Source of the DNA: Haliotis cracherodii | Lineage: Eukaryota | DNA: 64,000 nt | Assembly: GCF_022045235.1 (NCBI RefSeq) | Contig: NW_027266286.1 | Span: 68,448,001 to 68,512,000, forward strand | Reading direction: 5' to 3' | Shown: positions 1 to 64,000 of the stretch, piece by piece | How positions within the stretch are numbered: the first letter of the stretch is position 1 | Layout of the letters: each line of letters starts with the position of its first letter | Translations under genes and position numbers: made by a program | The notes under the pieces: model-generated | Told to the model about the DNA's origin: nothing | Database searches by the model: none | The model's input: only the letters and a program-made list of their open reading frames with translations

Positions 1-404
1 AACTGGGGGTCAAATCATGGGAAGTTCGAGTCAATATCATGCACACATTTTGGATCAAAACAAATTACCAACACAATACAATGTCCAATCTTGCATTTAA
101 GCTATCACAAGTCACTCCAAACATATCTGACACAGACTCAACAAGCCATTCAAACGGGGGACTATATTCTCCTATTTACCTTCCGGGTCATGGTAAAACT
201 TAGGGGACGTAACTGTGGTCTCGGGCCTAGTCTATCTTAGAGCGAATCTGCTCCTTGACCATTCATATTGCGCTGGACTCTTGAAAAAAACAGAAAACAA
301 ACCAATTGGATTTGGTTTAGAGTGGGCTTTCTCTTGAGATCGTGCCGTTGTATTGGTGGATCGCTGCTCAACTGTATAAGCTCTTAATTCTATCGGCATT
401 GCAT

Positions 405-452
405 GAGTGCATTGAGGCACGTGCCACAGTTTTATTTGGACATGCACACGGC
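405..452. promoter_or_regulatory. Candidate MRE / E-box / MRE module (repeated in each unit)
   Basis: GAGTGCA at 405-411 (TGCACTC on the minus strand), palindrome GGCACGTGCC at 416-425, TGCACACGGC at 443-452. Motif match only. Confidence 0.35.
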
Positions 453-737
453 TGTAATTATAAGCCAGGTGGACGTTTAGAGGCCATAATGATAGTACGA
501 TACTAAATGGGACTTCATGCATTTTCGGACAGAAACAGTCTACTTGCTTTGTTCAACATGTGTATAGGTTTATTGGCAGGCCTTCGAGGTTCCTAACCTT
601 GGTGGGAATGATTCCAAAGTGACAATCACTATGCAGGACACTGAAAAGTAAGTAGGGAAACTAGCTCATACAATCTTGAATTTGATTGTACTTGAAGAAA
701 ATATAACCAAAGATATATTTACAATATAAACCACAGC

Positions 738-743
738 TTTATT
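738..743 (-). terminator. Polyadenylation signal AATAAA (copy 1; repeated in each unit)
   Basis: tttatt at 738-743 on the plus strand, ~113 nt after the stop, followed on the minus strand by GT/T-rich sequence (gctgtggtttatattgtaaatatatctttggttatattttc). Confidence 0.75.
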
Positions 744-855
744 TGTACTCGTTGAGAAATAGACAGAATGAATGGATGCAGCATGGTGAGTGCAATCGAC
801 AAATATGATATCAAATGTCCAGCACTTGATGTGAATATGATGATCCTTGAATCTT

Positions 856-1460
856 TTAACCGTGGTGTCCGCCTCCATGACCACCACCTCCATGACCACC
901 TCCTCCGTGACCACCTCCTCCGTGGCCACCACCTCCGTGTCCTCCTCCTCCTCCTCCATGGCCACCACCTCCGTGTCCTCCTCCTCCTCCTCCTCCATGG
1001 CCACCACCTCCGTGTCCTCCTCCTCCTCCTCCATGGCCACCACCTCCGTGACCTCCACCACCGTGACCGCCGCCTCCGTGACCACCACCACCACCACCGT
1101 GGCCGCCTCCGCCTCCGCCTCCGTGGCCTCCGCCTCCATGGCCGCCACCACCACCACCATGGCCACCAAGGGCGGAGCCAAGGAAGACTGTGAAGAATGT
1201 TCAGAAACAACAATACATAAGTGGTCATATATGACAGGATACACACACACACACACACAAAATCCGTCCACCATTCCTGATACAGTTTAGACCATGGTAG
1301 AAACTATCCTATTCATTACGTTGTCAGCAAATCGAAAAGCCACTTAAAACTCAGCAAGAGCTAATAAAGTTGATTATTACAAAGTTTAAGATTGCGAATT
1401 CTCATCAGATAAGGCACACTTACCCAAGACTACAACAACTGCAACGTTAAGAAGGCGCAT
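856..1460 (-). CDS. Secreted Gly/His-only polypeptide precursor, copy 1 (122 aa; join 1460..1424, 1187..856)
   Basis: ATG in context acaggATG; exon 1 encodes MRLLNVAVVVVL+G; donor G|GTAAGT; acceptor ttcttcacag|TC. Splicing restores the frame to VFLGSALG-GHG6HG4HG7H...G3HHG-TAA. TATA box upstream and AATAAA downstream. Confidence 0.93.
859..1166 (-). repeat. Coding GGN/CAY trinucleotide-based minisatellite (variable length between copies)
   Basis: Contains only GGA, GGT, GGC, CAT and CAC codons in copy 1. A ~36-bp module GGA GGT GGT GGC CAT (GGA)n CAC occurs 1-3 times depending on the copy. Confidence 0.95.
1188..1423 (-). other. Phase-1 spliceosomal intron inside the signal-peptide coding region (copy 1; 230-236 bp, present in every unit)
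   Basis: Perfect GTAAGT donor at 1423-1418; pyrimidine-rich ttgttgtttctgaacattcttcacAG acceptor ending at 1188; removal joins G+TC into a Val codon in frame. Confidence 0.9.
1241..1259. repeat. Intronic (AC)n microsatellite, n about 6-9 across copies
   Basis: acacacacacacacacaca; its length change explains intron sizes of 230, 232, 234 and 236 bp. Confidence 0.9.
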
Positions 1461-1502
1461 CCTGTCAGTTACGTTGTTTATCCACGAGAGAATAAACAAT
1501 TT

Positions 1503-1537
1503 AAATGTCTCTTTTGGGATTCACACCGCCTTATATA
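1503..1537 (-). promoter_or_regulatory. Pol II core promoter: TATA box plus Inr-like start site (copy 1; repeated in each unit)
   Basis: TATATAAG at 1537-1530 on the minus strand. An Inr-like CA(+1)TTT has its A at 1506, 31 nt from the first T of the TATA box, giving a ~46-nt 5'UTR. Confidence 0.75.
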
Positions 1538-1578
1538 CATGTGGTACAGGAAATCAGGATGTTGAATGTAAATGCCCA

Positions 1579-1611
1579 CATTGGAAGATTTTAGTAAATA
1601 AAATTCCAATG
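1579..1611. promoter_or_regulatory. Inverted pair of CCAAT-containing 8-mers at about -75 and -100
   Basis: cattggaa (1579-1586) and ttccaatg (1604-1611) are exact reverse complements at typical CCAAT-box distance from the inferred start site. Confidence 0.35.
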
Positions 1612-3661
1612 AGACTTTTTACAACTTTAGAGCGTGAAGAATGAATCTCTATTTTGTAATATCACATACGACACTGCCACCTGCCTCTCTGTATTAGGCA
1701 TATCTTCCTGCATAATTATTAAATGCAAACTGTGTATTTGTGACCTAACCTGGCACCCTGTGGCTATCTCACTGCCGGGAAGCATGATAGATTTAGTGGT
1801 TCATCCAATGCAATTACAGCTACAGACCATTTTGTGAAAAACTTGAATGGAGATAGAATATTTTAAATGAAGGATAAATGCTGACCTTTAGAATTTCGTT
1901 GGGTGCAAGTACTGAGTCTACTGAGCTACCATGACTTGGAGTCAAAGGACGTTTATCAACGTATGTCAAATACGTCTTTAAAAGCAGAGGTTGTGGGAAG
2001 CTAATTATTCATCTATTCATAATCAAACTTTATGTGAAGTTGGATTTTTCAAGTGTGTGATATATTTCAAAGTTTGAATACCTGCCCGAATAATTTCAAA
2101 GTCTCATTATTTTCTACAATAAAACAGGGTGAAAGCTGATGATATACGCTCTTTGGTTTTCTGGCCTATAACACATGAATGAACACAGGGAAATCATTCC
2201 ATCCCTGCCCACATTACTTTTCAAAGGAACTCTTCCATCTAAGTTTATCTCGTGCGTATATATGTGTGTGTTTGGGAGTGTTTGGGAGAGAAAGTTCACG
2301 TCACATTTTATGCTATTTCGTAACTGGCCCAAACACTAAACAATGATGAAATGCATGAACCTTTTCTAAAGAGTGGTAAAATCTCAGCTTTCGAACACCA
2401 CATGTGGACAGGATATACTTATCCATCACACGAATACCTGATGAAACCACTATCTCCGCAGGAACATGGATGTGGTGGTAGTTTATGACAGGCACTAGGG
2501 GCTTCAACCGTCAATCTATGACCCATGTATGACCCCCTTCCTGCCAAGCATTACCCACACCCACCCACCAAGCTACAGCACCAGAGATGAACATTCATCT
2601 GGCGTCAGAGCACAATTATTCGTCATTCTTTGCTATCTACAGTGGCATGCCAATTCATACTGATTAATATCGCCCTTGCTGACTAACCTGTTACTTATCA
2701 TTTGAACAGCAAAATACCAGTCTGGGTCCACCAGCTCGACTTCCAAGTAAACGCTGTCAACAACGGTCACTGAAAGTATCGAGCCGAAACACACCCATCG
2801 GCCTTCAACTGGGGGTCAAATCATGGGAAGTTCGAGTCAATATCATGCACACATTTTGGATCAAAACAAATTACCAACACAATACAATGTCCAATCTTGC
2901 ATTTAAGCTATCACAAGTCACTCCAAACATATCTGACACAGACTCAACAAGCCATTCAAACGGGGGACTATATTCTCCTATTTACCTTCCGGGTCATGGT
3001 AAAACTTAGGGGACGTAACTGTGGTCTCGGGCCTAGTCTATCTTAGAGCGAATCTGCTCCTTGACCATTCATATTGCGCTGGACTCTTGAAAAAAACAGA
3101 AAACAAACCAATTGGATTTGGTTTAGAGTGGGCTTTCTCTTGAGATCGTGCCGTTGTATTGGTGGATCGCTGCTCAACTGTATAAGCTCTTAATTCTATC
3201 GGCATTGCATGAGTGCATTGAGGCACGTGCCACAGTTTTATTTGGACATGCACACGGCTGTAATTATAAGCCAGGTGGACGTTTAGAGGCCATAATGATA
3301 GTACGATACTAAATGGGACTTCATGCATTTTCGGACAGAAACAGTCTACTTGCTTTGTTCAACATGTGTATAGGTTTATTGGCAGGCCTTCGAGGTTCCT
3401 AACCTTGGTGGGAATGATTCCAAAGTGACAATCACTATGCAGGACACTGAAAAGTAAGTAGGGAAACTAGCTCATACAATCTTGAATTTGATTGTACTTG
3501 AAGAAAATATAACCAAAGATATATTTACAATATAAACCACAGCTTTATTTGTACTCGTTGAGAAATAGACAGAATGAATGGATGCAGCATGGTGAGTGCA
3601 ATCGACAAATATGATATCAAATGTCCAGCACTTGATGTGAATATGATGATCCTTGAATCTT

Positions 3662-4266
3662 TTAACCGTGGTGTCCGCCTCCATGACCACCACCTCCATG
3701 ACCACCTCCTCCGTGACCACCTCCTCCGTGGCCACCACCTCCGTGTCCTCCTCCTCCTCCTCCATGGCCACCACCTCCGTGTCCTCCTCCTCCTCCTCCT
3801 CCATGGCCACCACCTCCGTGTCCTCCTCCTCCTCCTCCATGGCCACCACCTCCGTGACCTCCACCACCGTGACCGCCGCCTCCGTGACCACCACCACCAC
3901 CACCGTGGCCGCCTCCGCCTCCGCCTCCGTGGCCTCCGCCTCCATGGCCGCCACCACCACCACCATGGCCACCAAGGGCGGAGCCAAGGAAGACTGTGAA
4001 GAATGTTCAGAAACAACAATACATAAGTGGTCATATATGACAGGATACACACACACACACACACAAAATCCGTCCACCATTCCTGATACAGTTTAGACCA
4101 TGGTAGAAACTATCCTATTCATTACGTTGTCAGCAAATCGAAAAGCCACTTAAAACTCAGCAAGAGCTAATAAAGTTGATTATTACAAAGTTTAAGATTG
4201 CGAATTCTCATCAGATAAGGCACACTTACCCAAGACTACAACAACTGCAACGTTAAGAAGGCGCAT
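3662..4266 (-). CDS. Gly/His polypeptide precursor, copy 2 (122 aa; join 4266..4230, 3993..3662)
   Basis: Same structure and protein as copy 1, offset 2806. Confidence 0.92.
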
Positions 4267-6467
4267 CCTGTCAGTTACGTTGTTTATCCACGAGAGAATA
4301 AACAATTTAAATGTCTCTTTTGGGATTCACACCGCCTTATATACATGTGGTACAGGAAATCAGGATGTTGAATGTAAATGCCCACATTGGAAGATTTTAG
4401 TAAATAAAATTCCAATGAGACTTTTTACAACTTTAGAGCGTGAAGAATGAATCTCTATTTTGTAATATCACATACGACACTGCCACCTGCCTCTCTGTAT
4501 TAGGCATATCTTCCTGCATAATTATTAAATGCAAACTGTGTATTTGTGACCTAACCTGGCACCCTGTGGCTATCTCACTGCCGGGAAGCATGATAGATTT
4601 AGTGGTTCATCCAATGCAATTACAGCTACAGACCGTTTTGTGAAAAACTTGAATGGAGATAGAATATTTTAAATGAAGGATAAATGCTGACCTTTAGAAT
4701 TTCGTTGGGTGCAAGTACTGAGTCTACTGAGCTACCATGACTTGGAGTCAAAGGACGTTTATCAACGTATGTCAAATACGTCTTTAAAAGCAGAGGTTGT
4801 GGGAAGCTAATTATTCATCTATTCATAATCAAACTTTATGTGAAGTTGGATTTTTCAAGTGTGTGATATATTTCAAAGTTTGAATACCTGCCCGAATAAT
4901 TTCAAAGTCTCATTATTTTCTACAATAAAACAGGGTGAAAGCTGATGATATACGCTCTTTGGTTTTCTGGCCTATAACACATGAATGAACACAGGGAAAT
5001 CATTCCATCCCTGCCCACATTACTTTTCAAAGGAACTCTTCCATCTAAGTTTATCTCGTGCGTATATATGTGTGTGTTTGGGAGTGTTTGGGAGAGAAAG
5101 TTCACGTCACATTTTATGCTATTTCGTAACTGGCCCAAACACTAAACAATGATGAAATGCATGAACCTTTTCTAAAGAGTGGTAAAATCTCAGCTTTCGA
5201 ACACCACATGTGGACAGGATATACTTATCCATCACACGAATACCTGATGAAACCACTATCTCCGCAGGAACATGGATGTGGTGGTAGTTTATGACAGGCA
5301 CTAGGGGCTTCAACCGTCAATCTATGACCCATGTATGACCCCCTTCCTGCCAAGCATTACCCACACCCACCCACCAAGCTACAGCACCAGAGATGAACAT
5401 TCATCTGGCGTCAGAGCACAATTATTCGTCATTCTTTGCTATCTACAGTGGCATGCCAATTCATACTGATTAATATCGCCCTTGCTGACTAACCTGTTAC
5501 TTATCATTTGAACAGCAAAATACCAGTCTGGGTCCACCAGCTCGACTTCCAAGTAAACGCTGTCAACAACGGTCACTGAAAGTATCGAGCCGAAACACAC
5601 CCATCGGCCTTCAACTGGGGGTCAAATCATGGGAAGTTCGAGTCAATATCATGCACACATTTTGGATCAAAACAAATTACCAACACAATACAATGTCCAA
5701 TCTTGCATTTAAGCTATCACAAGTCACTCCAAACATATCTGACACAGACTCAACAAGCCATTCAAACGGGGGACTATATTCTCCTATTTACCTTCCGGGT
5801 CATGGTAAAACTTAGGGGACGTAACTGTGGTCTCGGGCCTAGTCTATCTTAGAGCGAATCTGCTCCTTGACCATTCATATTGCGCTGGACTCTTGAAAAA
5901 AACAGAAAACAAACCAATTGGATTTGGTTTAGAGTGGGCTTTCTCTTGAGATCGTGCCGTTGTATTGGTGGATCGCTGCTCAACTGTATAAGCTCTTAAT
6001 TCTATCGGCATTGCATGAGTGCATTGAGGCACGTGCCACAGTTTTATTTGGACATGCACACGGCTGTAATTATAAGCCAGGTGGACGTTTAGAGGCCATA
6101 ATGATAGTACGATACTAAATGGGACTTCATGCATTTTCGGACAGAAACAGTCTACTTGCTTTGTTCAACATGTGTATAGGTTTATTGGCAGGCCTTCGAG
6201 GTTCCTAACCTTGGTGGGAATGATTCCAAAGTGACAATCACTATGCAGGACACTGAAAAGTAAGTAGGGAAACTAGCTCATACAATCTTGAATTTGATTG
6301 TACTTGAAGAAAATATAACCAAAGATATATTTACAATATAAACCACAGCTTTATTTGTACTCGTTGAGAAATAGACAGAATGAATGGATGCAGCATGGTG
6401 AGTGCAATCGACAAATATGATATCAAATGTCCAGCACTTGATGTGAATATGATGATCCTTGAATCTT

Positions 6468-7072
6468 TTAACCGTGGTGTCCGCCTCCATGACCACCACC
6501 TCCATGACCACCTCCTCCGTGACCACCTCCTCCGTGGCCACCACCTCCGTGTCCTCCTCCTCCTCCTCCATGGCCACCACCTCCGTGTCCTCCTCCTCCT
6601 CCTCCTCCATGGCCACCACCTCCGTGTCCTCCTCCTCCTCCTCCATGGCCACCACCTCCGTGACCTCCACCACCGTGACCGCCGCCTCCGTGACCACCAC
6701 CACCACCACCGTGGCCGCCTCCGCCTCCGCCTCCGTGGCCTCCGCCTCCATGGCCGCCACCACCACCACCATGGCCACCAAGGGCGGAGCCAAGGAAGAC
6801 TGTGAAGAATGTTCAGAAACAACAATACATAAGTGGTCATATATGACAGGATACACACACACACACACACAAAATCCGTCCACCATTCCTGATACAGTTT
6901 AGACCATGGTAGAAACTATCCTATTCATTACGTTGTCAGCAAATCGAAAAGCCACTTAAAACTCAGCAAGAGCTAATAAAGTTGATTATTACAAAGTTTA
7001 AGATTGCGAATTCTCATCAGATAAGGCACACTTACCCAAGACTACAACAACTGCAACGTTAAGAAGGCGCAT
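6468..7072 (-). CDS. Gly/His polypeptide precursor, copy 3 (122 aa; join 7072..7036, 6799..6468)
   Basis: Same structure and protein as copy 1. Confidence 0.92.
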
Positions 7073-9273
7073 CCTGTCAGTTACGTTGTTTATCCACGAG
7101 AGAATAAACAATTTAAATGTCTCTTTTGGGATTCACACCGCCTTATATACATGTGGTACAGGAAATCAGGATGTTGAATGTAAATGCCCACATTGGAAGA
7201 TTTTAGTAAATAAAATTCCAATGAGACTTTTTACAACTTTAGAGCGTGAAGAATGAATCTCTATTTTGTAATATCACATACGACACTGCCACCTGCCTCT
7301 CTGTATTAGGCATATCTTCCTGCATAATTATTAAATGCAAACTGTGTATTTGTGACCTAACCTGGCACCCTGTGGCTATCTCACTGCCGGGAAGCATGAT
7401 AGATTTAGTGGTTCATCCAATGCAATTACAGCTACAGACCGTTTTGTGAAAAACTTGAATGGAGATAGAATATTTTAAATGAAGGATAAATGCTGACCTT
7501 TAGAATTTCGTTGGGTGCAAGTACTGAGTCTACTGAGCTACCATGACTTGGAGTCAAAGGACGTTTATCAACGTATGTCAAATACGTCTTTAAAAGCAGA
7601 GGTTGTGGGAAGCTAATTATTCATCTATTCATAATCAAACTTTATGTGAAGTTGGATTTTTCAAGTGTGTGATATATTTCAAAGTTTGAATACCTGCCCG
7701 AATAATTTCAAAGTCTCATTATTTTCTACAATAAAACAGGGTGAAAGCTGATGATATACGCTCTTTGGTTTTCTGGCCTATAACACATGAATGAACACAG
7801 GGAAATCATTCCATCCCTGCCCACATTACTTTTCAAAGGAACTCTTCCATCTAAGTTTATCTCGTGCGTATATATGTGTGTGTTTGGGAGTGTTTGGGAG
7901 AGAAAGTTCACGTCACATTTTATGCTATTTCGTAACTGGCCCAAACACTAAACAATGATGAAATGCATGAACCTTTTCTAAAGAGTGGTAAAATCTCAGC
8001 TTTCGAACACCACATGTGGACAGGATATACTTATCCATCACACGAATACCTGATGAAACCACTATCTCCGCAGGAACATGGATGTGGTGGTAGTTTATGA
8101 CAGGCACTAGGGGCTTCAACCGTCAATCTATGACCCATGTATGACCCCCTTCCTGCCAAGCATTACCCACACCCACCCACCAAGCTACAGCACCAGAGAT
8201 GAACATTCATCTGGCGTCAGAGCACAATTATTCGTCATTCTTTGCTATCTACAGTGGCATGCCAATTCATACTGATTAATATCGCCCTTGCTGACTAACC
8301 TGTTACTTATCATTTGAACAGCAAAATACCAGTCTGGGTCCACCAGCTCGACTTCCAAGTAAACGCTGTCAACAACGGTCACTGAAAGTATCGAGCCGAA
8401 ACACACCCATCGGCCTTCAACTGGGGGTCAAATCATGGGAAGTTCGAGTCAATATCATGCACACATTTTGGATCAAAACAAATTACCAACACAATACAAT
8501 GTCCAATCTTGCATTTAAGCTATCACAAGTCACTCCAAACATATCTGACACAGACTCAACAAGCCATTCAAACGGGGGACTATATTCTCCTATTTACCTT
8601 CCGGGTCATGGTAAAACTTAGGGGACGTAACTGTGGTCTCGGGCCTAGTCTATCTTAGAGCGAATCTGCTCCTTGACCATTCATATTGCGCTGGACTCTT
8701 GAAAAAAACAGAAAACAAACCAATTGGATTTGGTTTAGAGTGGGCTTTCTCTTGAGATCGTGCCGTTGTATTGGTGGATCGCTGCTCAACTGTATAAGCT
8801 CTTAATTCTATCGGCATTGCATGAGTGCATTGAGGCACGTGCCACAGTTTTATTTGGACATGCACACGGCTGTAATTATAAGCCAGGTGGACGTTTAGAG
8901 GCCATAATGATAGTACGATACTAAATGGGACTTCATGCATTTTCGGACAGAAACAGTCTACTTGCTTTGTTCAACATGTGTATAGGTTTATTGGCAGGCC
9001 TTCGAGGTTCCTAACCTTGGTGGGAATGATTCCAAAGTGACAATCACTATGCAGGACACTGAAAAGTAAGTAGGGAAACTAGCTCATACAATCTTGAATT
9101 TGATTGTACTTGAAGAAAATATAACCAAAGATATATTTACAATATAAACCACAGCTTTATTTGTACTCGTTGAGAAATAGACAGAATGAATGGATGCAGC
9201 ATGGTGAGTGCAATCGACAAATATGATATCAAATGTCCAGCACTTGATGTGAATATGATGATCCTTGAATCTT

Positions 9274-9874
9274 TTAACCGTGGTGTCCGCCTCCATGACC
9301 ACCACCTCCATGACCACCTCCTCCGTGACCACCTCCTCCGTGGCCACCACCTCCGTGTCCTCCTCCTCCTCCTCCATGGCCACCACCTCCGTGTCCTCCT
9401 CCTCCTCCTCCTCCATGGCCACCACCTCCGTGTCCTCCTCCTCCTCCTCCATGGCCACCACCTCCGTGACCTCCACCACCGTGACCGCCGCCTCCGTGAC
9501 CACCACCACCACCACCGTGGCCGCCTCCGCCTCCGCCTCCGTGGCCTCCGCCTCCATGGCCGCCACCACCACCACCATGGCCACCAAGGGCGGAGCCAAG
9601 GAAGACTGTGAAGAATGTTCAGAAACAACAATACATAAGTGGTCATATATGACAGGATACACACACACACACAAAATCCGTCCACCATTCCTGATACAGT
9701 TTAGACCATGGTAGAAACTATCCTATTCATTACGTTGTCAGCAAATCGAAAAGCCACTTAAAACTCAGCAAGAGCTAATAAAGTTGATTATTACAAAGTT
9801 TAAGATTGCGAATTCTCATCAGATAAGGCACACTTACCCAAGACTACAACAACTGCAACGTTAAGAAGGCGCAT
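9274..9874 (-). CDS. Gly/His polypeptide precursor, copy 4 (122 aa; join 9874..9838, 9605..9274)
   Basis: Same protein as copy 1; intron is 232 bp because of a shorter CA repeat. Confidence 0.92.
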
Positions 9875-12075
9875 CCTGTCAGTTACGTTGTTTATCCACG
9901 AGAGAATAAACAATTTAAATGTCTCTTTTGGGATTCACACCGCCTTATATACATGTGGTACAGGAAATCAGGATGTTGAATGTAAATGCCCACATTGGAA
10001 GATTTTAGTAAATAAAATTCCAATGAGACTTTTTACAACTTTAGAGCGTGAAGAATGAATCTCTATTTTGTAATATCACATACGACACTGCCACCTGCCT
10101 CTCTGTATTAGGCATATCTTCCTGCATAATTATTAAATGCAAACTGTGTATTTGTGACCTAACCTGGCACCCTGTGGCTATCTCACTGCCGGGAAGCATG
10201 ATAGATTTAGTGGTTCATCCAATGCAATTACAGCTACAGACCGTTTTGTGAAAAACTTGAATGGAGATAGAATATTTTAAATGAAGGATAAATGCTGACC
10301 TTTAGAATTTCGTTGGGTGCAAGTACTGAGTCTACTGAGCTACCATGACTTGGAGTCAAAGGACGTTTATCAACGTATGTCAAATACGTCTTTAAAAGCA
10401 GAGGTTGTGGGAAGCTAATTATTCATCTATTCATAATCAAACTTTATGTGAAGTTGGATTTTTCAAGTGTGTGATATATTTCAAAGTTTGAATACCTGCC
10501 CGAATAATTTCAAAGTCTCATTATTTTCTACAATAAAACAGGGTGAAAGCTGATGATATACGCTCTTTGGTTTTCTGGCCTATAACACATGAATGAACAC
10601 AGGGAAATCATTCCATCCCTGCCCACATTACTTTTCAAAGGAACTCTTCCATCTAAGTTTATCTCGTGCGTATATATGTGTGTGTTTGGGAGTGTTTGGG
10701 AGAGAAAGTTCACGTCACATTTTATGCTATTTCGTAACTGGCCCAAACACTAAACAATGATGAAATGCATGAACCTTTTCTAAAGAGTGGTCAAATCTCA
10801 GCTTTCGAACACCACATGTGGACAGGATATACTTATCCATCACACGAATACCTGATGAAACCACTATCTCCGCAGGAACATGGATGTGGTGGTAGTTTAT
10901 GACAGGCACTAGGGGCTTCAACCGTCAATCTATGACCCATGTATGACCCCCTTCCTGCCAAGCATTACCCACACCCACCCACCAAGCTACAGCACCAGAG
11001 ATGAACATTCATCTGGCGTCAGAGCACAATTATTCGTCATTCTTTGCTATCTACAGTGGCATGCCAATTCATACTGATTAATATCGCCCTTGCTGACTAA
11101 CCTGTTACTTATCATTTGAACAGCAAAATACCAGTCTGGGTCCACCAGCTCGACTTCCAAGTAAACGCTGTCAACAACGGTCACTGAAAGTATCGAGCCG
11201 AAACACACCCATCGGCCTTCAACTGGGGGTCAAATCATGGGAAGTTCGAGTCAATATCATGCACACATTTTGGATCAAAACAAATTACCAACACAATACA
11301 ATGTCCAATCTTGCATTTAAGCTATCACAAGTCACTCCAAACATATCTGACACAGACTCAACAAGCCATTCAAACGGGGGACTATATTCTCCTATTTACC
11401 TTCCGGGTCATGGTAAAACTTAGGGGACGTAACTGTGGTCTCGGGCCTAGTCTATCTTAGAGCGAATCTGCTCCTTGACCATTCATATTGCGCTGGACTC
11501 TTGAAAAAAACAGAAAACAAACCAATTGGATTTGGTTTAGAGTGGGCTTTCTCTTGAGATCGTGCCGTTGTATTGGTGGATCGCTGCTCAACTGTATAAG
11601 CTCTTAATTCTATCGGCATTGCATGAGTGCATTGAGGCACGTGCCACAGTTTTATTTGGACATGCACACGGCTGTAATTATAAGCCAGGTGGACGTTTAG
11701 AGGCCATAATGATAGTACGATACTAAATGGGACTTCATGCATTTTCGGACAGAAACAGTCTACTTGCTTTGTTCAACATGTGTATAGGTTTATTGGCAGG
11801 CCTTCGAGGTTCCTAACCTTGGTGGGAATGATTCCAAAGTGACAATCACTATGCAGGACACTGAAAAGTAAGTAGGGAAACTAGCTCATACAATCTTGAA
11901 TTTGATTGTACTTGAAGAAAATATAACCAAAGATATATTTACAATATAAACCACAGCTTTATTTGTACTCGTTGAGAAATAGACAGAATGAATGGATGCA
12001 GCATGGTGAGTGCAATCGACAAATATGATATCAAATGTCCAGCACTTGATGTGAATATGATGATCCTTGAATCTT

Positions 12076-12680
12076 TTAACCGTGGTGTCCGCCTCCATGA
12101 CCACCACCTCCATGACCACCTCCTCCGTGACCACCTCCTCCGTGGCCACCACCTCCGTGTCCTCCTCCTCCTCCTCCATGGCCACCACCTCCGTGTCCTC
12201 CTCCTCCTCCTCCTCCATGGCCACCACCTCCGTGTCCTCCTCCTCCTCCTCCATGGCCACCACCTCCGTGACCTCCACCACCGTGACCGCCGCCTCCGTG
12301 ACCACCACCACCACCACCGTGGCCGCCTCCGCCTCCGCCTCCGTGGCCTCCGCCTCCATGGCCGCCACCACCACCACCATGGCCACCAAGGGCGGAGCCA
12401 AGGAAGACTGTGAAGAATGTTCAGAAACAACAATACATAAGTGGTCATATATGACAGGATACACACACACACACACACAAAATCCGTCCACCATTCCTGA
12501 TACAGTTTAGACCATGGTAGAAACTATCCTATTCATTACGTTGTCAGCAAATCGAAAAGCCACTTAAAACTCAGCAAGAGCTAATAAAGTTGATTATTAC
12601 AAAGTTTAAGATCGCGAATTCTCATCAGATAAGGCACACTTACCCAAGACTACAACAACTGCAACGTTAAGAAGGCGCAT
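12076..12680 (-). CDS. Gly/His polypeptide precursor, copy 5 (122 aa; join 12680..12644, 12407..12076)
   Basis: Same structure and protein as copy 1. Confidence 0.92.
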
Positions 12681-14868
12681 CCTGTCAGTTACGTTGTTTA
12701 TCCACGAGAGAATAAACAATTTAAATGTCTCTTTTGGGATTCACACCGCCTTATATACATGTGGTACAGGAAATCAGGATGTTGAATGTAAATGCCCACA
12801 TTGGAAGATTTTAGTAAATAAAATTCCAATGAGACTTTTTACAACTTTAGAGCGTGAAGAATGAATCTCTATTTTGTAATATCACATACGACACTGCCAC
12901 CTGCCTCTCTGTATTAGGCATATCTTCCTGCATAATTATTAAATGCAAACTGTGTATTTGTGACCTAACCTGGCACCCTGTGGCTATCTCACTGCCGGGA
13001 AGCATGATAGATTTAGTGGTTCATCCAATGCAATTACAGCTACAGACCGTTTTGTGAAAAACTTGAATGGAGATAGAATATTTTAAATGAAGGATAAATG
13101 CTGACCTTTAGAATTTCGTTGGGTGCAAGTACTGAGTCTACTGAGCTACCATGACTTGGAGTCAAAGGACGTTTATCAACGTATGTCAAATACGTCTTTA
13201 AAAGCAGAGGTTGTGGGAAGCTAATTATTCATCTATTCATAATCAAACTTTATGTGAAGTTGGATTTTTCAAGTGTGTGATATATTTCAAAGTTTGAATA
13301 CCTGCCCGAATAATTTCAAAGTCTCATTATTTTCTACAATAAAACAGTGTGAAAGCTGATGATATACGCTCTTTGGTTTTCTGGCCTATAACACATGAAT
13401 GAACACAGGGAAATCATTCCATCCCTGCCCACATTACTTTTCAAAGGAACTCTTCCATCTAAGTTTATCTCGTGCGTATATATGTGTGTGTTTGGGAGTG
13501 TTTGGGAGAGAAAGTTCACGTCACATTTTATGCTATTTCGTAACTGGCCCAAACACTAAACAATGATGAAATGCATGAACCTTTTCTAAAGAGTGGTAAA
13601 ATCTCAGCTTGTGGACAGGATATACTTATCCATCACACGAATACCTGATGAAACCACTATCTCCGCAGGAACATGGATGTGGTGGTAGTTTATGACAGGC
13701 ACTAGGGGCTTCAACCGTCAATCTATGACCCATGTATGACCCCCTTCCTGCCAAGCATTACCCACACCCACCCACCAAGCTACAGCACCAGAGATGAACA
13801 TTCATCTGGCGTCAGAGCACAATTATTCGTCATTCTTTGCTATCTACAGTGGCATGCCAATTCATACTGATTAATATCGCCCTTGCTGACTAACCTGTTA
13901 CTTATCATTTGAACAGCAAAATACCAGTCTTGGTCCACCAGCTCGACTTCCAAGTAAACGCTGTCAACAACGGTCACTGAAAGTATCGAGCCGAAACACA
14001 CCCATCGGCCTTCAACTGGGGGTCTAATCATGGGAAGTTCGAGTCAATATCATGCACACATTTTGGATCAAAACAAATTACCAACACAATACAATGTCCA
14101 ATCTTGCATTTAAGCTATCACAAGTCACTCCAAACATATCTGACACAGACTCAACAAGCCATTCAAACGGGGGACTATATTCTCCTATTTACCTTCCGGG
14201 TCATGGTAAAACTTAGGGGACGTAACTGTGGTCTCGGGCCTAGTCTATCTTAGAGCGAATCTGCTCCTTGACCATTCATATTGCGCTGGACTCTTGAAAA
14301 AAACAGAAAACAAACCAATTGGATTTGGTTTAGAGTGGGCTTTCTCTTGAGATCGTGCCGTTGTATTGGTGGATCGCTGCTCAACTGTATAAGCTCTTAA
14401 TTCTATCGGCATTGCATGAGTGCATTGAGGCACGTGCCACAGTTTTATTTGGACATGCACACGGCTGTAATTATAAGCCAGGTGGACGTTTAGAGGCCAT
14501 AATGATAGTACGATACTAAATGGGACTTCATGCATTTTCGGACAGAAACAGTCTACTTGCTTTGTTCAACATGTGTATAGGTTTATTGGCAGGCCTTCGA
14601 GGTTCCTAACCTTGGTGGGAATGATTCCAAAGTGACAATCACTATGCAGGACACTGAAAAGTAAGTAGGGAAACTAGCTCATACAATCTTGAATTTGATT
14701 GTACTTGAAGAAAATATAACCAAAGATATATTTACAATATAAACCACAGCTTTATTTGTACTCGTTGAGAAATAGACAGAATGAATGGATGCAGCATGGT
14801 GAGTGCAATCGACAAATATGATATCAAATGTCCAGCACTTGATGTGAATATGATGATCCTTGAATCTT

Positions 14869-15453
14869 TTAACCGTGGTGTCCGCCTCCATGACCACCAC
14901 CTCCATGACCACCTCCTCCGTGACCACCACCTCCGTGTCCTCCTCCTCCTCCTCCATGGCCACCACCTCCGTGTCCTCCTCCTCCTCCTCCATGGCCACC
15001 ACCTCCGTGTCCTCCTCCTCCTCCTCCGTGGCCACCACCTCCGTGACCTCCACCACCGTGACCGCCGCCTCCGTGACCACCACCACCACCACCGTGGCCG
15101 CCTCCGCCTCCGCCTCCGTGGCCTCCGCCTCCATGGCCGCCACCACCACCACCATGGCCACCAAGGGCTGAGCCAAGGAAGACTGTGAAGAATGTTCAGA
15201 AACAACAATACATAAGTGGTCATATATGACAGGATACACACACACACACACAAAATCCGTCCACCATTCCTGATACAGTTTAGACCATGGTAGAAACTAT
15301 CCTATTCATTACGTTGTCAGCAAATCGAAAAGCCACTTAAAACTCAGCAAGAGCTAATAAAGTTGATTATTACAAAGTTTAAGATTGCGAATTCTCATCA
15401 GATAAGGCACACTTACCCAAGACTACAACAACTGCAACGTTAAGAAGGCGCAT
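14869..15453 (-). CDS. Gly/His polypeptide precursor, copy 6 (116 aa; join 15453..15417, 15182..14869)
   Basis: Splice sites intact; net 18-bp in-frame shortening of the repeat region; synonymous TCC>TCA in the signal peptide. Confidence 0.9.
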
Positions 15454-17654
15454 CCTGTCAGTTACGTTGTTTATCCACGAGAGAATAAACAATTTAAATG
15501 TCTCTTTTGGGATTCACACCGCCTTATATACATGTGGTACAGGAAATCAGGATGTTGAATGTAAATGCCCACATTGGAAGATTTTAGTAAATAAAATTCC
15601 AATGAGACTTTTTACAACTTTAGAGCGTGAAGAATGAATCTCTATTTTGTAATATCACATACGACACTGCCACCTGCCTCTCTGTATTAGGCATATCTTC
15701 CTGCATAATTATTAAATGCAAACTGTGTATTTGTGACCTAACCTGGCACCCTGTGGTTATCTCACTGCCGGGAAGCATGATAGATTTAGTGGTTCATCCA
15801 ATGCAATTACAGCTACAGACCGTTTTGTGAAAAACTTGAATGGAGATAGAATATTTTAAATGAAGGATAAATGCTGACCTTTAGAATTTCGTTGGGTGCA
15901 AGTACTGAGTCTACTGAGCTACCATGACTTGGAGTCAAAGGACGTTTATCAACGTATGTCAAATACGTCTTTAAAAGCAGAGGTTGTGGGAAGCTAATTA
16001 TTCATCTATTCATAATCAAACTTTATGTGAAGTTGGATTTTTCAAGTGTGTGATATATTTCAAAGTTTGAATACCTGCCCGAATAATTTCAAAGTCTCAT
16101 TTTTTTCTACAATAAAACAGGGTGAAAGCTGATGATATACGCTCTTTGGTTTTCTGGCCTATAACACATGAATGAACACAGGGAAATCATTCCATCCCTG
16201 CCCACATTACTTTTCAAAGGAACTCTTCCATCTAAGTTTATCTCGTGCGTATATATGTGTGTGTTTGGGAGTGTTTGGGAGAGAAAGTTCACGTCACATT
16301 TTATGCTATTTCGTAACTGGCCCAAACACTAAACAATGATGAAATGCATGAACCTTTTCTAAAGAGTGGTAAAATCTCAGCTTTCGAACACCACATGTGG
16401 ACAGGATATACTTATCCATCACACGAATACCTGATGAAACCACTATCTCCGCAGGAACATGGATGTGGTGGTAGTTTATGACAGGCACTAGGGGCTTCAA
16501 CCGTCAATCTATGACCCATGTATGACCCCCTTCCTGCCAAGCATTACCCACACCCACCCACCAAGCTACAGCACCAGAGATGAACATTCATCTGGCGTCA
16601 GAGCACAATTATTCGTCATTCTTTGCTATCTACAGTGGCATGCCAATTCATACTGATTAATATCGCCCTTGCTGACTAACCTGTTACTTATCATTTGAAC
16701 AGCAAAATACCAGTCTTGGTCCACCAGCTCGACTTCCAAGAAAACGCTGTCAACAACGGTCACTGAAAGTATCGAGCCGAAACACACCCATCGGCCTTCA
16801 ACTGGGGGTCTAATCATGGGAAGTTCGAGTCAATATCATGCACACATTTTGGATCAAAACAAATTACCAACACAATACAATGTCCAATCTTGCATTTAAG
16901 CTATCACAAGTCACTCCAAACATATCTGACACAGACTCAACAAGCCATTCAAACGGGGGACTATATTCTCCTATTTACCTTCCGGGTCATGGTAAAACTT
17001 AGGGGACGTAACTGTGGTCTCGGGCCTAGTCTATCTTAGAGCGAATCTGCTCCTTGACCATTCATATTGCGCTGGACTCTTGAAAAAAACAGAAAACAAA
17101 CCAATTGGATTTGGTTTAGAGTGGGCTTTCTCTTGAGATCGTGCCGTTGTATTGGTGGATCGCTGCTCAACTGTATAAGCTCTTAATTCTATCGGCATTG
17201 CATGAGTGCATTGAGGCACGTGCCACAGTTTTATTTGGACATGCACACGGCTGTAATTATAAGCCAGGTGGACGTTTAGAGGCCATAATGATAGTACGAT
17301 ACTAAATGGGACTTCATGCATTTTCGGACAGAAACAGTCTACTTGCTTTGTTCAACATGTGTATAGGTTTATTGGCAGGCCTTCGAGGTTCCTAACCTTG
17401 GTGGGAATGATTCCAAAGTGACAATCACTATGCAGGACACTGAAAAGTAAGTAGGGAAACTAGCTCATACAATCTTGAATTTGATTGTACTTGAAGAAAA
17501 TATAACCAAAGATATATTTACAATATAAACCACAGCTTTATTTGTACTCGTTGAGAAATAGACAGAATGAATGGATGCAGCATGGTGAGTGCAATCGACA
17601 AATATGATATCAAATGTCCAGCACTTGATGTGAATATGATGATCCTTGAATCTT

Positions 17655-18257
17655 TTAACCGTGGTGTCCGCCTCCATGACCACCACCTCCATGACCACCT
17701 CCTCCGTGACCACCTCCTCCGTGGCCACCACCTCCGTGTCCTCCTCCTCCTCCTCCATGGCCACCACCTCCGTGTCCTCCTCCTCCTCCTCCTCCATGGC
17801 CACCACCTCCGTGTCCTCCTCCTCCTCCTCCATGGCCACCACCTCCGTGACCTCCACCACCGTGACCGCCGCCTCCGTGACCACCACCACCACCACCGTG
17901 GCCGCCTCCGCCTCCGCCTCCGTGGCCTCCGCCTCCATGGCCGCCACCACCACCACCATGGCCACCAAGGGCTGAGCCAAGGAAGACTGTGAAGAATGAT
18001 CAGAAACAACAATACATAAGTGGTCATATATGACAGGATACACACACACACACACAAAATCCGTCCACCATTCCTGATACAGTTTAGACCATGGTAGAAA
18101 CTATCCTATTCATTACGTTGTCAGCAAATCGAAAAGCCACTTAAAACTCAGCAAGAGCTAATAAAGTTGATTATTACAAAGTTTAAGATTGCGAATTCTC
18201 ATCAGATAAGGCACACTTACCCAAGACTACAACAACTGCAACGTTAAGAAGGCGCAT
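17655..18257 (-). CDS. Gly/His polypeptide precursor, copy 7 (122 aa; join 18257..18221, 17986..17655)
   Basis: Start, splice sites and stop are intact. Confidence 0.9.
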
Positions 18258-20458
18258 CCTGTCAGTTACGTTGTTTATCCACGAGAGAATAAACAATTTA
18301 AATGTCTCTTTTGGGATTCACACCGCCTTATATACATGTGGTACAGGAAATCAGGATGTTGAATGTAAATGCCCACATTGGAAGATTTTAGTAAATAAAA
18401 TTCCAATGAGACTTTTTACAACTTTAGAGCGTGAAGAATGAATCTCTATTTTGTAATATCACATACGACACTGCCACCTGCCTCTCTGTATTAGGCATAT
18501 CTTCCTGCATAATTATTAAATGCAAACTGTGTATTTGTGACCTAACCTGGCACCCTGTGGCTATCTCACTGCCGGGAAGCATGATAGATTTAGTGGTTCA
18601 TCCAATGCAATTACAGCTACAGACCGTTTTGTGAAAAACTTGAATGGAGATAGAATATTTTAAATGAAGGATAAATGCTGACCTTTAGAATTTCGTTGGG
18701 TGCAAGTACTGAGTCTACTGAGCTACCATGACTTGGAGTCAAAGGACGTTTATCAACGTATGTCAAATACGTCTTTAAAAGCAGAGGTTGTGGGAAGCTA
18801 ATTATTCATCTATTCATAATCAAACTTTATGTGAAGTTGGATTTTTCAAGTGTGTGATATATTTCAAAGTTTGAATACCTGCCCGAATAATTTCAAAGTC
18901 TCATTATTTTCTACAATAAAACAGGGTGAAAGCTGATGATATACGCTCTTTGGTTTTCTGGCCTATAACACATGAATGAACACAGGGAAATCATTCCATC
19001 CCTGCCCACATTACTTTTCAAAGGAACTCTTCCATCTAAGTTTATCTCGTGCGTATATATGTGTGTGTTTGGGAGTGTTTGGGAGAGAAAGTTCACGTCA
19101 CATTTTATGCTATTTCGTAACTGGCCCAAACACTAAACAATGATGAAATGCATGAACCTTTTCTAAAGAGTGGTAAAATCTCAGCTTTCGAACACCACAT
19201 GTGGACAGGATATACTTATCCATCACACGAATACCTGATGAAACCACTATCTCCGCAGGAACATGGATGTGGTGGTAGTTTATGACAGGCACTAGGGGCT
19301 TCAACCGTCAATCTATGACCCATGTATGACCCCCTTCCTGCCAAGCATTACCCACACCCACCCACCAAGCTACAGCACCAGAGATGAACATTCATCTGGC
19401 GTCAGAGCACAATTATTCGTCATTCTTTGCTATCTACAGTGGCATGCCAATTCATACTGATTAATATCGCCCTTGCTGACTAACCTGTTACTTATCATTT
19501 GAACAGCAAAATACCAGTCTTGGTCCACCAGCTCGACTTCCAAGTAAACGCTGTCAACAACGGTCACTGAAAGTATCGAGCCGAAACACACCCATCGGCC
19601 TTCAACTGGGGGTCAAATCATGGGAAGTTCGAGTCAATATCATGCACACATTTTGGATCAAAACAAATTACCAACACAATACAATGTCCAATCTTGCATT
19701 TAAGCTATCACAAGTCACTCCAAACATATCTGACACAGACTCAACAACCCATTCAAACGGGGGACTATATTCTCCTATTTACCTTCCGGGTCATGGTAAA
19801 ACTTAGGGGACGTAACTGTGGTCTCGGGCCTAGTCTATCTTAGAGCGAATCTGCTCCTTGACCATTCATATTGCGCTGGACTCTTGAAAAAAACAGAAAA
19901 CAAACCAATTGGATTTGGTTTAGAGTGGGCTTTCTCTTGAGATCGTGCCGTTGTATTGGTGGATCGCTGCTCAACTGTATAAGCTCTTAATTCTATCGGC
20001 ATTGCATGAGTGCATTGAGGCACGTGCCACAGTTTTATTTGGACATGCACACGGCTGTAATTATAAGCCAGGTGGACGTTTAGAGGCCATAATGATAGTA
20101 CGATACTAAATGGGACTTCATGCATTTTCGGACAGAAACAGTCTACTTGCTTTGTTCAACATGTGTATAGGTTTATTGGCAGGCCTTCGAGGTTCCTAAC
20201 CTTGGTGGGAATGATTCCAAAGTGACAATCACTATGCAGGACACTGAAAAGTAAGTAGGGAAACTAGCTCATACAATCTTGAATTTGATTGTACTTGAAG
20301 AAAATATAACCAAAGATATATTTACAATATAAACCACAGCTTTATTTGTACTCGTTGAGAAATAGACAGAATGAATGGATGCAGCATGGTGAGTGCAATC
20401 GACAAATATGATATCAAATGTCCAGCACTTGATGTGAATATGATGATCCTTGAATCTT

Positions 20459-21058
20459 TTAACCGTGGTGTCCGCCTCCATGACCACCACCTCCATGACC
20501 ACCTCCTCCGTGACCACCTCCTCCGTGGCCACCACCTCCGTGTCCTCCTCCTCCTCCTCCATGGCCACCACCTCCGTGTCCTCCTCCTCCTCCTCCATGG
20601 CCACCACCTCCGTGTCCTCCTCCTCCTCCTCCATGGCCACCACCTCCGTGACCTCCACCACCGTGACCGCCGCCTCCGTGACCACCACCACCACCACCGT
20701 GGCCGCCTCCGCCTCCGCCTCCGTGGCCTCCGCCTCCATGGCCGCCACCACCACCACCATGGCCACCAAGGGCTGAGCCAAGGAAGACTGTGAAGAATGT
20801 TCAGAAACAACAATACATAAGTGGTCATATATGACAGGATACACACACACACACACAAAATCCGTCCACCATTCCTGATACAGTTTAGACCATGGTAGAA
20901 ACTATCCTATTCATTACGTTGTCAGCAAATCGAAAAGCCACTTAAAACTCAGCAAGAGCTAATAAAGTTGATTATTACAAAGTTTAAGATTGCGAATTCT
21001 CATCAGATAAGGCACACTTACCCAAGACTACAACAACTGCAACGTTAAGAAGGCGCAT
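20459..21058 (-). CDS. Gly/His polypeptide precursor, copy 8 (121 aa; join 21058..21022, 20787..20459)
   Basis: Intact; one GGA codon fewer than copy 1. Confidence 0.9.
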
Positions 21059-23259
21059 CCTGTCAGTTACGTTGTTTATCCACGAGAGAATAAACAATTT
21101 AAATGTCTCTTTTGGGATTCACACCGCCTTATATACATGTGGTACAGGAAATCAGGATGTTGAATGTAAATGCCCACATTGGAAGATTTTAGTAAATAAA
21201 ATTCCAATGAGACTTTTTACAACTTTAGAGCGTGAAGAATGAATCTCTATTTTGTAATATCACATACGACACTGCCACCTGCCTCTCTGTATTAGGCATA
21301 TCTTCCTGCATAATTATTAAATGCAAACTGTGTATTTGTGACCTAACCTGGCACCCTGTGGCTATCTCACTGCCGGGAAGCATGATAGATTTAGTGGTTC
21401 ATCCAATGCAATTACAGCTACAGACCGTTTTGTGAAAAACTTGAATGGAGATAGAATATTTTAAATGAAGGATAAATGCTGACCTTTAGAATTTCGTTGG
21501 GTGCAAGTACTGAGTCTACTGAGCTACCATGACTTGGAGTCAAAGGACGTTTATCAACGTATGTCAAATACGTCTTTAAAAGCAGAGGTTGTGGGAAGCT
21601 AATTATTCATCTATTCATAATCAAACTTTATGTGAAGTTGGATTTTTCAAGTGTGTGATATATTTCAAAGTTTGAATACCTGCCCGAATAATTTCAAAGT
21701 CTCATTATTTTCTACAATAAAACAGGGTGAAAGCTGATGATATACGCTCTTTGGTTTTCTGGCCTATAACACATGAATGAACACAGGGAAATCATTCCAT
21801 CCCTGCCCACATTACTTTTCAAAGGAACTCTTCCATCTAAGTTTATCTCGTGCGTATATATGTGTGTGTTTGGGAGTGTTTGGGAGAGAAAGTTCACGTC
21901 ACATTTTATGCTATTTCGTAACTGGCCCAAACACTAAACAATGATGAAATGCATGAACCTTTTCTAAAGAGTGGTCAAATCTCAGCTTTCGAACACCACA
22001 TGTGGACAGGATATACTTATCCATCACACGAATACCTGATGAAACCACTATCTCCGCAGGAACATGGATGTGGTGGTAGTTTATGACAGGCACTAGGGGC
22101 TTCAACCGTCAATCTATGACCCATGTATGACCCCCTTCCTGCCAAGCATTACCCACACCCACCCACCAAGCTACAGCACCAGAGATGAACATTCATCTGG
22201 CGTCAGAGCACAATTATTCGTCATTCTTTGCTATCTACAGTGGCATGCCAATTCATACTGATTAATATCGCCCTTGCTGACTAACCTGTTACTTATCATT
22301 TGAACAGCAAAATACCAGTCTTGGTCCACCAGCTCGACTTCCAAGTAAACGCTGTCAACAACGGTCACTGAAAGTATCGAGCCGAAACACACCCATCGGC
22401 CTTCAACTGGGGGTCAAATCATGGGAAGTTCGAGTCAATATCATGCACACATTTTGGATCAAAACAAATTACCAACACAATACAATGTCCAATCTTGCAT
22501 TTAAGCTATCACAAGTCACTCAAAACATATCTGACACAGACTCTACAACCCATTCAAACGGGGGACTATATTCTCCTATTTACCTTCCGGGTCATGGTAA
22601 AACTTAGGGGACGTAACTGTGGTCTCGGGCCTAGTCTATCTTAGAGCGAATCTGCTCCTTGACCATTCATATTGCGCTGGACTCTTGAAAAAAACAGAAA
22701 ACAAACCAATTGGATTTGGTTTAGAGTGGGCTTTCTCTTGAGATCGTGCCGTTGTATTGGTGGATCGCTGCTCAACTGTATAAGCTCTTAATTCTATCGG
22801 CATTGCATGAGTGCATTGAGGCACGTGCCACAGTTTTATTTGGACATGCACACGGCTGTAATTATAAGCCAGGTGGACGTTTAGAGGCCATAATGATAGT
22901 ACGATACTAAATGGGACTTCATGCATTTTCGGACAGAAACAGTCTACTTGCTTTGTTCAACATGTGTATAGGTTTATTGGCAGGCCTTCGAGGTTCCTAA
23001 CCTTGGTGGGAATGATTCCAAAGTGACAATCACTATGCAGGACACTGAAAAGTAAGTAGGGAAACTAGCTCATACAATCTTGAATTTGATTGTACTTGAA
23101 GAAAATATAACCAAAGATATATTTACAATATAAACCACAGCTTTATTTGTACTCGTTGAGAAATAGACAGAATGAATGGATGCAGCATGGTGAGTGCAAT
23201 CGACAAATATGATATCAAATGTCCAGCACTTGATGTGAATATGATGATCCTTGAATCTT

Positions 23260-23859
23260 TTAACCGTGGTGTCCGCCTCCATGACCACCACCTCCATGAC
23301 CACCTCCTCCGTGACCACCTCCTCCGTGGCCACCACCTCCGTGTCCTCCTCCTCCTCCTCCATGGCCACCACCTCCGTGTCCTCCTCCTCCTCCTCCATG
23401 GCCACCACCTCCGTGTCCTCCTCCTCCTCCTCCATGGCCACCACCTCCGTGACCTCCACCACCGTGACCGCCGCCTCCGTGACCACCACCACCACCACCG
23501 TGGCCGCCTCCGCCTCCGCCTCCGTGGCCTCCGCCTCCATGGCCGCCACCACCACCACCATGGCCACCAAGGGCTGAGCCAAGGAAGACTGTGAAGAATG
23601 TTCAGAAACAACAATACATAAGTGGTCATATATGACAGGATACACACACACACACACAAAATCCGTCCACCATTCCTGATACAGTTTAGACCATGGTAGA
23701 AACTATCCTATTCATTACGTTGTCAGCAAATCGAAAAGCCACTTAAAACTCAGCAAGAGCTAATAAAGTTGATTATTACAAAGTTTAAGATTGCGAATTC
23801 TCATCAGATAAGGCACACTTACCCAAGACTACAACAACTGCAACGTTAAGAAGGCGCAT
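23260..23859 (-). CDS. Gly/His polypeptide precursor, copy 9 (121 aa; join 23859..23823, 23588..23260)
   Basis: Intact; same protein as copy 8. Confidence 0.9.
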
Positions 23860-26060
23860 CCTGTCAGTTACGTTGTTTATCCACGAGAGAATAAACAATT
23901 TAAATGTCTCTTTTGGGATTCACACCGCCTTATATACATGTGGTACAGGAAATCAGGATGTTGAATGTAAATGCCCACATTGGAAGATTTTAGTAAATAA
24001 AATTCCAATGAGACTTTTTACAACTTTAGAGCGTGAAGAATGAATCTCTATTTTGTAATATCACATACGACACTGCCACCTGCCTCTCTGTATTAGGCAT
24101 ATCTTCCTGCATAATTATTAAATGCAAACTGTGTATTTGTGACCTAACCTGGCACCCTGTGGCTATCTCACTGCCGGGAAGCATGATAGATTTAGTGGTT
24201 CATCCAATGCAATTACAGCTACAGACCGTTTTGTGAAAAACTTGAATGGAGATAGAATATTTTAAATGAAGGATAAATGCTGACCTTTAGAATTTCGTTG
24301 GGTGCAAGTACTGAGTCTACTGAGCTACCATGACTTGGAGTCAAAGGACGTTTATCAACGTATGTCAAATACGTCTTTAAAAGCAGAGGTTGTGGGAAGC
24401 TAATTATTCATCTATTCATAATCAAACTTTATGTGAAGTTGGATTTTTCAAGTGTGTGATATATTTCAAAGTTTGAATACCTGCCCGAATAATTTCAAAG
24501 TCTCATTATTTTCTACAATAAAACAGGGTGAAAGCTGATGATATACGCTCTTTGGTTTTCTGGCCTATAACACACGAATGAACACAGGGAAATCATTCCA
24601 TCCCTGCCCACATTACTTTTCAAAGGAACTCTTCCATCTAAGTTTATCTCGTGCGTATATATGTGTGTGTTTGGGAGTGTTTGGGAGAGAAAGTTCACGT
24701 CACATTTTATGCTATTTCGTAACTGGCCCAAACACTAAACAATGATGAAATGCATGAACATTTTCTAAAGAGTGGTCAAATCTCAGCTTTCGAACACCAC
24801 ATGTGGACAGGATATACTTATCCATCACACGAATACCTGATGAAACCACTATCTCCGCAGGAACATGGATGTGGTGGTAGTTTATGACAGGCACTAGGGG
24901 CTTCAACCGTCAATCTATGACCCATGTATGACCCCCTTCCTGCCAAGCATTACCCACACCCACCCACCAAGCTACAGCACCAGAGATGAACATTCATCTG
25001 GCGTCAGAGCACAATTATTCGTCATTCTTTGCTATCTACAGTGGCATGCCAATTCATACTGATTAATATCGCCCTTGCTGACTAACCTGTTACTTATCAT
25101 TTGAACAGCAAAATACCAGTCTGGGTCCACCAGCTCGACTTCCAAGTAAACGCTGTCAACAACGGTCACTGAAAGTATCGAGCCGAAACACACCCATCGG
25201 CCTTCAACTGGGGGTCAAATCATGGGAAGTTCGAGTCAATATCATGCACACATTTTGGATCAAAACAAATTACCAACACAATACAATGTCCAATCTTGCA
25301 TTTAAGCTATCACAAGTCACTCCAAACATATCTGACACAGACTCAACAACCCATTCAAACGGGGGACTATATTCTCCTATTTACCTTCCGGGTCATGGTA
25401 AAACTTAGGGGACGTAACTGTGGTCTCGGGCCTAGTCTATCTTAGAGCGAATCTGCTCCTTGACCATTCATATTGCGCTGGACTCTTGAAAAAAACAGAA
25501 AACAAACCAATTGGATTTGGTTTAGAGTGGGCTTTCTCTTGAGATCGTGCCGTTGTATTGGTGGATCGCTGCTCAACTGTATAAGCTCTTAATTCTATCG
25601 GCATTGCATGAGTGCATTGAAGCACGTGCCACAGTTTTATTTGGACATGCACACGGCTGTAATTATAAGCCAGGTGGACGTTTAGAGGCCATAATGATAG
25701 TACGATACTAAATGGGACTTCATGCATTTTCGGACAGAAACAGTCTACTTGCTTTGTTCAACATGTGTATAGGTTTATTGGCAGGCCTTCGAGGTTCCTA
25801 ACCTTGGTGGGAATGATTCCAAAGTGACAATCACTATGCAGGACACTGAAAAGTAAGTAGGGAAACTAGCTCATACAATCTTGAATTTGATTGTACTTGA
25901 AGAAAATATAACCAAAGATATATTTACAATATAAACCACAGCTTTATTTGTACTCGTTGAGAAATAGACAGAATGAATGGATGCAGCATGGTGAGTGCAA
26001 TCGACAAATATGATATCAAATGTCCAGCACTTGATGTGAATATGATGATCCTTGAATCTT

Positions 26061-26665
26061 TTAACCGTGGTGTCCGCCTCCATGACCACCACCTCCATGA
26101 CCACCTCCTCCGTGACCACCTCCTCCGTGGCCACCACCTCCGTGTCCTCCTCCTCCTCCTCCATGGCCACCACCTCCGTGTCCTCCTCCTCCTCCTCCAT
26201 GGCCACCACCTCCGTGTCCTCCTCCTCCTCCTCCGTGGCCACCACCTCCGTGACCTCCACCACCGTGACCGCCGCCTCCGTGACCACCACCACCACCACC
26301 ACCGTGGCCGCCTCCGCCTCCGCCTCCGTGGCCTCCGCCTCCATGGCCGCCACCACCACCACCATGGCCACCAAGGGCGGAGCTAAGGAAGACTGTGAAG
26401 AATGTACAGAAACAACAATACATAAGTGGTCATATATGACAGGATACACACACACACACACACAAAATCCGTCCACCATTCCTGATACAGTTTAGACCAT
26501 GGTAGAAACTATCCTATTCATTACGTTGTCAGCAAATCGAAAAGCCACTTAAAACTCAGCAAGAGCTAATAAAGTTGATTATTACAAAGTTTAAGATTGC
26601 GAATTCTCATCAGATAAGGCACACTTACCCAAGACTACAACAACTGCAACGTTAAGAAGGCGCAT
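26061..26665 (-). CDS. Gly/His polypeptide precursor, copy 10 (122 aa, G16S in signal peptide; join 26665..26629, 26392..26061)
   Basis: Intact; the exon 2 frame is visible in the ORF track (26061..26423) as ...VFLSSALGGHG... Confidence 0.9.
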
Positions 26666-28848
26666 CCTGTCAGTTACGTTGTTTATCCACGAGAGAATAA
26701 ACAATTTAAATGTCTCTTTTGGGATTCACACCGCCTTATATACATGTGGTACAGGAAATCAGGATGTTGAATGTAAATGCCCACATTGGAAGATTTTAGT
26801 AAATAAAATTCCAATGAGACTTTTTACAACTTTAGAGCGTGAAGAATGAATCTCTATTTTGTAATATCACATACGACACTGCCACCTGCCTCTCTGTATT
26901 AGGCATATCTTCCTGCATAATTATTAAATGCAAACTGTGTATTTGTGACCTAACCTGGCACCCTGTGGCTATCTCACTGCCGGGAAGCATGATAGATTTA
27001 GTGGTTCATCCAATGCAATTACAGCTACAGACCGTTTTGTGAAAAACTTGAATGGAGATAGAATATTTTAAATGAAGGACAAATGCTGACCTTTAGAATT
27101 TCGTTGGGTGCAAGTACTGAGTCTACTGAGCTACCATGACTTGGAGTCAAAGGACGTTTATCAACGTATGTCAAATACGTCTTTAAAAGCAGAGGTTGTG
27201 GGAAGCTAATTATTCATCTATTCATAATCAAACTTTATGTGAAGTTGGATTTTTCAAGTGTGTGATATATTTCAAAGTTTGAATACCTGCCCGAATAATT
27301 TCAAAGTCTCATTATTTTCTACAATAAAACAGGGTGAAAGCTGATGATATACGCTCTTTGGTTTTCTGGCCTATAACACACGAATGAACACAGGGAAATC
27401 ATTCCATCCCTGCCCACATTACTTTTCAAAGGAACTCTTCCATCTAAGTTTATCTCGTGTGTGTATATATGTGTGTGTTTGGGAGTGTTTGGGAGAGAAA
27501 GTTCACGTCACATTTTATGCTATTTCGTAACTGGCCCAAACACTAAACAATGATGAAATGCATGAACATTTTCTAAAGAGTGGTCAAATCTCAGCTTTCG
27601 AACACCACATGTGGACAGGATATACTTATCCATCACACGAATACCTGATGAAACCACTATCTCCGCAGGAACATGGAGGCACTAGGGGCTTCAACCGTCA
27701 ATCTATGACCCATGTATGACCCCCTTCCTGCCAAGCATTACCCACACCCACCCACCAAGCTACAGCACCAGAGATGAACATTCATCTGGCGTCAGAGCAC
27801 AATTATTCGTCATTCTTTGCTATCTACAGTGGCATGCCAATTCATACTGATTAATATCGCCCTTGCTGACTAACCTGTTACTTATCATTTGAACAGCAAA
27901 ATACCAGTCTGGGTCCACCAGCTCGACTTCCAAGTAAACGCTGTCAACAACGGTCACTGAAAGTATCGAGCCGAAACACACCCATCGGCCTTCAACTGGG
28001 GGTCAAATCATGGGAAGTTCGAGTCAATATCATGCACACATTTTGGATCAAAACAAATTACCAACACAATACAATGTCCAATCTTGCATTTAAGCTATCA
28101 CAAGTCACTCCAAACATATCTGACACAGACTCAACAACCCATTCAAACGGGGGACTATATTCTCCTATTTACCTTCCGGGTCATGGTAAAACTTAGGGGA
28201 CGTAACTGTGGTCTCGGGCCTAGTCTATCTTAGAGCGAATCTGCTCCTTGACCATTCATATTGCGCTGGACTCTTGAAAAAAACAGAAAACAAACCAATT
28301 GGATTTGGTTTAGAGTGGGCTTTCTCTTGAGATCGTGCCGTTGTATTGGTGGATCGCTGCTCAACTGTATAAGCTCTTAATTCTATCGGCATTGCATGAG
28401 TGCATTGAAGCACGTGCCACAGTTTTATTTGGACATGCACACGGCTGTAATTATAAGCCAGGTGGACGTTTAGAGGCCATAATGATAGTACGATACTAAA
28501 TGGGACTTCATGCATTTTCGGACAGAAACAGTCTACTTGCTTTGTTCAACATGTGTATAGGTTTATTGGCAGGCCTTCGAGGTTCCTAACCTTGGTGGGA
28601 ATGATTCCAAAGTGACAATCACTATGCAGGACACTGAAAAGTAAGTAGGGAAACTAGCTCATACAATCTTGAATTTGATTGTACTTGAAGAAAATATAAC
28701 CAAAGATATATTTACAATATAAACCACAGCTTTATTTGTACTCGTTGAGAAATAGACAGAATGAATGGATGCAGCATGGTGAGTGCAATCGACAAATATG
28801 ATATCAAATGTCCAGCACTTGATGTGAATATGATGATCCTTGAATCTT

Positions 28849-29451
28849 TTAACCGTGGTGTCCGCCTCCATGACCACCACCTCCATGACCACCTCCTCCG
28901 TGACCACCTCCTCCGTGGCCACCACCTCCGTGTCCTCCTCCTCCTCCTCCATGGCCACCACCTCCGTGTCCTCCTCCTCCTCCTCCATGGCCACCACCTC
29001 CGTGTCCTCCTCCTCCTCCTCCATGGCCACCACCTCCGTGACCTCCACCACCGTGACCGCCGCCTCCGTGACCACCACCACCACCACCACCGTGGCCGCC
29101 TCCGCCTCCGCCTCCGTGGCCTCCGCCTCCATGGCCGCCACCACCACCACCATGGCCACCAAGGGCTGAGCCAAGGAAGACTGTGAAGAATGTTCAGAAA
29201 CAACAATACATAAGTGGTCATATATGACAGGATACACACACACACACACAAAATCCGTCCACCATTCCTGATACAGTTTAGACCATGGTAGAAACTATCC
29301 TATTCATTACGTTGTCAGCAAATCGAAAAGCCACTTAAAACTCAGCAAGAGCTAATAAAGTTGATTATTACAAAGTTTAAGATTGCGAATTCTCATCAGA
29401 TAAGGCACACTTACCCAAGACTACAACAACTGCAACGTTAAGAAGGCGCAT
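28849..29451 (-). CDS. Gly/His polypeptide precursor, copy 11 (122 aa; join 29451..29415, 29180..28849)
   Basis: Start, splice sites and stop are intact. Confidence 0.9.
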
Positions 29452-31654
29452 CCTGTCAGTTACGTTGTTTATCCACGAGAGAATAAACAATTTAAATGTC
29501 TCTTTTGGGATTCACACCGCCTTATATACATGTGGTACAGGAAATCAGGATGTTGAATGTAAATGCCCACATTGGAAGATTTTAGTAAATAAAATTCCAA
29601 TGAGACTTTTTACAACTTTAGAGCGTGAAGAATGAATCTCTATTTTGTAATATCACATACGACACTGCCACCTGCCTCTCTGTATTAGGCATATCTTCCT
29701 GCATAATTATTAAATGCAAACTGTGTATTTGTGACCTAACCTGGCACCCTGTGGCTATCTCACTGCCGGGAAGCATGATAGATTTAGTGGTTCATCCAAT
29801 GCAATTACAGCTACAGACCGTTTTGTGAAAAACTTGAATGGAGATAGAATATTTTAAATGAAGGACAAATGCTGACCTTTAGAATTTCGTTGGGTGCAAG
29901 TACTGAGTCTACTGAGCTACCATGACTTGGAGTCAAAGGACGTTTATCAACGTATGTCAAATACGTCTTTAAAAGCAGAGGTTGTGGGAAGCTAATTATT
30001 CATCTATTCATAATCAAACTTTATGTGAAGTTGGATTTTTCAAGTGTGTGATATATTTCAAAGTTTGAATACCTGCCCGAATAATTTCAAAGTCTCATTA
30101 TTTTCTACAATAAAACAGGGTGAAAGCTGATGATATACGCTCTTTGGTTTTCTGGCCTATAACACACGAATGAACACAGGGAAATCATTCCATCCCTGCC
30201 CACATTACTTTTCAAAGGAACTCTTCCATCTAAGTTTATCTCGTGTGTGTATATATGTGTGTGTTTGGGAGTGTTTGGGAGAGAAAGTTCACGTCACATT
30301 TTATGCTATTTCGTAACTGGCCCAAACACTAAACAATGATGAAATGCATGAACATTTTCTAAAGAGTGGTCAAATCTCAGCTTTCGAACACCACATGTGG
30401 ACAGGATATACTTATCCATCACACGAATACCTGATGAAACCACTATCTCCGCAGGAACATGGATGTGGTGGTAGTTTATGACAGGCACTAGGGGCTTCAA
30501 CCGTCAATCTATGACCCATGTATGACCCCCTTCCTGCCAAGCATTACCCACACCCACCCACCAAGCTACAGCACCAGAGATGAACATTCATCTGGCGTCA
30601 GAGCACAATTATTCGTCATTCTTTGCTATCTACAGTGGCATGCCAATTCATACTGATTAATATCGCCCTTGCTGACTAACCTGTTACTTATCATTTGAAC
30701 AGCAAAATACCAGTCTGGGTCCACCAGCTCGACTTCCAAGTAAACGCTGTCAACAACGGTCACTGAAAGTATCGAGCCGAAACACACCCATCGGCCTTCA
30801 ACTGGGGGTCAAATCATGGGAAGTTCGAGTCAATATCATGCACACATTTTGGATCAAAACAAATTACCAACACAATACAATGTCCAATCTTGCATTTAAG
30901 CTATCACAAGTCACTCCAAACATATCTGACACAGACTCAACAAGCCATTCAAACGGGGGACTATATTCTCCTATTTACCTTCCGGGTCATGGTAAAACTT
31001 AGGGGACGTAACTGTGGTCTCGGGCCTAGTCTATCTTAGAGCGAATCTGCTCCTTGACCATTCATATTGCGCTGGACTCTTGAAAAAAACAGAAAACAAA
31101 CCAATTGGATTTGGTTTAGAGTGGGCTTTCTCTTGAGATCGTGCCGTTGTATTGGTGGATCGCTGCTCAACTGTATAAGCTCTTAATTCTATCGGCATTG
31201 CATGAGTGCATTGAGGCACGTGCCACAGTTTTATTTGGACATGCACACGGCTGTAATTATAAGCCAGGTGGACGTTTAGAGGCCATAATGATAGTACGAT
31301 ACTAAATGGGACTTCATGCATTTTCGGACAGAAACAGTCTACTTGCTTTGTTCAACATGTGTATAGGTTTATTGGCAGGCCTTCGAGGTTCCTAACCTTG
31401 GTGGGAATGATTCCAAAGTGACAATCACTATGCAGGACACTGAAAAGTAAGTAGGGAAACTAGCTCATACAATCTTGAATTTGATTGTACTTGAAGAAAA
31501 TATAACCAAAGATATATTTACAATATAAACCACAGCTTTATTTGTACTCGTTGAGAAATAGACAGAATGAATGGATGCAGCATGGTGAGTGCAATCGACA
31601 AATATGATATCAAATGTCCAGCACTTGATGTGAATATGATGATCCTTGAATCTT

Positions 31655-32262
31655 TTAACCGTGGTGTCCGCCTCCATGACCACCACCTCCATGACCACCT
31701 CCTCCGTGACCACCTCCTCCGTGGCCACCACCTCCGTGTCCTCCTCCTCCTCCTCCATGGCCACCACCTCCGTGTCCTCCTCCTCCTCCTCCATGGCCAC
31801 CACCTCCGTGTCCTCCTCCTCCTCCTCCTCCTCCATGGCCACCACCTCCGTGACCTCCACCACCGTGACCGCCGCCTCCGTGACCACCACCACCACCACC
31901 GTGGCCGCCTCCGCCTCCGCCTCCGTGGCCTCCGCCTCCATGGCCGCCACCACCACCACCATGGCCACCAAGGGCTGAGCCAAGGAAGACTGTGAAGAAT
32001 GTACGGAAACAACAATACATAAGTGGTCATATATGACAGGATACACACACACACACACACAAAATCCGTCCACCATTCCTGATACAGTTTAGACCATGGT
32101 AGAAACTATCCTATTCATTACGTTGTCAGCAAATCGAAAAGCCACTTAAAACTCAGCAAGAGCTAATAAAGTTGATTATTACAAAGTTTAAGATTGCGAA
32201 TTCTCATCAGATAAGGCACACTTACCCAAGACTACAACAACTGCAACGTTAAGAAGGCGCAT
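31655..32262 (-). CDS. Gly/His polypeptide precursor, copy 12 (123 aa; join 32262..32226, 31989..31655)
   Basis: Intact; exon 2 frame matches ORF 31655..32020. Confidence 0.9.
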
Positions 32263-34465
32263 CCTGTCAGTTACGTTGTTTATCCACGAGAGAATAAACA
32301 ATTTAAATGTCTCTTTTGGGATTCACACCGCCTTATATACATGTGGTACAGGAAATCAGGATGTTGAATGTAAATGCCCACATTGGAAGATTTTAGTAAA
32401 TAAAATTCCAATGAGACTTTTTACAACTTTAGAGCGTGAAGAATGAATCTCTATTTTGTAATATCACATACGACACTGCCACCTGCCTCTCTGTATTAGG
32501 CATATCTTCCTGCATAATTATTAAATGCAAACTGTGTATTTGTGACCTAACCTGGCACCCTGTGGCTATCTCACTGCCGGGAAGCATGATAGATTTAGTG
32601 GTTCATCCAATGCAATTACAGCTACAGACCGTTTTGTGAAAAACTTGAATGGAGATAGAATATTTTAAATGAAGGATAAATGCTGACCTTTAGAATTTCG
32701 TTGGGTGCAAGTACTGAGTCTACTGAGCTACCATGACTTGGAGTCAAAGGACGTTTATCAACGTATGTCAAATACGTCTTTAAAAGCAGAGGTCGTGGGA
32801 AGCTAATTATTCATCTATTCATAATCAAACTTTATGTGAAGTTGGATTTTTCAAGTGTGTGATATATTTCAAAGTTTGAATACCTGCCCGAATAATTTCA
32901 AAGTCTCATTATTTTCTACAATAAAACAGGGTGAAAGCTGATGATATACGCTCTTTGGTTTTCTGGCCTATAACACACGAATGAACACAGGGAAATCATT
33001 CCATCCCTGCCCACATTACTTTTCAAAGGAACTCTTCCATCTAAGTTTATCTCGTGTGTGTATATATGTGTGTGTTTGGGAGTGTTTGGGAGAGAAAGTT
33101 CACGTCACATTTTATGCTATTTCGTAACTGGCCCAAACACTAAACAATGATGAAATGCATGAACCTTTTCTAAAGAGTGGTCAAATCTCAGCTTTCGAAC
33201 ACCACATGTGGACAGGATATACTTATCCATCACACGAATACCTGATGAAACCACTATCTCCGCAGGAACATGGATGTTGTGGTAGTTTATGACAGGCACT
33301 AGGGGCTTCAACCGTCAATCTATGACCCATGTATGACCCCCTTCCTGCCAAGCATTACCCACACCCACCCACCAAGCTACAGCACCAGAGATGAACATTC
33401 ATCTGGCGTCAGAGCACAATTATTCGTCATTCTTTGCTATCTACAGTGGCATGCCAATTCATACTGATTAATATCGCCCTTGCTGACTAACCTGTTACTT
33501 ATCATTTGAACAGCAAAATACCAGTCTGGGTCCACCAGCTCGACTTCCAAGTAAACGCTGTCAACAACGGTCACTGAAAGTATCGAGCCGAAACACACCC
33601 ATCGGCCTTCAACTGGGGGTCAAATCATGGGAAGTTCGAGTCAATATCATGCACACATTTTGGATCAAAACAAATTACCAACACAATACAATGTCCAATC
33701 TTGCATTTAAGCTATCACAAGTCACTCCAAACATATCTGACACAGACTCAACAAGCCATTCAAACGGGGGACTATATTCTCCTATTTACCTTCCGGGTCA
33801 TGGTAAAACTTAGGGGACGTAACTGTGGTCTCGGGCCTAGTCTATCTTAGAGCGAATCTGCTCCTTGACCATTCATATTGCGCTGGACTCTTGAAAAAAA
33901 CAGAAAACAAACCAATTGGATTTGGTTTAGAGTGGGCTTTCTCTTGAGATCGTGCCGTTGTATTGGTGGATCGCTGCTCAACTGTATAAGCTCTTAATTC
34001 TATCGGCATTGCATGAGTGCATTGAGGCACGTGCCACAGTTTTATTTGGACATGCACACGGCTGTAATTATAAGCCAGGTGGACGTTTAGAGGCCATAAT
34101 GATAGTACGATACTAAATGGGACTTCATGCATTTTCGGACAGAAACAGTCTACTTGCTTTGTTCAACATGTGTATAGGTTTATTGGCAGGCCTTCGAGGT
34201 TCCTAACCTTGGTGGGAATGATTCCAAAGTGACAATCACTATGCAGGACACTGAAAAGTAAGTAGGGAAACTAGCTCATACAATCTTGAATTTGATTGTA
34301 CTTGAAGAAAATATAACCAAAGATATATTTACAATATAAACCACAGCTTTATTTGTACTCGTTGAGAAATAGACAGAATGAATGGATGCAGCATGGTGAG
34401 TGCAATCGACAAATATGATATCAAATGTCCAGCACTTGATGTGAATATGATGATCCTTGAATCTT

Positions 34466-35027
34466 TTAACCGTGGTGTCCGCCTCCATGACCACCACCTC
34501 CATGACCACCTCCTCCGTGACCACCTCCTCCGTGGCCACCACCTCCGTGTCCTCCTCCTCCTCCTCCATGGCCACCACCTCCGTGTCCTCCTCCTCCATG
34601 GCCACCACCTCCGTGACCTCCACCACCGTGACCGCCGCCTCCGTGACCACCACCACCACCACCGTGGCCGCCTCCGCCTCCGCCTCCGCCTCCGTGGCCT
34701 CCGCCTCCATGGCCGCCACCACCACCACCATGGCCACCAAGGGCGGAGCCAAGGAAGACTGTGAAGAATGTACAGAAACAACAATACATAAGTGGTCATA
34801 TATGACAGGATACACACACACACACAAAATCCGTCCACCATTCCTGATACAGTTTAGACCATGGTAGAAACTATCCTATTCATTACGTTGTCAGCAAATC
34901 GAAAAGCCACTTAAAACTCAGCAAGAGCTAATAAAGTTGATTATTACAAAGTTTAAGATTGCGAATTCTCATCAGATAAGGCACACTTACCCAAGACTAC
35001 AACAACTGCAACGTTAAGAAGGCGCAT
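34466..35027 (-). CDS. Gly/His polypeptide precursor, copy 13 (109 aa; join 35027..34991, 34758..34466)
   Basis: Intact; in-frame contraction of the repeat region. Confidence 0.9.
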
Positions 35028-37227
35028 CCTGTCAGTTACGTTGTTTATCCACGAGAGAATAAACAATTTAAATGTCTCTTTTGGGATTCACACCGCCTTA
35101 TATACATGTGGTACAGGAAATCAGGATGTTGAATGTAAATGCCCACATTGGAAGATTTTAGTAAATAAAATTCCAATGAGACTTTTTACAACTTTAGAGC
35201 GTGAAGAATGAATCTCTATTTTGTAATATCACATACGACACTGCCACCTGCCTCTCTGTATTAGGCATATCTTCCTGCATAATTATTAAATGCAAACTGT
35301 GCATTTGTGACCTAACCTGGCACCCTGTGGCTATCTCACTGCCGGGAAGCATGATAGATTTAGTGGTTCATCCAATGCAATTACAGCTACAGACCGTTTT
35401 GTGAAAAACTTGAATGGAGATAGAATATTTTAAATGAAGGATAAATGCTGACCTTTAGAATTTCGTTGGGTGCAAGTACTGAGTCTACTGAGCTACCATG
35501 ACTTGGAGTCAAAGGACGTTTATCAACGTATGTCAAATACGTCTTTAAAAGCAGAGGTCGTGGGAAGCTAATTATTCATCTATTCATAATCAAACTTCAT
35601 GTGAAGTTGGATTTTTCAAGTGTGTGATATATTTCAAAGTTTGAATACCTGCCCGAATAATTTCAAAGTCTCATTATTTTCTACAATAAAACAGGGTGAA
35701 AGCTGATGATATACGCTCTTTGGTTTTCTGGCCTATAACACACGAATGAACACAGGGAAATCATTCCATCCCTGCCCACATTACTTTTCAAAGGAACTCT
35801 TCCATCTAAGTTTATCTCGTGTGTATATATGTGTGTGTTTGGGAGTGTGTGGGAGAGAATGTTCACGTCACATTTTATGCTATTTCGTAACTGGCCCAAA
35901 CACTAAACAATGATGAAATGCATGAACCTTTTCTAAAGAGTGGTCAAATCTCAGCTTTCGAACACCACATGTGGACAGGATATACTTATCCATCACACGA
36001 ATACCTGATGAAACCACTATCTCCGCAGGAACATGGATGTGGTGGTAGTTTATGACAGGCACTAGGGGCTTCAACCGTCAATCTATGACCCATGTATGAC
36101 CCCCTTCCTGCCCAGCATTACCCACACCCACCCACCAAGCTACAGCACCAGAGATGAACATTCATCTGGCGTCAGAGCACAATTATTCGTCATTCTTTGC
36201 TATCTACAGTGGCATGCCAATTCATACTGATTAATATCGCCCTTGCTGACTAACCTGTTACTTATCATTTGAACAGCAAAATACCAGTCTGGGTCCACCA
36301 GCTCGACTTCCAAGTAAACGCTGTCAACAACGGTCACTGAAAGTATCGAGCCGAAACACACCCATCGGCCTTCAACTGGGGGTCAAATCATGGGAAGTTC
36401 GAGTCAATATCATGCACACATTTTGGATCAAAACAAATTACCAACACAATACAATGTCCAATCTTGCATTTAAGCTATCACAAGTCACTCCAAACATATC
36501 TGACACAGACTCAACAACCCATTCAAACGGGGGACTATATTCTCCTATTTACCTTCCGGGTCATGGTAAAACTTAGGGGACGTAACTGTGGTCTCGGGCC
36601 TAGTCTATCTTAGAGCGAATCTGCTCCTTGACATTCATATTGCGCTGGACTCTTGAAAAAAACAGAAAACAAACCAATTGGATTTGGTTTAGAGTGGGCT
36701 TTCTCTTGAGATCGTGCCGTTGTATTGGTGGATCGCTGCTCAACTGTATAAGCTCTTAATTCTATCGGCATTGCATGAGTGCATTGAAGCACGTGCCACA
36801 GTTTTATTTGGACATGCACACGGCTGTAATTATAAGCCAGGTGGACGTTTAGAGGCCATAATGATAGTACGATACTAAATGGGACTTCATGCATTTTCGG
36901 ACAGAAACAGTCTACTTGCTTTGTTCAACATGTGTATAGGTTTATTGGCAGGCCTTCGAGGTTCCTAACCTTGGTGGGAATGATTCCAAAGTGACAATCA
37001 CTATGCAGGACACTGAAAAGTAAGTAGGGAAACTAGCTCATACAATCTTGAATTTGATTGTACTTGAAGAAAATATAACCAAAGATATATTTACAATATA
37101 AACCACAGCTTTATTTGTACTCGTTGAGAAATAGACAGAATGAATGGATGCAGCATGGTGAGTGCAATCGACAAATATGATATCAAATGTCCAGCACTTG
37201 ATGTGAATATGATGATCCTTGAATCTT

Positions 37228-37825
37228 TTAACCGTGGTGTCCGCCTCCATGACCACCACCTCCATGACCACCTCCTCCGTGACCACCTCCTCCGTGGCCA
37301 CCACCTCCGTGTCCTCCTCCTCCTCCTCCATGGCCACCACCTCCGTGTCCTCCTCCTCCTCCTCCATGGCCACCACCTCCGTGTCCTCCTCCTCCTCCTC
37401 CATGGCCACCACCTCCGTGACCTCAACCACCGTGACCGCCGCCTCCGTGACCACCACCACCACCACCGTGGCCGCCTCCGCCTCCGCCTCCGTGGCCTCC
37501 GCCTCCATGGCCGCCACCACCACCACCATGGCCACCAAGGGCGGAGCCAAGGAAGACTGTGAAGAATGTACAGAAACAACAATACATAAGTGGTCATATA
37601 TGACAGGATACACACACACACACAAAATCCGTCCACCATTCCTGATACAGTTTAGACCATGGTAGAAACTATCCTATTCATTACGTTGTCAGCAAATCGA
37701 AAAGCCACTTAAAACTCAGCAAGAGCTAATAAAGTTGATTATTACAAAGTTTAAGATTGCGAATTCTCATCAGATAAGGCACACTTACCCAAGACTACAA
37801 CAACTGCAACGTTAAGAAGGCGCAT
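37228..37825 (-). pseudogene. Copy 14 with premature stop: GGA>TGA at 37425-37423 gives a 56-aa product instead of 121 aa (join 37825..37789, 37556..37228)
   Basis: Plus strand reads gtgacctcaaccacc where other copies have gtgacctccaccacc. The Gly-frame ORF is missing from the ORF track for this copy but present in its neighbours. Confidence 0.8.
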
Positions 37826-40028
37826 CCTGTCAGTTACGTTGTTTATCCACGAGAGAATAAACAATTTAAATGTCTCTTTTGGGATTCACACCGCCTTATA
37901 TACATGTGGTACAGGAAATCAGGATGTTGAATGTAAATGCCCACATTGGAAGATTTTGGTAAATAAAATTCCAATGAGACTTTTTACAACTTTAGAGCGT
38001 GAAGAATGAATCTCTATTTTGTAATATCACATACGACACTGCCACCTGCCTCTCTGTATTAGGCATATCTTCCTGCATAATTATTAAATGCAAACTGTGT
38101 ATTTGTGACCTAACCTGGCACCCTGTGGCTATCTCACTGCCGGGAAGCATGATAGATTTAGTGGTTCATCCAATGCAATTACAGCTACAGACCGTTTTGT
38201 GAAAAACTTGAATGGAGATAGAATATTTTAAATGAAGGATAAATGCTGACCTTTAGAATTTCGTTGGGTGCAAGTACTGAGTCTACTGAGCTACCATGAC
38301 TTGGAGTCAAAGGACGTTTATCAACGTATGTCAAATACGTCTTTAAAAGCAGAGGTTGTGGGAAGCTAATTATTCATCTATTCATAATCAAACTTTATGT
38401 GAAGTTGGATTTTTCAAGTGTGTGATATATTTCAAAGTTTGAATACCTACCCGAATAACTTCAAAGTCTCATTATTTTCTACAATAAAACAGGGTGAAAG
38501 CTGATGATATACGTTCTTTGGTTTTCTGGCCTATAACACACGAATGAACACAGGGAAATCATTCCATCCCTGCCCACATTACTTTTCAAAGGAACTCTTC
38601 CATCTAAGTTTATCTCGTGTGTGTATATATGTGTGTGTTTGGGAGTGTGTGGGAGAGAATGTTCACGTCACATTTTATGCTATTTCGTAACTGGCCCAAA
38701 CACTAAACAATGATGAAATGCATGAACATTTTCTAAAGAGTGGTCAAATCTCAGCTTTCGAACACCACATGTGGACAGGATATACTTATCCATCACACGA
38801 ATACCTGATGAAACCACTATCTCCGCAGGAACATGGATGTGGTGGTAGTTTATGACAGGCACTAGGGGCTTCAACCGTCAATCTATGACCCATGTATGAC
38901 CCCCTTCCTGCCCAGCATTACCCACACCCACCCACCAAGCTATAGCACGAGAGATGAACATTCATCTGGCGTCAGAGCACAATTATTCGTCATTCTTTGC
39001 TATCTACAGTGGCATGCCAATTCATACTGATTAATATCGCCCTTGCTGACTAACCTGTTACTTATCATTTGAACAGCAAAATACCAGTCTGGGTCCACCA
39101 GCTCGACTTCCAAGTAAACGCTGTCAACAACGGTCACTGAAAGTATCGAGCCGAAACACACCCATCGGCCTTCAACTGGGGGTCAAATCATGGGAAGTTC
39201 GAGTCAATATCATGCACACATTTTGGATCAAAACAAATTACCAACACAATACAATGTCCAATCTTGCATTTAAGCTATCACAAGTCACTCCAAACATATC
39301 TGACACAGACTCAACAACCCATTCAAACGGGGGACTATATTCTCCTATTTACCTTCCGGGTCATGGTAAAACTTAGGGGACGTAACTGTGGTCTCGGGCC
39401 TAGTCTATCTTAGAGCGAATCTGCTCCTTGACCATTCATATTGCGCTGGACTCTTGAAAAAAACAGAAAACAAACCAATTGGATTTGGTTTAGAGTGGGC
39501 TTTCTCTTGAGATCGTGCCGTTGTATTGGTGGATCGCTGCTCAACTGTATAAGCTCTTAATTCTATCGGCATTGCATGAGTGCATTGAGGCACGTGTCAC
39601 AGTTTTATTTGGACATGCACACGGCTGTAATTATAAGCCAGGTGGACGTTTAGAGGCCATAATGATAGTACGATACTAAATGGGACTTCATGCATTTTCG
39701 GACAGAAACAGTCTACTTGCTTTGTTCAACATGTGTATAGGTTTATTGGCAGGCCTTCGAGGTTCCTAACCTTGGTGGGAATGATTCCAAAGTGACAATC
39801 ACTATGCAGGACACTGAAAAGTAAGTAGGGAAACTAGCTCATACAATCTTGAATTTGATTGTACTTGAAGAAAATATAACCAAAGATATATTTACAATAT
39901 AAACCACAGCTTTATTTGTACTCGTTGAGAAATAGACAGAATGAATGGATGCAGCATGGTGAGTGCAATCGACAAATATGATATCAAATGTCCAGCACTT
40001 GATGTGAATATGATGATCCTTGAATCTT

Positions 40029-40596
40029 TTAACCGTGGTGTCCGCCTCCATGACCACCACCTCCATGACCACCTCCTCCGTGACCACCTCCTCCGTGGCC
40101 ACCACCTCCGTGTCCTCCTCCTCCTCCTCCATGGCCACCACCTCCGTGTCCTCCTCCTCCTCCTCCTCCTCCATGGCCACCACCTCCGTGACCTCCACCA
40201 CCGTGACCGCCGCCTCCGTGACCACCACCACCACCACCGTGGCCGCCTCCGCCTCCGCCTCCGTGGCCTCCGCCTCCATGGCCGCCACCACCACCACCAT
40301 GGCCACCAAGGGCGGAGCCAAGGAAGACTGTGAAGAATGTACAGAAACAACAATACATAAGTGGTCATATATGACAGGATACACACACACACACAAAATC
40401 CGTCCACCATTCCTGATACAGTTTAGACTATGGTAGAAACTATCCTATTCATTACGTTGTCAGCAAATCGAAAAGCCACTTAAAACTCAGCAAGAGCTAA
40501 TAAAGTTGATTATTACAAAGTTTAAGATTGCGAATTCTCATCAGATAAGGCACACTTACCCAAGACTACAACAACTGCAACGTTAAGAAGGCGCAT
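40029..40596 (-). CDS. Gly/His polypeptide precursor, copy 15 (111 aa; join 40596..40560, 40327..40029)
   Basis: Intact; one internal module fewer than copy 1. Confidence 0.9.
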
Positions 40597-42807
40597 CCTG
40601 TCAGTTACGTTGTTTATCCACGAGAGAATAAACAATTTAAATGTCTCTTTTGGGATTCACACCGCCTTATATACATGTGGTACAGGAAATCAGGATGTTG
40701 AATGTAAATGCCCACATTGGAAGATTTTAGTAAATAAAATTCCAATGAGACTTTTTACAACTTTAGAGCGTGAAGAATGAATCTCTATTTTGTAATATCA
40801 CATACGACACTGCCACCTGCCTCCCTGTATTAGGCATATCTTCCTGCATAATTATTAAATGCAAACTGTGTATTTGTGACCTAACCTGGCACCCTGTGGC
40901 TATCTCACTGCCGGGAAGCATGATAGATTTAGTGGTTCATCCAATGCAATTACAGCTACAGACCGTTTTGTGAAAAACTTGAATGGAGATAGAATATTTT
41001 AAATGAAGGATAAATGCTGACCTTTAGAATTTCGTTGGGTGCAAGTACTGAGTCTACTGAGCTACCATGACTTGGAGTCAAAGGACGTTTATCAACGTAT
41101 GTCAAATACGTCTTTAAAAGCAGAGGTTGTGGGAAGCTAATTATTCATCTATTCATATTCAAACTTTATGTGAAGTTGGATTTTTCAAGTGTGTGATATA
41201 TTTCAAAGTTTGAATACCTGCCCGAATAATTTCAAAGTCTCATAATTTTCTACAATAAAACAGGGTGAAAGCTGATGATATACGCTCTTTGGTTTTCTGG
41301 CCTATAACACACGAATGAACAAAGGGAAATCATTCCATCCCTGCCCACATTACTTTTCAAAGGAACTCTTCCATCTAAGTTTATCTCGTGTGTGTATATG
41401 TGTGTGTTTGGGAGTGTTTGGGAGTGTTTGGGAGAGAAAGTTCACGTCACATTTTATGCTATTTCGTAACTGGCCCAAACACTAAACAATGATGAAATGC
41501 ATGAACATTTTCTAAAGAGTGGTAAAATCTCAGCTTTCGAACACCACATGTGGACAGGATATACTTATCCATCACACGAATACCTGATGAAACCACTATC
41601 TCCGCAGGAACATGGATGTGGTGGTAGTTTATGACAGGCACTAGGGGCTTCAACCGTCAATCTATGACCCATGTATGACCCCCTTCCTGCCAAGCATTAC
41701 CCACACCCACCCACCAAGCTATAGCACCAGAGATGAACATTCATCTGGCGTCAGAGCACAATTATTCGTCATTCTTTGCTATCTACAGTGGCATGCCAAT
41801 TCATACTGATTAATATCGCCCTTGCTGACTAACCTGTTACTTATCATTTGAACAGCAAAATACCAGTCTGGGTCCACCAGCTCGACTTCCAAGTAAACGC
41901 TGTCAACAACGGTCACTGAAAGTATCGAGCCGAAACACACCCATCGGCCTTCAACTGGGGGTCAAATCATGGGAAGTTCGAGTCAATATCATGCACACAT
42001 TTTGGATCAAAACAAATTACCAACACAATACAATGTCCAATCTTGCATTTAAGCTATCACAAGTCACTCCAAACATATCTGACACAGACTCAACAAGCCA
42101 TTCAAACGGGGGACTATATTCTCCTATTTACCTTCCGGGTCATGGTAAAACTTAGGGGACGTAACTGTGGTCTCGGGCCTAGTCTATCTTAGAGCGAATC
42201 TGCTCCTTGACCATTCATATTGCGCTGGACTCTTGAAAAAAACAGAAAACAAACCAATTGGATTTGGTTTAGAGTGGGCTTTCTCTTGAGATCGTGCCGT
42301 TGTATTGGTGGATCGCTGCTCAACTGTATAAGCTCTTAATTCTATCGGCATTGCATGAGTGCATTGAGGCACGTGTCACAGTTTTATTTGGACATGCACA
42401 CGGCTGTAATTATAAGCCAGGTGGACGTTTAGAGGCCATAATGATAGTACGATACTAAATGGGACTTCATGCATTTTCGGACAGAAACAGTCTACTTGCT
42501 TTGTTCAACATGTGTATAGGTTTATTGGCAGGCCTTCGAGGTTCCTAACCTTGGTGGGAATGATTCCAAAGTGACAATCACTATGCAGGACACTGAAAAG
42601 TAAGTAGGGAAACTAGCTCATACAATCTTGAATTTGATTGTACTTGAAGAAAATATAACCAAAGATATATTTACAATATAAACCACAGCTTTATTTGTAC
42701 TCGTTGAGAAATAGACAGAATGAATGGATGCAGCATGGTGAGTGTAATCGACAAATATGATATCAAATGTCCAGCACTTGATGTGAATATGATGATCCTT
42801 GAATCTT

Positions 42808-43372
42808 TTAACCGTGGTGTCCGCCTCCATGACCACCACCTCCATGACCACCTCCTCCGTGACCACCTCCTCCGTGGCCACCACCTCCGTGTCCTCCTCC
42901 TCCTCCTCCATGGCCACCACCTCCGTGTCCTCCTCCTCCTCCTCCTCCATGGCCACCACCTCCGTGACCTCCACCACCGTGACCGCCGCCTCTGTGACCA
43001 CCACCACCACCACCGTGGCCGCCTCCGCCTCCGCCTCCGTGGCCTCCGCCTCCATGGCCGCCACCACCACCACCATGGCCACCAAGGGCGGAGCCAAGGA
43101 AGACTGTGAAGAATGTACAGAAACAACAATACATAAGTGGTCATATATGACAGGATACACACACACACACAAAATCCGTCCACCATTCCTGATACAGTTT
43201 AGACTATGGTAGAAACTATCCTATTCATTACGTTGTCAGCAAATCGAAAAGCCACTTAAAACTCAGCAAGAGCTAATAAAGTTGATTATTACAAAGTTTA
43301 AGATTGCGAATTCTCATCAGATAAGGCACACTTACCCAAGACTACAACAACTGCAACGTTAAGAAGGCGCAT
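42808..43372 (-). CDS. Gly/His polypeptide precursor, copy 16 (110 aa, one Gly>Arg; join 43372..43336, 43103..42808)
   Basis: Intact; GGA>AGA gives ...GHRGGGH... Confidence 0.9.
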
Positions 43373-45583
43373 CCTGTCAGTTACGTTGTTTATCCACGAG
43401 AGAATAAACAATTTAAATGTCTCTTTTGGGATTCACACCGCCTTATATACATGTGGTACAGGAAATCAGGATGTTGAATGTAAATGCCCACATTGGAAGA
43501 TTTTAGTAAATAAAATTCCAATGAGACTTTTTACAACTTTAGAGCGTGAAGAATGAATCTCTATTTTGTAATATCACATACGACACTGCCACCTGCCTCC
43601 CTGTATTAGGCATATCTTCCTGCATAATTATTAAATGCAAACTGTGTATTTGTGACCTAACCTGGCACCCTGTGGCTATCTCACTGCCGGGAAGCATGAT
43701 AGATTTAGTGGTTCATCCAATGCAATTACAGCTACAGACCGTTTTGTGAAAAACTTGAATGGAGATAGAATATTTTAAATGAAGGATAAATGCTGACCTT
43801 TAGAATTTCGTGGGGTGCAAGTACTGAGTCTACTGAGCTACCATGACTTGGAGTCAAAGGACGTTTATCAACGTATGTCAAATACGTCTTTAAAAGCAGA
43901 GGTTGTGGGAAGCTAATTATTCATCTATTCATAATCAAACTTTAGGTGAAGTTGGATTTTTCAAGTGTGTGATATATTTCAAAGTTTGAATACCTGCCCG
44001 AATAATTTCAAAGTCTCATAATTTTCTACAATAAAACAGGGTGAAAGCTGATGATATACGCTCTTTGGTTTTCTGGCCTATAACACACGAATGAACACAG
44101 GGAAATCATTCCATCCCTGCCCACATTACTTTTCAAAGGAACTCTTCCATCTAAGTTTATCTCGTGTGTGTATATGTGTGTGTTTGGGAGTGTTTGGGAG
44201 TGTTTGGGAGAGAAAGTTCACGTCACATTTTATGCTATTTCGTAACTGGCCCAAACACTAAACAATGATGAAATGCATGAACATTTTCTAAAGAGTGGTA
44301 AAATCTCAGCTTTCGAACACCACATGTGGACAGGATATACTTATCCATCACACGAATACCTGATGAAACCACTATCTCCGCAGGAACATGGATGTGGTGG
44401 TAGTTTATGACAGGCACTAGGGGCTTCAACCGTCAATCTATGACCCATGTATGACCCCCTTCCTGCCAAGCATTACCCACACCCACCCACCAAGCTATAG
44501 CACCAGAGATGAACATTCATCTGGCGTCAGAGCACAATTATTCGTCATTCTTTGCTATCTACAGTGGCATGCCAATTCATACTGATTAATATCGCCCTTG
44601 CTGACTAACCTGTTACTTATCATTTGAACAGCAAAATACCAGTCTGGGTCCACCAGCTCGACTTCCAAGTAAACGCTGTCAACAACGGTCACTGAAAGTA
44701 TCGAGCCGAAACACACCCATCGGCCTTCAACTGGGGGTCAAATCATGGGAAGTTCGAGTCAATATCATGCACACATTTTGGATCAAAACAAATTACCAAC
44801 ACAATACAATGTCCAATCTTGCATTTAAGCTATCACAAGTCACTCCAAACATATCTGACACAGACTCAACAACCCATTCAAACGGGGGACTATATTCTCC
44901 TATTTACCTTCCGGGTCATGGTAAAACTTAGGGGACGTAACTGTGGTCTCGGGCCTAGTCTATCTTAGAGCGAATCTGCTCCTTGACCATTCATATTGCG
45001 CTGGACTCTTGAAAAAAACAGAAAACAAACCAATTGGATTTGGTTTAGAGTGGGCTTTCTCTTGAGATCGTGCCGTTGTATTGGTGGATCGCTGCTCAAC
45101 TGTATAAGCTCTTAATTCTATCGGCATTGCATGAGTGCATTGAGGCACGTGTCACAGTTTTATTTGGACATGCACACGGCTGTAATTATAAGCCAGGTGG
45201 ACGTTTAGAGGCCATAATGATAGTACGATACTAAATGGGACTTCATGCATTTTCGGACAGAAACAGTCTACTTGCTTTGTTCAACATGTGTATAGGTTTA
45301 TTGGCAGGCCTTCGAGGTTCCTAACCTTGGTGGGAATGATTCCAAAGTGACAATCACTATGCAGGACACTGAAAAGTAAGTAGGGAAACTAGCTCATACA
45401 ATCTTGAATTTGATTGTACTTGAAGAAAATATAACCAAAGATATATTTACAATATAAACCACAGCTTTATTTGTACTCGTTGAGAAATAGACAGAATGAA
45501 TGGATGCAGCATGGTGAGTGTAATCGACAAATATGATATCAAATGTCCAGCACTTGATGTGAATATGATGATCCTTGAATCTT

Positions 45584-46149
45584 TTAACCGTGGTGTCCGC
45601 CTCCATGACCACCACCTCCATGACCACCTCCTCCGTGACCACCTCCTCCGTGGCCACCACCTCCGTGTCCTCCTCCTCCTCCTCCATGGCCACCACCTCC
45701 GTGTCCTCCTCCTCCTCCTCCTCCTCCATGGCCACCACCTCCGTGACCTCCACCACCGTGACCGCCGCCTCCGTGACCACCACCACCACCACCGTGGCCG
45801 CCTCCGCCTCCGCCTCCGTGGCCTCCGCCTCCATGGCCGCCACCACCACCACCATGGCCACCAAGGGCGGAGCCAAGGAAGACTGTGAAGAATGTACAGA
45901 AACAACAATACATAAGTGGTCATATATGACAGGATACACACACACACAAAATCCGTCCACCATTCCTGATACAGTTTAGACCATGGTAGAAACTATCCTA
46001 TTCATTACGTTGTCAGCAAATCGAAAAGCCACTTAAAACTCAGCAAGAGCTAATAAAGTTGATTATTACAAAGTTTAAGATTGCGAATTCTCATCAGATA
46101 AGGCACACTTACCCAAGACTACAACAACTGCAACGTTAAGAAGGCGCAT
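45584..46149 (-). CDS. Gly/His polypeptide precursor, copy 17 (111 aa; join 46149..46113, 45882..45584)
   Basis: Intact; intron is 230 bp. Confidence 0.9.
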
Positions 46150-48360
46150 CCTGTCAGTTACGTTGTTTATCCACGAGAGAATAAGCAATTTAAATGTCTC
46201 TTTTGGGATTCACAACGCCTTATATACATGTGGTACAGGAAATCAGGATGTTGAATGTAAATGCCCACATTGGAAGATTTTAGTAAATAAAATTCCAATG
46301 AGACTTTTTACAACTTTAGAGCGTGAAGAATGAATCTCTATTTTGTAATATCACATACGACACTGCCACCTGCCTCTCTGTATTAGGCATATCTTCCTGC
46401 ATAATTATTAAATGCAAACTGTGTATTTGTGACCTAACCTGGCACCCTGTGGCTATCTCACTGCCGGGAAGCATGATAGATTTAGTGGTTCATCCAATGC
46501 AATTACAGCTACAGACCGTTTTGTGAAAAACTTGAATGGAGATAGAATATTTTAAATGAAGGATAAATGCTGACCTTTAGAATTTCGTTGGGTGCAAGTA
46601 CTGAGTCTACTGAGCTACCATGACTTGGAGTCAAAGGACGTTTATCAACGTATGTCAAATACGTCTTTAAAAGCAGAGGTTGTGGGAAGCTAATTATTCA
46701 TCTATTCATAATCAAACTTTAGGTGAAGTTGGATTTTTCAAGTGTGTGATATATTTCAAAGTTTGAATACCTGCCCGAATAATTTCAAAGTCTCATTATT
46801 TTCTACAATAAAACAGGGTGAAAGCTGATGATATACGCTCTTTGGTTTTCTGGCCTATAACACACGAATGAACACAGGGAAATCATTCCATCCCTGCCCA
46901 CATTACTTTTCAAAGGAACTCTTCCATCTAAGTTTATCTCGTGTGTGTATATGTGTGTGTTTGGGAGTGTTTGGGAGTGTTTGGGAGAGAAAGTTCACGT
47001 CACATTTTATGCTATTTCGTAACTGGCCCAAACACTAAACAATGATGAAATGCATGAACATTTTCTAAAGAGTGGTAAAATCTCAGCTTTCGAACACCAC
47101 ATGTGGACAGGATATACTTATCCATCACACGAATACCTGATGAAACCACTATCTCCGCAGGAACATGGATGTGGTGGTAGTTTATGACAGGCACTAGGGG
47201 CTTCAACCGTCAATCTATGACCCATGTATGACCCCCTTCCTGCCAAGCATTACCCACACCCACCCACCAAGCTATAGCACCAGAGATGAACATTCATCTG
47301 GCGTCAGAGCACAATTATTCGTCATTCTTTGCTATCTACAGTGGCATGCCAATTCATACTGATTAATATCGCCCTTGCTGACTAACCTGTTACTTATCAT
47401 TTGAACAGCAAAATACCAGTCTGGGTCCACCAGCTCGACTTCCAAGTAAACGCTGTCAACAACGGTCACTGAAAGTATCGAGCCGAAACACACCCATCGG
47501 CCTTCAACTGGGGGTCAAATCATGGGAAGTTCGAGTCAATATCATGCACACATTTTGGATCAAAACAAATTACCAACACAATACAATGTCCAATCTTGCA
47601 TTTAAGCTATCACAAGTCACTCCAAACATATCTGACACAGACTCAACAAGCCATTCAAACGGGGGACTATATTCTCCTATTTACCTTCCGGGTCATGGTA
47701 AAACTTAGGGGACGTAACTGTGGTCTCGGGCCTAGTCTATCTTAGAGCGAATCTGCTCCTTGACCATTCATATTGCGCTGGACTCTTGAAAAAAACAGAA
47801 AACAAACCAATTGGATTTGGTTTAGAGTGGGCTTTCTCTTGAGATCGTGCCGTTGTATTGGTGGATCGCTGCTCAACTGTATAAGCTCTTAATTCTATCG
47901 GCATTGCATGAGTGCATTGAGGCACGTGCCACAGTTTTATTTGGACATGCACACGGCTGTAATTATAAGCCAGGTGGACGTTTAGAGGCCATAATGATAG
48001 TACGATACTAAATGGGACTTCATGCATTTTCGGACAGAAACAGTCTACTTGCTTTGTTCAACATGTGTATAGGTTTATTGGCAGGCCTTCGAGGTTCCTA
48101 ACCTTGGTGGGAATGATTCCAAAGTGACAATCACTATGCAGGACACTGAAAAGTAAGTAGGGAAACTAGCTCATACAATCTTGAATTTGATTGTACTTGA
48201 AGAAAATATAACCAAAGATATATTTACAATATAAACCACAGCTTTATTTGTACTCGTTGAGAAATAGACAGAATGAATGGATGCAGCATGGTGAGTGCAA
48301 TCGACAAATATGATATCAAATGTCCAGCACTTGATGTGAATATGATGATCCTTGAATCTT

Positions 48361-48922
48361 TTAACCGTGGTGTCCGCCTCCATGACCACCACCTCCATGA
48401 CCACCTCCTCCGTGACCACCTCCTCCGTGGCCACCACCTCCGTGTCCTCCTCCTCCTCCTCCATGGCCACCACCTCCGTGTCCTCCTCCTCCTCCTCCTC
48501 CATGGCCACCACCTCCGTGACCTCCACCACCGTGACCGCCGCCTCCGTGACCACCACCACCACCGTGGCCGCCTCCGCCTCCGCCTCCGTGGCCTCCGCC
48601 TCCATGGCCGCCACCACCACCACCATGGCCACCAAGGGCGGAGCCAAGGAAGACTGTGAAGAATGTACAGAAACAACAATACATAAGTGGTCATATATGA
48701 CAGGATACACACACACACACAAAATCCGTCCACCATTCCTGATACAGTTTAGACCATGGTAGAAACTATCCTATTCATTACGTTGTCAGCAAATCGAAAA
48801 GCCACTTAAAACTCAGCAAGAGCTAATAAAGTTGATTATTACAAAGTTTAAGATTGCGAATTCTCATCAGATAAGGCACACTTACCCAAGACTACAACAA
48901 CTGCAACGTTAAGAAGGCGCAT
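48361..48922 (-). CDS. Gly/His polypeptide precursor, copy 18 (109 aa; join 48922..48886, 48653..48361)
   Basis: Start, splice sites and stop are intact. Confidence 0.9.
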
Positions 48923-51123
48923 CCTGTCAGTTACGTTGTTTATCCACGAGAGAATAAACAATTTAAATGTCTCTTTTGGGATTCACACCGCCTTATATAC
49001 ATGTGGTACAGGAAATCAGGATGTTGAATGTAAATGCCCACATTGGAAGATTTTAGTAAATAAAATTCCAATGAGACTTTTTACAACTTTAGAGCGTGAA
49101 GAATGAATCTCTATTTTGTAATATCACATACGACACTGCCACCTGCCTCTCTGTATTAGGCATATCTTCCTGCATAATTATTAAATGCAAACTGTGTATT
49201 TGTGACCTAACCTGGCACCCTGTGGCTATCTCACTGCCGGGAAGCATGATAGATTTAGTGGTTCATCCAATGCAATTACAGCTACAGACCGTTTTGTGAA
49301 AAACTTGAATGGAGATAGAATATTTTAAATGAAGGATAAATGCTGACCTTTAGAATTTCGTTGGGTGCAAGTACTGAGTCTACTGAGCTACCATGACTTG
49401 GAGTCAAAGGACGTTTATCAACGTATGTCAAATACGTCTTTAAAAGCAGAGGTTGTGGGAAGCTAATTATTCATCTATTCATAATCAAACTTTATGTGAA
49501 GTTGGATTTTTCAAGTGTGTGATATATTTCAAAGTTTGAATACCTGCCCGAATAATTTCAAAGTCTCATTATTTTCTACAATAAAACAGGGTGAAAGCTG
49601 ATGATATACGCTCTTTGGTTTTCTGGCCTATAACACACGAATGAACACAGGGAAATCATTCCATCCCTGCCCACATTACTTTTCAAAGGAACTCTTCCAT
49701 CTAAGTTTATCTCGTGTGTGTATATGTGTGTGTTTGGGAGTGTTTGGGAGAGAAAGTTCACGTCACATTTTATGCTATTTCGTAACTGGCCCAAACACTA
49801 AACAATGATGAAATGCATGAACATTTTCTAAAGAGTGGTAAAATCTCAGCTTTCGAACACCACATGTGGACAGGATATACTTATCCATCACACGAATACC
49901 TGATGAAACCACTATCTCCGCAGGAACATGGATGTGGTGGTAGTTTATGACAGGCACTAGGGGCTTCAACCGTCAATCTATGACCCATGTATGACCCCCT
50001 TCCTGCCAAGCATTACCCACACCCACCCACCAAGCTATAGCACCAGAGATGAACATTCATCTGGCGTCAGAGCACAAGTATTCGTCATTCTTTGCTATCT
50101 ACAGTGGCATGCCAATTCATACTGATTAATATCGCCCTTGCTGACTAACCTGTTACTTATCATTTGAACAGCAAAATACCAGTCTGGGTCCACCAGCTCG
50201 ACTTCCAAGTAAACGCTGTCAACAACGGTCACTGAAAGTATCGAGCCGAAACACACCCATCGGCCTTCAACTGGGGGTCAAATCATGGGAAGTTCGAGTC
50301 AATATCATGCACACATTTTGGATCAAAACAAATTACCAACACAATACAATGTCCAATCTTGCATTTAAGCTATCACAAGTCACTCCAAACATATCTGACA
50401 CAGACTCAACAAGCCATTCAAACGGGGGACTATATTCTCCTATTTACCTTCCGGGTCATGGTAAAACTTAGGGGACGTAACTGTGGTCTCGGGCCTAGTC
50501 TATCTTAGAGCGAATCTGCTCCTTGACCATTCATATTGCGCTGGACTCTTGAAAAAAACAGAAAACAAACCAATTGGATTTGGTTTAGAGTGGGCTTTCT
50601 CTTGAGATCGTGCCGTTGTATTGGTGGATCGCTGCTCAACTGTATAAGCTCTTAATTCTATCGGCATTGCATGGGTGCATTGAGGCACGTGCCACAGTTT
50701 TATTTGGACATGCACACGGCTGTAATTATAAGCCAGGTGGACGTTTAGAGGCCATAATGATAGTACGATACTAAATGGGACTTCATGCATTTTCGGACAG
50801 AAACAGTCTACTTGCTTTGTTCAACATGTGTATAGGTTTATTGGCAGGCCTTCGAGGTTCCTAACCTTGGTGGGAATGATTCCAAAGTGACAATCACTAT
50901 GCAGGACACTGAAAAGTAAGTAGGGAAACTAGCTCATACAATCTTGAATTTGATTGTACTTGAAGAAAATATAACCAAAGATATATTTACAACATAAACC
51001 ACAGCTTTATTTGTACTCGTTGAGAAATAGACAGAATAAATGGATGCAGCATGGTGAGTGCAATCGACAAATATGATATCAAATGTCCAGCACTTGATGT
51101 GAATATGATGATCCTTGAATCTT

Positions 51124-51721
51124 TTAACCGTGGTGTCCGCCTCCATGACCACCACCTCCATGACCACCTCCTCCGTGACCACCTCCTCCGTGGCCACCAC
51201 CTCCGTGTCCTCCTCCTCCTCCTCCATGGCCACCACCTCCGTGTCCTCCTCCTCCTCCTCCATGGCCACCACCTCCGTGTCCTCCTCCTCCTCCTCCATG
51301 GCCACCACCTCCGTGACCTCCACCACCGTGACCGCCGCCTCCGTGACCTCCACCACCACCACCGTGGCCGCCTCCGCCTCCGCCTCCGTGGCCTCCGCCT
51401 CCATGGCCGCCACCACCACCACCATGGCCACCAAGGGCGGAGCCAAGGAAGACTGTGAAGAATGTACAGAAACAACAATACATAAGTGGTCATATATGAC
51501 AGGATACACACACACACACAAAATCCGTCCACCATTCCTGATACAGTTTAGACCATGGTAGAAACTATCCTATTCATTACGTTGTCAGCAAATCGAAAAG
51601 CCACTTAAAACTCAGCAAGAGCTAATAAAGTTGATTATTACAAAGTTTAAGATTGCAAATTCTCATCAGATAAGGCACACTTACCCAAGACTACAACAAC
51701 TGCAACGTTAAGAAGGCGCAT
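51124..51721 (-). CDS. Gly/His polypeptide precursor, copy 19 (121 aa; join 51721..51685, 51452..51124)
   Basis: Start, splice sites and stop are intact. Confidence 0.9.
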
Positions 51722-53922
51722 CCTGTCAGTTACGTTGTTTATCCACGAGAGAATAAACAATTTAAATGTCTCTTTTGGGATTCACACCGCCTTATATATA
51801 TGTGGTACAGGAAATCAGGATGTTGAATGTAAATGCCCACATTGGAAGATTTTAGTAAATAAAATTCCAATGAGACTTTTTACAACTTTAGAGCGTGAAG
51901 AATGAATCTCTATTTTGTAATATCACATACGACACTGCCACCTGCCTCTCTGTATTAGGCATATCTTCCTGCATAATTATTAAATGCAAACTGTGTATTT
52001 GTGACCTAACCTGGCACCCTGTGGCTATCTCACTGCCGGGAAGCATGATAGATTTAGTGGTTCATCCAATGCAATTACAGCTACAGACCGTTTTGTGAAA
52101 AACTTGAATGGAGATAGAATATTTTAAATGAAGGATAAATGCTGACCTTTAGAATTTCGTTGGGTGCAAGTACTGAGTCTACTGAGCTACCATGACTTGG
52201 AGTCAAAGGACGTTTATCAACGTATGTCAAATACGTCTTTAAAAGCAGAGGTTGTGGAAAGCTAATTATTCATCTATTCATAATCAAACTTTATGTGAAG
52301 TTGGATTTTTCAAGTGTGTGATATATTTCAAAGTTTGAATACCTGCCCGAATAATTTCAAAGTCTCATAATTTTTTACAATAAAACAGGGTGAAAGCTGA
52401 TGATATACGCTCTTTGGTTTTCTGGCCTATAACACACGAATGAACACAGGGAAATCATTCCATCCCTGCCCACATTACTTTTCAAAGGAACTCTTCCATC
52501 TAAGTTTATCTCGTGTGTGTATATGTGTGTGTTTGGGAGTGTTTGGGAGAGAAAGTTCACGTCACATTTTATGCTATTTCGTAACTGGCCCAAACACTAA
52601 ACAATGATGAAATGCATGAACATTTTCTAAAGAGTGGTAAAATCTCAGCTTTTGAACACCACATGTGGACAGGATATACTTATCCATCACACGAATACCT
52701 GATGAAACCACTATCTCCGCAGGAACATGGATGTGGTGGTAGTTTATGACAGGCACTAGGGGCTTCAACCGTCAATCTATGACCCATGTATGACCCCCTT
52801 CCTGCCAAGCATTACCCACACCCACCCACCAAGCTATAGCACCAGAGATGAACATTCATCTGGCGTCAGAGCACAATTATTCGTCATTCTTTGCTATCTA
52901 CAGTGGCATGCCAATTCATACTGATTAATATCGCCCTTGCTGACTAACCTGTTACTTATCATTTGAACAGCAAAATACCAGTCTGGGTCCACCAGCTCGA
53001 CTTCCATGTAAACGCTGTCAACAACGGTCACTGAAAGTATCGAGCCGAAACACACCCATCGGCCTTCAACTGGGGGTCAAATCATGGGAAGTTCGAGTCA
53101 ATATCATGCACACATTTTGGATCAAAACAAATTACCAACACAATACAATGTCCAATCTTGCATTTAAGCTATCACAAGTCACTCCAAACATATCTGACAC
53201 AGACTCAACAACCCATTCAAACGGGGGACTATGTTCTCCTATTTACCTTCCGGGTCATGGTAAAACTTAGGGGACGTAACTGTGGTCTCGGGCCTAGTCT
53301 ATCTTAGAGCGAATCTGCTCCTTGACCATTCATATTGCGCTGGACTCTTGAAAAAAACAGAAAACAAACCAATTGGATTTGGTTTAGAGTGGGCTTTCTC
53401 TTGAGATCGTGCCGTTGTATTGGTGGATCGCTGCTCAACTGTATAAGCTCTTAATTCTATCGGCATTGCATGAGTGCATTGAGGCACGTGCCACAGTTTT
53501 ATTTGGACATGCACACGGCTGTAATTATAAGCCAGGTGGACGTTTAGAGGCCATAATGATAGTACGATACTAAATGGGACTTCATGCATTTTCGGACAGA
53601 AACAGTCTACTTGCTTTGTTCAACATGTGTATAGGTTTATTGGCAGGCCTTCGAGGTTCCTAACCTTGGTGGGAATGATTCCAAAGTGACAATCACTATG
53701 CAGGACACTGAAAAGTAAGTAGGGAAACTAGCTCATACAATCTTGAATTTGATTGTACTTGAAGAAAATATAACCAAAGATATATTTACAATATAAACCA
53801 CAGCTTTATTTGTACTCGTTGAGAAATAGACAGAATGAATGGATGCAGCATGGTGAGTGCAATCGACAAATATGATATCAAATGTCCAGCACTTGATGTG
53901 AATATGATGATCCTTGAATCTT

Positions 53923-54448
53923 TTAACCGTGGTGTCCGCCTCCATGACCACCACCTCCATGACCACCTCCTCCGTGACCACCTCCTCCGTGGCCACCACC
54001 TCCGTGTCCTCCTCCTCCTCCTCCATGGCCACCACCTCCGTGACCTCCACCACCGTGACCGCCGCCTCCGTGACCACCACCACCACCACCGTGGCCGCCT
54101 CCGCCTCCACCACCGTGGCCTCCGCCTCCATGGCCGGCACCACCACCACCATGGCCACCAAGGGCGGAGCCAAGGAAGACTGTGAAGAATGTACAGAAAC
54201 AACAATACATAAGTGGTCATATATGACAGGATACACACACACACACAAAATCCGTCCACCATTCCTGATACAGTTTAGACTATGGTAGAAACTATCCTAT
54301 TCATTACGTTGTCAGCAAATCGAAAAGCCACTTAAAACTCAGCAAGAGCTAATAAAGTTGATTATTACAAAGTTTAAGATTGCGAATTCTCATCAGATAA
54401 GGCACACTTACCCAAGACTACAACAACTGCAACGTTAAGAAGGCGCAT
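53923..54448 (-). CDS. Gly/His polypeptide precursor, copy 20 (97 aa, one Gly>Ala; join 54448..54412, 54179..53923)
   Basis: Intact; shortest form, with only one of the three internal modules. Confidence 0.9.
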
Positions 54449-56649
54449 CCTGTCAGTTACGTTGTTTATCCACGAGAGAATAAACAATTTAAATGTCTCT
54501 TTTGGGATTCACACCGCCTTATATACATGTGGTACAGGAGATCAGGATGTTGAATGTAAATGCCCACATTGGAAGATTTTAGTAAATAAAATTCCAATGA
54601 GACTTTTTACAACTTTAGAGCGTGAAGAAGGAATCTCTATTTTGTAATATCACATGGGACAGTGTCACCTGCCTCTCTGTATTAGGCATATCTTCCTGCA
54701 TAATTATTAAATGCAAACTGTGTATTTGTGACCTAACCTGGCACCCTGTGGCTATCTCACTGCCGGGAAGCATGATAGATTTAGTGGTTCATCCAATGCA
54801 ATTACAGCTACAGACCGTTTTGTGAAAAACTTGAATGGAGATAGAATATTTTAAATGAAGCATAAATGCTGACCTTTAGAATTTCGTTGGGTGCAAGTAC
54901 TGAGTCTACTGAGCTACCATGACTTGGAGTCAAAGGACGTTTATCAACGTATGTCAAATACGTCTTTAAAAGCAGAGGTTGTGGGAAGCTAATTATTCAT
55001 CTATTCATAATCAAACTTTATGTGAAGTTGGATTTTTCAAGTGTGTGATATATTTCAAAGTTTGAATACCTGCCCGAATAATTTCAAAGTCTCATTATTT
55101 TCTACAATAAAACAGGGTGAAAGCTGATGATATACGCTCTTTGGTTTTCTGGCCTATAACACACGAATGAACACAGGGAAATCATTCCATCCCTGCCCAC
55201 ATTACTTTTCAAAGGAACTCTTCCATCTAAGTTTATCTCGTGTGTGTATATGTGTGTGTTTGGGAGTGTTTGGGAGAGAAAGTTCACGTCACATTTTATG
55301 CTATTTCGTAACTGGCCCAAACACTAAACAATGATGAAATGCATGAACATTTTCTAAAGAGTGGTAAAATCTCAGCTTTCGAACACCACATGTGGACAGG
55401 ATATACTTATCCATCACACGAATACCTGATGAAACCACTATCTCCGCAGGAACATGGATGTGGTGGTAGTTTATGACAGGCACTAGGGGCTTCAACCGTC
55501 AATCTATGACCCATGTATGACCCCCTTCCTGCCAAGCATTACCCACACCCACCCACCAAGCTACAGCACCAGAGATGAACATTCATCTGGCGTCAGAGCA
55601 CAATTATTCGTCATTCTTTGCTATCTACAGTGGCATGCCAATTCATACTGATTAATATCGCCCTTGCTGACTAACCTGTTACTTATCATTTGAACAGCAA
55701 AATACCAGTCTGGGTCCACCAGCTCGACTTCCAAGTAAACGCTGTCAACAACGGTCACTGAAAGTATCGAGCCGAAACACACCCATCGGCCTTCAACTGG
55801 GGGTCAAATCATGGGAAGTTCGAGTCAATATCATGCACACATTTTGGATCAAAACAAATTACCAACACAATACAATGTCCAATCTTGCATTTAAGCTATC
55901 ACAAGTCACTCCAAACATATCTGACACAGACTCAACAAGCCATTCAAAGGGGGGACTATGTTCTCCTATTTACCTTCCGGGTCATGGTAAAACTTAGGGG
56001 ACGTAACTGTGGTCTCGGGCCTAGTCTATCTTAGAGCGAATCTGCTCCTTGACCATTCATATTGCGCTGGACTCTTGAAAAAAACAGAAAACAAACCAAT
56101 TGGATTTGGTTTAGAGTGGGCTTCCTCTTGAGATCGTGCCGTTGTATTGGTGGATCGCTGCTCAACTGTATAAGCTCTTAATTCTATCGGCATTGCATGA
56201 GTGCATTGAGGCACGTGCCACAGTTTTATTTGGACATGCACACGGCTGTAATTATAAGCCAGGTGGACGTTTAGAGGCCATAATGATAGTACGATACTAA
56301 ATGGGACTTCATGCATTTTCGGACAGAAACAGTCTACTTGCTTTGTTCAACATGTGTATAGGTTTATTGGCAGGCCTTCGAGGTTCCTAACCTTGGTGGG
56401 AATGATTCCAAAGTGACAATCACTATGCAGGACACTGAAAAGTAAGTAGGGAAACTAGCTCATACAATCTTGAATTTGATTGTACTTGAAGAAAATATAA
56501 CCAAAGATATATTTACAATATAAACCACAGCTTTATTTGTACTCGTTGAGAAATAGACAGAATGAATGGATGCAGCATGGTGAGTGTAATCGACAAATAT
56601 GATATCAAATGTCCAGCACTTGATGTGAATATGATGATCCTTGAATCTT

Positions 56650-57175
56650 TTAACCGTGGTGTCCGCCTCCATGACCACCACCTCCATGACCACCTCCTCC
56701 GTGACCACCTCCTCCGTGGCCACCACCTCCGTGTCCTCCTCCTCCTCCTCCATGGCCACCACCTCCGTGACCTCCACCACCGTGACCGCCGCCTCCGTGA
56801 CCACCACCACCACCACCGTGGCCGCCTCCGCCTCCACCACCGTGGCCTCCGCCTCCATGGCCGGCACCACCACCACCATGGCCACCAAGGGCGGAGCCAA
56901 GGAAGACTGTGAAGAATGTACAGAAACAACAATACATAAGTGGTCATATATGACAGGATACACACACACACACAAAATCCGTCCACCATTCCTGATACAG
57001 TTTAGACTATGGTAGAAACTATCCTATTCATTACGTTGTCAGCAAATCGAAAAGCCACTTAAAACTCAGCAAGAGCTAATAAAGTTGATTATTACAAAGT
57101 TTAAGATTGCGAATTCTCATCAGATAAGGCACACTTACCCAAGACTACAACAACTGCAACGTTAAGAAGGCGCAT
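56650..57175 (-). CDS. Gly/His polypeptide precursor, copy 21 (97 aa; join 57175..57139, 56906..56650)
   Basis: Same protein as copy 20. Confidence 0.9.
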
Positions 57176-59376
57176 CCTGTCAGTTACGTTGTTTATCCAC
57201 GAGAGAATAAACAATTTAAATGTCTCTTTTGGGATTCACACCGCCTTATATACATGTGGTACAGGAGATCAGGATGTTGAATGTAAATGCCCACATTGGA
57301 AGATTTTAGTAAATAAAATTCCAATGAGACTTTTTACAACTTTAGAGCGTGAAGAAGGAATCTCTATTTTGTAATATCACATGGGACAGTGTCACCTGCC
57401 TCTCTGTATTAGGCATATCTTCCTGCATAATTATTAAATGCAAACTGTGTATTTGTGACCTAACCTGGCACCCTGTGGCTATCTCACTGCCGGGAAGCAT
57501 GATAGATTTAGTGGTTCATCCAATGCAATTACAGCTACAGACCGTTTTGTGAAAAACTTGAATGGAGATAGAATATTTTAAATGAAGCATAAATGCTGAC
57601 CTTTAGAATTTCGTTGGGTGCAAGTACTGAGTCTACTGAGCTACCATGACTTGGAGTCAAAGGACGTTTATCAACGTATGTCAAATACGTCTTTAAAAGC
57701 AGAGGTTGTGGGAAGCTAATTATTCATCTATTCATAATCAAACTTTATGTGAAGTTGGATTTTTCAAGTGTGTGATATATTTCAAAGTTTGAATACCTGC
57801 CCGAATAATTTCAAAGTCTCATTATTTTCTACAATAAAACAGGGTGAAAGCTGATGATATACGCTCTTTGGTTTTCTGGCCTATAACACACGAATGAACA
57901 CAGGGAAATCATTCCATCCCTGCCCACATTACTTTTCAAAGGAACTCTTCCATCTAAGTTTATCTCGTGTGTGTATATGTGTGTGTTTGGGAGTGTTTGG
58001 GAGAGAAAGTTCACGTCACATTTTATGCTATTTCGTAACTGGCCCAAACACTAAACAATGATGAAATGCATGAACATTTTCTAAAGAGTGGTAAAATCTC
58101 AGCTTTCGAACACCACATGTGGACAGGATATACTTATCCATCACACGAATACCTGATGAAACCACTATCTCCGCAGGAACATGGATGTGGTGGTAGTTTA
58201 TGACAGGCACTAGGGGCTTCAACCGTCAATCTATGACCCATGTATGACCCCCTTCCTGCCAAGCATTACCCACACCCACCCACCAAGCTACAGCACCAGA
58301 GATGAACATTCATCTGGCGTCAGAGCACAATTATTCGTCATTCTTTGCTATCTACAGTGGCATGCCAATTCATACTGATTAATATCGCCCTTGCTGACTA
58401 ACCTGTTACTTATCATTTGAACAGCAAAATACCAGTCTGGGTCCACCAGCTCGACTTCCAAGTAAACGCTGTCAACAACGGTCACTGAAAGTATCGAGCC
58501 GAAACACACCCATCGGCCTTCAACTGGGGGTCAAATCATGGGAAGTTCGAGTCAATATCATGCACACATTTTGGATCAAAACAAATTACCAACACAATAC
58601 AATGTCCAATCTTGCATTTAAGCTATCACAAGTCACTCCAAACATATCTGACACAGACTCAACAAGCCATTCAAACGGGGGACTATATTCTCCTATTTAC
58701 CTTCCGGGTCATGGTAAAACTTAGGGGACGTAACTGTGGTCTCGGGCCTAGTCTATCTTAGAGCGAATCTGCTCCTTGACCATTCATATTGCGCTGGACT
58801 CTTGAAAAAAACAGAAAACAAACCAATTGGATTTGGTTTAGAGTGGGCTTTCTCTTGAGATCGTGCCGTTGTATTGGTGGATCGCTGCTCAACTGTATAA
58901 GCTCTTAATTCTATCGGCATTGCATGAGTGCATTGAGGCACGTGCCACAGTTTTATTTGGACATGCACACGGCTGTAATTATAAGCCAGGTGGACGTTTA
59001 GAGGCCATAATGATAGTACGATACTAAATGGGACTTCATGCATTTTCGGACAGAAACAGTCTACTTGCTTTGTTCAACATGTGTATAGGTTTATTGGCAG
59101 GCCTTCGAGGTTCCTAACCTTGGTGGGAATGATTCCAAAGTGACAATCACTATGCAGGACACTGAAAAGTAAGTAGGGAAACTAGCTCATACAATCTTGA
59201 ATTTGATTGTACTTGAAGAAAATATAACCAAAGATATATTTACAATATAAACCACAGCTTTATTTGTACTCGTTGAGAAATAGACAGAATGAATGGATGC
59301 AGCATGGTGAGTGCAATCGACAAATATAATATCAAATGTCCAGCACTTGATGTGAATATGATGATCCTTGAATCTT

Positions 59377-59986
59377 TTAACCGTGGTGTCCGCCTCCATG
59401 ACCACCACCTCCATGACCACCTCCTCCGTGACCACCTCCTCCGTGGCCAAAACCTCCGTGTCCTCCTCCTCCTCCTCCTCCTCCATGGCCACCACCTCCG
59501 TGTCCTCCTCCTCCTCCTCCATGGCCACCACCTCCGTGTCCTCCTCCTCCTCCTCCATGGCCACCACCTCCGTGACCTCCACCACCGTGACCGCCGCCTC
59601 CGTGACCACCACCACCACCACCGTGGCCGCCTCCGCCTCCGCCCCCGCCTCCGTGGCCTCCGCCTCCATGGCCGCCACCACCACCACCATGGCCACCAAG
59701 GGCGGAGCCAAGGAAGACTGTGAAGAATGTACAGAAACAACAATACATAAGTGGTCATATATGACAGGATACACACACACACACAAAATCCGTCCACCAT
59801 TCCTGATACAGTTTAGACTATGGTAGAAACTATCCTATTCATTACGTTGTCAGCAAATCGAAAAGCCACTTAAAACTCAGCAAGAGCTAATAAAGTTGAT
59901 TATTACAAAGTTGAAGATTGCGAATTCTCATCAGATAAGGCACACTTACCCAAGACTACAGCAACTGCAACGTTAAGAAGGCGCAT
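59377..59986 (-). CDS. Gly/His polypeptide precursor, copy 22 (125 aa, V9A and one Gly>Phe; join 59986..59950, 59717..59377)
   Basis: Intact; GTT>GCT in exon 1, and GGT>TTT giving GGFGH. Confidence 0.9.
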
Positions 59987-62187
59987 CCTGTCAGTTACGT
60001 TGTTTATCCACGAGAGAATAAACAATTTAAATGTCTCTTTTGGGATTCACACCGCCTTATATACATGTGGTACAGGAAATCAGGATGTTGAATGTAAATG
60101 CCCACATTGGAAGATTTTAGTAAATAAAATTCCAATGAGACTTTTTACAACTTTAGAGCGTGAAGAATGAATCTCTATTTTGTAATATCACATACGACAC
60201 TGCCACCTGCCTCTCTGTATTAGGCATATCTTCCTGCATAATTATTAAATGCAAACTGTGTATTTGTGACCTAACCTGGCACCCTGTGGCTATCTCACTG
60301 CCGGGAAGCATGATAGATTTAGTGGTTCATCCAATGCAATTACAGCTACAGACCGTTTTGTGAAAAACTTGAATGGAGATAGAATATTTTAAATGAAGGA
60401 TAAATGCTGACCTTTAGAATTTCGTTGGGTGCAAGTACTGAGTCTACTGAGCTACCATGACTTGGAGTCAAAGGACGTTTATCAACGTATGTCAAATACG
60501 TCTTTAAAAGCAGAGGTTGTGGGAAGCTAATTATTCATCTATTCATAATCAAACTTTATGTGAAGTTGGATTTTTCAAGTGTGTGATATATTTCAAAGTT
60601 TGAATACCTACCCGAATAATTTCAAAGTCTCATTATTTTCTACAATAAAACAGGGTGAAAGCTGATGATATACGCTCTTTGGTTTTCTGGCCTATAACAC
60701 ACGAATGAACACAGGGAAATCATTCCATCCCTGCCCACATTACTTTTCAAAGGAACTCTTCCATCTAAGTTTATCTCGTGTGTGTATATGTGTGTGTTTG
60801 GGAGTGTTTGGGAGAGAAAGTTCACGTCACATTTTATGCTATTTCGTAACTGGCCCAAACACTAAACAATGATGAAATGCATGAACATTTTCTAAAGAGT
60901 GGTAAAATCACAGCTTTCGAACACCACATGTGGACAGGATATACTTATCCATCACACGAATACCTGATGAAACCACTATCTCCGCAGGAACATGGATGTG
61001 GTGGTAGTTTATGACAGGCACTAGGGGCTTCAACCGTCAATCTATGACCCATGTATGACCCCCTTCCTGCCAAGCATTACCCACACCCACCCACCAAGCT
61101 ACAGCACCAGAGATGAACATTCATCTGGCGTCAGAGCACAATTATTCGTCATTCTTTGCTATCTACAGTGGCATGCCAATTCATACTGATTAATATCGCC
61201 CTTGCTGACTAACCTGTTACTTATCATTTGAACAGCAAAATACCAGTCTGGGTCCACCAGCTCGACTTCCAAGTAAACGCTGTCAACAACGGTCACTGAA
61301 AGTATCGAGCCGAAACACACCCATCGGCCTTCAACTGGGGGTCAAATCATGGGAAGTTCGAGTCAATATCATGCACACATTTTGGATCAAAACAAATTAC
61401 CAACACAATACAATGTCCAATCTTGCATTTAAGCTATCACAAGTCACTCCAAACATATCTGACACAGACTCAACAAGCCATTCAAACGGGGGACTATATT
61501 CTCCTATTTACCTTCCGGGTCATGGTAAAACTTAGGGGACGTAACTGTGGTCTCGGGCCTAGTCTATCTTAGAGCGAATCTGCTCCTTGACCATTCATAT
61601 TGCGCTGGACTCTTGAAAAAAACAGAAAACAAACCAATTGGATTTGGTTTAGAGTGGGCTTTCTCTTGAGATCGTGCCGTTGTATTGGTGGATCGCTGCT
61701 CAACTGTATAAGCTCTTAATTCTATCGGCATTGCATGAGTGCATTGAGGCACGTGCCACAGTTTTATTTGGACATGCACACGGCTGTAATTATAAGCCAG
61801 GTGGACGTTTAGAGGCCATAATGATAGTACGATACTAAATGGGACTTCATGCATTTTCGGACAGAAACAGTCTACTTGCTTTGTTCAACATGTGTATAGG
61901 TTTATTGGCAGGCCTTCGAGGTTCCTAACCTTGGTGGGAATGATTCCAAAGTGACAATCACTATGCAGGACACTGAAAAGTAAGTAGGGAAACTAGCTCA
62001 TACAATCTTGAATTTGATTGTACTTGAAGAAAATATAACCAAAGATATATTTACAATATAAACCACAGCTTTATTTGTACTCGTTGAGAAATAGACAGAA
62101 TGAATGGATGCAGCATGGTGAGTGCAATCGACAAATATGATATCAAATGTCCAGCACTTGATGTGAATATGATGATCCTTGAATCTT

Positions 62188-62782
62188 TTAACCGTGGTGT
62201 CCGCCTCCATGACCACCACCTCCATGACCACCTCCTCCGTGACCACCTCCTCCGTGGCCACCACCTCCGTGTCCTCCTCCTCCTCCTCCATGGCCACCAC
62301 CTCCGTGTCCTCCTCCTCCTCCATGGCCACCACCTCCGTGTCCTCCTCCTCCTCCTCCATGGCCACCACCTCCGTGACCTCCACCACCGTGACCGCCGCC
62401 TCCGTGACCACCTCCACCACCACCGTGGCCGCCTCCGCCTCCGCCTCCGTGGCCTCCGCCTCCATGGCCGCCACCACCACCACCATGGCCACCAAGGGCG
62501 GAGCCAAGGAAGACTGTGAAGAATGTACAGAAACAACAATACATAAGTGGTCATATATGACAGGATACACACACACACACAAAATCCGTCCACCATTCCT
62601 GATACAGTTTAGACCATGGTAGAAACTATCCTATTCATTACGTTGTCAGCAAATCGAAAAGCCACTTAAAACTCAGCAAGAGCTAATAAAGTTGATTATT
62701 ACAAAGTTGAAGATTGCGAATTCTCATCAGATAAGGCACACTTACCCAAGACTACAACAACTGCAACGTTAAGAAGGCGCAT
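62188..62782 (-). CDS. Gly/His polypeptide precursor, copy 23 (120 aa; join 62782..62746, 62513..62188)
   Basis: Start, splice sites and stop are intact. Confidence 0.9.
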
Positions 62783-64000
62783 CCTGTCAGTTACGTTGTT
62801 TATCCACGAGAGAATAAACAATTTAAATGTCTCTTTTGGGATTCACACCGCCTTATATACATGTGGTACAGGAAATCAGGATGTTGAATATAAATGCCCA
62901 CATTGGAAGATTTTAGTAAATAAAATTCCAATGAGACTTTTTACAACTTTAGAGCGTGAAGAATGAATCTCTATTTTGTAATATCACATACGACACTGCC
63001 ACCTGCCTCTCTGTATTAGGCATATCTTCCTGCATAATTATTAAATGCAAACTGTGTATTTGTGACCTAACCTGGCACCCTGTGGCTATCTCACTGCCGG
63101 GAAGCATGATAGATTTAGTGGTTCATCCAATGCAATTACAGCTACAGACCGTTTTGTGAAAAACTTGAATGGAGATAGAATATTTTAAATGAAGGATAAA
63201 TGCTGACCTTTAGAATTTCGTTGGGTGCAAGTACTGAGTCTACTGAGCTACCATGACTTGGAGTCAAAGGACGTTTATCAACGTATGTCAAATACGTCTT
63301 TAAAAGCAGAGGTTGTGGGAAGCTAATTATTCATCTATTCATAATCAAACTTTATGTGAAGTTGGATTTTTCAAGTGTGTGATATATTTCAAAGTTTGAA
63401 TACCTGCCCGAATAATTTCAAAGTCTCATTATTTTCTACAATAAAACAGGGTGAAAGCTGATGATATACGCTCTTTGGTTTTCTGGCCTATAACACACGA
63501 ATGAACACAGGGAAATCATTCCATCCCTGCCCACATTACTTTTCAAAGGAACTCTTCCATCTAAGTTTATCTCGTGTGTGTATATGTGTGTGTTTGGGAG
63601 TGTTTGGGAGAGAAAGTTCACGTCACATTTTATGCTATTTCGTAACTGGCCCAAACACTAAACAATGATGAAATGCATGAACATTTTCTAAAGAGTGGTA
63701 AAATCTCAGCTTTCGAACACCACATGTGGACAGGATATATTTATCCATCACACGAATACCTGATGAAACCACTATCTCCGCAGGAACATGGATGTGGTGG
63801 TAGTTTATGACAGGCACTAGGGGCTTCAACCGTCAATCTATGACCCATGTATGAACCCCTTCCTGCCAAGCATTACCCACACCCACCCACCAAGCTACAG
63901 CACCAGAGATGAACATTCATCTGGCGTCAGAGCACAATTATTCGTCATTCTTTGCTATCTACAGTGGCATGCCAATTCATACTGATTAATATCGCCCTTG

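Follow-up and report, generated by a model that had tools for sequence, protein, structure and literature searches.

We report that the window (the whole stretch of 64,000 nucleotides of abalone DNA analysed here) lies within a tandem array of a two-exon gene, which in the assembly comprises 48 head-to-tail copies over ~135.5 kb of a chromosome (C23:68439948-68575419) and whose predicted product is a secreted chain composed almost entirely of glycine and histidine. The array of ~2.8-kb units is real, bounded and homogenised, and both its ends and the anatomy of its genes are established. On our reading as a whole, which we hold with moderate confidence, this real array would provide bulk dosage of a polymer switched by pH and metal, for which a role in defence or metal sequestration is placed slightly above a structural one.

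Counted by start codons with a full gene body, there are 23 complete copies in the window, all on the minus strand and spaced 2,727-2,811 bp apart, with partial spacer at each side of the 23 genes (window edges 1 and 64000). At least 23 tandem copies had been anticipated in the original prediction, as had an array that crosses both window edges, and the array indeed continues with 3 further copies on the left and 22 on the right. Orientation is minus in 48/48 copies and each copy carries the complete set of gene signals, an arrangement of head-to-tail, one-orientation units that bears out the likeness to rDNA or histone arrays drawn at the outset. Across the 48-copy array, spacing stays at 2,727-2,811 bp save for one interval of 4,101 bp, owing to an internal duplication. 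Both array borders run into unique flanks without gaps or N. Reading frames are intact in 47/48 copies of the whole array and, as predicted, in 22/23 of those in the window, the sole broken copy (ATG at 37825) having one in-frame TGA. Coding sequence lengths are multiples of 3 in 48/48 copies and fall into 13 length classes, and the products comprise 25 protein variants of 97-125 aa.

The proposal that each ~2.8-kb unit contains the whole gene held for every unit: all 23 in the window run from a TATA box through a 37-nt exon 1, a GTAAGT donor, an intron, exon 2 and a TAA stop to an AATAAA. The features of a representative copy, followed by all gene copies in the window (coordinates from TATA box to AATAAA), are:

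1529..1537, minus strand: TATA box TATATAAGG, as read from sequence only; ~70-80 nt upstream of the ATG; in 23/23 units
1424..1460, minus strand: exon 1 coding part, 37 nt from the ATG (12 codons + 1 nt of the signal peptide), followed by the GTAAGT donor
1188..1423, minus strand: predicted intron, 230-236 nt across units, with (GT)n microsatellite, polypyrimidine tract and CAG acceptor
856..1187, minus strand: exon 2 coding part, with the end of the signal peptide (..FLGSALG), the Gly/His copolymer to HHG, and TAA
738..743, minus strand: AATAAA polyadenylation signal; the high-depth contig of run X15 stops at 734
738..1537, minus strand: gene copy 1, 122 aa, intact
3544..4343, minus strand: gene copy 2, 122 aa, intact
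6350..7149, minus strand: gene copy 3, 122 aa, intact
9156..9951, minus strand: gene copy 4, 122 aa, intact
11958..12757, minus strand: gene copy 5, 122 aa, intact
14751..15530, minus strand: gene copy 6, 116 aa, intact
17537..18334, minus strand: gene copy 7, 122 aa, intact
20341..21135, minus strand: gene copy 8, 121 aa, intact
23142..23936, minus strand: gene copy 9, 121 aa, intact
25943..26742, minus strand: gene copy 10, 122 aa, intact; Gly-to-Ser in the signal peptide
28731..29528, minus strand: gene copy 11, 122 aa, intact
31537..32339, minus strand: gene copy 12, 123 aa, intact
34348..35104, minus strand: gene copy 13, 109 aa, intact
37110..37902, minus strand: gene copy 14, ATG at 37825; a single in-frame TGA, otherwise full length
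37423..37425, minus strand: nonsense codon of copy 14, TGA in place of the Gly codon of other copies
39911..40673, minus strand: gene copy 15, 111 aa, intact
42690..43449, minus strand: gene copy 16, 110 aa, intact; one Gly-to-Arg
45466..46226, minus strand: gene copy 17, 111 aa, intact
48243..48999, minus strand: gene copy 18, 109 aa, intact
51006..51798, minus strand: gene copy 19, 121 aa, intact
53805..54525, minus strand: gene copy 20, short isoform of 97 aa in a 2,727-bp unit, intact
56532..57252, minus strand: gene copy 21, short isoform of 97 aa in a 2,727-bp unit, intact
59259..60063, minus strand: gene copy 22, 125 aa, intact; signal peptide with Val-to-Ala, repeat with one Phe
62070..62859, minus strand: gene copy 23, 120 aa, intact

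Pairwise identity among the 22 complete units of the window was 99.0-100% (mean 99.5%). Nucleotide diversity was low throughout the unit (exon 1, 0.1%; intron, 0.7%; coding part of exon 2, 0.5%; spacer, 0.5-1.0%), so that the description of spacer, intron and exons as equally homogeneous is roughly right. Length variation resides mainly in the coding repeat, the (GT)n run of the intron and one stretch of the spacer. Divergence grows with distance along the array, from 0.31% at lag 1 to 0.99% at lags 32-47 (Spearman 0.42), similar neighbours form ordered blocks, and the edge copies are the most diverged (identity to the reference unit: 91% for the leftmost, 96-98% for the rightmost). Units of the array differ from one another by ~0.7% on average and from a sister array on contig C16 by ~20% over the whole unit; therefore, whole units are under concerted evolution, with unequal crossing-over or gene conversion acting locally, in agreement with the mode of upkeep first proposed.

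Arrays of 99.5% identity are difficult to assemble and one 7.8-kb block is perfectly periodic, as would be expected if the assembler had inflated a few real copies to 48. We regard such an over-expansion as very improbable: an assembler would not create the 25 distinct proteins, the 13 coding lengths, the many unit lengths and the ordered blocks of neighbours, the array is joined to unique sequence at both borders, and the longest perfectly periodic block (7,844 bp) is shorter than half the HiFi read N50 of 15,971 bp (PMC9709981).

The sister array on contig C16 holds 16 copies of a 3.1-kb unit, with products of 124-139 aa, and its unit is homologous to the one described here from end to end, spacer included (77-83%). 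The two arrays have the promoter block, the two-exon plan and the HHG end in common and differ in the splice donor (GTACGT in the sister array vs GTAAGT); their first exons, which encode the signal peptide, are identical save for one synonymous base. Despite the ~20% DNA divergence, the sole residues other than Gly and His in the sister products are 2-3 Lys. Two further arrays, on contigs C30 and C15, encode Gly/His/Lys products with the same two-exon plan and a GHHG end, but this branch has another signal peptide and many Lys, its DNA is without similarity to our unit, and some of its copies are frameshifted. A relic copy that has escaped from the array is 88% identical and contains 2 stops and ~14 foreign residues. 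Variable sites within the array (14 nonsynonymous, 8 synonymous) are near neutral by count; nonsynonymous variants are mostly singletons, and synonymous ones have spread further (Mann-Whitney p = 0.009). As read from these sequences, selection evidently maintains the Gly/His frame.

An array of this kind might also be a largely silent macrosatellite, built by unequal exchange without selection for dosage, in which few or none of the copies are transcribed and the frames look intact only because both expansion and homogenisation are recent. In favour of such a history stand a spacer no less homogeneous than the exons and the near-neutral count of variable sites. CpG observed/expected is 0.58 in the array vs 0.73-0.77 in the flanks, which could mean germline methylation, and 0 of the sampled sequence words of the unit occurred in three runs that are from the same species and labelled as RNA. 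Nevertheless, we consider a silent array unlikely: the C16 products retain the Gly/His frame at ~20% DNA divergence while the escaped relic has decayed, the signal-peptide exon is all but unchanged between the two arrays, the whole unit has been kept in other species, and in two runs the 3' exon is far deeper than the spacer. These two runs, X15 and X18, come from related species and have Logan contig depths of 498 and 232 in the 3' exon vs 6.9 and 3.5 in the spacer, a 30-70-fold excess in runs only guessed to be RNA; runs X16 and X17, whose RNA label is likewise a guess, have a flat, DNA-like depth across the unit. No exon 1-exon 2 splice joint was seen in the contigs of the related-species runs. 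Comparison with related species, suggested along with the original prediction, found the unit beyond its source species, its sequence words occurring under six organism labels in 12 studies; the unit is conserved in other species. Dosage amplification is plausible but only partly supported, and the depth of the 3' exon no more than suggests very high output.

The predicted product begins with a signal peptide split over exons 1 and 2, in agreement with the secretion originally proposed, and continues as a predicted mature chain of 77-105 residues (~7 kDa; 81% Gly, 19% His). This chain is built of H(G)4-7 repeats, with Gly runs of 4-8 and His mostly every 5 or 7 residues (range 5-8); it starts with Gly-His and ends with His-His-Gly, and other residues make up less than 0.4%. 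The one product first supposed is in fact a set of 25 length variants. Structure prediction gave no confident fold (pLDDT 50, pTM 0.10), and the mature chain is predicted to be intrinsically disordered. Its predicted net charge is -0.7 at pH 8.1, +9.3 at pH 6 and +17.2 at pH 5. No homologue was matched among 5.8 billion proteins, the ESM Atlas and PDB sequences, nor by a HMMER scan of 1.84 billion representatives, and the product matched 0 Pfam families above the curated threshold; all of these are tests that composition-bias filters weaken. Two scanned units gave 0 Rfam matches, and we found no publication on a Gly/His product of such an array.

We propose that copy amplification is a matter of dosage and allows the product to be made in bulk, within a limited tissue or period. 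Because it carries 19 imidazoles, the chain would be a polycation with a charge of +9 to +17 in the acidic secretory granule, and it would be almost uncharged at the pH of seawater. On release, it would lose its charge, bind Zn(II) or Cu(II) via its spaced histidines and condense. As to function, we rank host defence or the sequestering of metal, in mucus or in haemolymph, slightly above that of a metal-cross-linked structural material.

More tentatively, the homogenised abalone genes, more than 60 and perhaps ~120 in number, may constitute an undescribed class of genetically templated polyelectrolytes of two (Gly/His) or three (Gly/His/Lys) letters that act as a pH- and metal-switched material or in metal handling in secretions. 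Such a class would be hidden from gene finders because of its low complexity and 37-nt first exon, from searches for homologues because these filter by composition, and from tryptic proteomics because the Gly/His chains are free of Lys and Arg; all three standard routes would probably miss genes of this class. If expression is what the structure of the array suggests, abalones set aside 135 kb at this locus, with further sequence at others, for a chain of almost pure Gly/His, which is among the simplest natural protein polymers known. Gly/His chains currently attract attention as materials that bind metals, undergo phase separation or act against microbes (shepherin, Glycera jaw protein), and a His-rich peptide secreted in bulk could matter for adhesion, the handling of metals or the defence of mucosal surfaces in an abalone that is critically endangered and hit by disease. 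The two sister arrays, the decayed relic and the ordered variants also offer a clean natural system for the concerted evolution of protein-coding genes.

With the array and gene as described, the product could instead be structural: secreted in bulk, the chains would be linked through Zn or Cu coordination into a material that is hard or adhesive, for example that of jaw, radula, periostracum or pedal glue. To this possibility we give appreciable but clearly lesser weight. In composition, the chain is nearest to the Glycera jaw protein MTP (49% Gly, 40% His) and to Nereis Nvjp-1, secreted proteins of marine invertebrates which, like the abalone chain, are dominated by Gly and His and which function through Cu or Zn coordination and condensation triggered by pH or metal, MTP undergoing Cu-induced phase separation and Nvjp-1 a pH-dependent transition (PMC9999432, PMC9465683). 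More than 64 near-identical genes and a Gly/His/Lys branch would suit a bulk material, and the switch in charge between pH 5 and 8.1 is the trigger of such materials. [quoted passage not shown] A paper on the abalone shell proteome mentions nothing like the Gly/His chain, though tryptic proteomics would miss it because it is without Lys or Arg.

For the defence or metal-sequestering role that we prefer, Gly/His antimicrobial peptides offer the parallel, in that the abalone chain is, by prediction, likewise secreted and dominated by short Gly/His repeats, a likeness of composition; sequence searches gave no homology to shepherin, holotricin 3 or tenecin 3. All of these functional analogies are drawn from composition and not from homology. 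The shepherins I and II of Capsella bursa-pastoris are cut out of a longer precursor. Shepherin I is almost pure Gly/His (67.9% Gly, 28.6% His, in GGH repeats), and its binding of Zn(II) leads to fibrils and antifungal activity (PMC10698721). Unlike the abalone chain, it comes from a plant and has 28 residues, with His at every third residue vs every 5-8 and no common descent.

The insect antifungals holotricin 3, tenecin 3 and Sarcophaga AFP are also secreted and Gly/His-rich, and we know of no large homogenised arrays of insect holotricin-type genes. Holotricin 3 is close in size (84 aa vs 77-105 aa for the abalone mature chain) and has HGGG repeats with GGHHGG near its C-terminus (PMC5715947), but it also contains Tyr, Pro, Asn, Gln, Arg, Ser and Phe and has no detectable homology to the abalone chain.

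In genomic organisation, the parallel is with fish antifreeze genes, of which one starry flounder allele has 33 in twelve nearly identical 11.2-kb repeats and the other allele 4, and ocean pout up to ~150 (PMC9122973). Unequal crossing-over makes those arrays grow and shrink, and their copy number is read as dosage; in abalone, the copy number is that of the assembly, and a link to output would be putative. The antifreeze peptides are Ala-rich helices from a different phylum, in contrast to a disordered Gly/His chain, and the abalone units, at 2.8 kb, are shorter and hold a single gene; common to both are near-identical tandem units with a small gene whose product is a low-complexity peptide destined for secretion.

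Tandem Repeats Finder revealed that a 36-nt coding repeat comes back approximately every 2.8 kb in the window, and k-mer autocorrelation of the same DNA gave maxima at 2,727-2,811 bp. Each unit carries one two-exon gene, with the following elements read from the sequence (coordinates are those of a representative copy in the window):

TATA box TATATAAGG, minus strand, first of these elements in reading order
Exon 1 (1424-1460), minus strand, ATG with 37 nt of hydrophobic coding sequence, then a GTAAGT donor
Intron (1188-1423), minus strand, 230-236 nt with a (GT)n run, a polypyrimidine tract and a CAG acceptor
Exon 2 (coding part 856-1187), minus strand, a long stretch of GGN and CAY codons, then a TAA stop
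AATAAA (738-743), minus strand, ~115 nt beyond the TAA stop

The start-codon context occurred 23 times in the window, on the minus strand every time, and in-silico splicing of the 23 copies gave an open frame of 97-125 codons in 22 of them, the remaining one being truncated by a single in-frame TGA (window 37423-37425). Comparison of the 22 complete ATG-to-ATG units gave identities of 99.0-100% (mean 99.5%), and the window is free of any N. These values agree with the original prediction of at least 23 near-identical copies, with 22 of 23 frames intact. An Rfam search with two units returned 0 matches, so the spacer showed no RNA gene belonging to any curated Rfam family. The introns fall into length classes of 230, 232, 234, and 236 nt, set by the (GT)n microsatellite (e.g., 1188-1423), and these classes mark blocks of neighboring units. 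At window 53805-57252, two adjoining 2,727-bp units encode an identical 97-aa short isoform with a Gly-to-Ala change and carry a common promoter-block variant; this pair looks like a recent local duplication within the array.

The ends of the array were sought in 110 kb of flanking DNA on C23, the contig that holds the window (genome: 1,182,234,246 bases in 80 contigs). We found 48 occurrences of the exon 1 motif from C23:68441043 to 68573606, all 48 on the minus strand; besides those in the window, 3 lie on its left side and 22 on its right, which matches the earlier expectation that the array runs past both window edges. Since homology to the unit stops on both sides (C23:68439948 and 68575419), the array, which spans ~135.5 kb, ends inside the assembly. 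Intact genes were present in 47 of the 48 copies, which together encode 25 distinct proteins. The sole unusual spacing, 4,101 bp (C23:68566724-68570824, outside the window), is due to duplication of ~1.3 kb of spacer within the unit. A transposon as the cause of this spacing was ruled out by that internal duplication, and no LINE or transposon insertion was found when these were looked for across the 48 units.

Two stray pieces of the unit lie beyond the right end of the array:

C23:68586167-68587499, outside the window and ~11 kb right of the array, relic partial unit with exon 2, 3'UTR and part of the spacer at 88-92% identity
C23:68711855-68712231, plus strand (opposite to the array), orphan 377-bp piece ~136 kb beyond the right end

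The relic lacks the promoter and exon 1. The orphan piece consists of the promoter, exon 1 and the first 118 nt of the intron (97-99% identity to the unit), and no exon 2 is nearby. We also scanned the flanks for ORFs of at least 110 codons, with no family search, which returned one ORF that is ankyrin-like by eye, reverse-transcriptase fragments and one minisatellite; among ORFs of this size, nothing had an apparent functional link to the array. A minisatellite with ~30-nt units, open in several frames, occupies C23:68580005-68580858 in the right flank, between the array end and the relic. Outside the window on the minus strand, two copies of one ORF, 7.6 kb apart (C23:68592390-68592719 and 68600013-68600342), begin like a signal peptide (MRPLLLVVFA..) and continue as a low-complexity chain rich in Asp and Lys; they possibly encode one more secreted charged peptide in the vicinity of the array.

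Quantification of variation among the 48 copies revealed nucleotide diversity of 0.1-1.2% in all parts of the unit, indicating that homogenization acts on whole units and not on the coding part alone. Copies farther apart were more diverged, with 0.31% between neighbors and 0.99% at separations of at least 32 units (Spearman 0.42), and the most diverged copies were those at the array edges. This dependence on distance is the pattern expected of local unequal exchange or gene conversion. Related genes were present at further loci in the same genome:

C16:4974902-5021576, sister array of 16 copies in 3.1-kb units, with a GTACGT donor
C30:2860-12104 and 417893, and C15:14104083-14104337 at a contig end, a Gly/His/Lys branch

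The sister array on contig C16 encodes products of 124-139 aa with 2-3 Lys in GKG motifs. It has in common with the C23 array a 30-nt promoter block, the two-exon plan and exon 1 (one synonymous base apart), and its unit is homologous to the C23 unit over the full length, including the spacer, at 77-83% identity. Identity of 99.3% inside the array versus ~80% between the arrays is textbook concerted evolution. The genes on C30 and C15 follow the same plan and encode shorter Gly/His/Lys chains with a GHHG end and a different signal peptide; this branch is without DNA similarity to the C23 unit, and two of the four copies read were visibly broken by a frameshift.

The Pfam family Egg_lysin (abalone sperm lysin) scored above its cut-off in the present genome and in 0 of 14 control genomes, in line with an abalone source. 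The black abalone primary assembly was built with hifiasm from 37x PacBio HiFi data with a read N50 of 15,971 bp (PMC9709981). Perfect periodicity extends over no more than 7,844 bp anywhere in the array, roughly half the length of a typical HiFi read, and therefore each HiFi read should span variants that distinguish copies. This limit, along with the ordered way in which the copies vary, would argue against over-expansion of the array by the assembler. The observed/expected CpG ratio was 0.58 in the array and 0.73-0.77 in the flanks, and the lower array value may hint at germline methylation.

Several observations point to the Gly/His frame as the product of the gene. The signal peptide begun in exon 1 is carried on in this frame only, where the hydrophobic core ends in ..FLGSALG, with Ala at -3 and Gly at -1, followed by GH. 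Coding lengths were multiples of three in 48 of 48 copies, in 13 length classes, and the C16 genes are, apart from their 2-3 Lys, pure Gly/His at ~20% DNA divergence. The relic, at 88% identity, has 2 stops and ~14 foreign residues in ~115 codons of this frame. This copy shows, from within the same genome, what neutral decay looks like, and makes a useful neutral reference for the array. Among the array copies, nonsynonymous variants were nearly all singletons while synonymous ones occurred at higher copy counts (Mann-Whitney p = 0.009), although the simple count of 14 nonsynonymous versus 8 synonymous sites is near neutral and speaks against this reading. ORFs read in alternative frames of the repeat were rejected as products, because the Gly/His frame alone connects to the signal-peptide exon and is preserved in the paralogues. 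Counting of Gly codons in all exon 2 coding parts (e.g., 856-1187) gave 1,660 GGA, 1,418 GGT, 741 GGC, and 1 GGG (total 3,820), and the G-rich coding strand therefore rarely has more than two consecutive G; the scarcity of GGG may be due simply to repeat ancestry, or to selection that disfavors slippage or G-quadruplexes.

Expression was assessed in assembled contigs from sequencing runs, in which the sequence words of the gene were present under six organism labels in 12 studies, at fractions of 0.82-0.93 for the same species and 0.32-0.69 for the other labels. Contigs from four runs of related species (X15-X18) were aligned to window 300-3000. In X16 and X17, contig depth was flat and low over gene and spacer, so that these runs look like DNA; they show roughly 95% conservation of the whole unit, including the spacer that connects one gene's 3' flank with the promoter of the following gene. 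In X15 and X18, whose RNA label is a guess, the contig that covers the final part of the coding sequence together with the 3'UTR (734 or 775 to 903) had depths of 498 and 232, compared to 15 and 30 for the intron-bearing contig and 6.9 and 3.5 for the spacer. The X15 contig stops at 734, just beyond AATAAA. These high-depth contigs matched the C23 3'UTR at 98% and 96%, and the C16 array at only 90.6%, although their repeat carries a Lys codon motif. With the RNA label being guessed, this depth pattern is what strong transcription of an orthologous array would look like. Yet no exon 1-exon 2 joint was reported among the contigs of X15-X18, and the words of the gene were absent from three RNA-labeled runs of the same species. 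Taking the 3' depth excess together with the guessed label, the lack of a joint and the three empty runs, we consider expression likely, and tissue-restricted, but unproven.

The commonest predicted mature chain, 101 residues long, consists of 82 Gly and 19 His (7.3 kDa; calculated pI 7.5), starts with Gly-His, ends with His-His-Gly, and is without Cys, aromatics or fixed charges. Spacing from His to His is mostly 5 residues (471 cases) or 7 (194 cases). AlphaFold2 gave no fold and no secondary structure (pLDDT 50; pTM 0.10). Predicted net charge is -0.7 at pH 8.1, +9.3 at pH 6 and +17.2 at pH 5. In an acidic secretory compartment the chain would thus be a soluble polycation, and in seawater it would lose its charge, which could free the imidazoles for Zn(II) or Cu(II) binding and lead to condensation. 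Comparable behavior has been observed experimentally for shepherin I, which forms antifungal fibrils induced by Zn (PMC10698721), for Nvjp-1, a random coil at pH 5 that becomes beta-rich at the pH of seawater and that Zn hardens (PMC9999432, PMC9465683), and for Glycera MTP, which phase-separates upon Cu binding (PMC9999432). The nearest described molecule in size and repeat type is holotricin 3, a beetle antifungal protein of 84 residues that contains HGGG repeats and, close to its C-terminus, GGHHGG (PMC5715947), and because of this nearness we would rank a defense or metal-sequestering role slightly above a structural one. The likeness to all four is compositional, with no detectable homology.

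Protein searches were queried with the exon 2 translation, while exon 1 (12 codons), being too short a query for protein searches, was searched as a DNA pattern in the abalone's own genome. The exon 2 translation had no match in a word search of 5.8 billion proteins, in Pfam, in the ESM Atlas, in PDB sequences or among 1.84 billion representatives scanned in full with HMMER. Because true relatives are probably lost to composition-bias correction, these empty searches say little. Searches of an open-access library turned up no account of a Gly/His polymer from abalones or other molluscs, and the apparent novelty of the combination set out below rests in part on this and on the lack of a match in the searched collections.

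Secreted Gly/His-rich proteins are already known, as are homogenized arrays for small secreted low-complexity peptides. The closest case of such arrays is that of the fish antifreeze genes, in which twelve near-identical 11.2-kb repeats have been described, with 33 versus 4 genes between two alleles, and ocean pout has up to ~150 antifreeze genes (PMC9122973). Compared to these systems, novelty appears to lie in the combination of a mollusc host, an almost pure two-letter chain, 48 plus 16 genes with one signal peptide, and a Lys-bearing branch.

Follow-up and report, generated by a model that had tools for sequence, protein, structure and literature searches.

Does the black abalone (Haliotis cracherodii) carry a gene for a secreted polypeptide that is made of glycine and histidine only, and, if it does, is this gene functional and what does its product do? 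The locus that raises this question lies at positions 738-1537 of the window, which is the whole 64,000-nt stretch of DNA analysed here. According to the original prediction, a TATA box, an Inr-like site, an ATG, a GT-AG intron, a stop codon and an AATAAA signal are all present on the minus strand of this region. All of them are found there, and the features of this gene copy (copy 1) are as follows.

1537-1531, minus strand: TATA box (TATATAA), read directly from the sequence and kept in a paralogue on contig C16
A at 1506, minus strand: initiator-like CA(+1)TTT, 31 nt 3' of the TATA start
1461-1506, minus strand: predicted 5' UTR of ~46 nt, placed by TATA-initiator spacing alone
1460-1458, minus strand: ATG start, with A at -3
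1424-1460, minus strand: coding part of exon 1, 37 nt, comprising Met, the next 11 signal-peptide residues and one base more
GT at 1423-1422, minus strand: donor, TGG followed by GTAAGT, as read in the sequence
1188-1423, minus strand: intron of 236 nt, GTAAGT...CAG, containing a (GT)n run
AG at 1189-1188, minus strand: acceptor, ttcttcacAG, as read in the sequence
856-1187, minus strand: coding part of exon 2, comprising the 8 last signal-peptide residues and then 102 Gly/His-only residues, ending in HHG and the stop
858-856, minus strand: stop TAA, as read in the sequence
738-855, minus strand: 3' UTR, with AATAAA at 743-738

Splicing of copy 1 by a local script gives a precursor of 122 aa, in which a 20-residue signal-like head is followed by 83 Gly and 19 His. 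The proposed arrangement, a signal-peptide exon split by an intron and followed by a mature part of Gly and His only, is thus reproduced by the spliced model, and the mass of the mature chain, calculated by hand as ~7.4 kDa, is computed to be 7358.9 Da. The Gly/His frame is missing from the mechanical list of open reading frames, because exon 2 contains no in-frame ATG, GTG or TTG. Only splicing from exon 1 gives this frame a start. The intron is 230-236 nt long in other copies, and its length varies with the (GT)n run.

By inspection, the signal-like head consists of Met-Arg, 13 hydrophobic residues (mean Kyte-Doolittle value of 3.19) and Gly-Ser-Ala-Leu-Gly, in which the residues at -3 and -1 from the presumed cleavage site are small (Ala-x-Gly). 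In the mature part, Gly runs of 3-9 residues lie between single His residues, and the His-His spacings of copy 1 are 5 (ten times), 7 (four times), 8 (twice), 4 (once) and 1 (once); none of them is 3. The computed pI of the mature chain is 7.53, and its computed charge is +14.3 at pH 5.5, +0.1 at pH 7.5 and -0.7 at pH 8.1. Aromatic residues are absent from the mature chains, except for one Phe in a single copy. The AlphaFold2 model of exon 2 has a mean pLDDT of 50 and no secondary structure.

Copy 1 is not alone. The window contains 23 occurrences of the 43-nt motif from the ATG to the donor, where 0 are expected, which indicates that the gene recurs far above chance. Two features describe these copies.

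1-64000, minus strand: 23 head-to-tail units of ~2.8 kb with one gene each, part of a 48-unit array
37425-37423, minus strand: nonsense codon (GGA to TGA) in the sole broken copy of this array

The spliced frames are open in 22 of the 23 copies in the window and encode 97-125 aa. Exon 1 is invariant in 22 of the copies, and the one at 59986 has a single substitution. The entire array spans 135 kb (G000:C23:68440505-68573606) and contains 48 units, 47 intact reading frames and 25 distinct proteins, and a further copy of exon 1 is located on the plus strand at C23:68712077. The units of this C23 array are ~99.3% identical over their whole length, with a mean pairwise difference of 0.1-1.8% per 100-nt bin. 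No recognisable neighbouring gene is found among the ORFs of at least 130 aa in the flanks of the array, nothing is found by Rfam and tRNA scans of two units, and the spacer contains no ORF of more than 96 aa and none that stands out. A 14-kb periodicity in base composition, considered as a higher-order repeat, is an aliasing effect of 2.0-kb sampling windows with the 2.8-kb unit. A 4.1-kb unit, considered as a transposon insertion, instead has 1.3 kb of its spacer duplicated internally.

A second array of 16 units, detected by matches to exon 1 and to the 3' end, is present on another chromosome (C16 array); four of its units were read and three were translated. The C16 and C23 arrays have a common gene structure, and their exons 1 differ by one synonymous change. 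The 130 nt 5' of the ATG are 89% identical between the paralogues. Divergence between the arrays near the gene amounts to 11% on the upstream side, 14% for the intron and 16% for the 3' flank, and it is as high as ~30% in the spacer. Over the whole unit, most 100-nt bins are 68-90% identical, a single bin that aligns poorly is at 47%, and BLAST blocks show 77-82% identity. Almost all 100-nt bins differ by 10-30% between the arrays and by far less within the C23 array. By this pattern of sequence divergence, both arrays are kept uniform by concerted evolution, and they resemble histone and antifreeze-protein arrays, in which complete genes are also arranged head to tail under concerted evolution.

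The DNA that encodes the Gly/His part is 71-79% identical between the arrays, and despite this divergence the products contain no residues other than Gly and His in the C23 array and only 2-3 in the C16 array. These residues are Lys, so that the C16-type product has tryptic sites; its composition is 75% Gly, 23% His and 2% Lys, as compared with 81% Gly and 19% His for the C23 type. At a neutral divergence of 11-16%, 21-29 of 100 codons are expected to be changed at positions 1 or 2, and the probability that three or fewer are so changed is 2e-7 to 9e-12. In a relic copy that lacks exon 1, the last 125 codons include ~19 foreign ones and 3 stops. In a contig from a related species, the five coding substitutions all change the third base of a codon (p=0.004), and the coding indels are 18, 18 and 9 nt long. 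The repeat is open in five frames out of six, and those other than the Gly/His frame were considered as the coding frame and rejected, because positions 1 and 2 are fixed while position 3 varies in the Gly/His frame alone. The C-terminal Gly is kept in 64 of 64 copies. Because the diverged arrays both stay Gly/His while the relic without exon 1 has decayed, these comparisons point to selection on the Gly/His composition, that is, to a constraint at the protein level. The two-exon gene family is real and is under selection.

To the question of whether the gene is transcribed, public sequencing runs give a partial answer. The contigs of runs X15 and X19 total 91 and 76 Mb, which is a typical transcriptome size, and the runs are guessed to be RNA. 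The depth of the 3' exon contig is 498 in X15 and 232 in X19, that of the intron contig is 15 and 30, and that of the spacer contig is 7 in X15, with the spacer uncovered in X19. The exon exceeds the intron in contig depth by 33-fold and 8-fold respectively. The intron contigs of both runs stop at 1453 (1423+30), exactly 30 nt (k-1) inside exon 1. With k=31, such a break is expected where a second sequence form shares exon 1 up to the donor, and it supports use of the predicted donor. In X16 and X17, which are flat, low-depth runs, the contigs continue through this point. On the acceptor side, the intron contigs end at 1163 and 1146, as compared with 1159 expected by k-mer logic. The high-depth contigs of X15 and X19 span the 3' UTR and stop near 734 and 731. 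The 3' UTR of the high-depth contig resembles that of the window, and the most expressed form in the X15/X19 species is C16-like in its repeat, because this contig bears the Lys motif. The exon 1-exon 2 junction, GTAGTCTTGG joined to TCTTCCTTGG, is not seen in contigs or reads of the public runs, and none of the sequence words of the gene are present in three RNA-labelled runs from the species of the window, which suggests that expression is restricted or absent in those three samples. The excess of exon over intron depth and the de Bruijn break in two RNA-like runs support transcription of the gene and use of its donor. The proposal of a spliced, transcribed gene is borne out to this extent, and the spliced contig itself is the part of it that did not appear.

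Homologues were sought with exon 2 alone, and the spliced precursor was used for local description. The protein homologue search gives nothing at E<=0.001 and, at E<=10, just two unrelated proteins with short G4H runs; the search of protein representatives gives 0 matches, and that of the ESM Atlas gives no usable match. These blank results are not evidence of absence, because composition-bias correction acts on a two-letter sequence. A full-text literature search finds no abalone or gastropod Gly/His protein, and its nearest match is a peptide from garden-snail mucus, identified by de novo mass spectrometry, that contains Gly, His and Lys with a G4HG4K stretch (PMC8945727). Neither a homologue nor a published description was found with search tools that are weak on such a sequence.

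Natural proteins made of two amino acids are very rare, and several known proteins resemble the abalone chain in part. Holotricin-3 of Holotrichia diomphalia and tenecin-3 of Tenebrio molitor are secreted and disordered, as is predicted for the abalone chain, and like it they are Gly-dominated and ~80 residues long, with regularly spaced single His residues. Holotricin-3 contains G3H repeats, as does the C16 paralogue, and GGHHGG near its C-terminal end (PMC5715947). However, these insect proteins add Tyr, Pro, Gln, Asn, Arg, Ser and Phe, whereas the C23 type is 100% Gly and His. The abalone genes are arranged in arrays of 48 and 16 copies, and the phylum differs from that of the insect proteins. 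Homology is not demonstrable: HMMER-based searches yield nothing usable at this composition, and aligning two-letter repeats would be uninformative. Among plant proteins, shep-GRP of Capsella bursa-pastoris is a precursor of ~120 aa with a signal peptide. The shepherins I and II that derive from it contain ~66-68% Gly and 21-29% His, bind zinc and copper and form Zn-induced fibrils (PMC10698721). Shepherins are built of strict GGH tripeptides, contain Tyr and are cut from the precursor as peptides of 28-38 aa, whereas the abalone chain has no GGH spacing and is 77-119 aa long, and the mature part of the C23 type lacks linker residues of the shepherin type and internal processing sites. Any likeness between a plant and a mollusc protein is convergent.

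A second group of similar proteins forms materials. The multi-tasking protein (MTP) of Glycera dibranchiata is, as predicted for the abalone chain, a secreted low-complexity Gly/His protein with a signal peptide, and its imidazoles recruit copper, which leads to phase separation and formation of a material (PMC9999432). MTP is a 30-kDa protein with 49% Gly and 40% His, whereas the abalone chain is a 7.36-kDa polypeptide in which 81% of the residues are Gly, in runs of 3-9, and 19% are His, and His is the sole charged residue of the C23 type. Nvjp-1 and Nai11527 of Nereis are secreted His/Gly-rich proteins that assemble at seawater pH or with zinc (PMC9999432, PMC13120676). Their size (32-53 kDa) and composition (27-36% Gly and 16-27% His, together with Asp, Glu and Tyr) are not those of a two-letter chain. 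The His-rich proteins of the squid beak (HBPs) are molluscan secreted proteins with Gly/His repeats, in which His is the sole ionisable residue, and are soluble at acidic pH and condense near neutral pH (PMC9999432). Their repeats are GHGXY and GAGFA and their phase separation depends on Tyr, whereas the abalone chain contains no aromatic or hydrophobic residues, with the exception of one Phe.

The charge profile of the abalone chain, +14 at pH 5.5 and neutral in seawater, suggests a mass-produced material that is switched by pH or by Zn/Cu. Each unit has its own TATA promoter and would produce a message of ~0.55 kb and a precursor of 97-139 aa. The predicted signal peptide of 20 residues would direct this precursor to the secretory pathway, and cleavage after Ala-Leu-Gly would release an intrinsically disordered chain of 77-119 residues, in which ~19 imidazoles may act as a switch for pH and metal. 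In acidic secretory granules the chain would have a charge of ~+14 and be soluble. Upon release to seawater or haemolymph (pH 7.5-8.1) it would lose its charge, and the uncharged chain, held together by hydrogen bonds between Gly residues and by His-Zn/Cu bridges, may form a gel, a coacervate or a solid. The many gene copies would provide bulk output. Condensation of this kind has precedents in the squid beak His-rich proteins (by pH), Nvjp-1 (by zinc and pH) and Glycera MTP (by Cu phase separation) (PMC9999432). We slightly favour the interpretation that the two arrays are a black abalone gene family that makes a secreted, mass-produced extracellular material or matrix component. Two properties of the chain speak against a material: it contains no Tyr or DOPA, which are the cross-linkers of known hard-tissue proteins, and it ends in a conserved Gly, a classic signal for amidation and a feature commoner in bioactive peptides than in structural proteins.

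The main rival is a role in defence, as an antifungal or a metal-binding peptide. On this view, which seems somewhat unlikely to us, a secreted Gly/His-rich peptide of the holotricin-3, tenecin-3 or shepherin kind would act against fungi or bacteria by binding Zn/Cu (through withholding of the metal or through fibrils that the metal induces) or by being cationic where compartments are acidic, and the arrays would give a high or copy-number-variable dosage. Composition and size fit this possibility best: holotricin-3 has ~84 residues with G3H repeats like those of the C16 type (PMC5715947), shepherin I (68% Gly, 29% His) acquires antifungal activity in the form of fibrils induced by zinc (PMC10698721), and a peptide bearing Gly, His and Lys is known from garden-snail mucus (PMC8945727). 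The precursor is also small with a predicted signal peptide, and the C-terminal Gly of all 64 copies could signal amidation. However, a membrane-active mode is unlikely for a chain that is uncharged at the pH of seawater or haemolymph and lacks both hydrophobic and aromatic residues. A nematode Gly/His peptide was inactive against bacteria in the assay used (PMC10414684), sequence homology cannot be shown, and for an antimicrobial peptide the dose of 64 near-identical genes is unusually high.

The number of genes also bears on the improbable alternative that the product is a soluble buffer for metals or protons, i.e. a secreted His-rich carrier of copper, zinc or nickel that neither forms a material nor kills microbes, and that serves, for example, in haemocyanin copper handling, detoxification or proton uptake during shell calcification. 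Known metal carriers manage without 64 genes, and the long Gly runs are conserved but useless for metal binding or buffering. Nevertheless, a 7.4-kDa chain with 19 imidazoles, whose pKa is near 6-7, would buffer strongly around pH 6-7.5, and cleavage after Ala-Leu-Gly would leave a Gly-His N-terminus, an arrangement that binds Cu(II) in the tripeptide GHK. That the locus is non-functional, being either a satellite-like 2.8-kb repeat in which a (GGN)n tract is open and promoter-like and splice-like signals are present by chance, or a recently dead amplified gene, is very improbable. The open state of five frames over the repeat, the 99.3% identity of the units everywhere, which leaves no signal of constraint within the array itself, the in-frame indels, which codon-repeat slippage would yield, and the failure to see a junction read in public runs are all compatible with it. 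It is opposed by the retention of exon 1, the splice sites, the TATA box, the stop and the Gly/His frame across arrays that are 71-79% identical, by the decay of the truly dead relic copy, by variation at third codon positions only, and by an exon depth 8- to 70-fold over intron and spacer in two runs, together with the donor break.

The favoured reading of a secreted extracellular material has a stronger form, which can be held only tentatively: a two-letter Gly/His polymer, encoded by 64 genes that avoid the GGG codon, may self-assemble into a pH/metal-switched material and represent a molluscan structural class without relatives. If this is true, its sequence would be the simplest known for a natural protein material. 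Gly/His-rich secreted proteins serve as models for metal-hardened non-mineral biomaterials, such as worm jaws and the squid beak, and for Zn-dependent antifungals. A 7-kDa chain from 64 genes, held to pure Gly/His by selection, would be a minimal natural template for relating imidazole spacing in poly-Gly to assembly triggered by pH or metal, and it is short enough for direct synthesis. The C23 type is invisible to trypsin proteomics and may be masked in annotation too; low-complexity masking, start-codon ORF finders and trypsin proteomics together can hide an abundant gene product. For genome biology, the locus offers a clean case of two arrays in concerted evolution that conserve composition alone. 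For the biology of abalone, it points to an unstudied secretory product, which is probably tissue-specific and of high output.

The gene at window positions 738-1537 (copy 1) was predicted to carry a TATA box, an initiator-like site, an ATG, a GT-AG intron, a stop codon and AATAAA, and all of these are found on the minus strand with canonical spacing when positions 1-3000 are read.

Features of copy 1 (window positions, direct reading of the sequence)
1537-1531, minus strand, TATA box (TATATAA)
A at 1506, minus strand, initiator-like CATTT
1460, minus strand, ATG, with A at -3
From 1460, minus strand, coding exon 1 (37 nt), ending in TGG before the GTAAGT donor
First base 1423, minus strand, intron (236 nt) with a (GT)n run, and a pyrimidine tract and CAG at its end
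1187 to the stop at 858-856, minus strand, coding part of exon 2
743-738, minus strand, AATAAA

Copy 1 spliced in a local script encodes 122 amino acids, which consist of a 20-residue hydrophobic head followed by 83 Gly and 19 His, the Gly/His-only remainder that the original prediction had described, and the mature chain has a computed mass of 7358.9 Da and a computed pI of 7.53. In exon 2 the Gly/His frame lacks an in-frame start codon, and a mechanical ORF list omits it. That list gives five of the repeat's six frames as open, two other minus-strand frames among them, so that an open frame by itself proves nothing, and the surrounding signals and evolution must carry the case. The intron contains a (GT)n microsatellite (window 1233-1260), and intron size ranges from 230 to 236 nt among copies, probably because the length of this run varies.

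Within the window there are 23 copies of the ATG-to-donor motif, all of them minus-strand and 2.73-2.81 kb apart. The spliced frame is open in 22 of these 23 copies (97-125 aa); in the other, a GGA>TGA change at 37425-37423 creates a nonsense codon. The window corresponds to G000:C23:68448001-68512000. With its flanks, the array on this contig (the C23 array) contains 48 units, whose ATGs lie between 68441043 and 68573606, and the frames of 47 are intact. It encodes 25 distinct proteins of 97-125 aa, most often 121-123, and residues other than Gly and His are present in 14 of the 48 copies, only as isolated Arg, Ala, Phe, Asp, Ser, Val or Glu. The units are ~99.3% identical end to end, spacer included. 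This identity indicates either homogenisation by concerted evolution or a very recent origin of the array, and it leaves no signal of constraint within the array. Seven consecutive units (G000:C23:68521981-68541577) are exactly 2799 bp apart and encode identical 121-aa proteins, indicating that growth or homogenisation of the array happened in blocks. One unit (G000:C23:68566723-68570824) is 4101 bp long, as compared to ~2800 bp for the others; a transposon insertion is ruled out, because the extra 1.3 kb is an internal duplication of the unit's own spacer. Neither an Rfam family nor a tRNA is found in the two units scanned, and a 14-kb GC periodicity across the window is not a higher-order repeat, but aliasing of 2.0-kb sampling windows against the 2.8-kb unit.

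A whole-genome search with the exon 1 pattern gives 65 places, namely 48 in the C23 array, one on the plus strand of C23 and 16 on another contig, C16. The C16 array (G000:C16:4974305-5021576) consists of 16 units spaced by ~3.1 kb, with exon 1 matches at C16:4974902-5021576. Its units, four of which were read (loci L033-L036), share with those of C23 the TATA box, 5' UTR, exon 1 (one synonymous change), stop context and AATAAA, and have an intron of 230 nt (GTACGT..CAG). Their products are 124-139 aa long and contain, besides Gly and His, 2-3 Lys in a GGGKGH motif, which provides tryptic sites, unlike the window type. The genome has 65 occurrences of the conserved 3' end, HGGGHHG-stop, none of them on the plus strand; the C23 array accounts for 48, C16 for 16 and a relic for one. 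Two incomplete copies lie outside the arrays.

Outlying copies
G000:C23:68712077-68712119, plus strand, lone inverted promoter and exon 1 copy, ~100% identical to a 221-nt query, 138 kb from the array
G000:C23:68587117-68587500, relic locus L025, 3' half of a unit without exon 1, ~13 kb past the array end

The plus-strand copy is probably a fragment, because the 3' end has no match on the plus strand genome-wide. The C16 unit L034 has 176 nt that the C23 unit lacks (minus strand, 2298-2473), just past the poly(A) signal and with inverted-repeat-like ends, and this insertion may be a small mobile element.

Whole units of the two arrays are homologous, with 100-nt bins mostly 68-90% identical (47% in one poorly aligned bin) and BLAST blocks at 77-82% identity. 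The sequences have diverged by 11% upstream of the gene, by 14% over the intron and by 16% over the 3' flank. Identity is no higher than 71-79% within the Gly/His-coding DNA, yet each product is still nearly all Gly and His. With a divergence of 11-16%, 21-29 of every 100 codons are expected to be hit at position 1 or 2 under neutrality, and the computed chance of three or fewer such codons is 2e-7 to 9e-12. The last 125 codons of the L025 relic include ~19 that are not Gly or His and three in-frame stops; the relic has the look of neutral decay and serves as the control for it. In X17, a sequencing run of a related species, all five coding substitutions are at third codon positions (p=0.004), and the coding indels are of 18, 18 and 9 nt. 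Codon use agrees with selection: in the 47 intact C23 copies, position 3 is variable (GGA 1625, GGT 1388, GGC 725 and GGG 1 of 3739 Gly codons; CAC 552 and CAT 315 for His), and positions 1 and 2 do not vary. Both the gene model and selection for Gly/His purity are well supported. The trinucleotide GGG is absent in any frame from the coding DNA of copy 1 (856-1164) and of L034, which counts as two observations, because copies within one array are not independent. This result suggests that G-triplets are avoided in coding DNA. A possible cause is selection against G-quadruplexes or slippage, the coding strand being rich in G.

Transcription of the gene family in some samples is supported indirectly. 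A search of public runs with the window stretch finds it in 10 genome-sized DNA runs of the same species and in runs of five other species. In five runs of 49-114 Mb, 32-40% of the words searched are present, and these runs were guessed to be RNA from their transcriptome-typical size. Four of these, of which X15 and X19 belong to one study, were placed as assembled contigs on window 500-1800.

Contig depth by run (3' exon contig; intron contig; upstream spacer)
X15: 498; 15; 7
X19: 232; 30; no coverage
X16: about 7; about 8; about 8
X17: about 5; about 5; about 3

X15 and X19 behave like RNA, but X16 and X17 do not. All parts of a unit have the same DNA copy number, and therefore the 8- to 70-fold excess of exon depth in X15 and X19 points to RNA. 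The intron-bearing contigs of both runs stop at 1453, which is 30 nt (k-1, k=31) beyond the first intron base, whereas those of X16 and X17 continue through it unbroken. Such a break marks a second form, identical through exon 1 as far as the donor and different beyond it, which is what splicing of a message would produce. The differences known between paralogues, at 1446 and 1420, do not account for it, because they would break contigs elsewhere. On the acceptor side, contigs end at 1163 and 1146 as compared to the expected 1159, and other branch points lie there; no exon 1-exon 2 junction contig is among those listed for 500-1800. Assembled contigs carry no information on transcript start, end or strand. 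The high-depth contig joins the C16-type Lys motif to a window-like 3' UTR, indicating that the arrays are sorted differently in those species. None of the words is found in three RNA-labelled runs of black abalone itself, which suggests restricted expression.

By inspection, the putative signal peptide consists of Met-Arg, a 13-residue hydrophobic core (mean Kyte-Doolittle 3.19) and Gly-Ser-Ala-Leu-Gly, with small residues at -3 and -1. The product would be secreted, and the peptide would be cut after Ala-Leu-Gly. In the mature chain, single His residues separate Gly runs of 3-9 residues up to the C-terminal HHG, and the commonest His-His spacing is 5, followed by 7 and 8. Every one of the 64 complete copies keeps the C-terminal Gly, as does the relic; a C-terminal Gly is a substrate for peptide amidation. 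AlphaFold predicts no structure (mean pLDDT 50). The computed charge of the mature chain is +14.3 at pH 5.5, +4.3 at pH 6.5, +0.1 at pH 7.5 and -0.7 at pH 8.1. The chain may therefore act as a charge switch, polycationic and soluble while in acidic granules and neutral once it is outside the cell, where it could condense through backbone hydrogen bonding and His-Zn/Cu bridges. Squid beak His-rich proteins (HBPs) coacervate in response to pH, the Nereis jaw protein Nvjp-1 assembles in response to pH and Zn, and the Glycera jaw multi-tasking protein (MTP) phase-separates with Cu (PMC9999432). These three are the nearest in proposed mechanism.

That the copies form a conserved gene family amplified into arrays is strongly supported. 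For its function, a bulk material or matrix role is tentatively favoured, at somewhat short of an even chance, because the gene dose is very high, the chain is neutral at the pH of seawater and it has no amphipathic or cationic character. The main rival is a defence peptide dependent on Zn or Cu, like holotricin-3 or the shepherins (PMC5715947, PMC10698721), and we consider this role unlikely, though worth weighing. Holotricin-3 and the shepherins are the known proteins nearest in composition and size. A nematode Gly/His peptide was inactive against bacteria (PMC10414684). A soluble metal or proton buffer and a non-functional repeat are less likely still.

The gene belongs with secreted Gly/His-rich low-complexity polypeptides, a known kind. 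Shepherins are defined by GGH triplets and squid HBPs by Tyr-bearing pentapeptides, both of which are absent from the abalone chain; MTP has no Gly run longer than 2, a size of 30 kDa and acidic and basic residues, none of which the C23-type chain shares. HMMER-based homologue searches with exon 2 give no match, which is uninformative on homology, because such searches return nothing for a Gly/His composition, and no abalone or gastropod Gly/His protein was found in a full-text literature search. The abalone family is set apart from the known Gly/His-rich secreted polypeptides by its two-letter purity, by two arrays, 64 genes altogether, evolving in concert, and by selection on composition, not on sequence.
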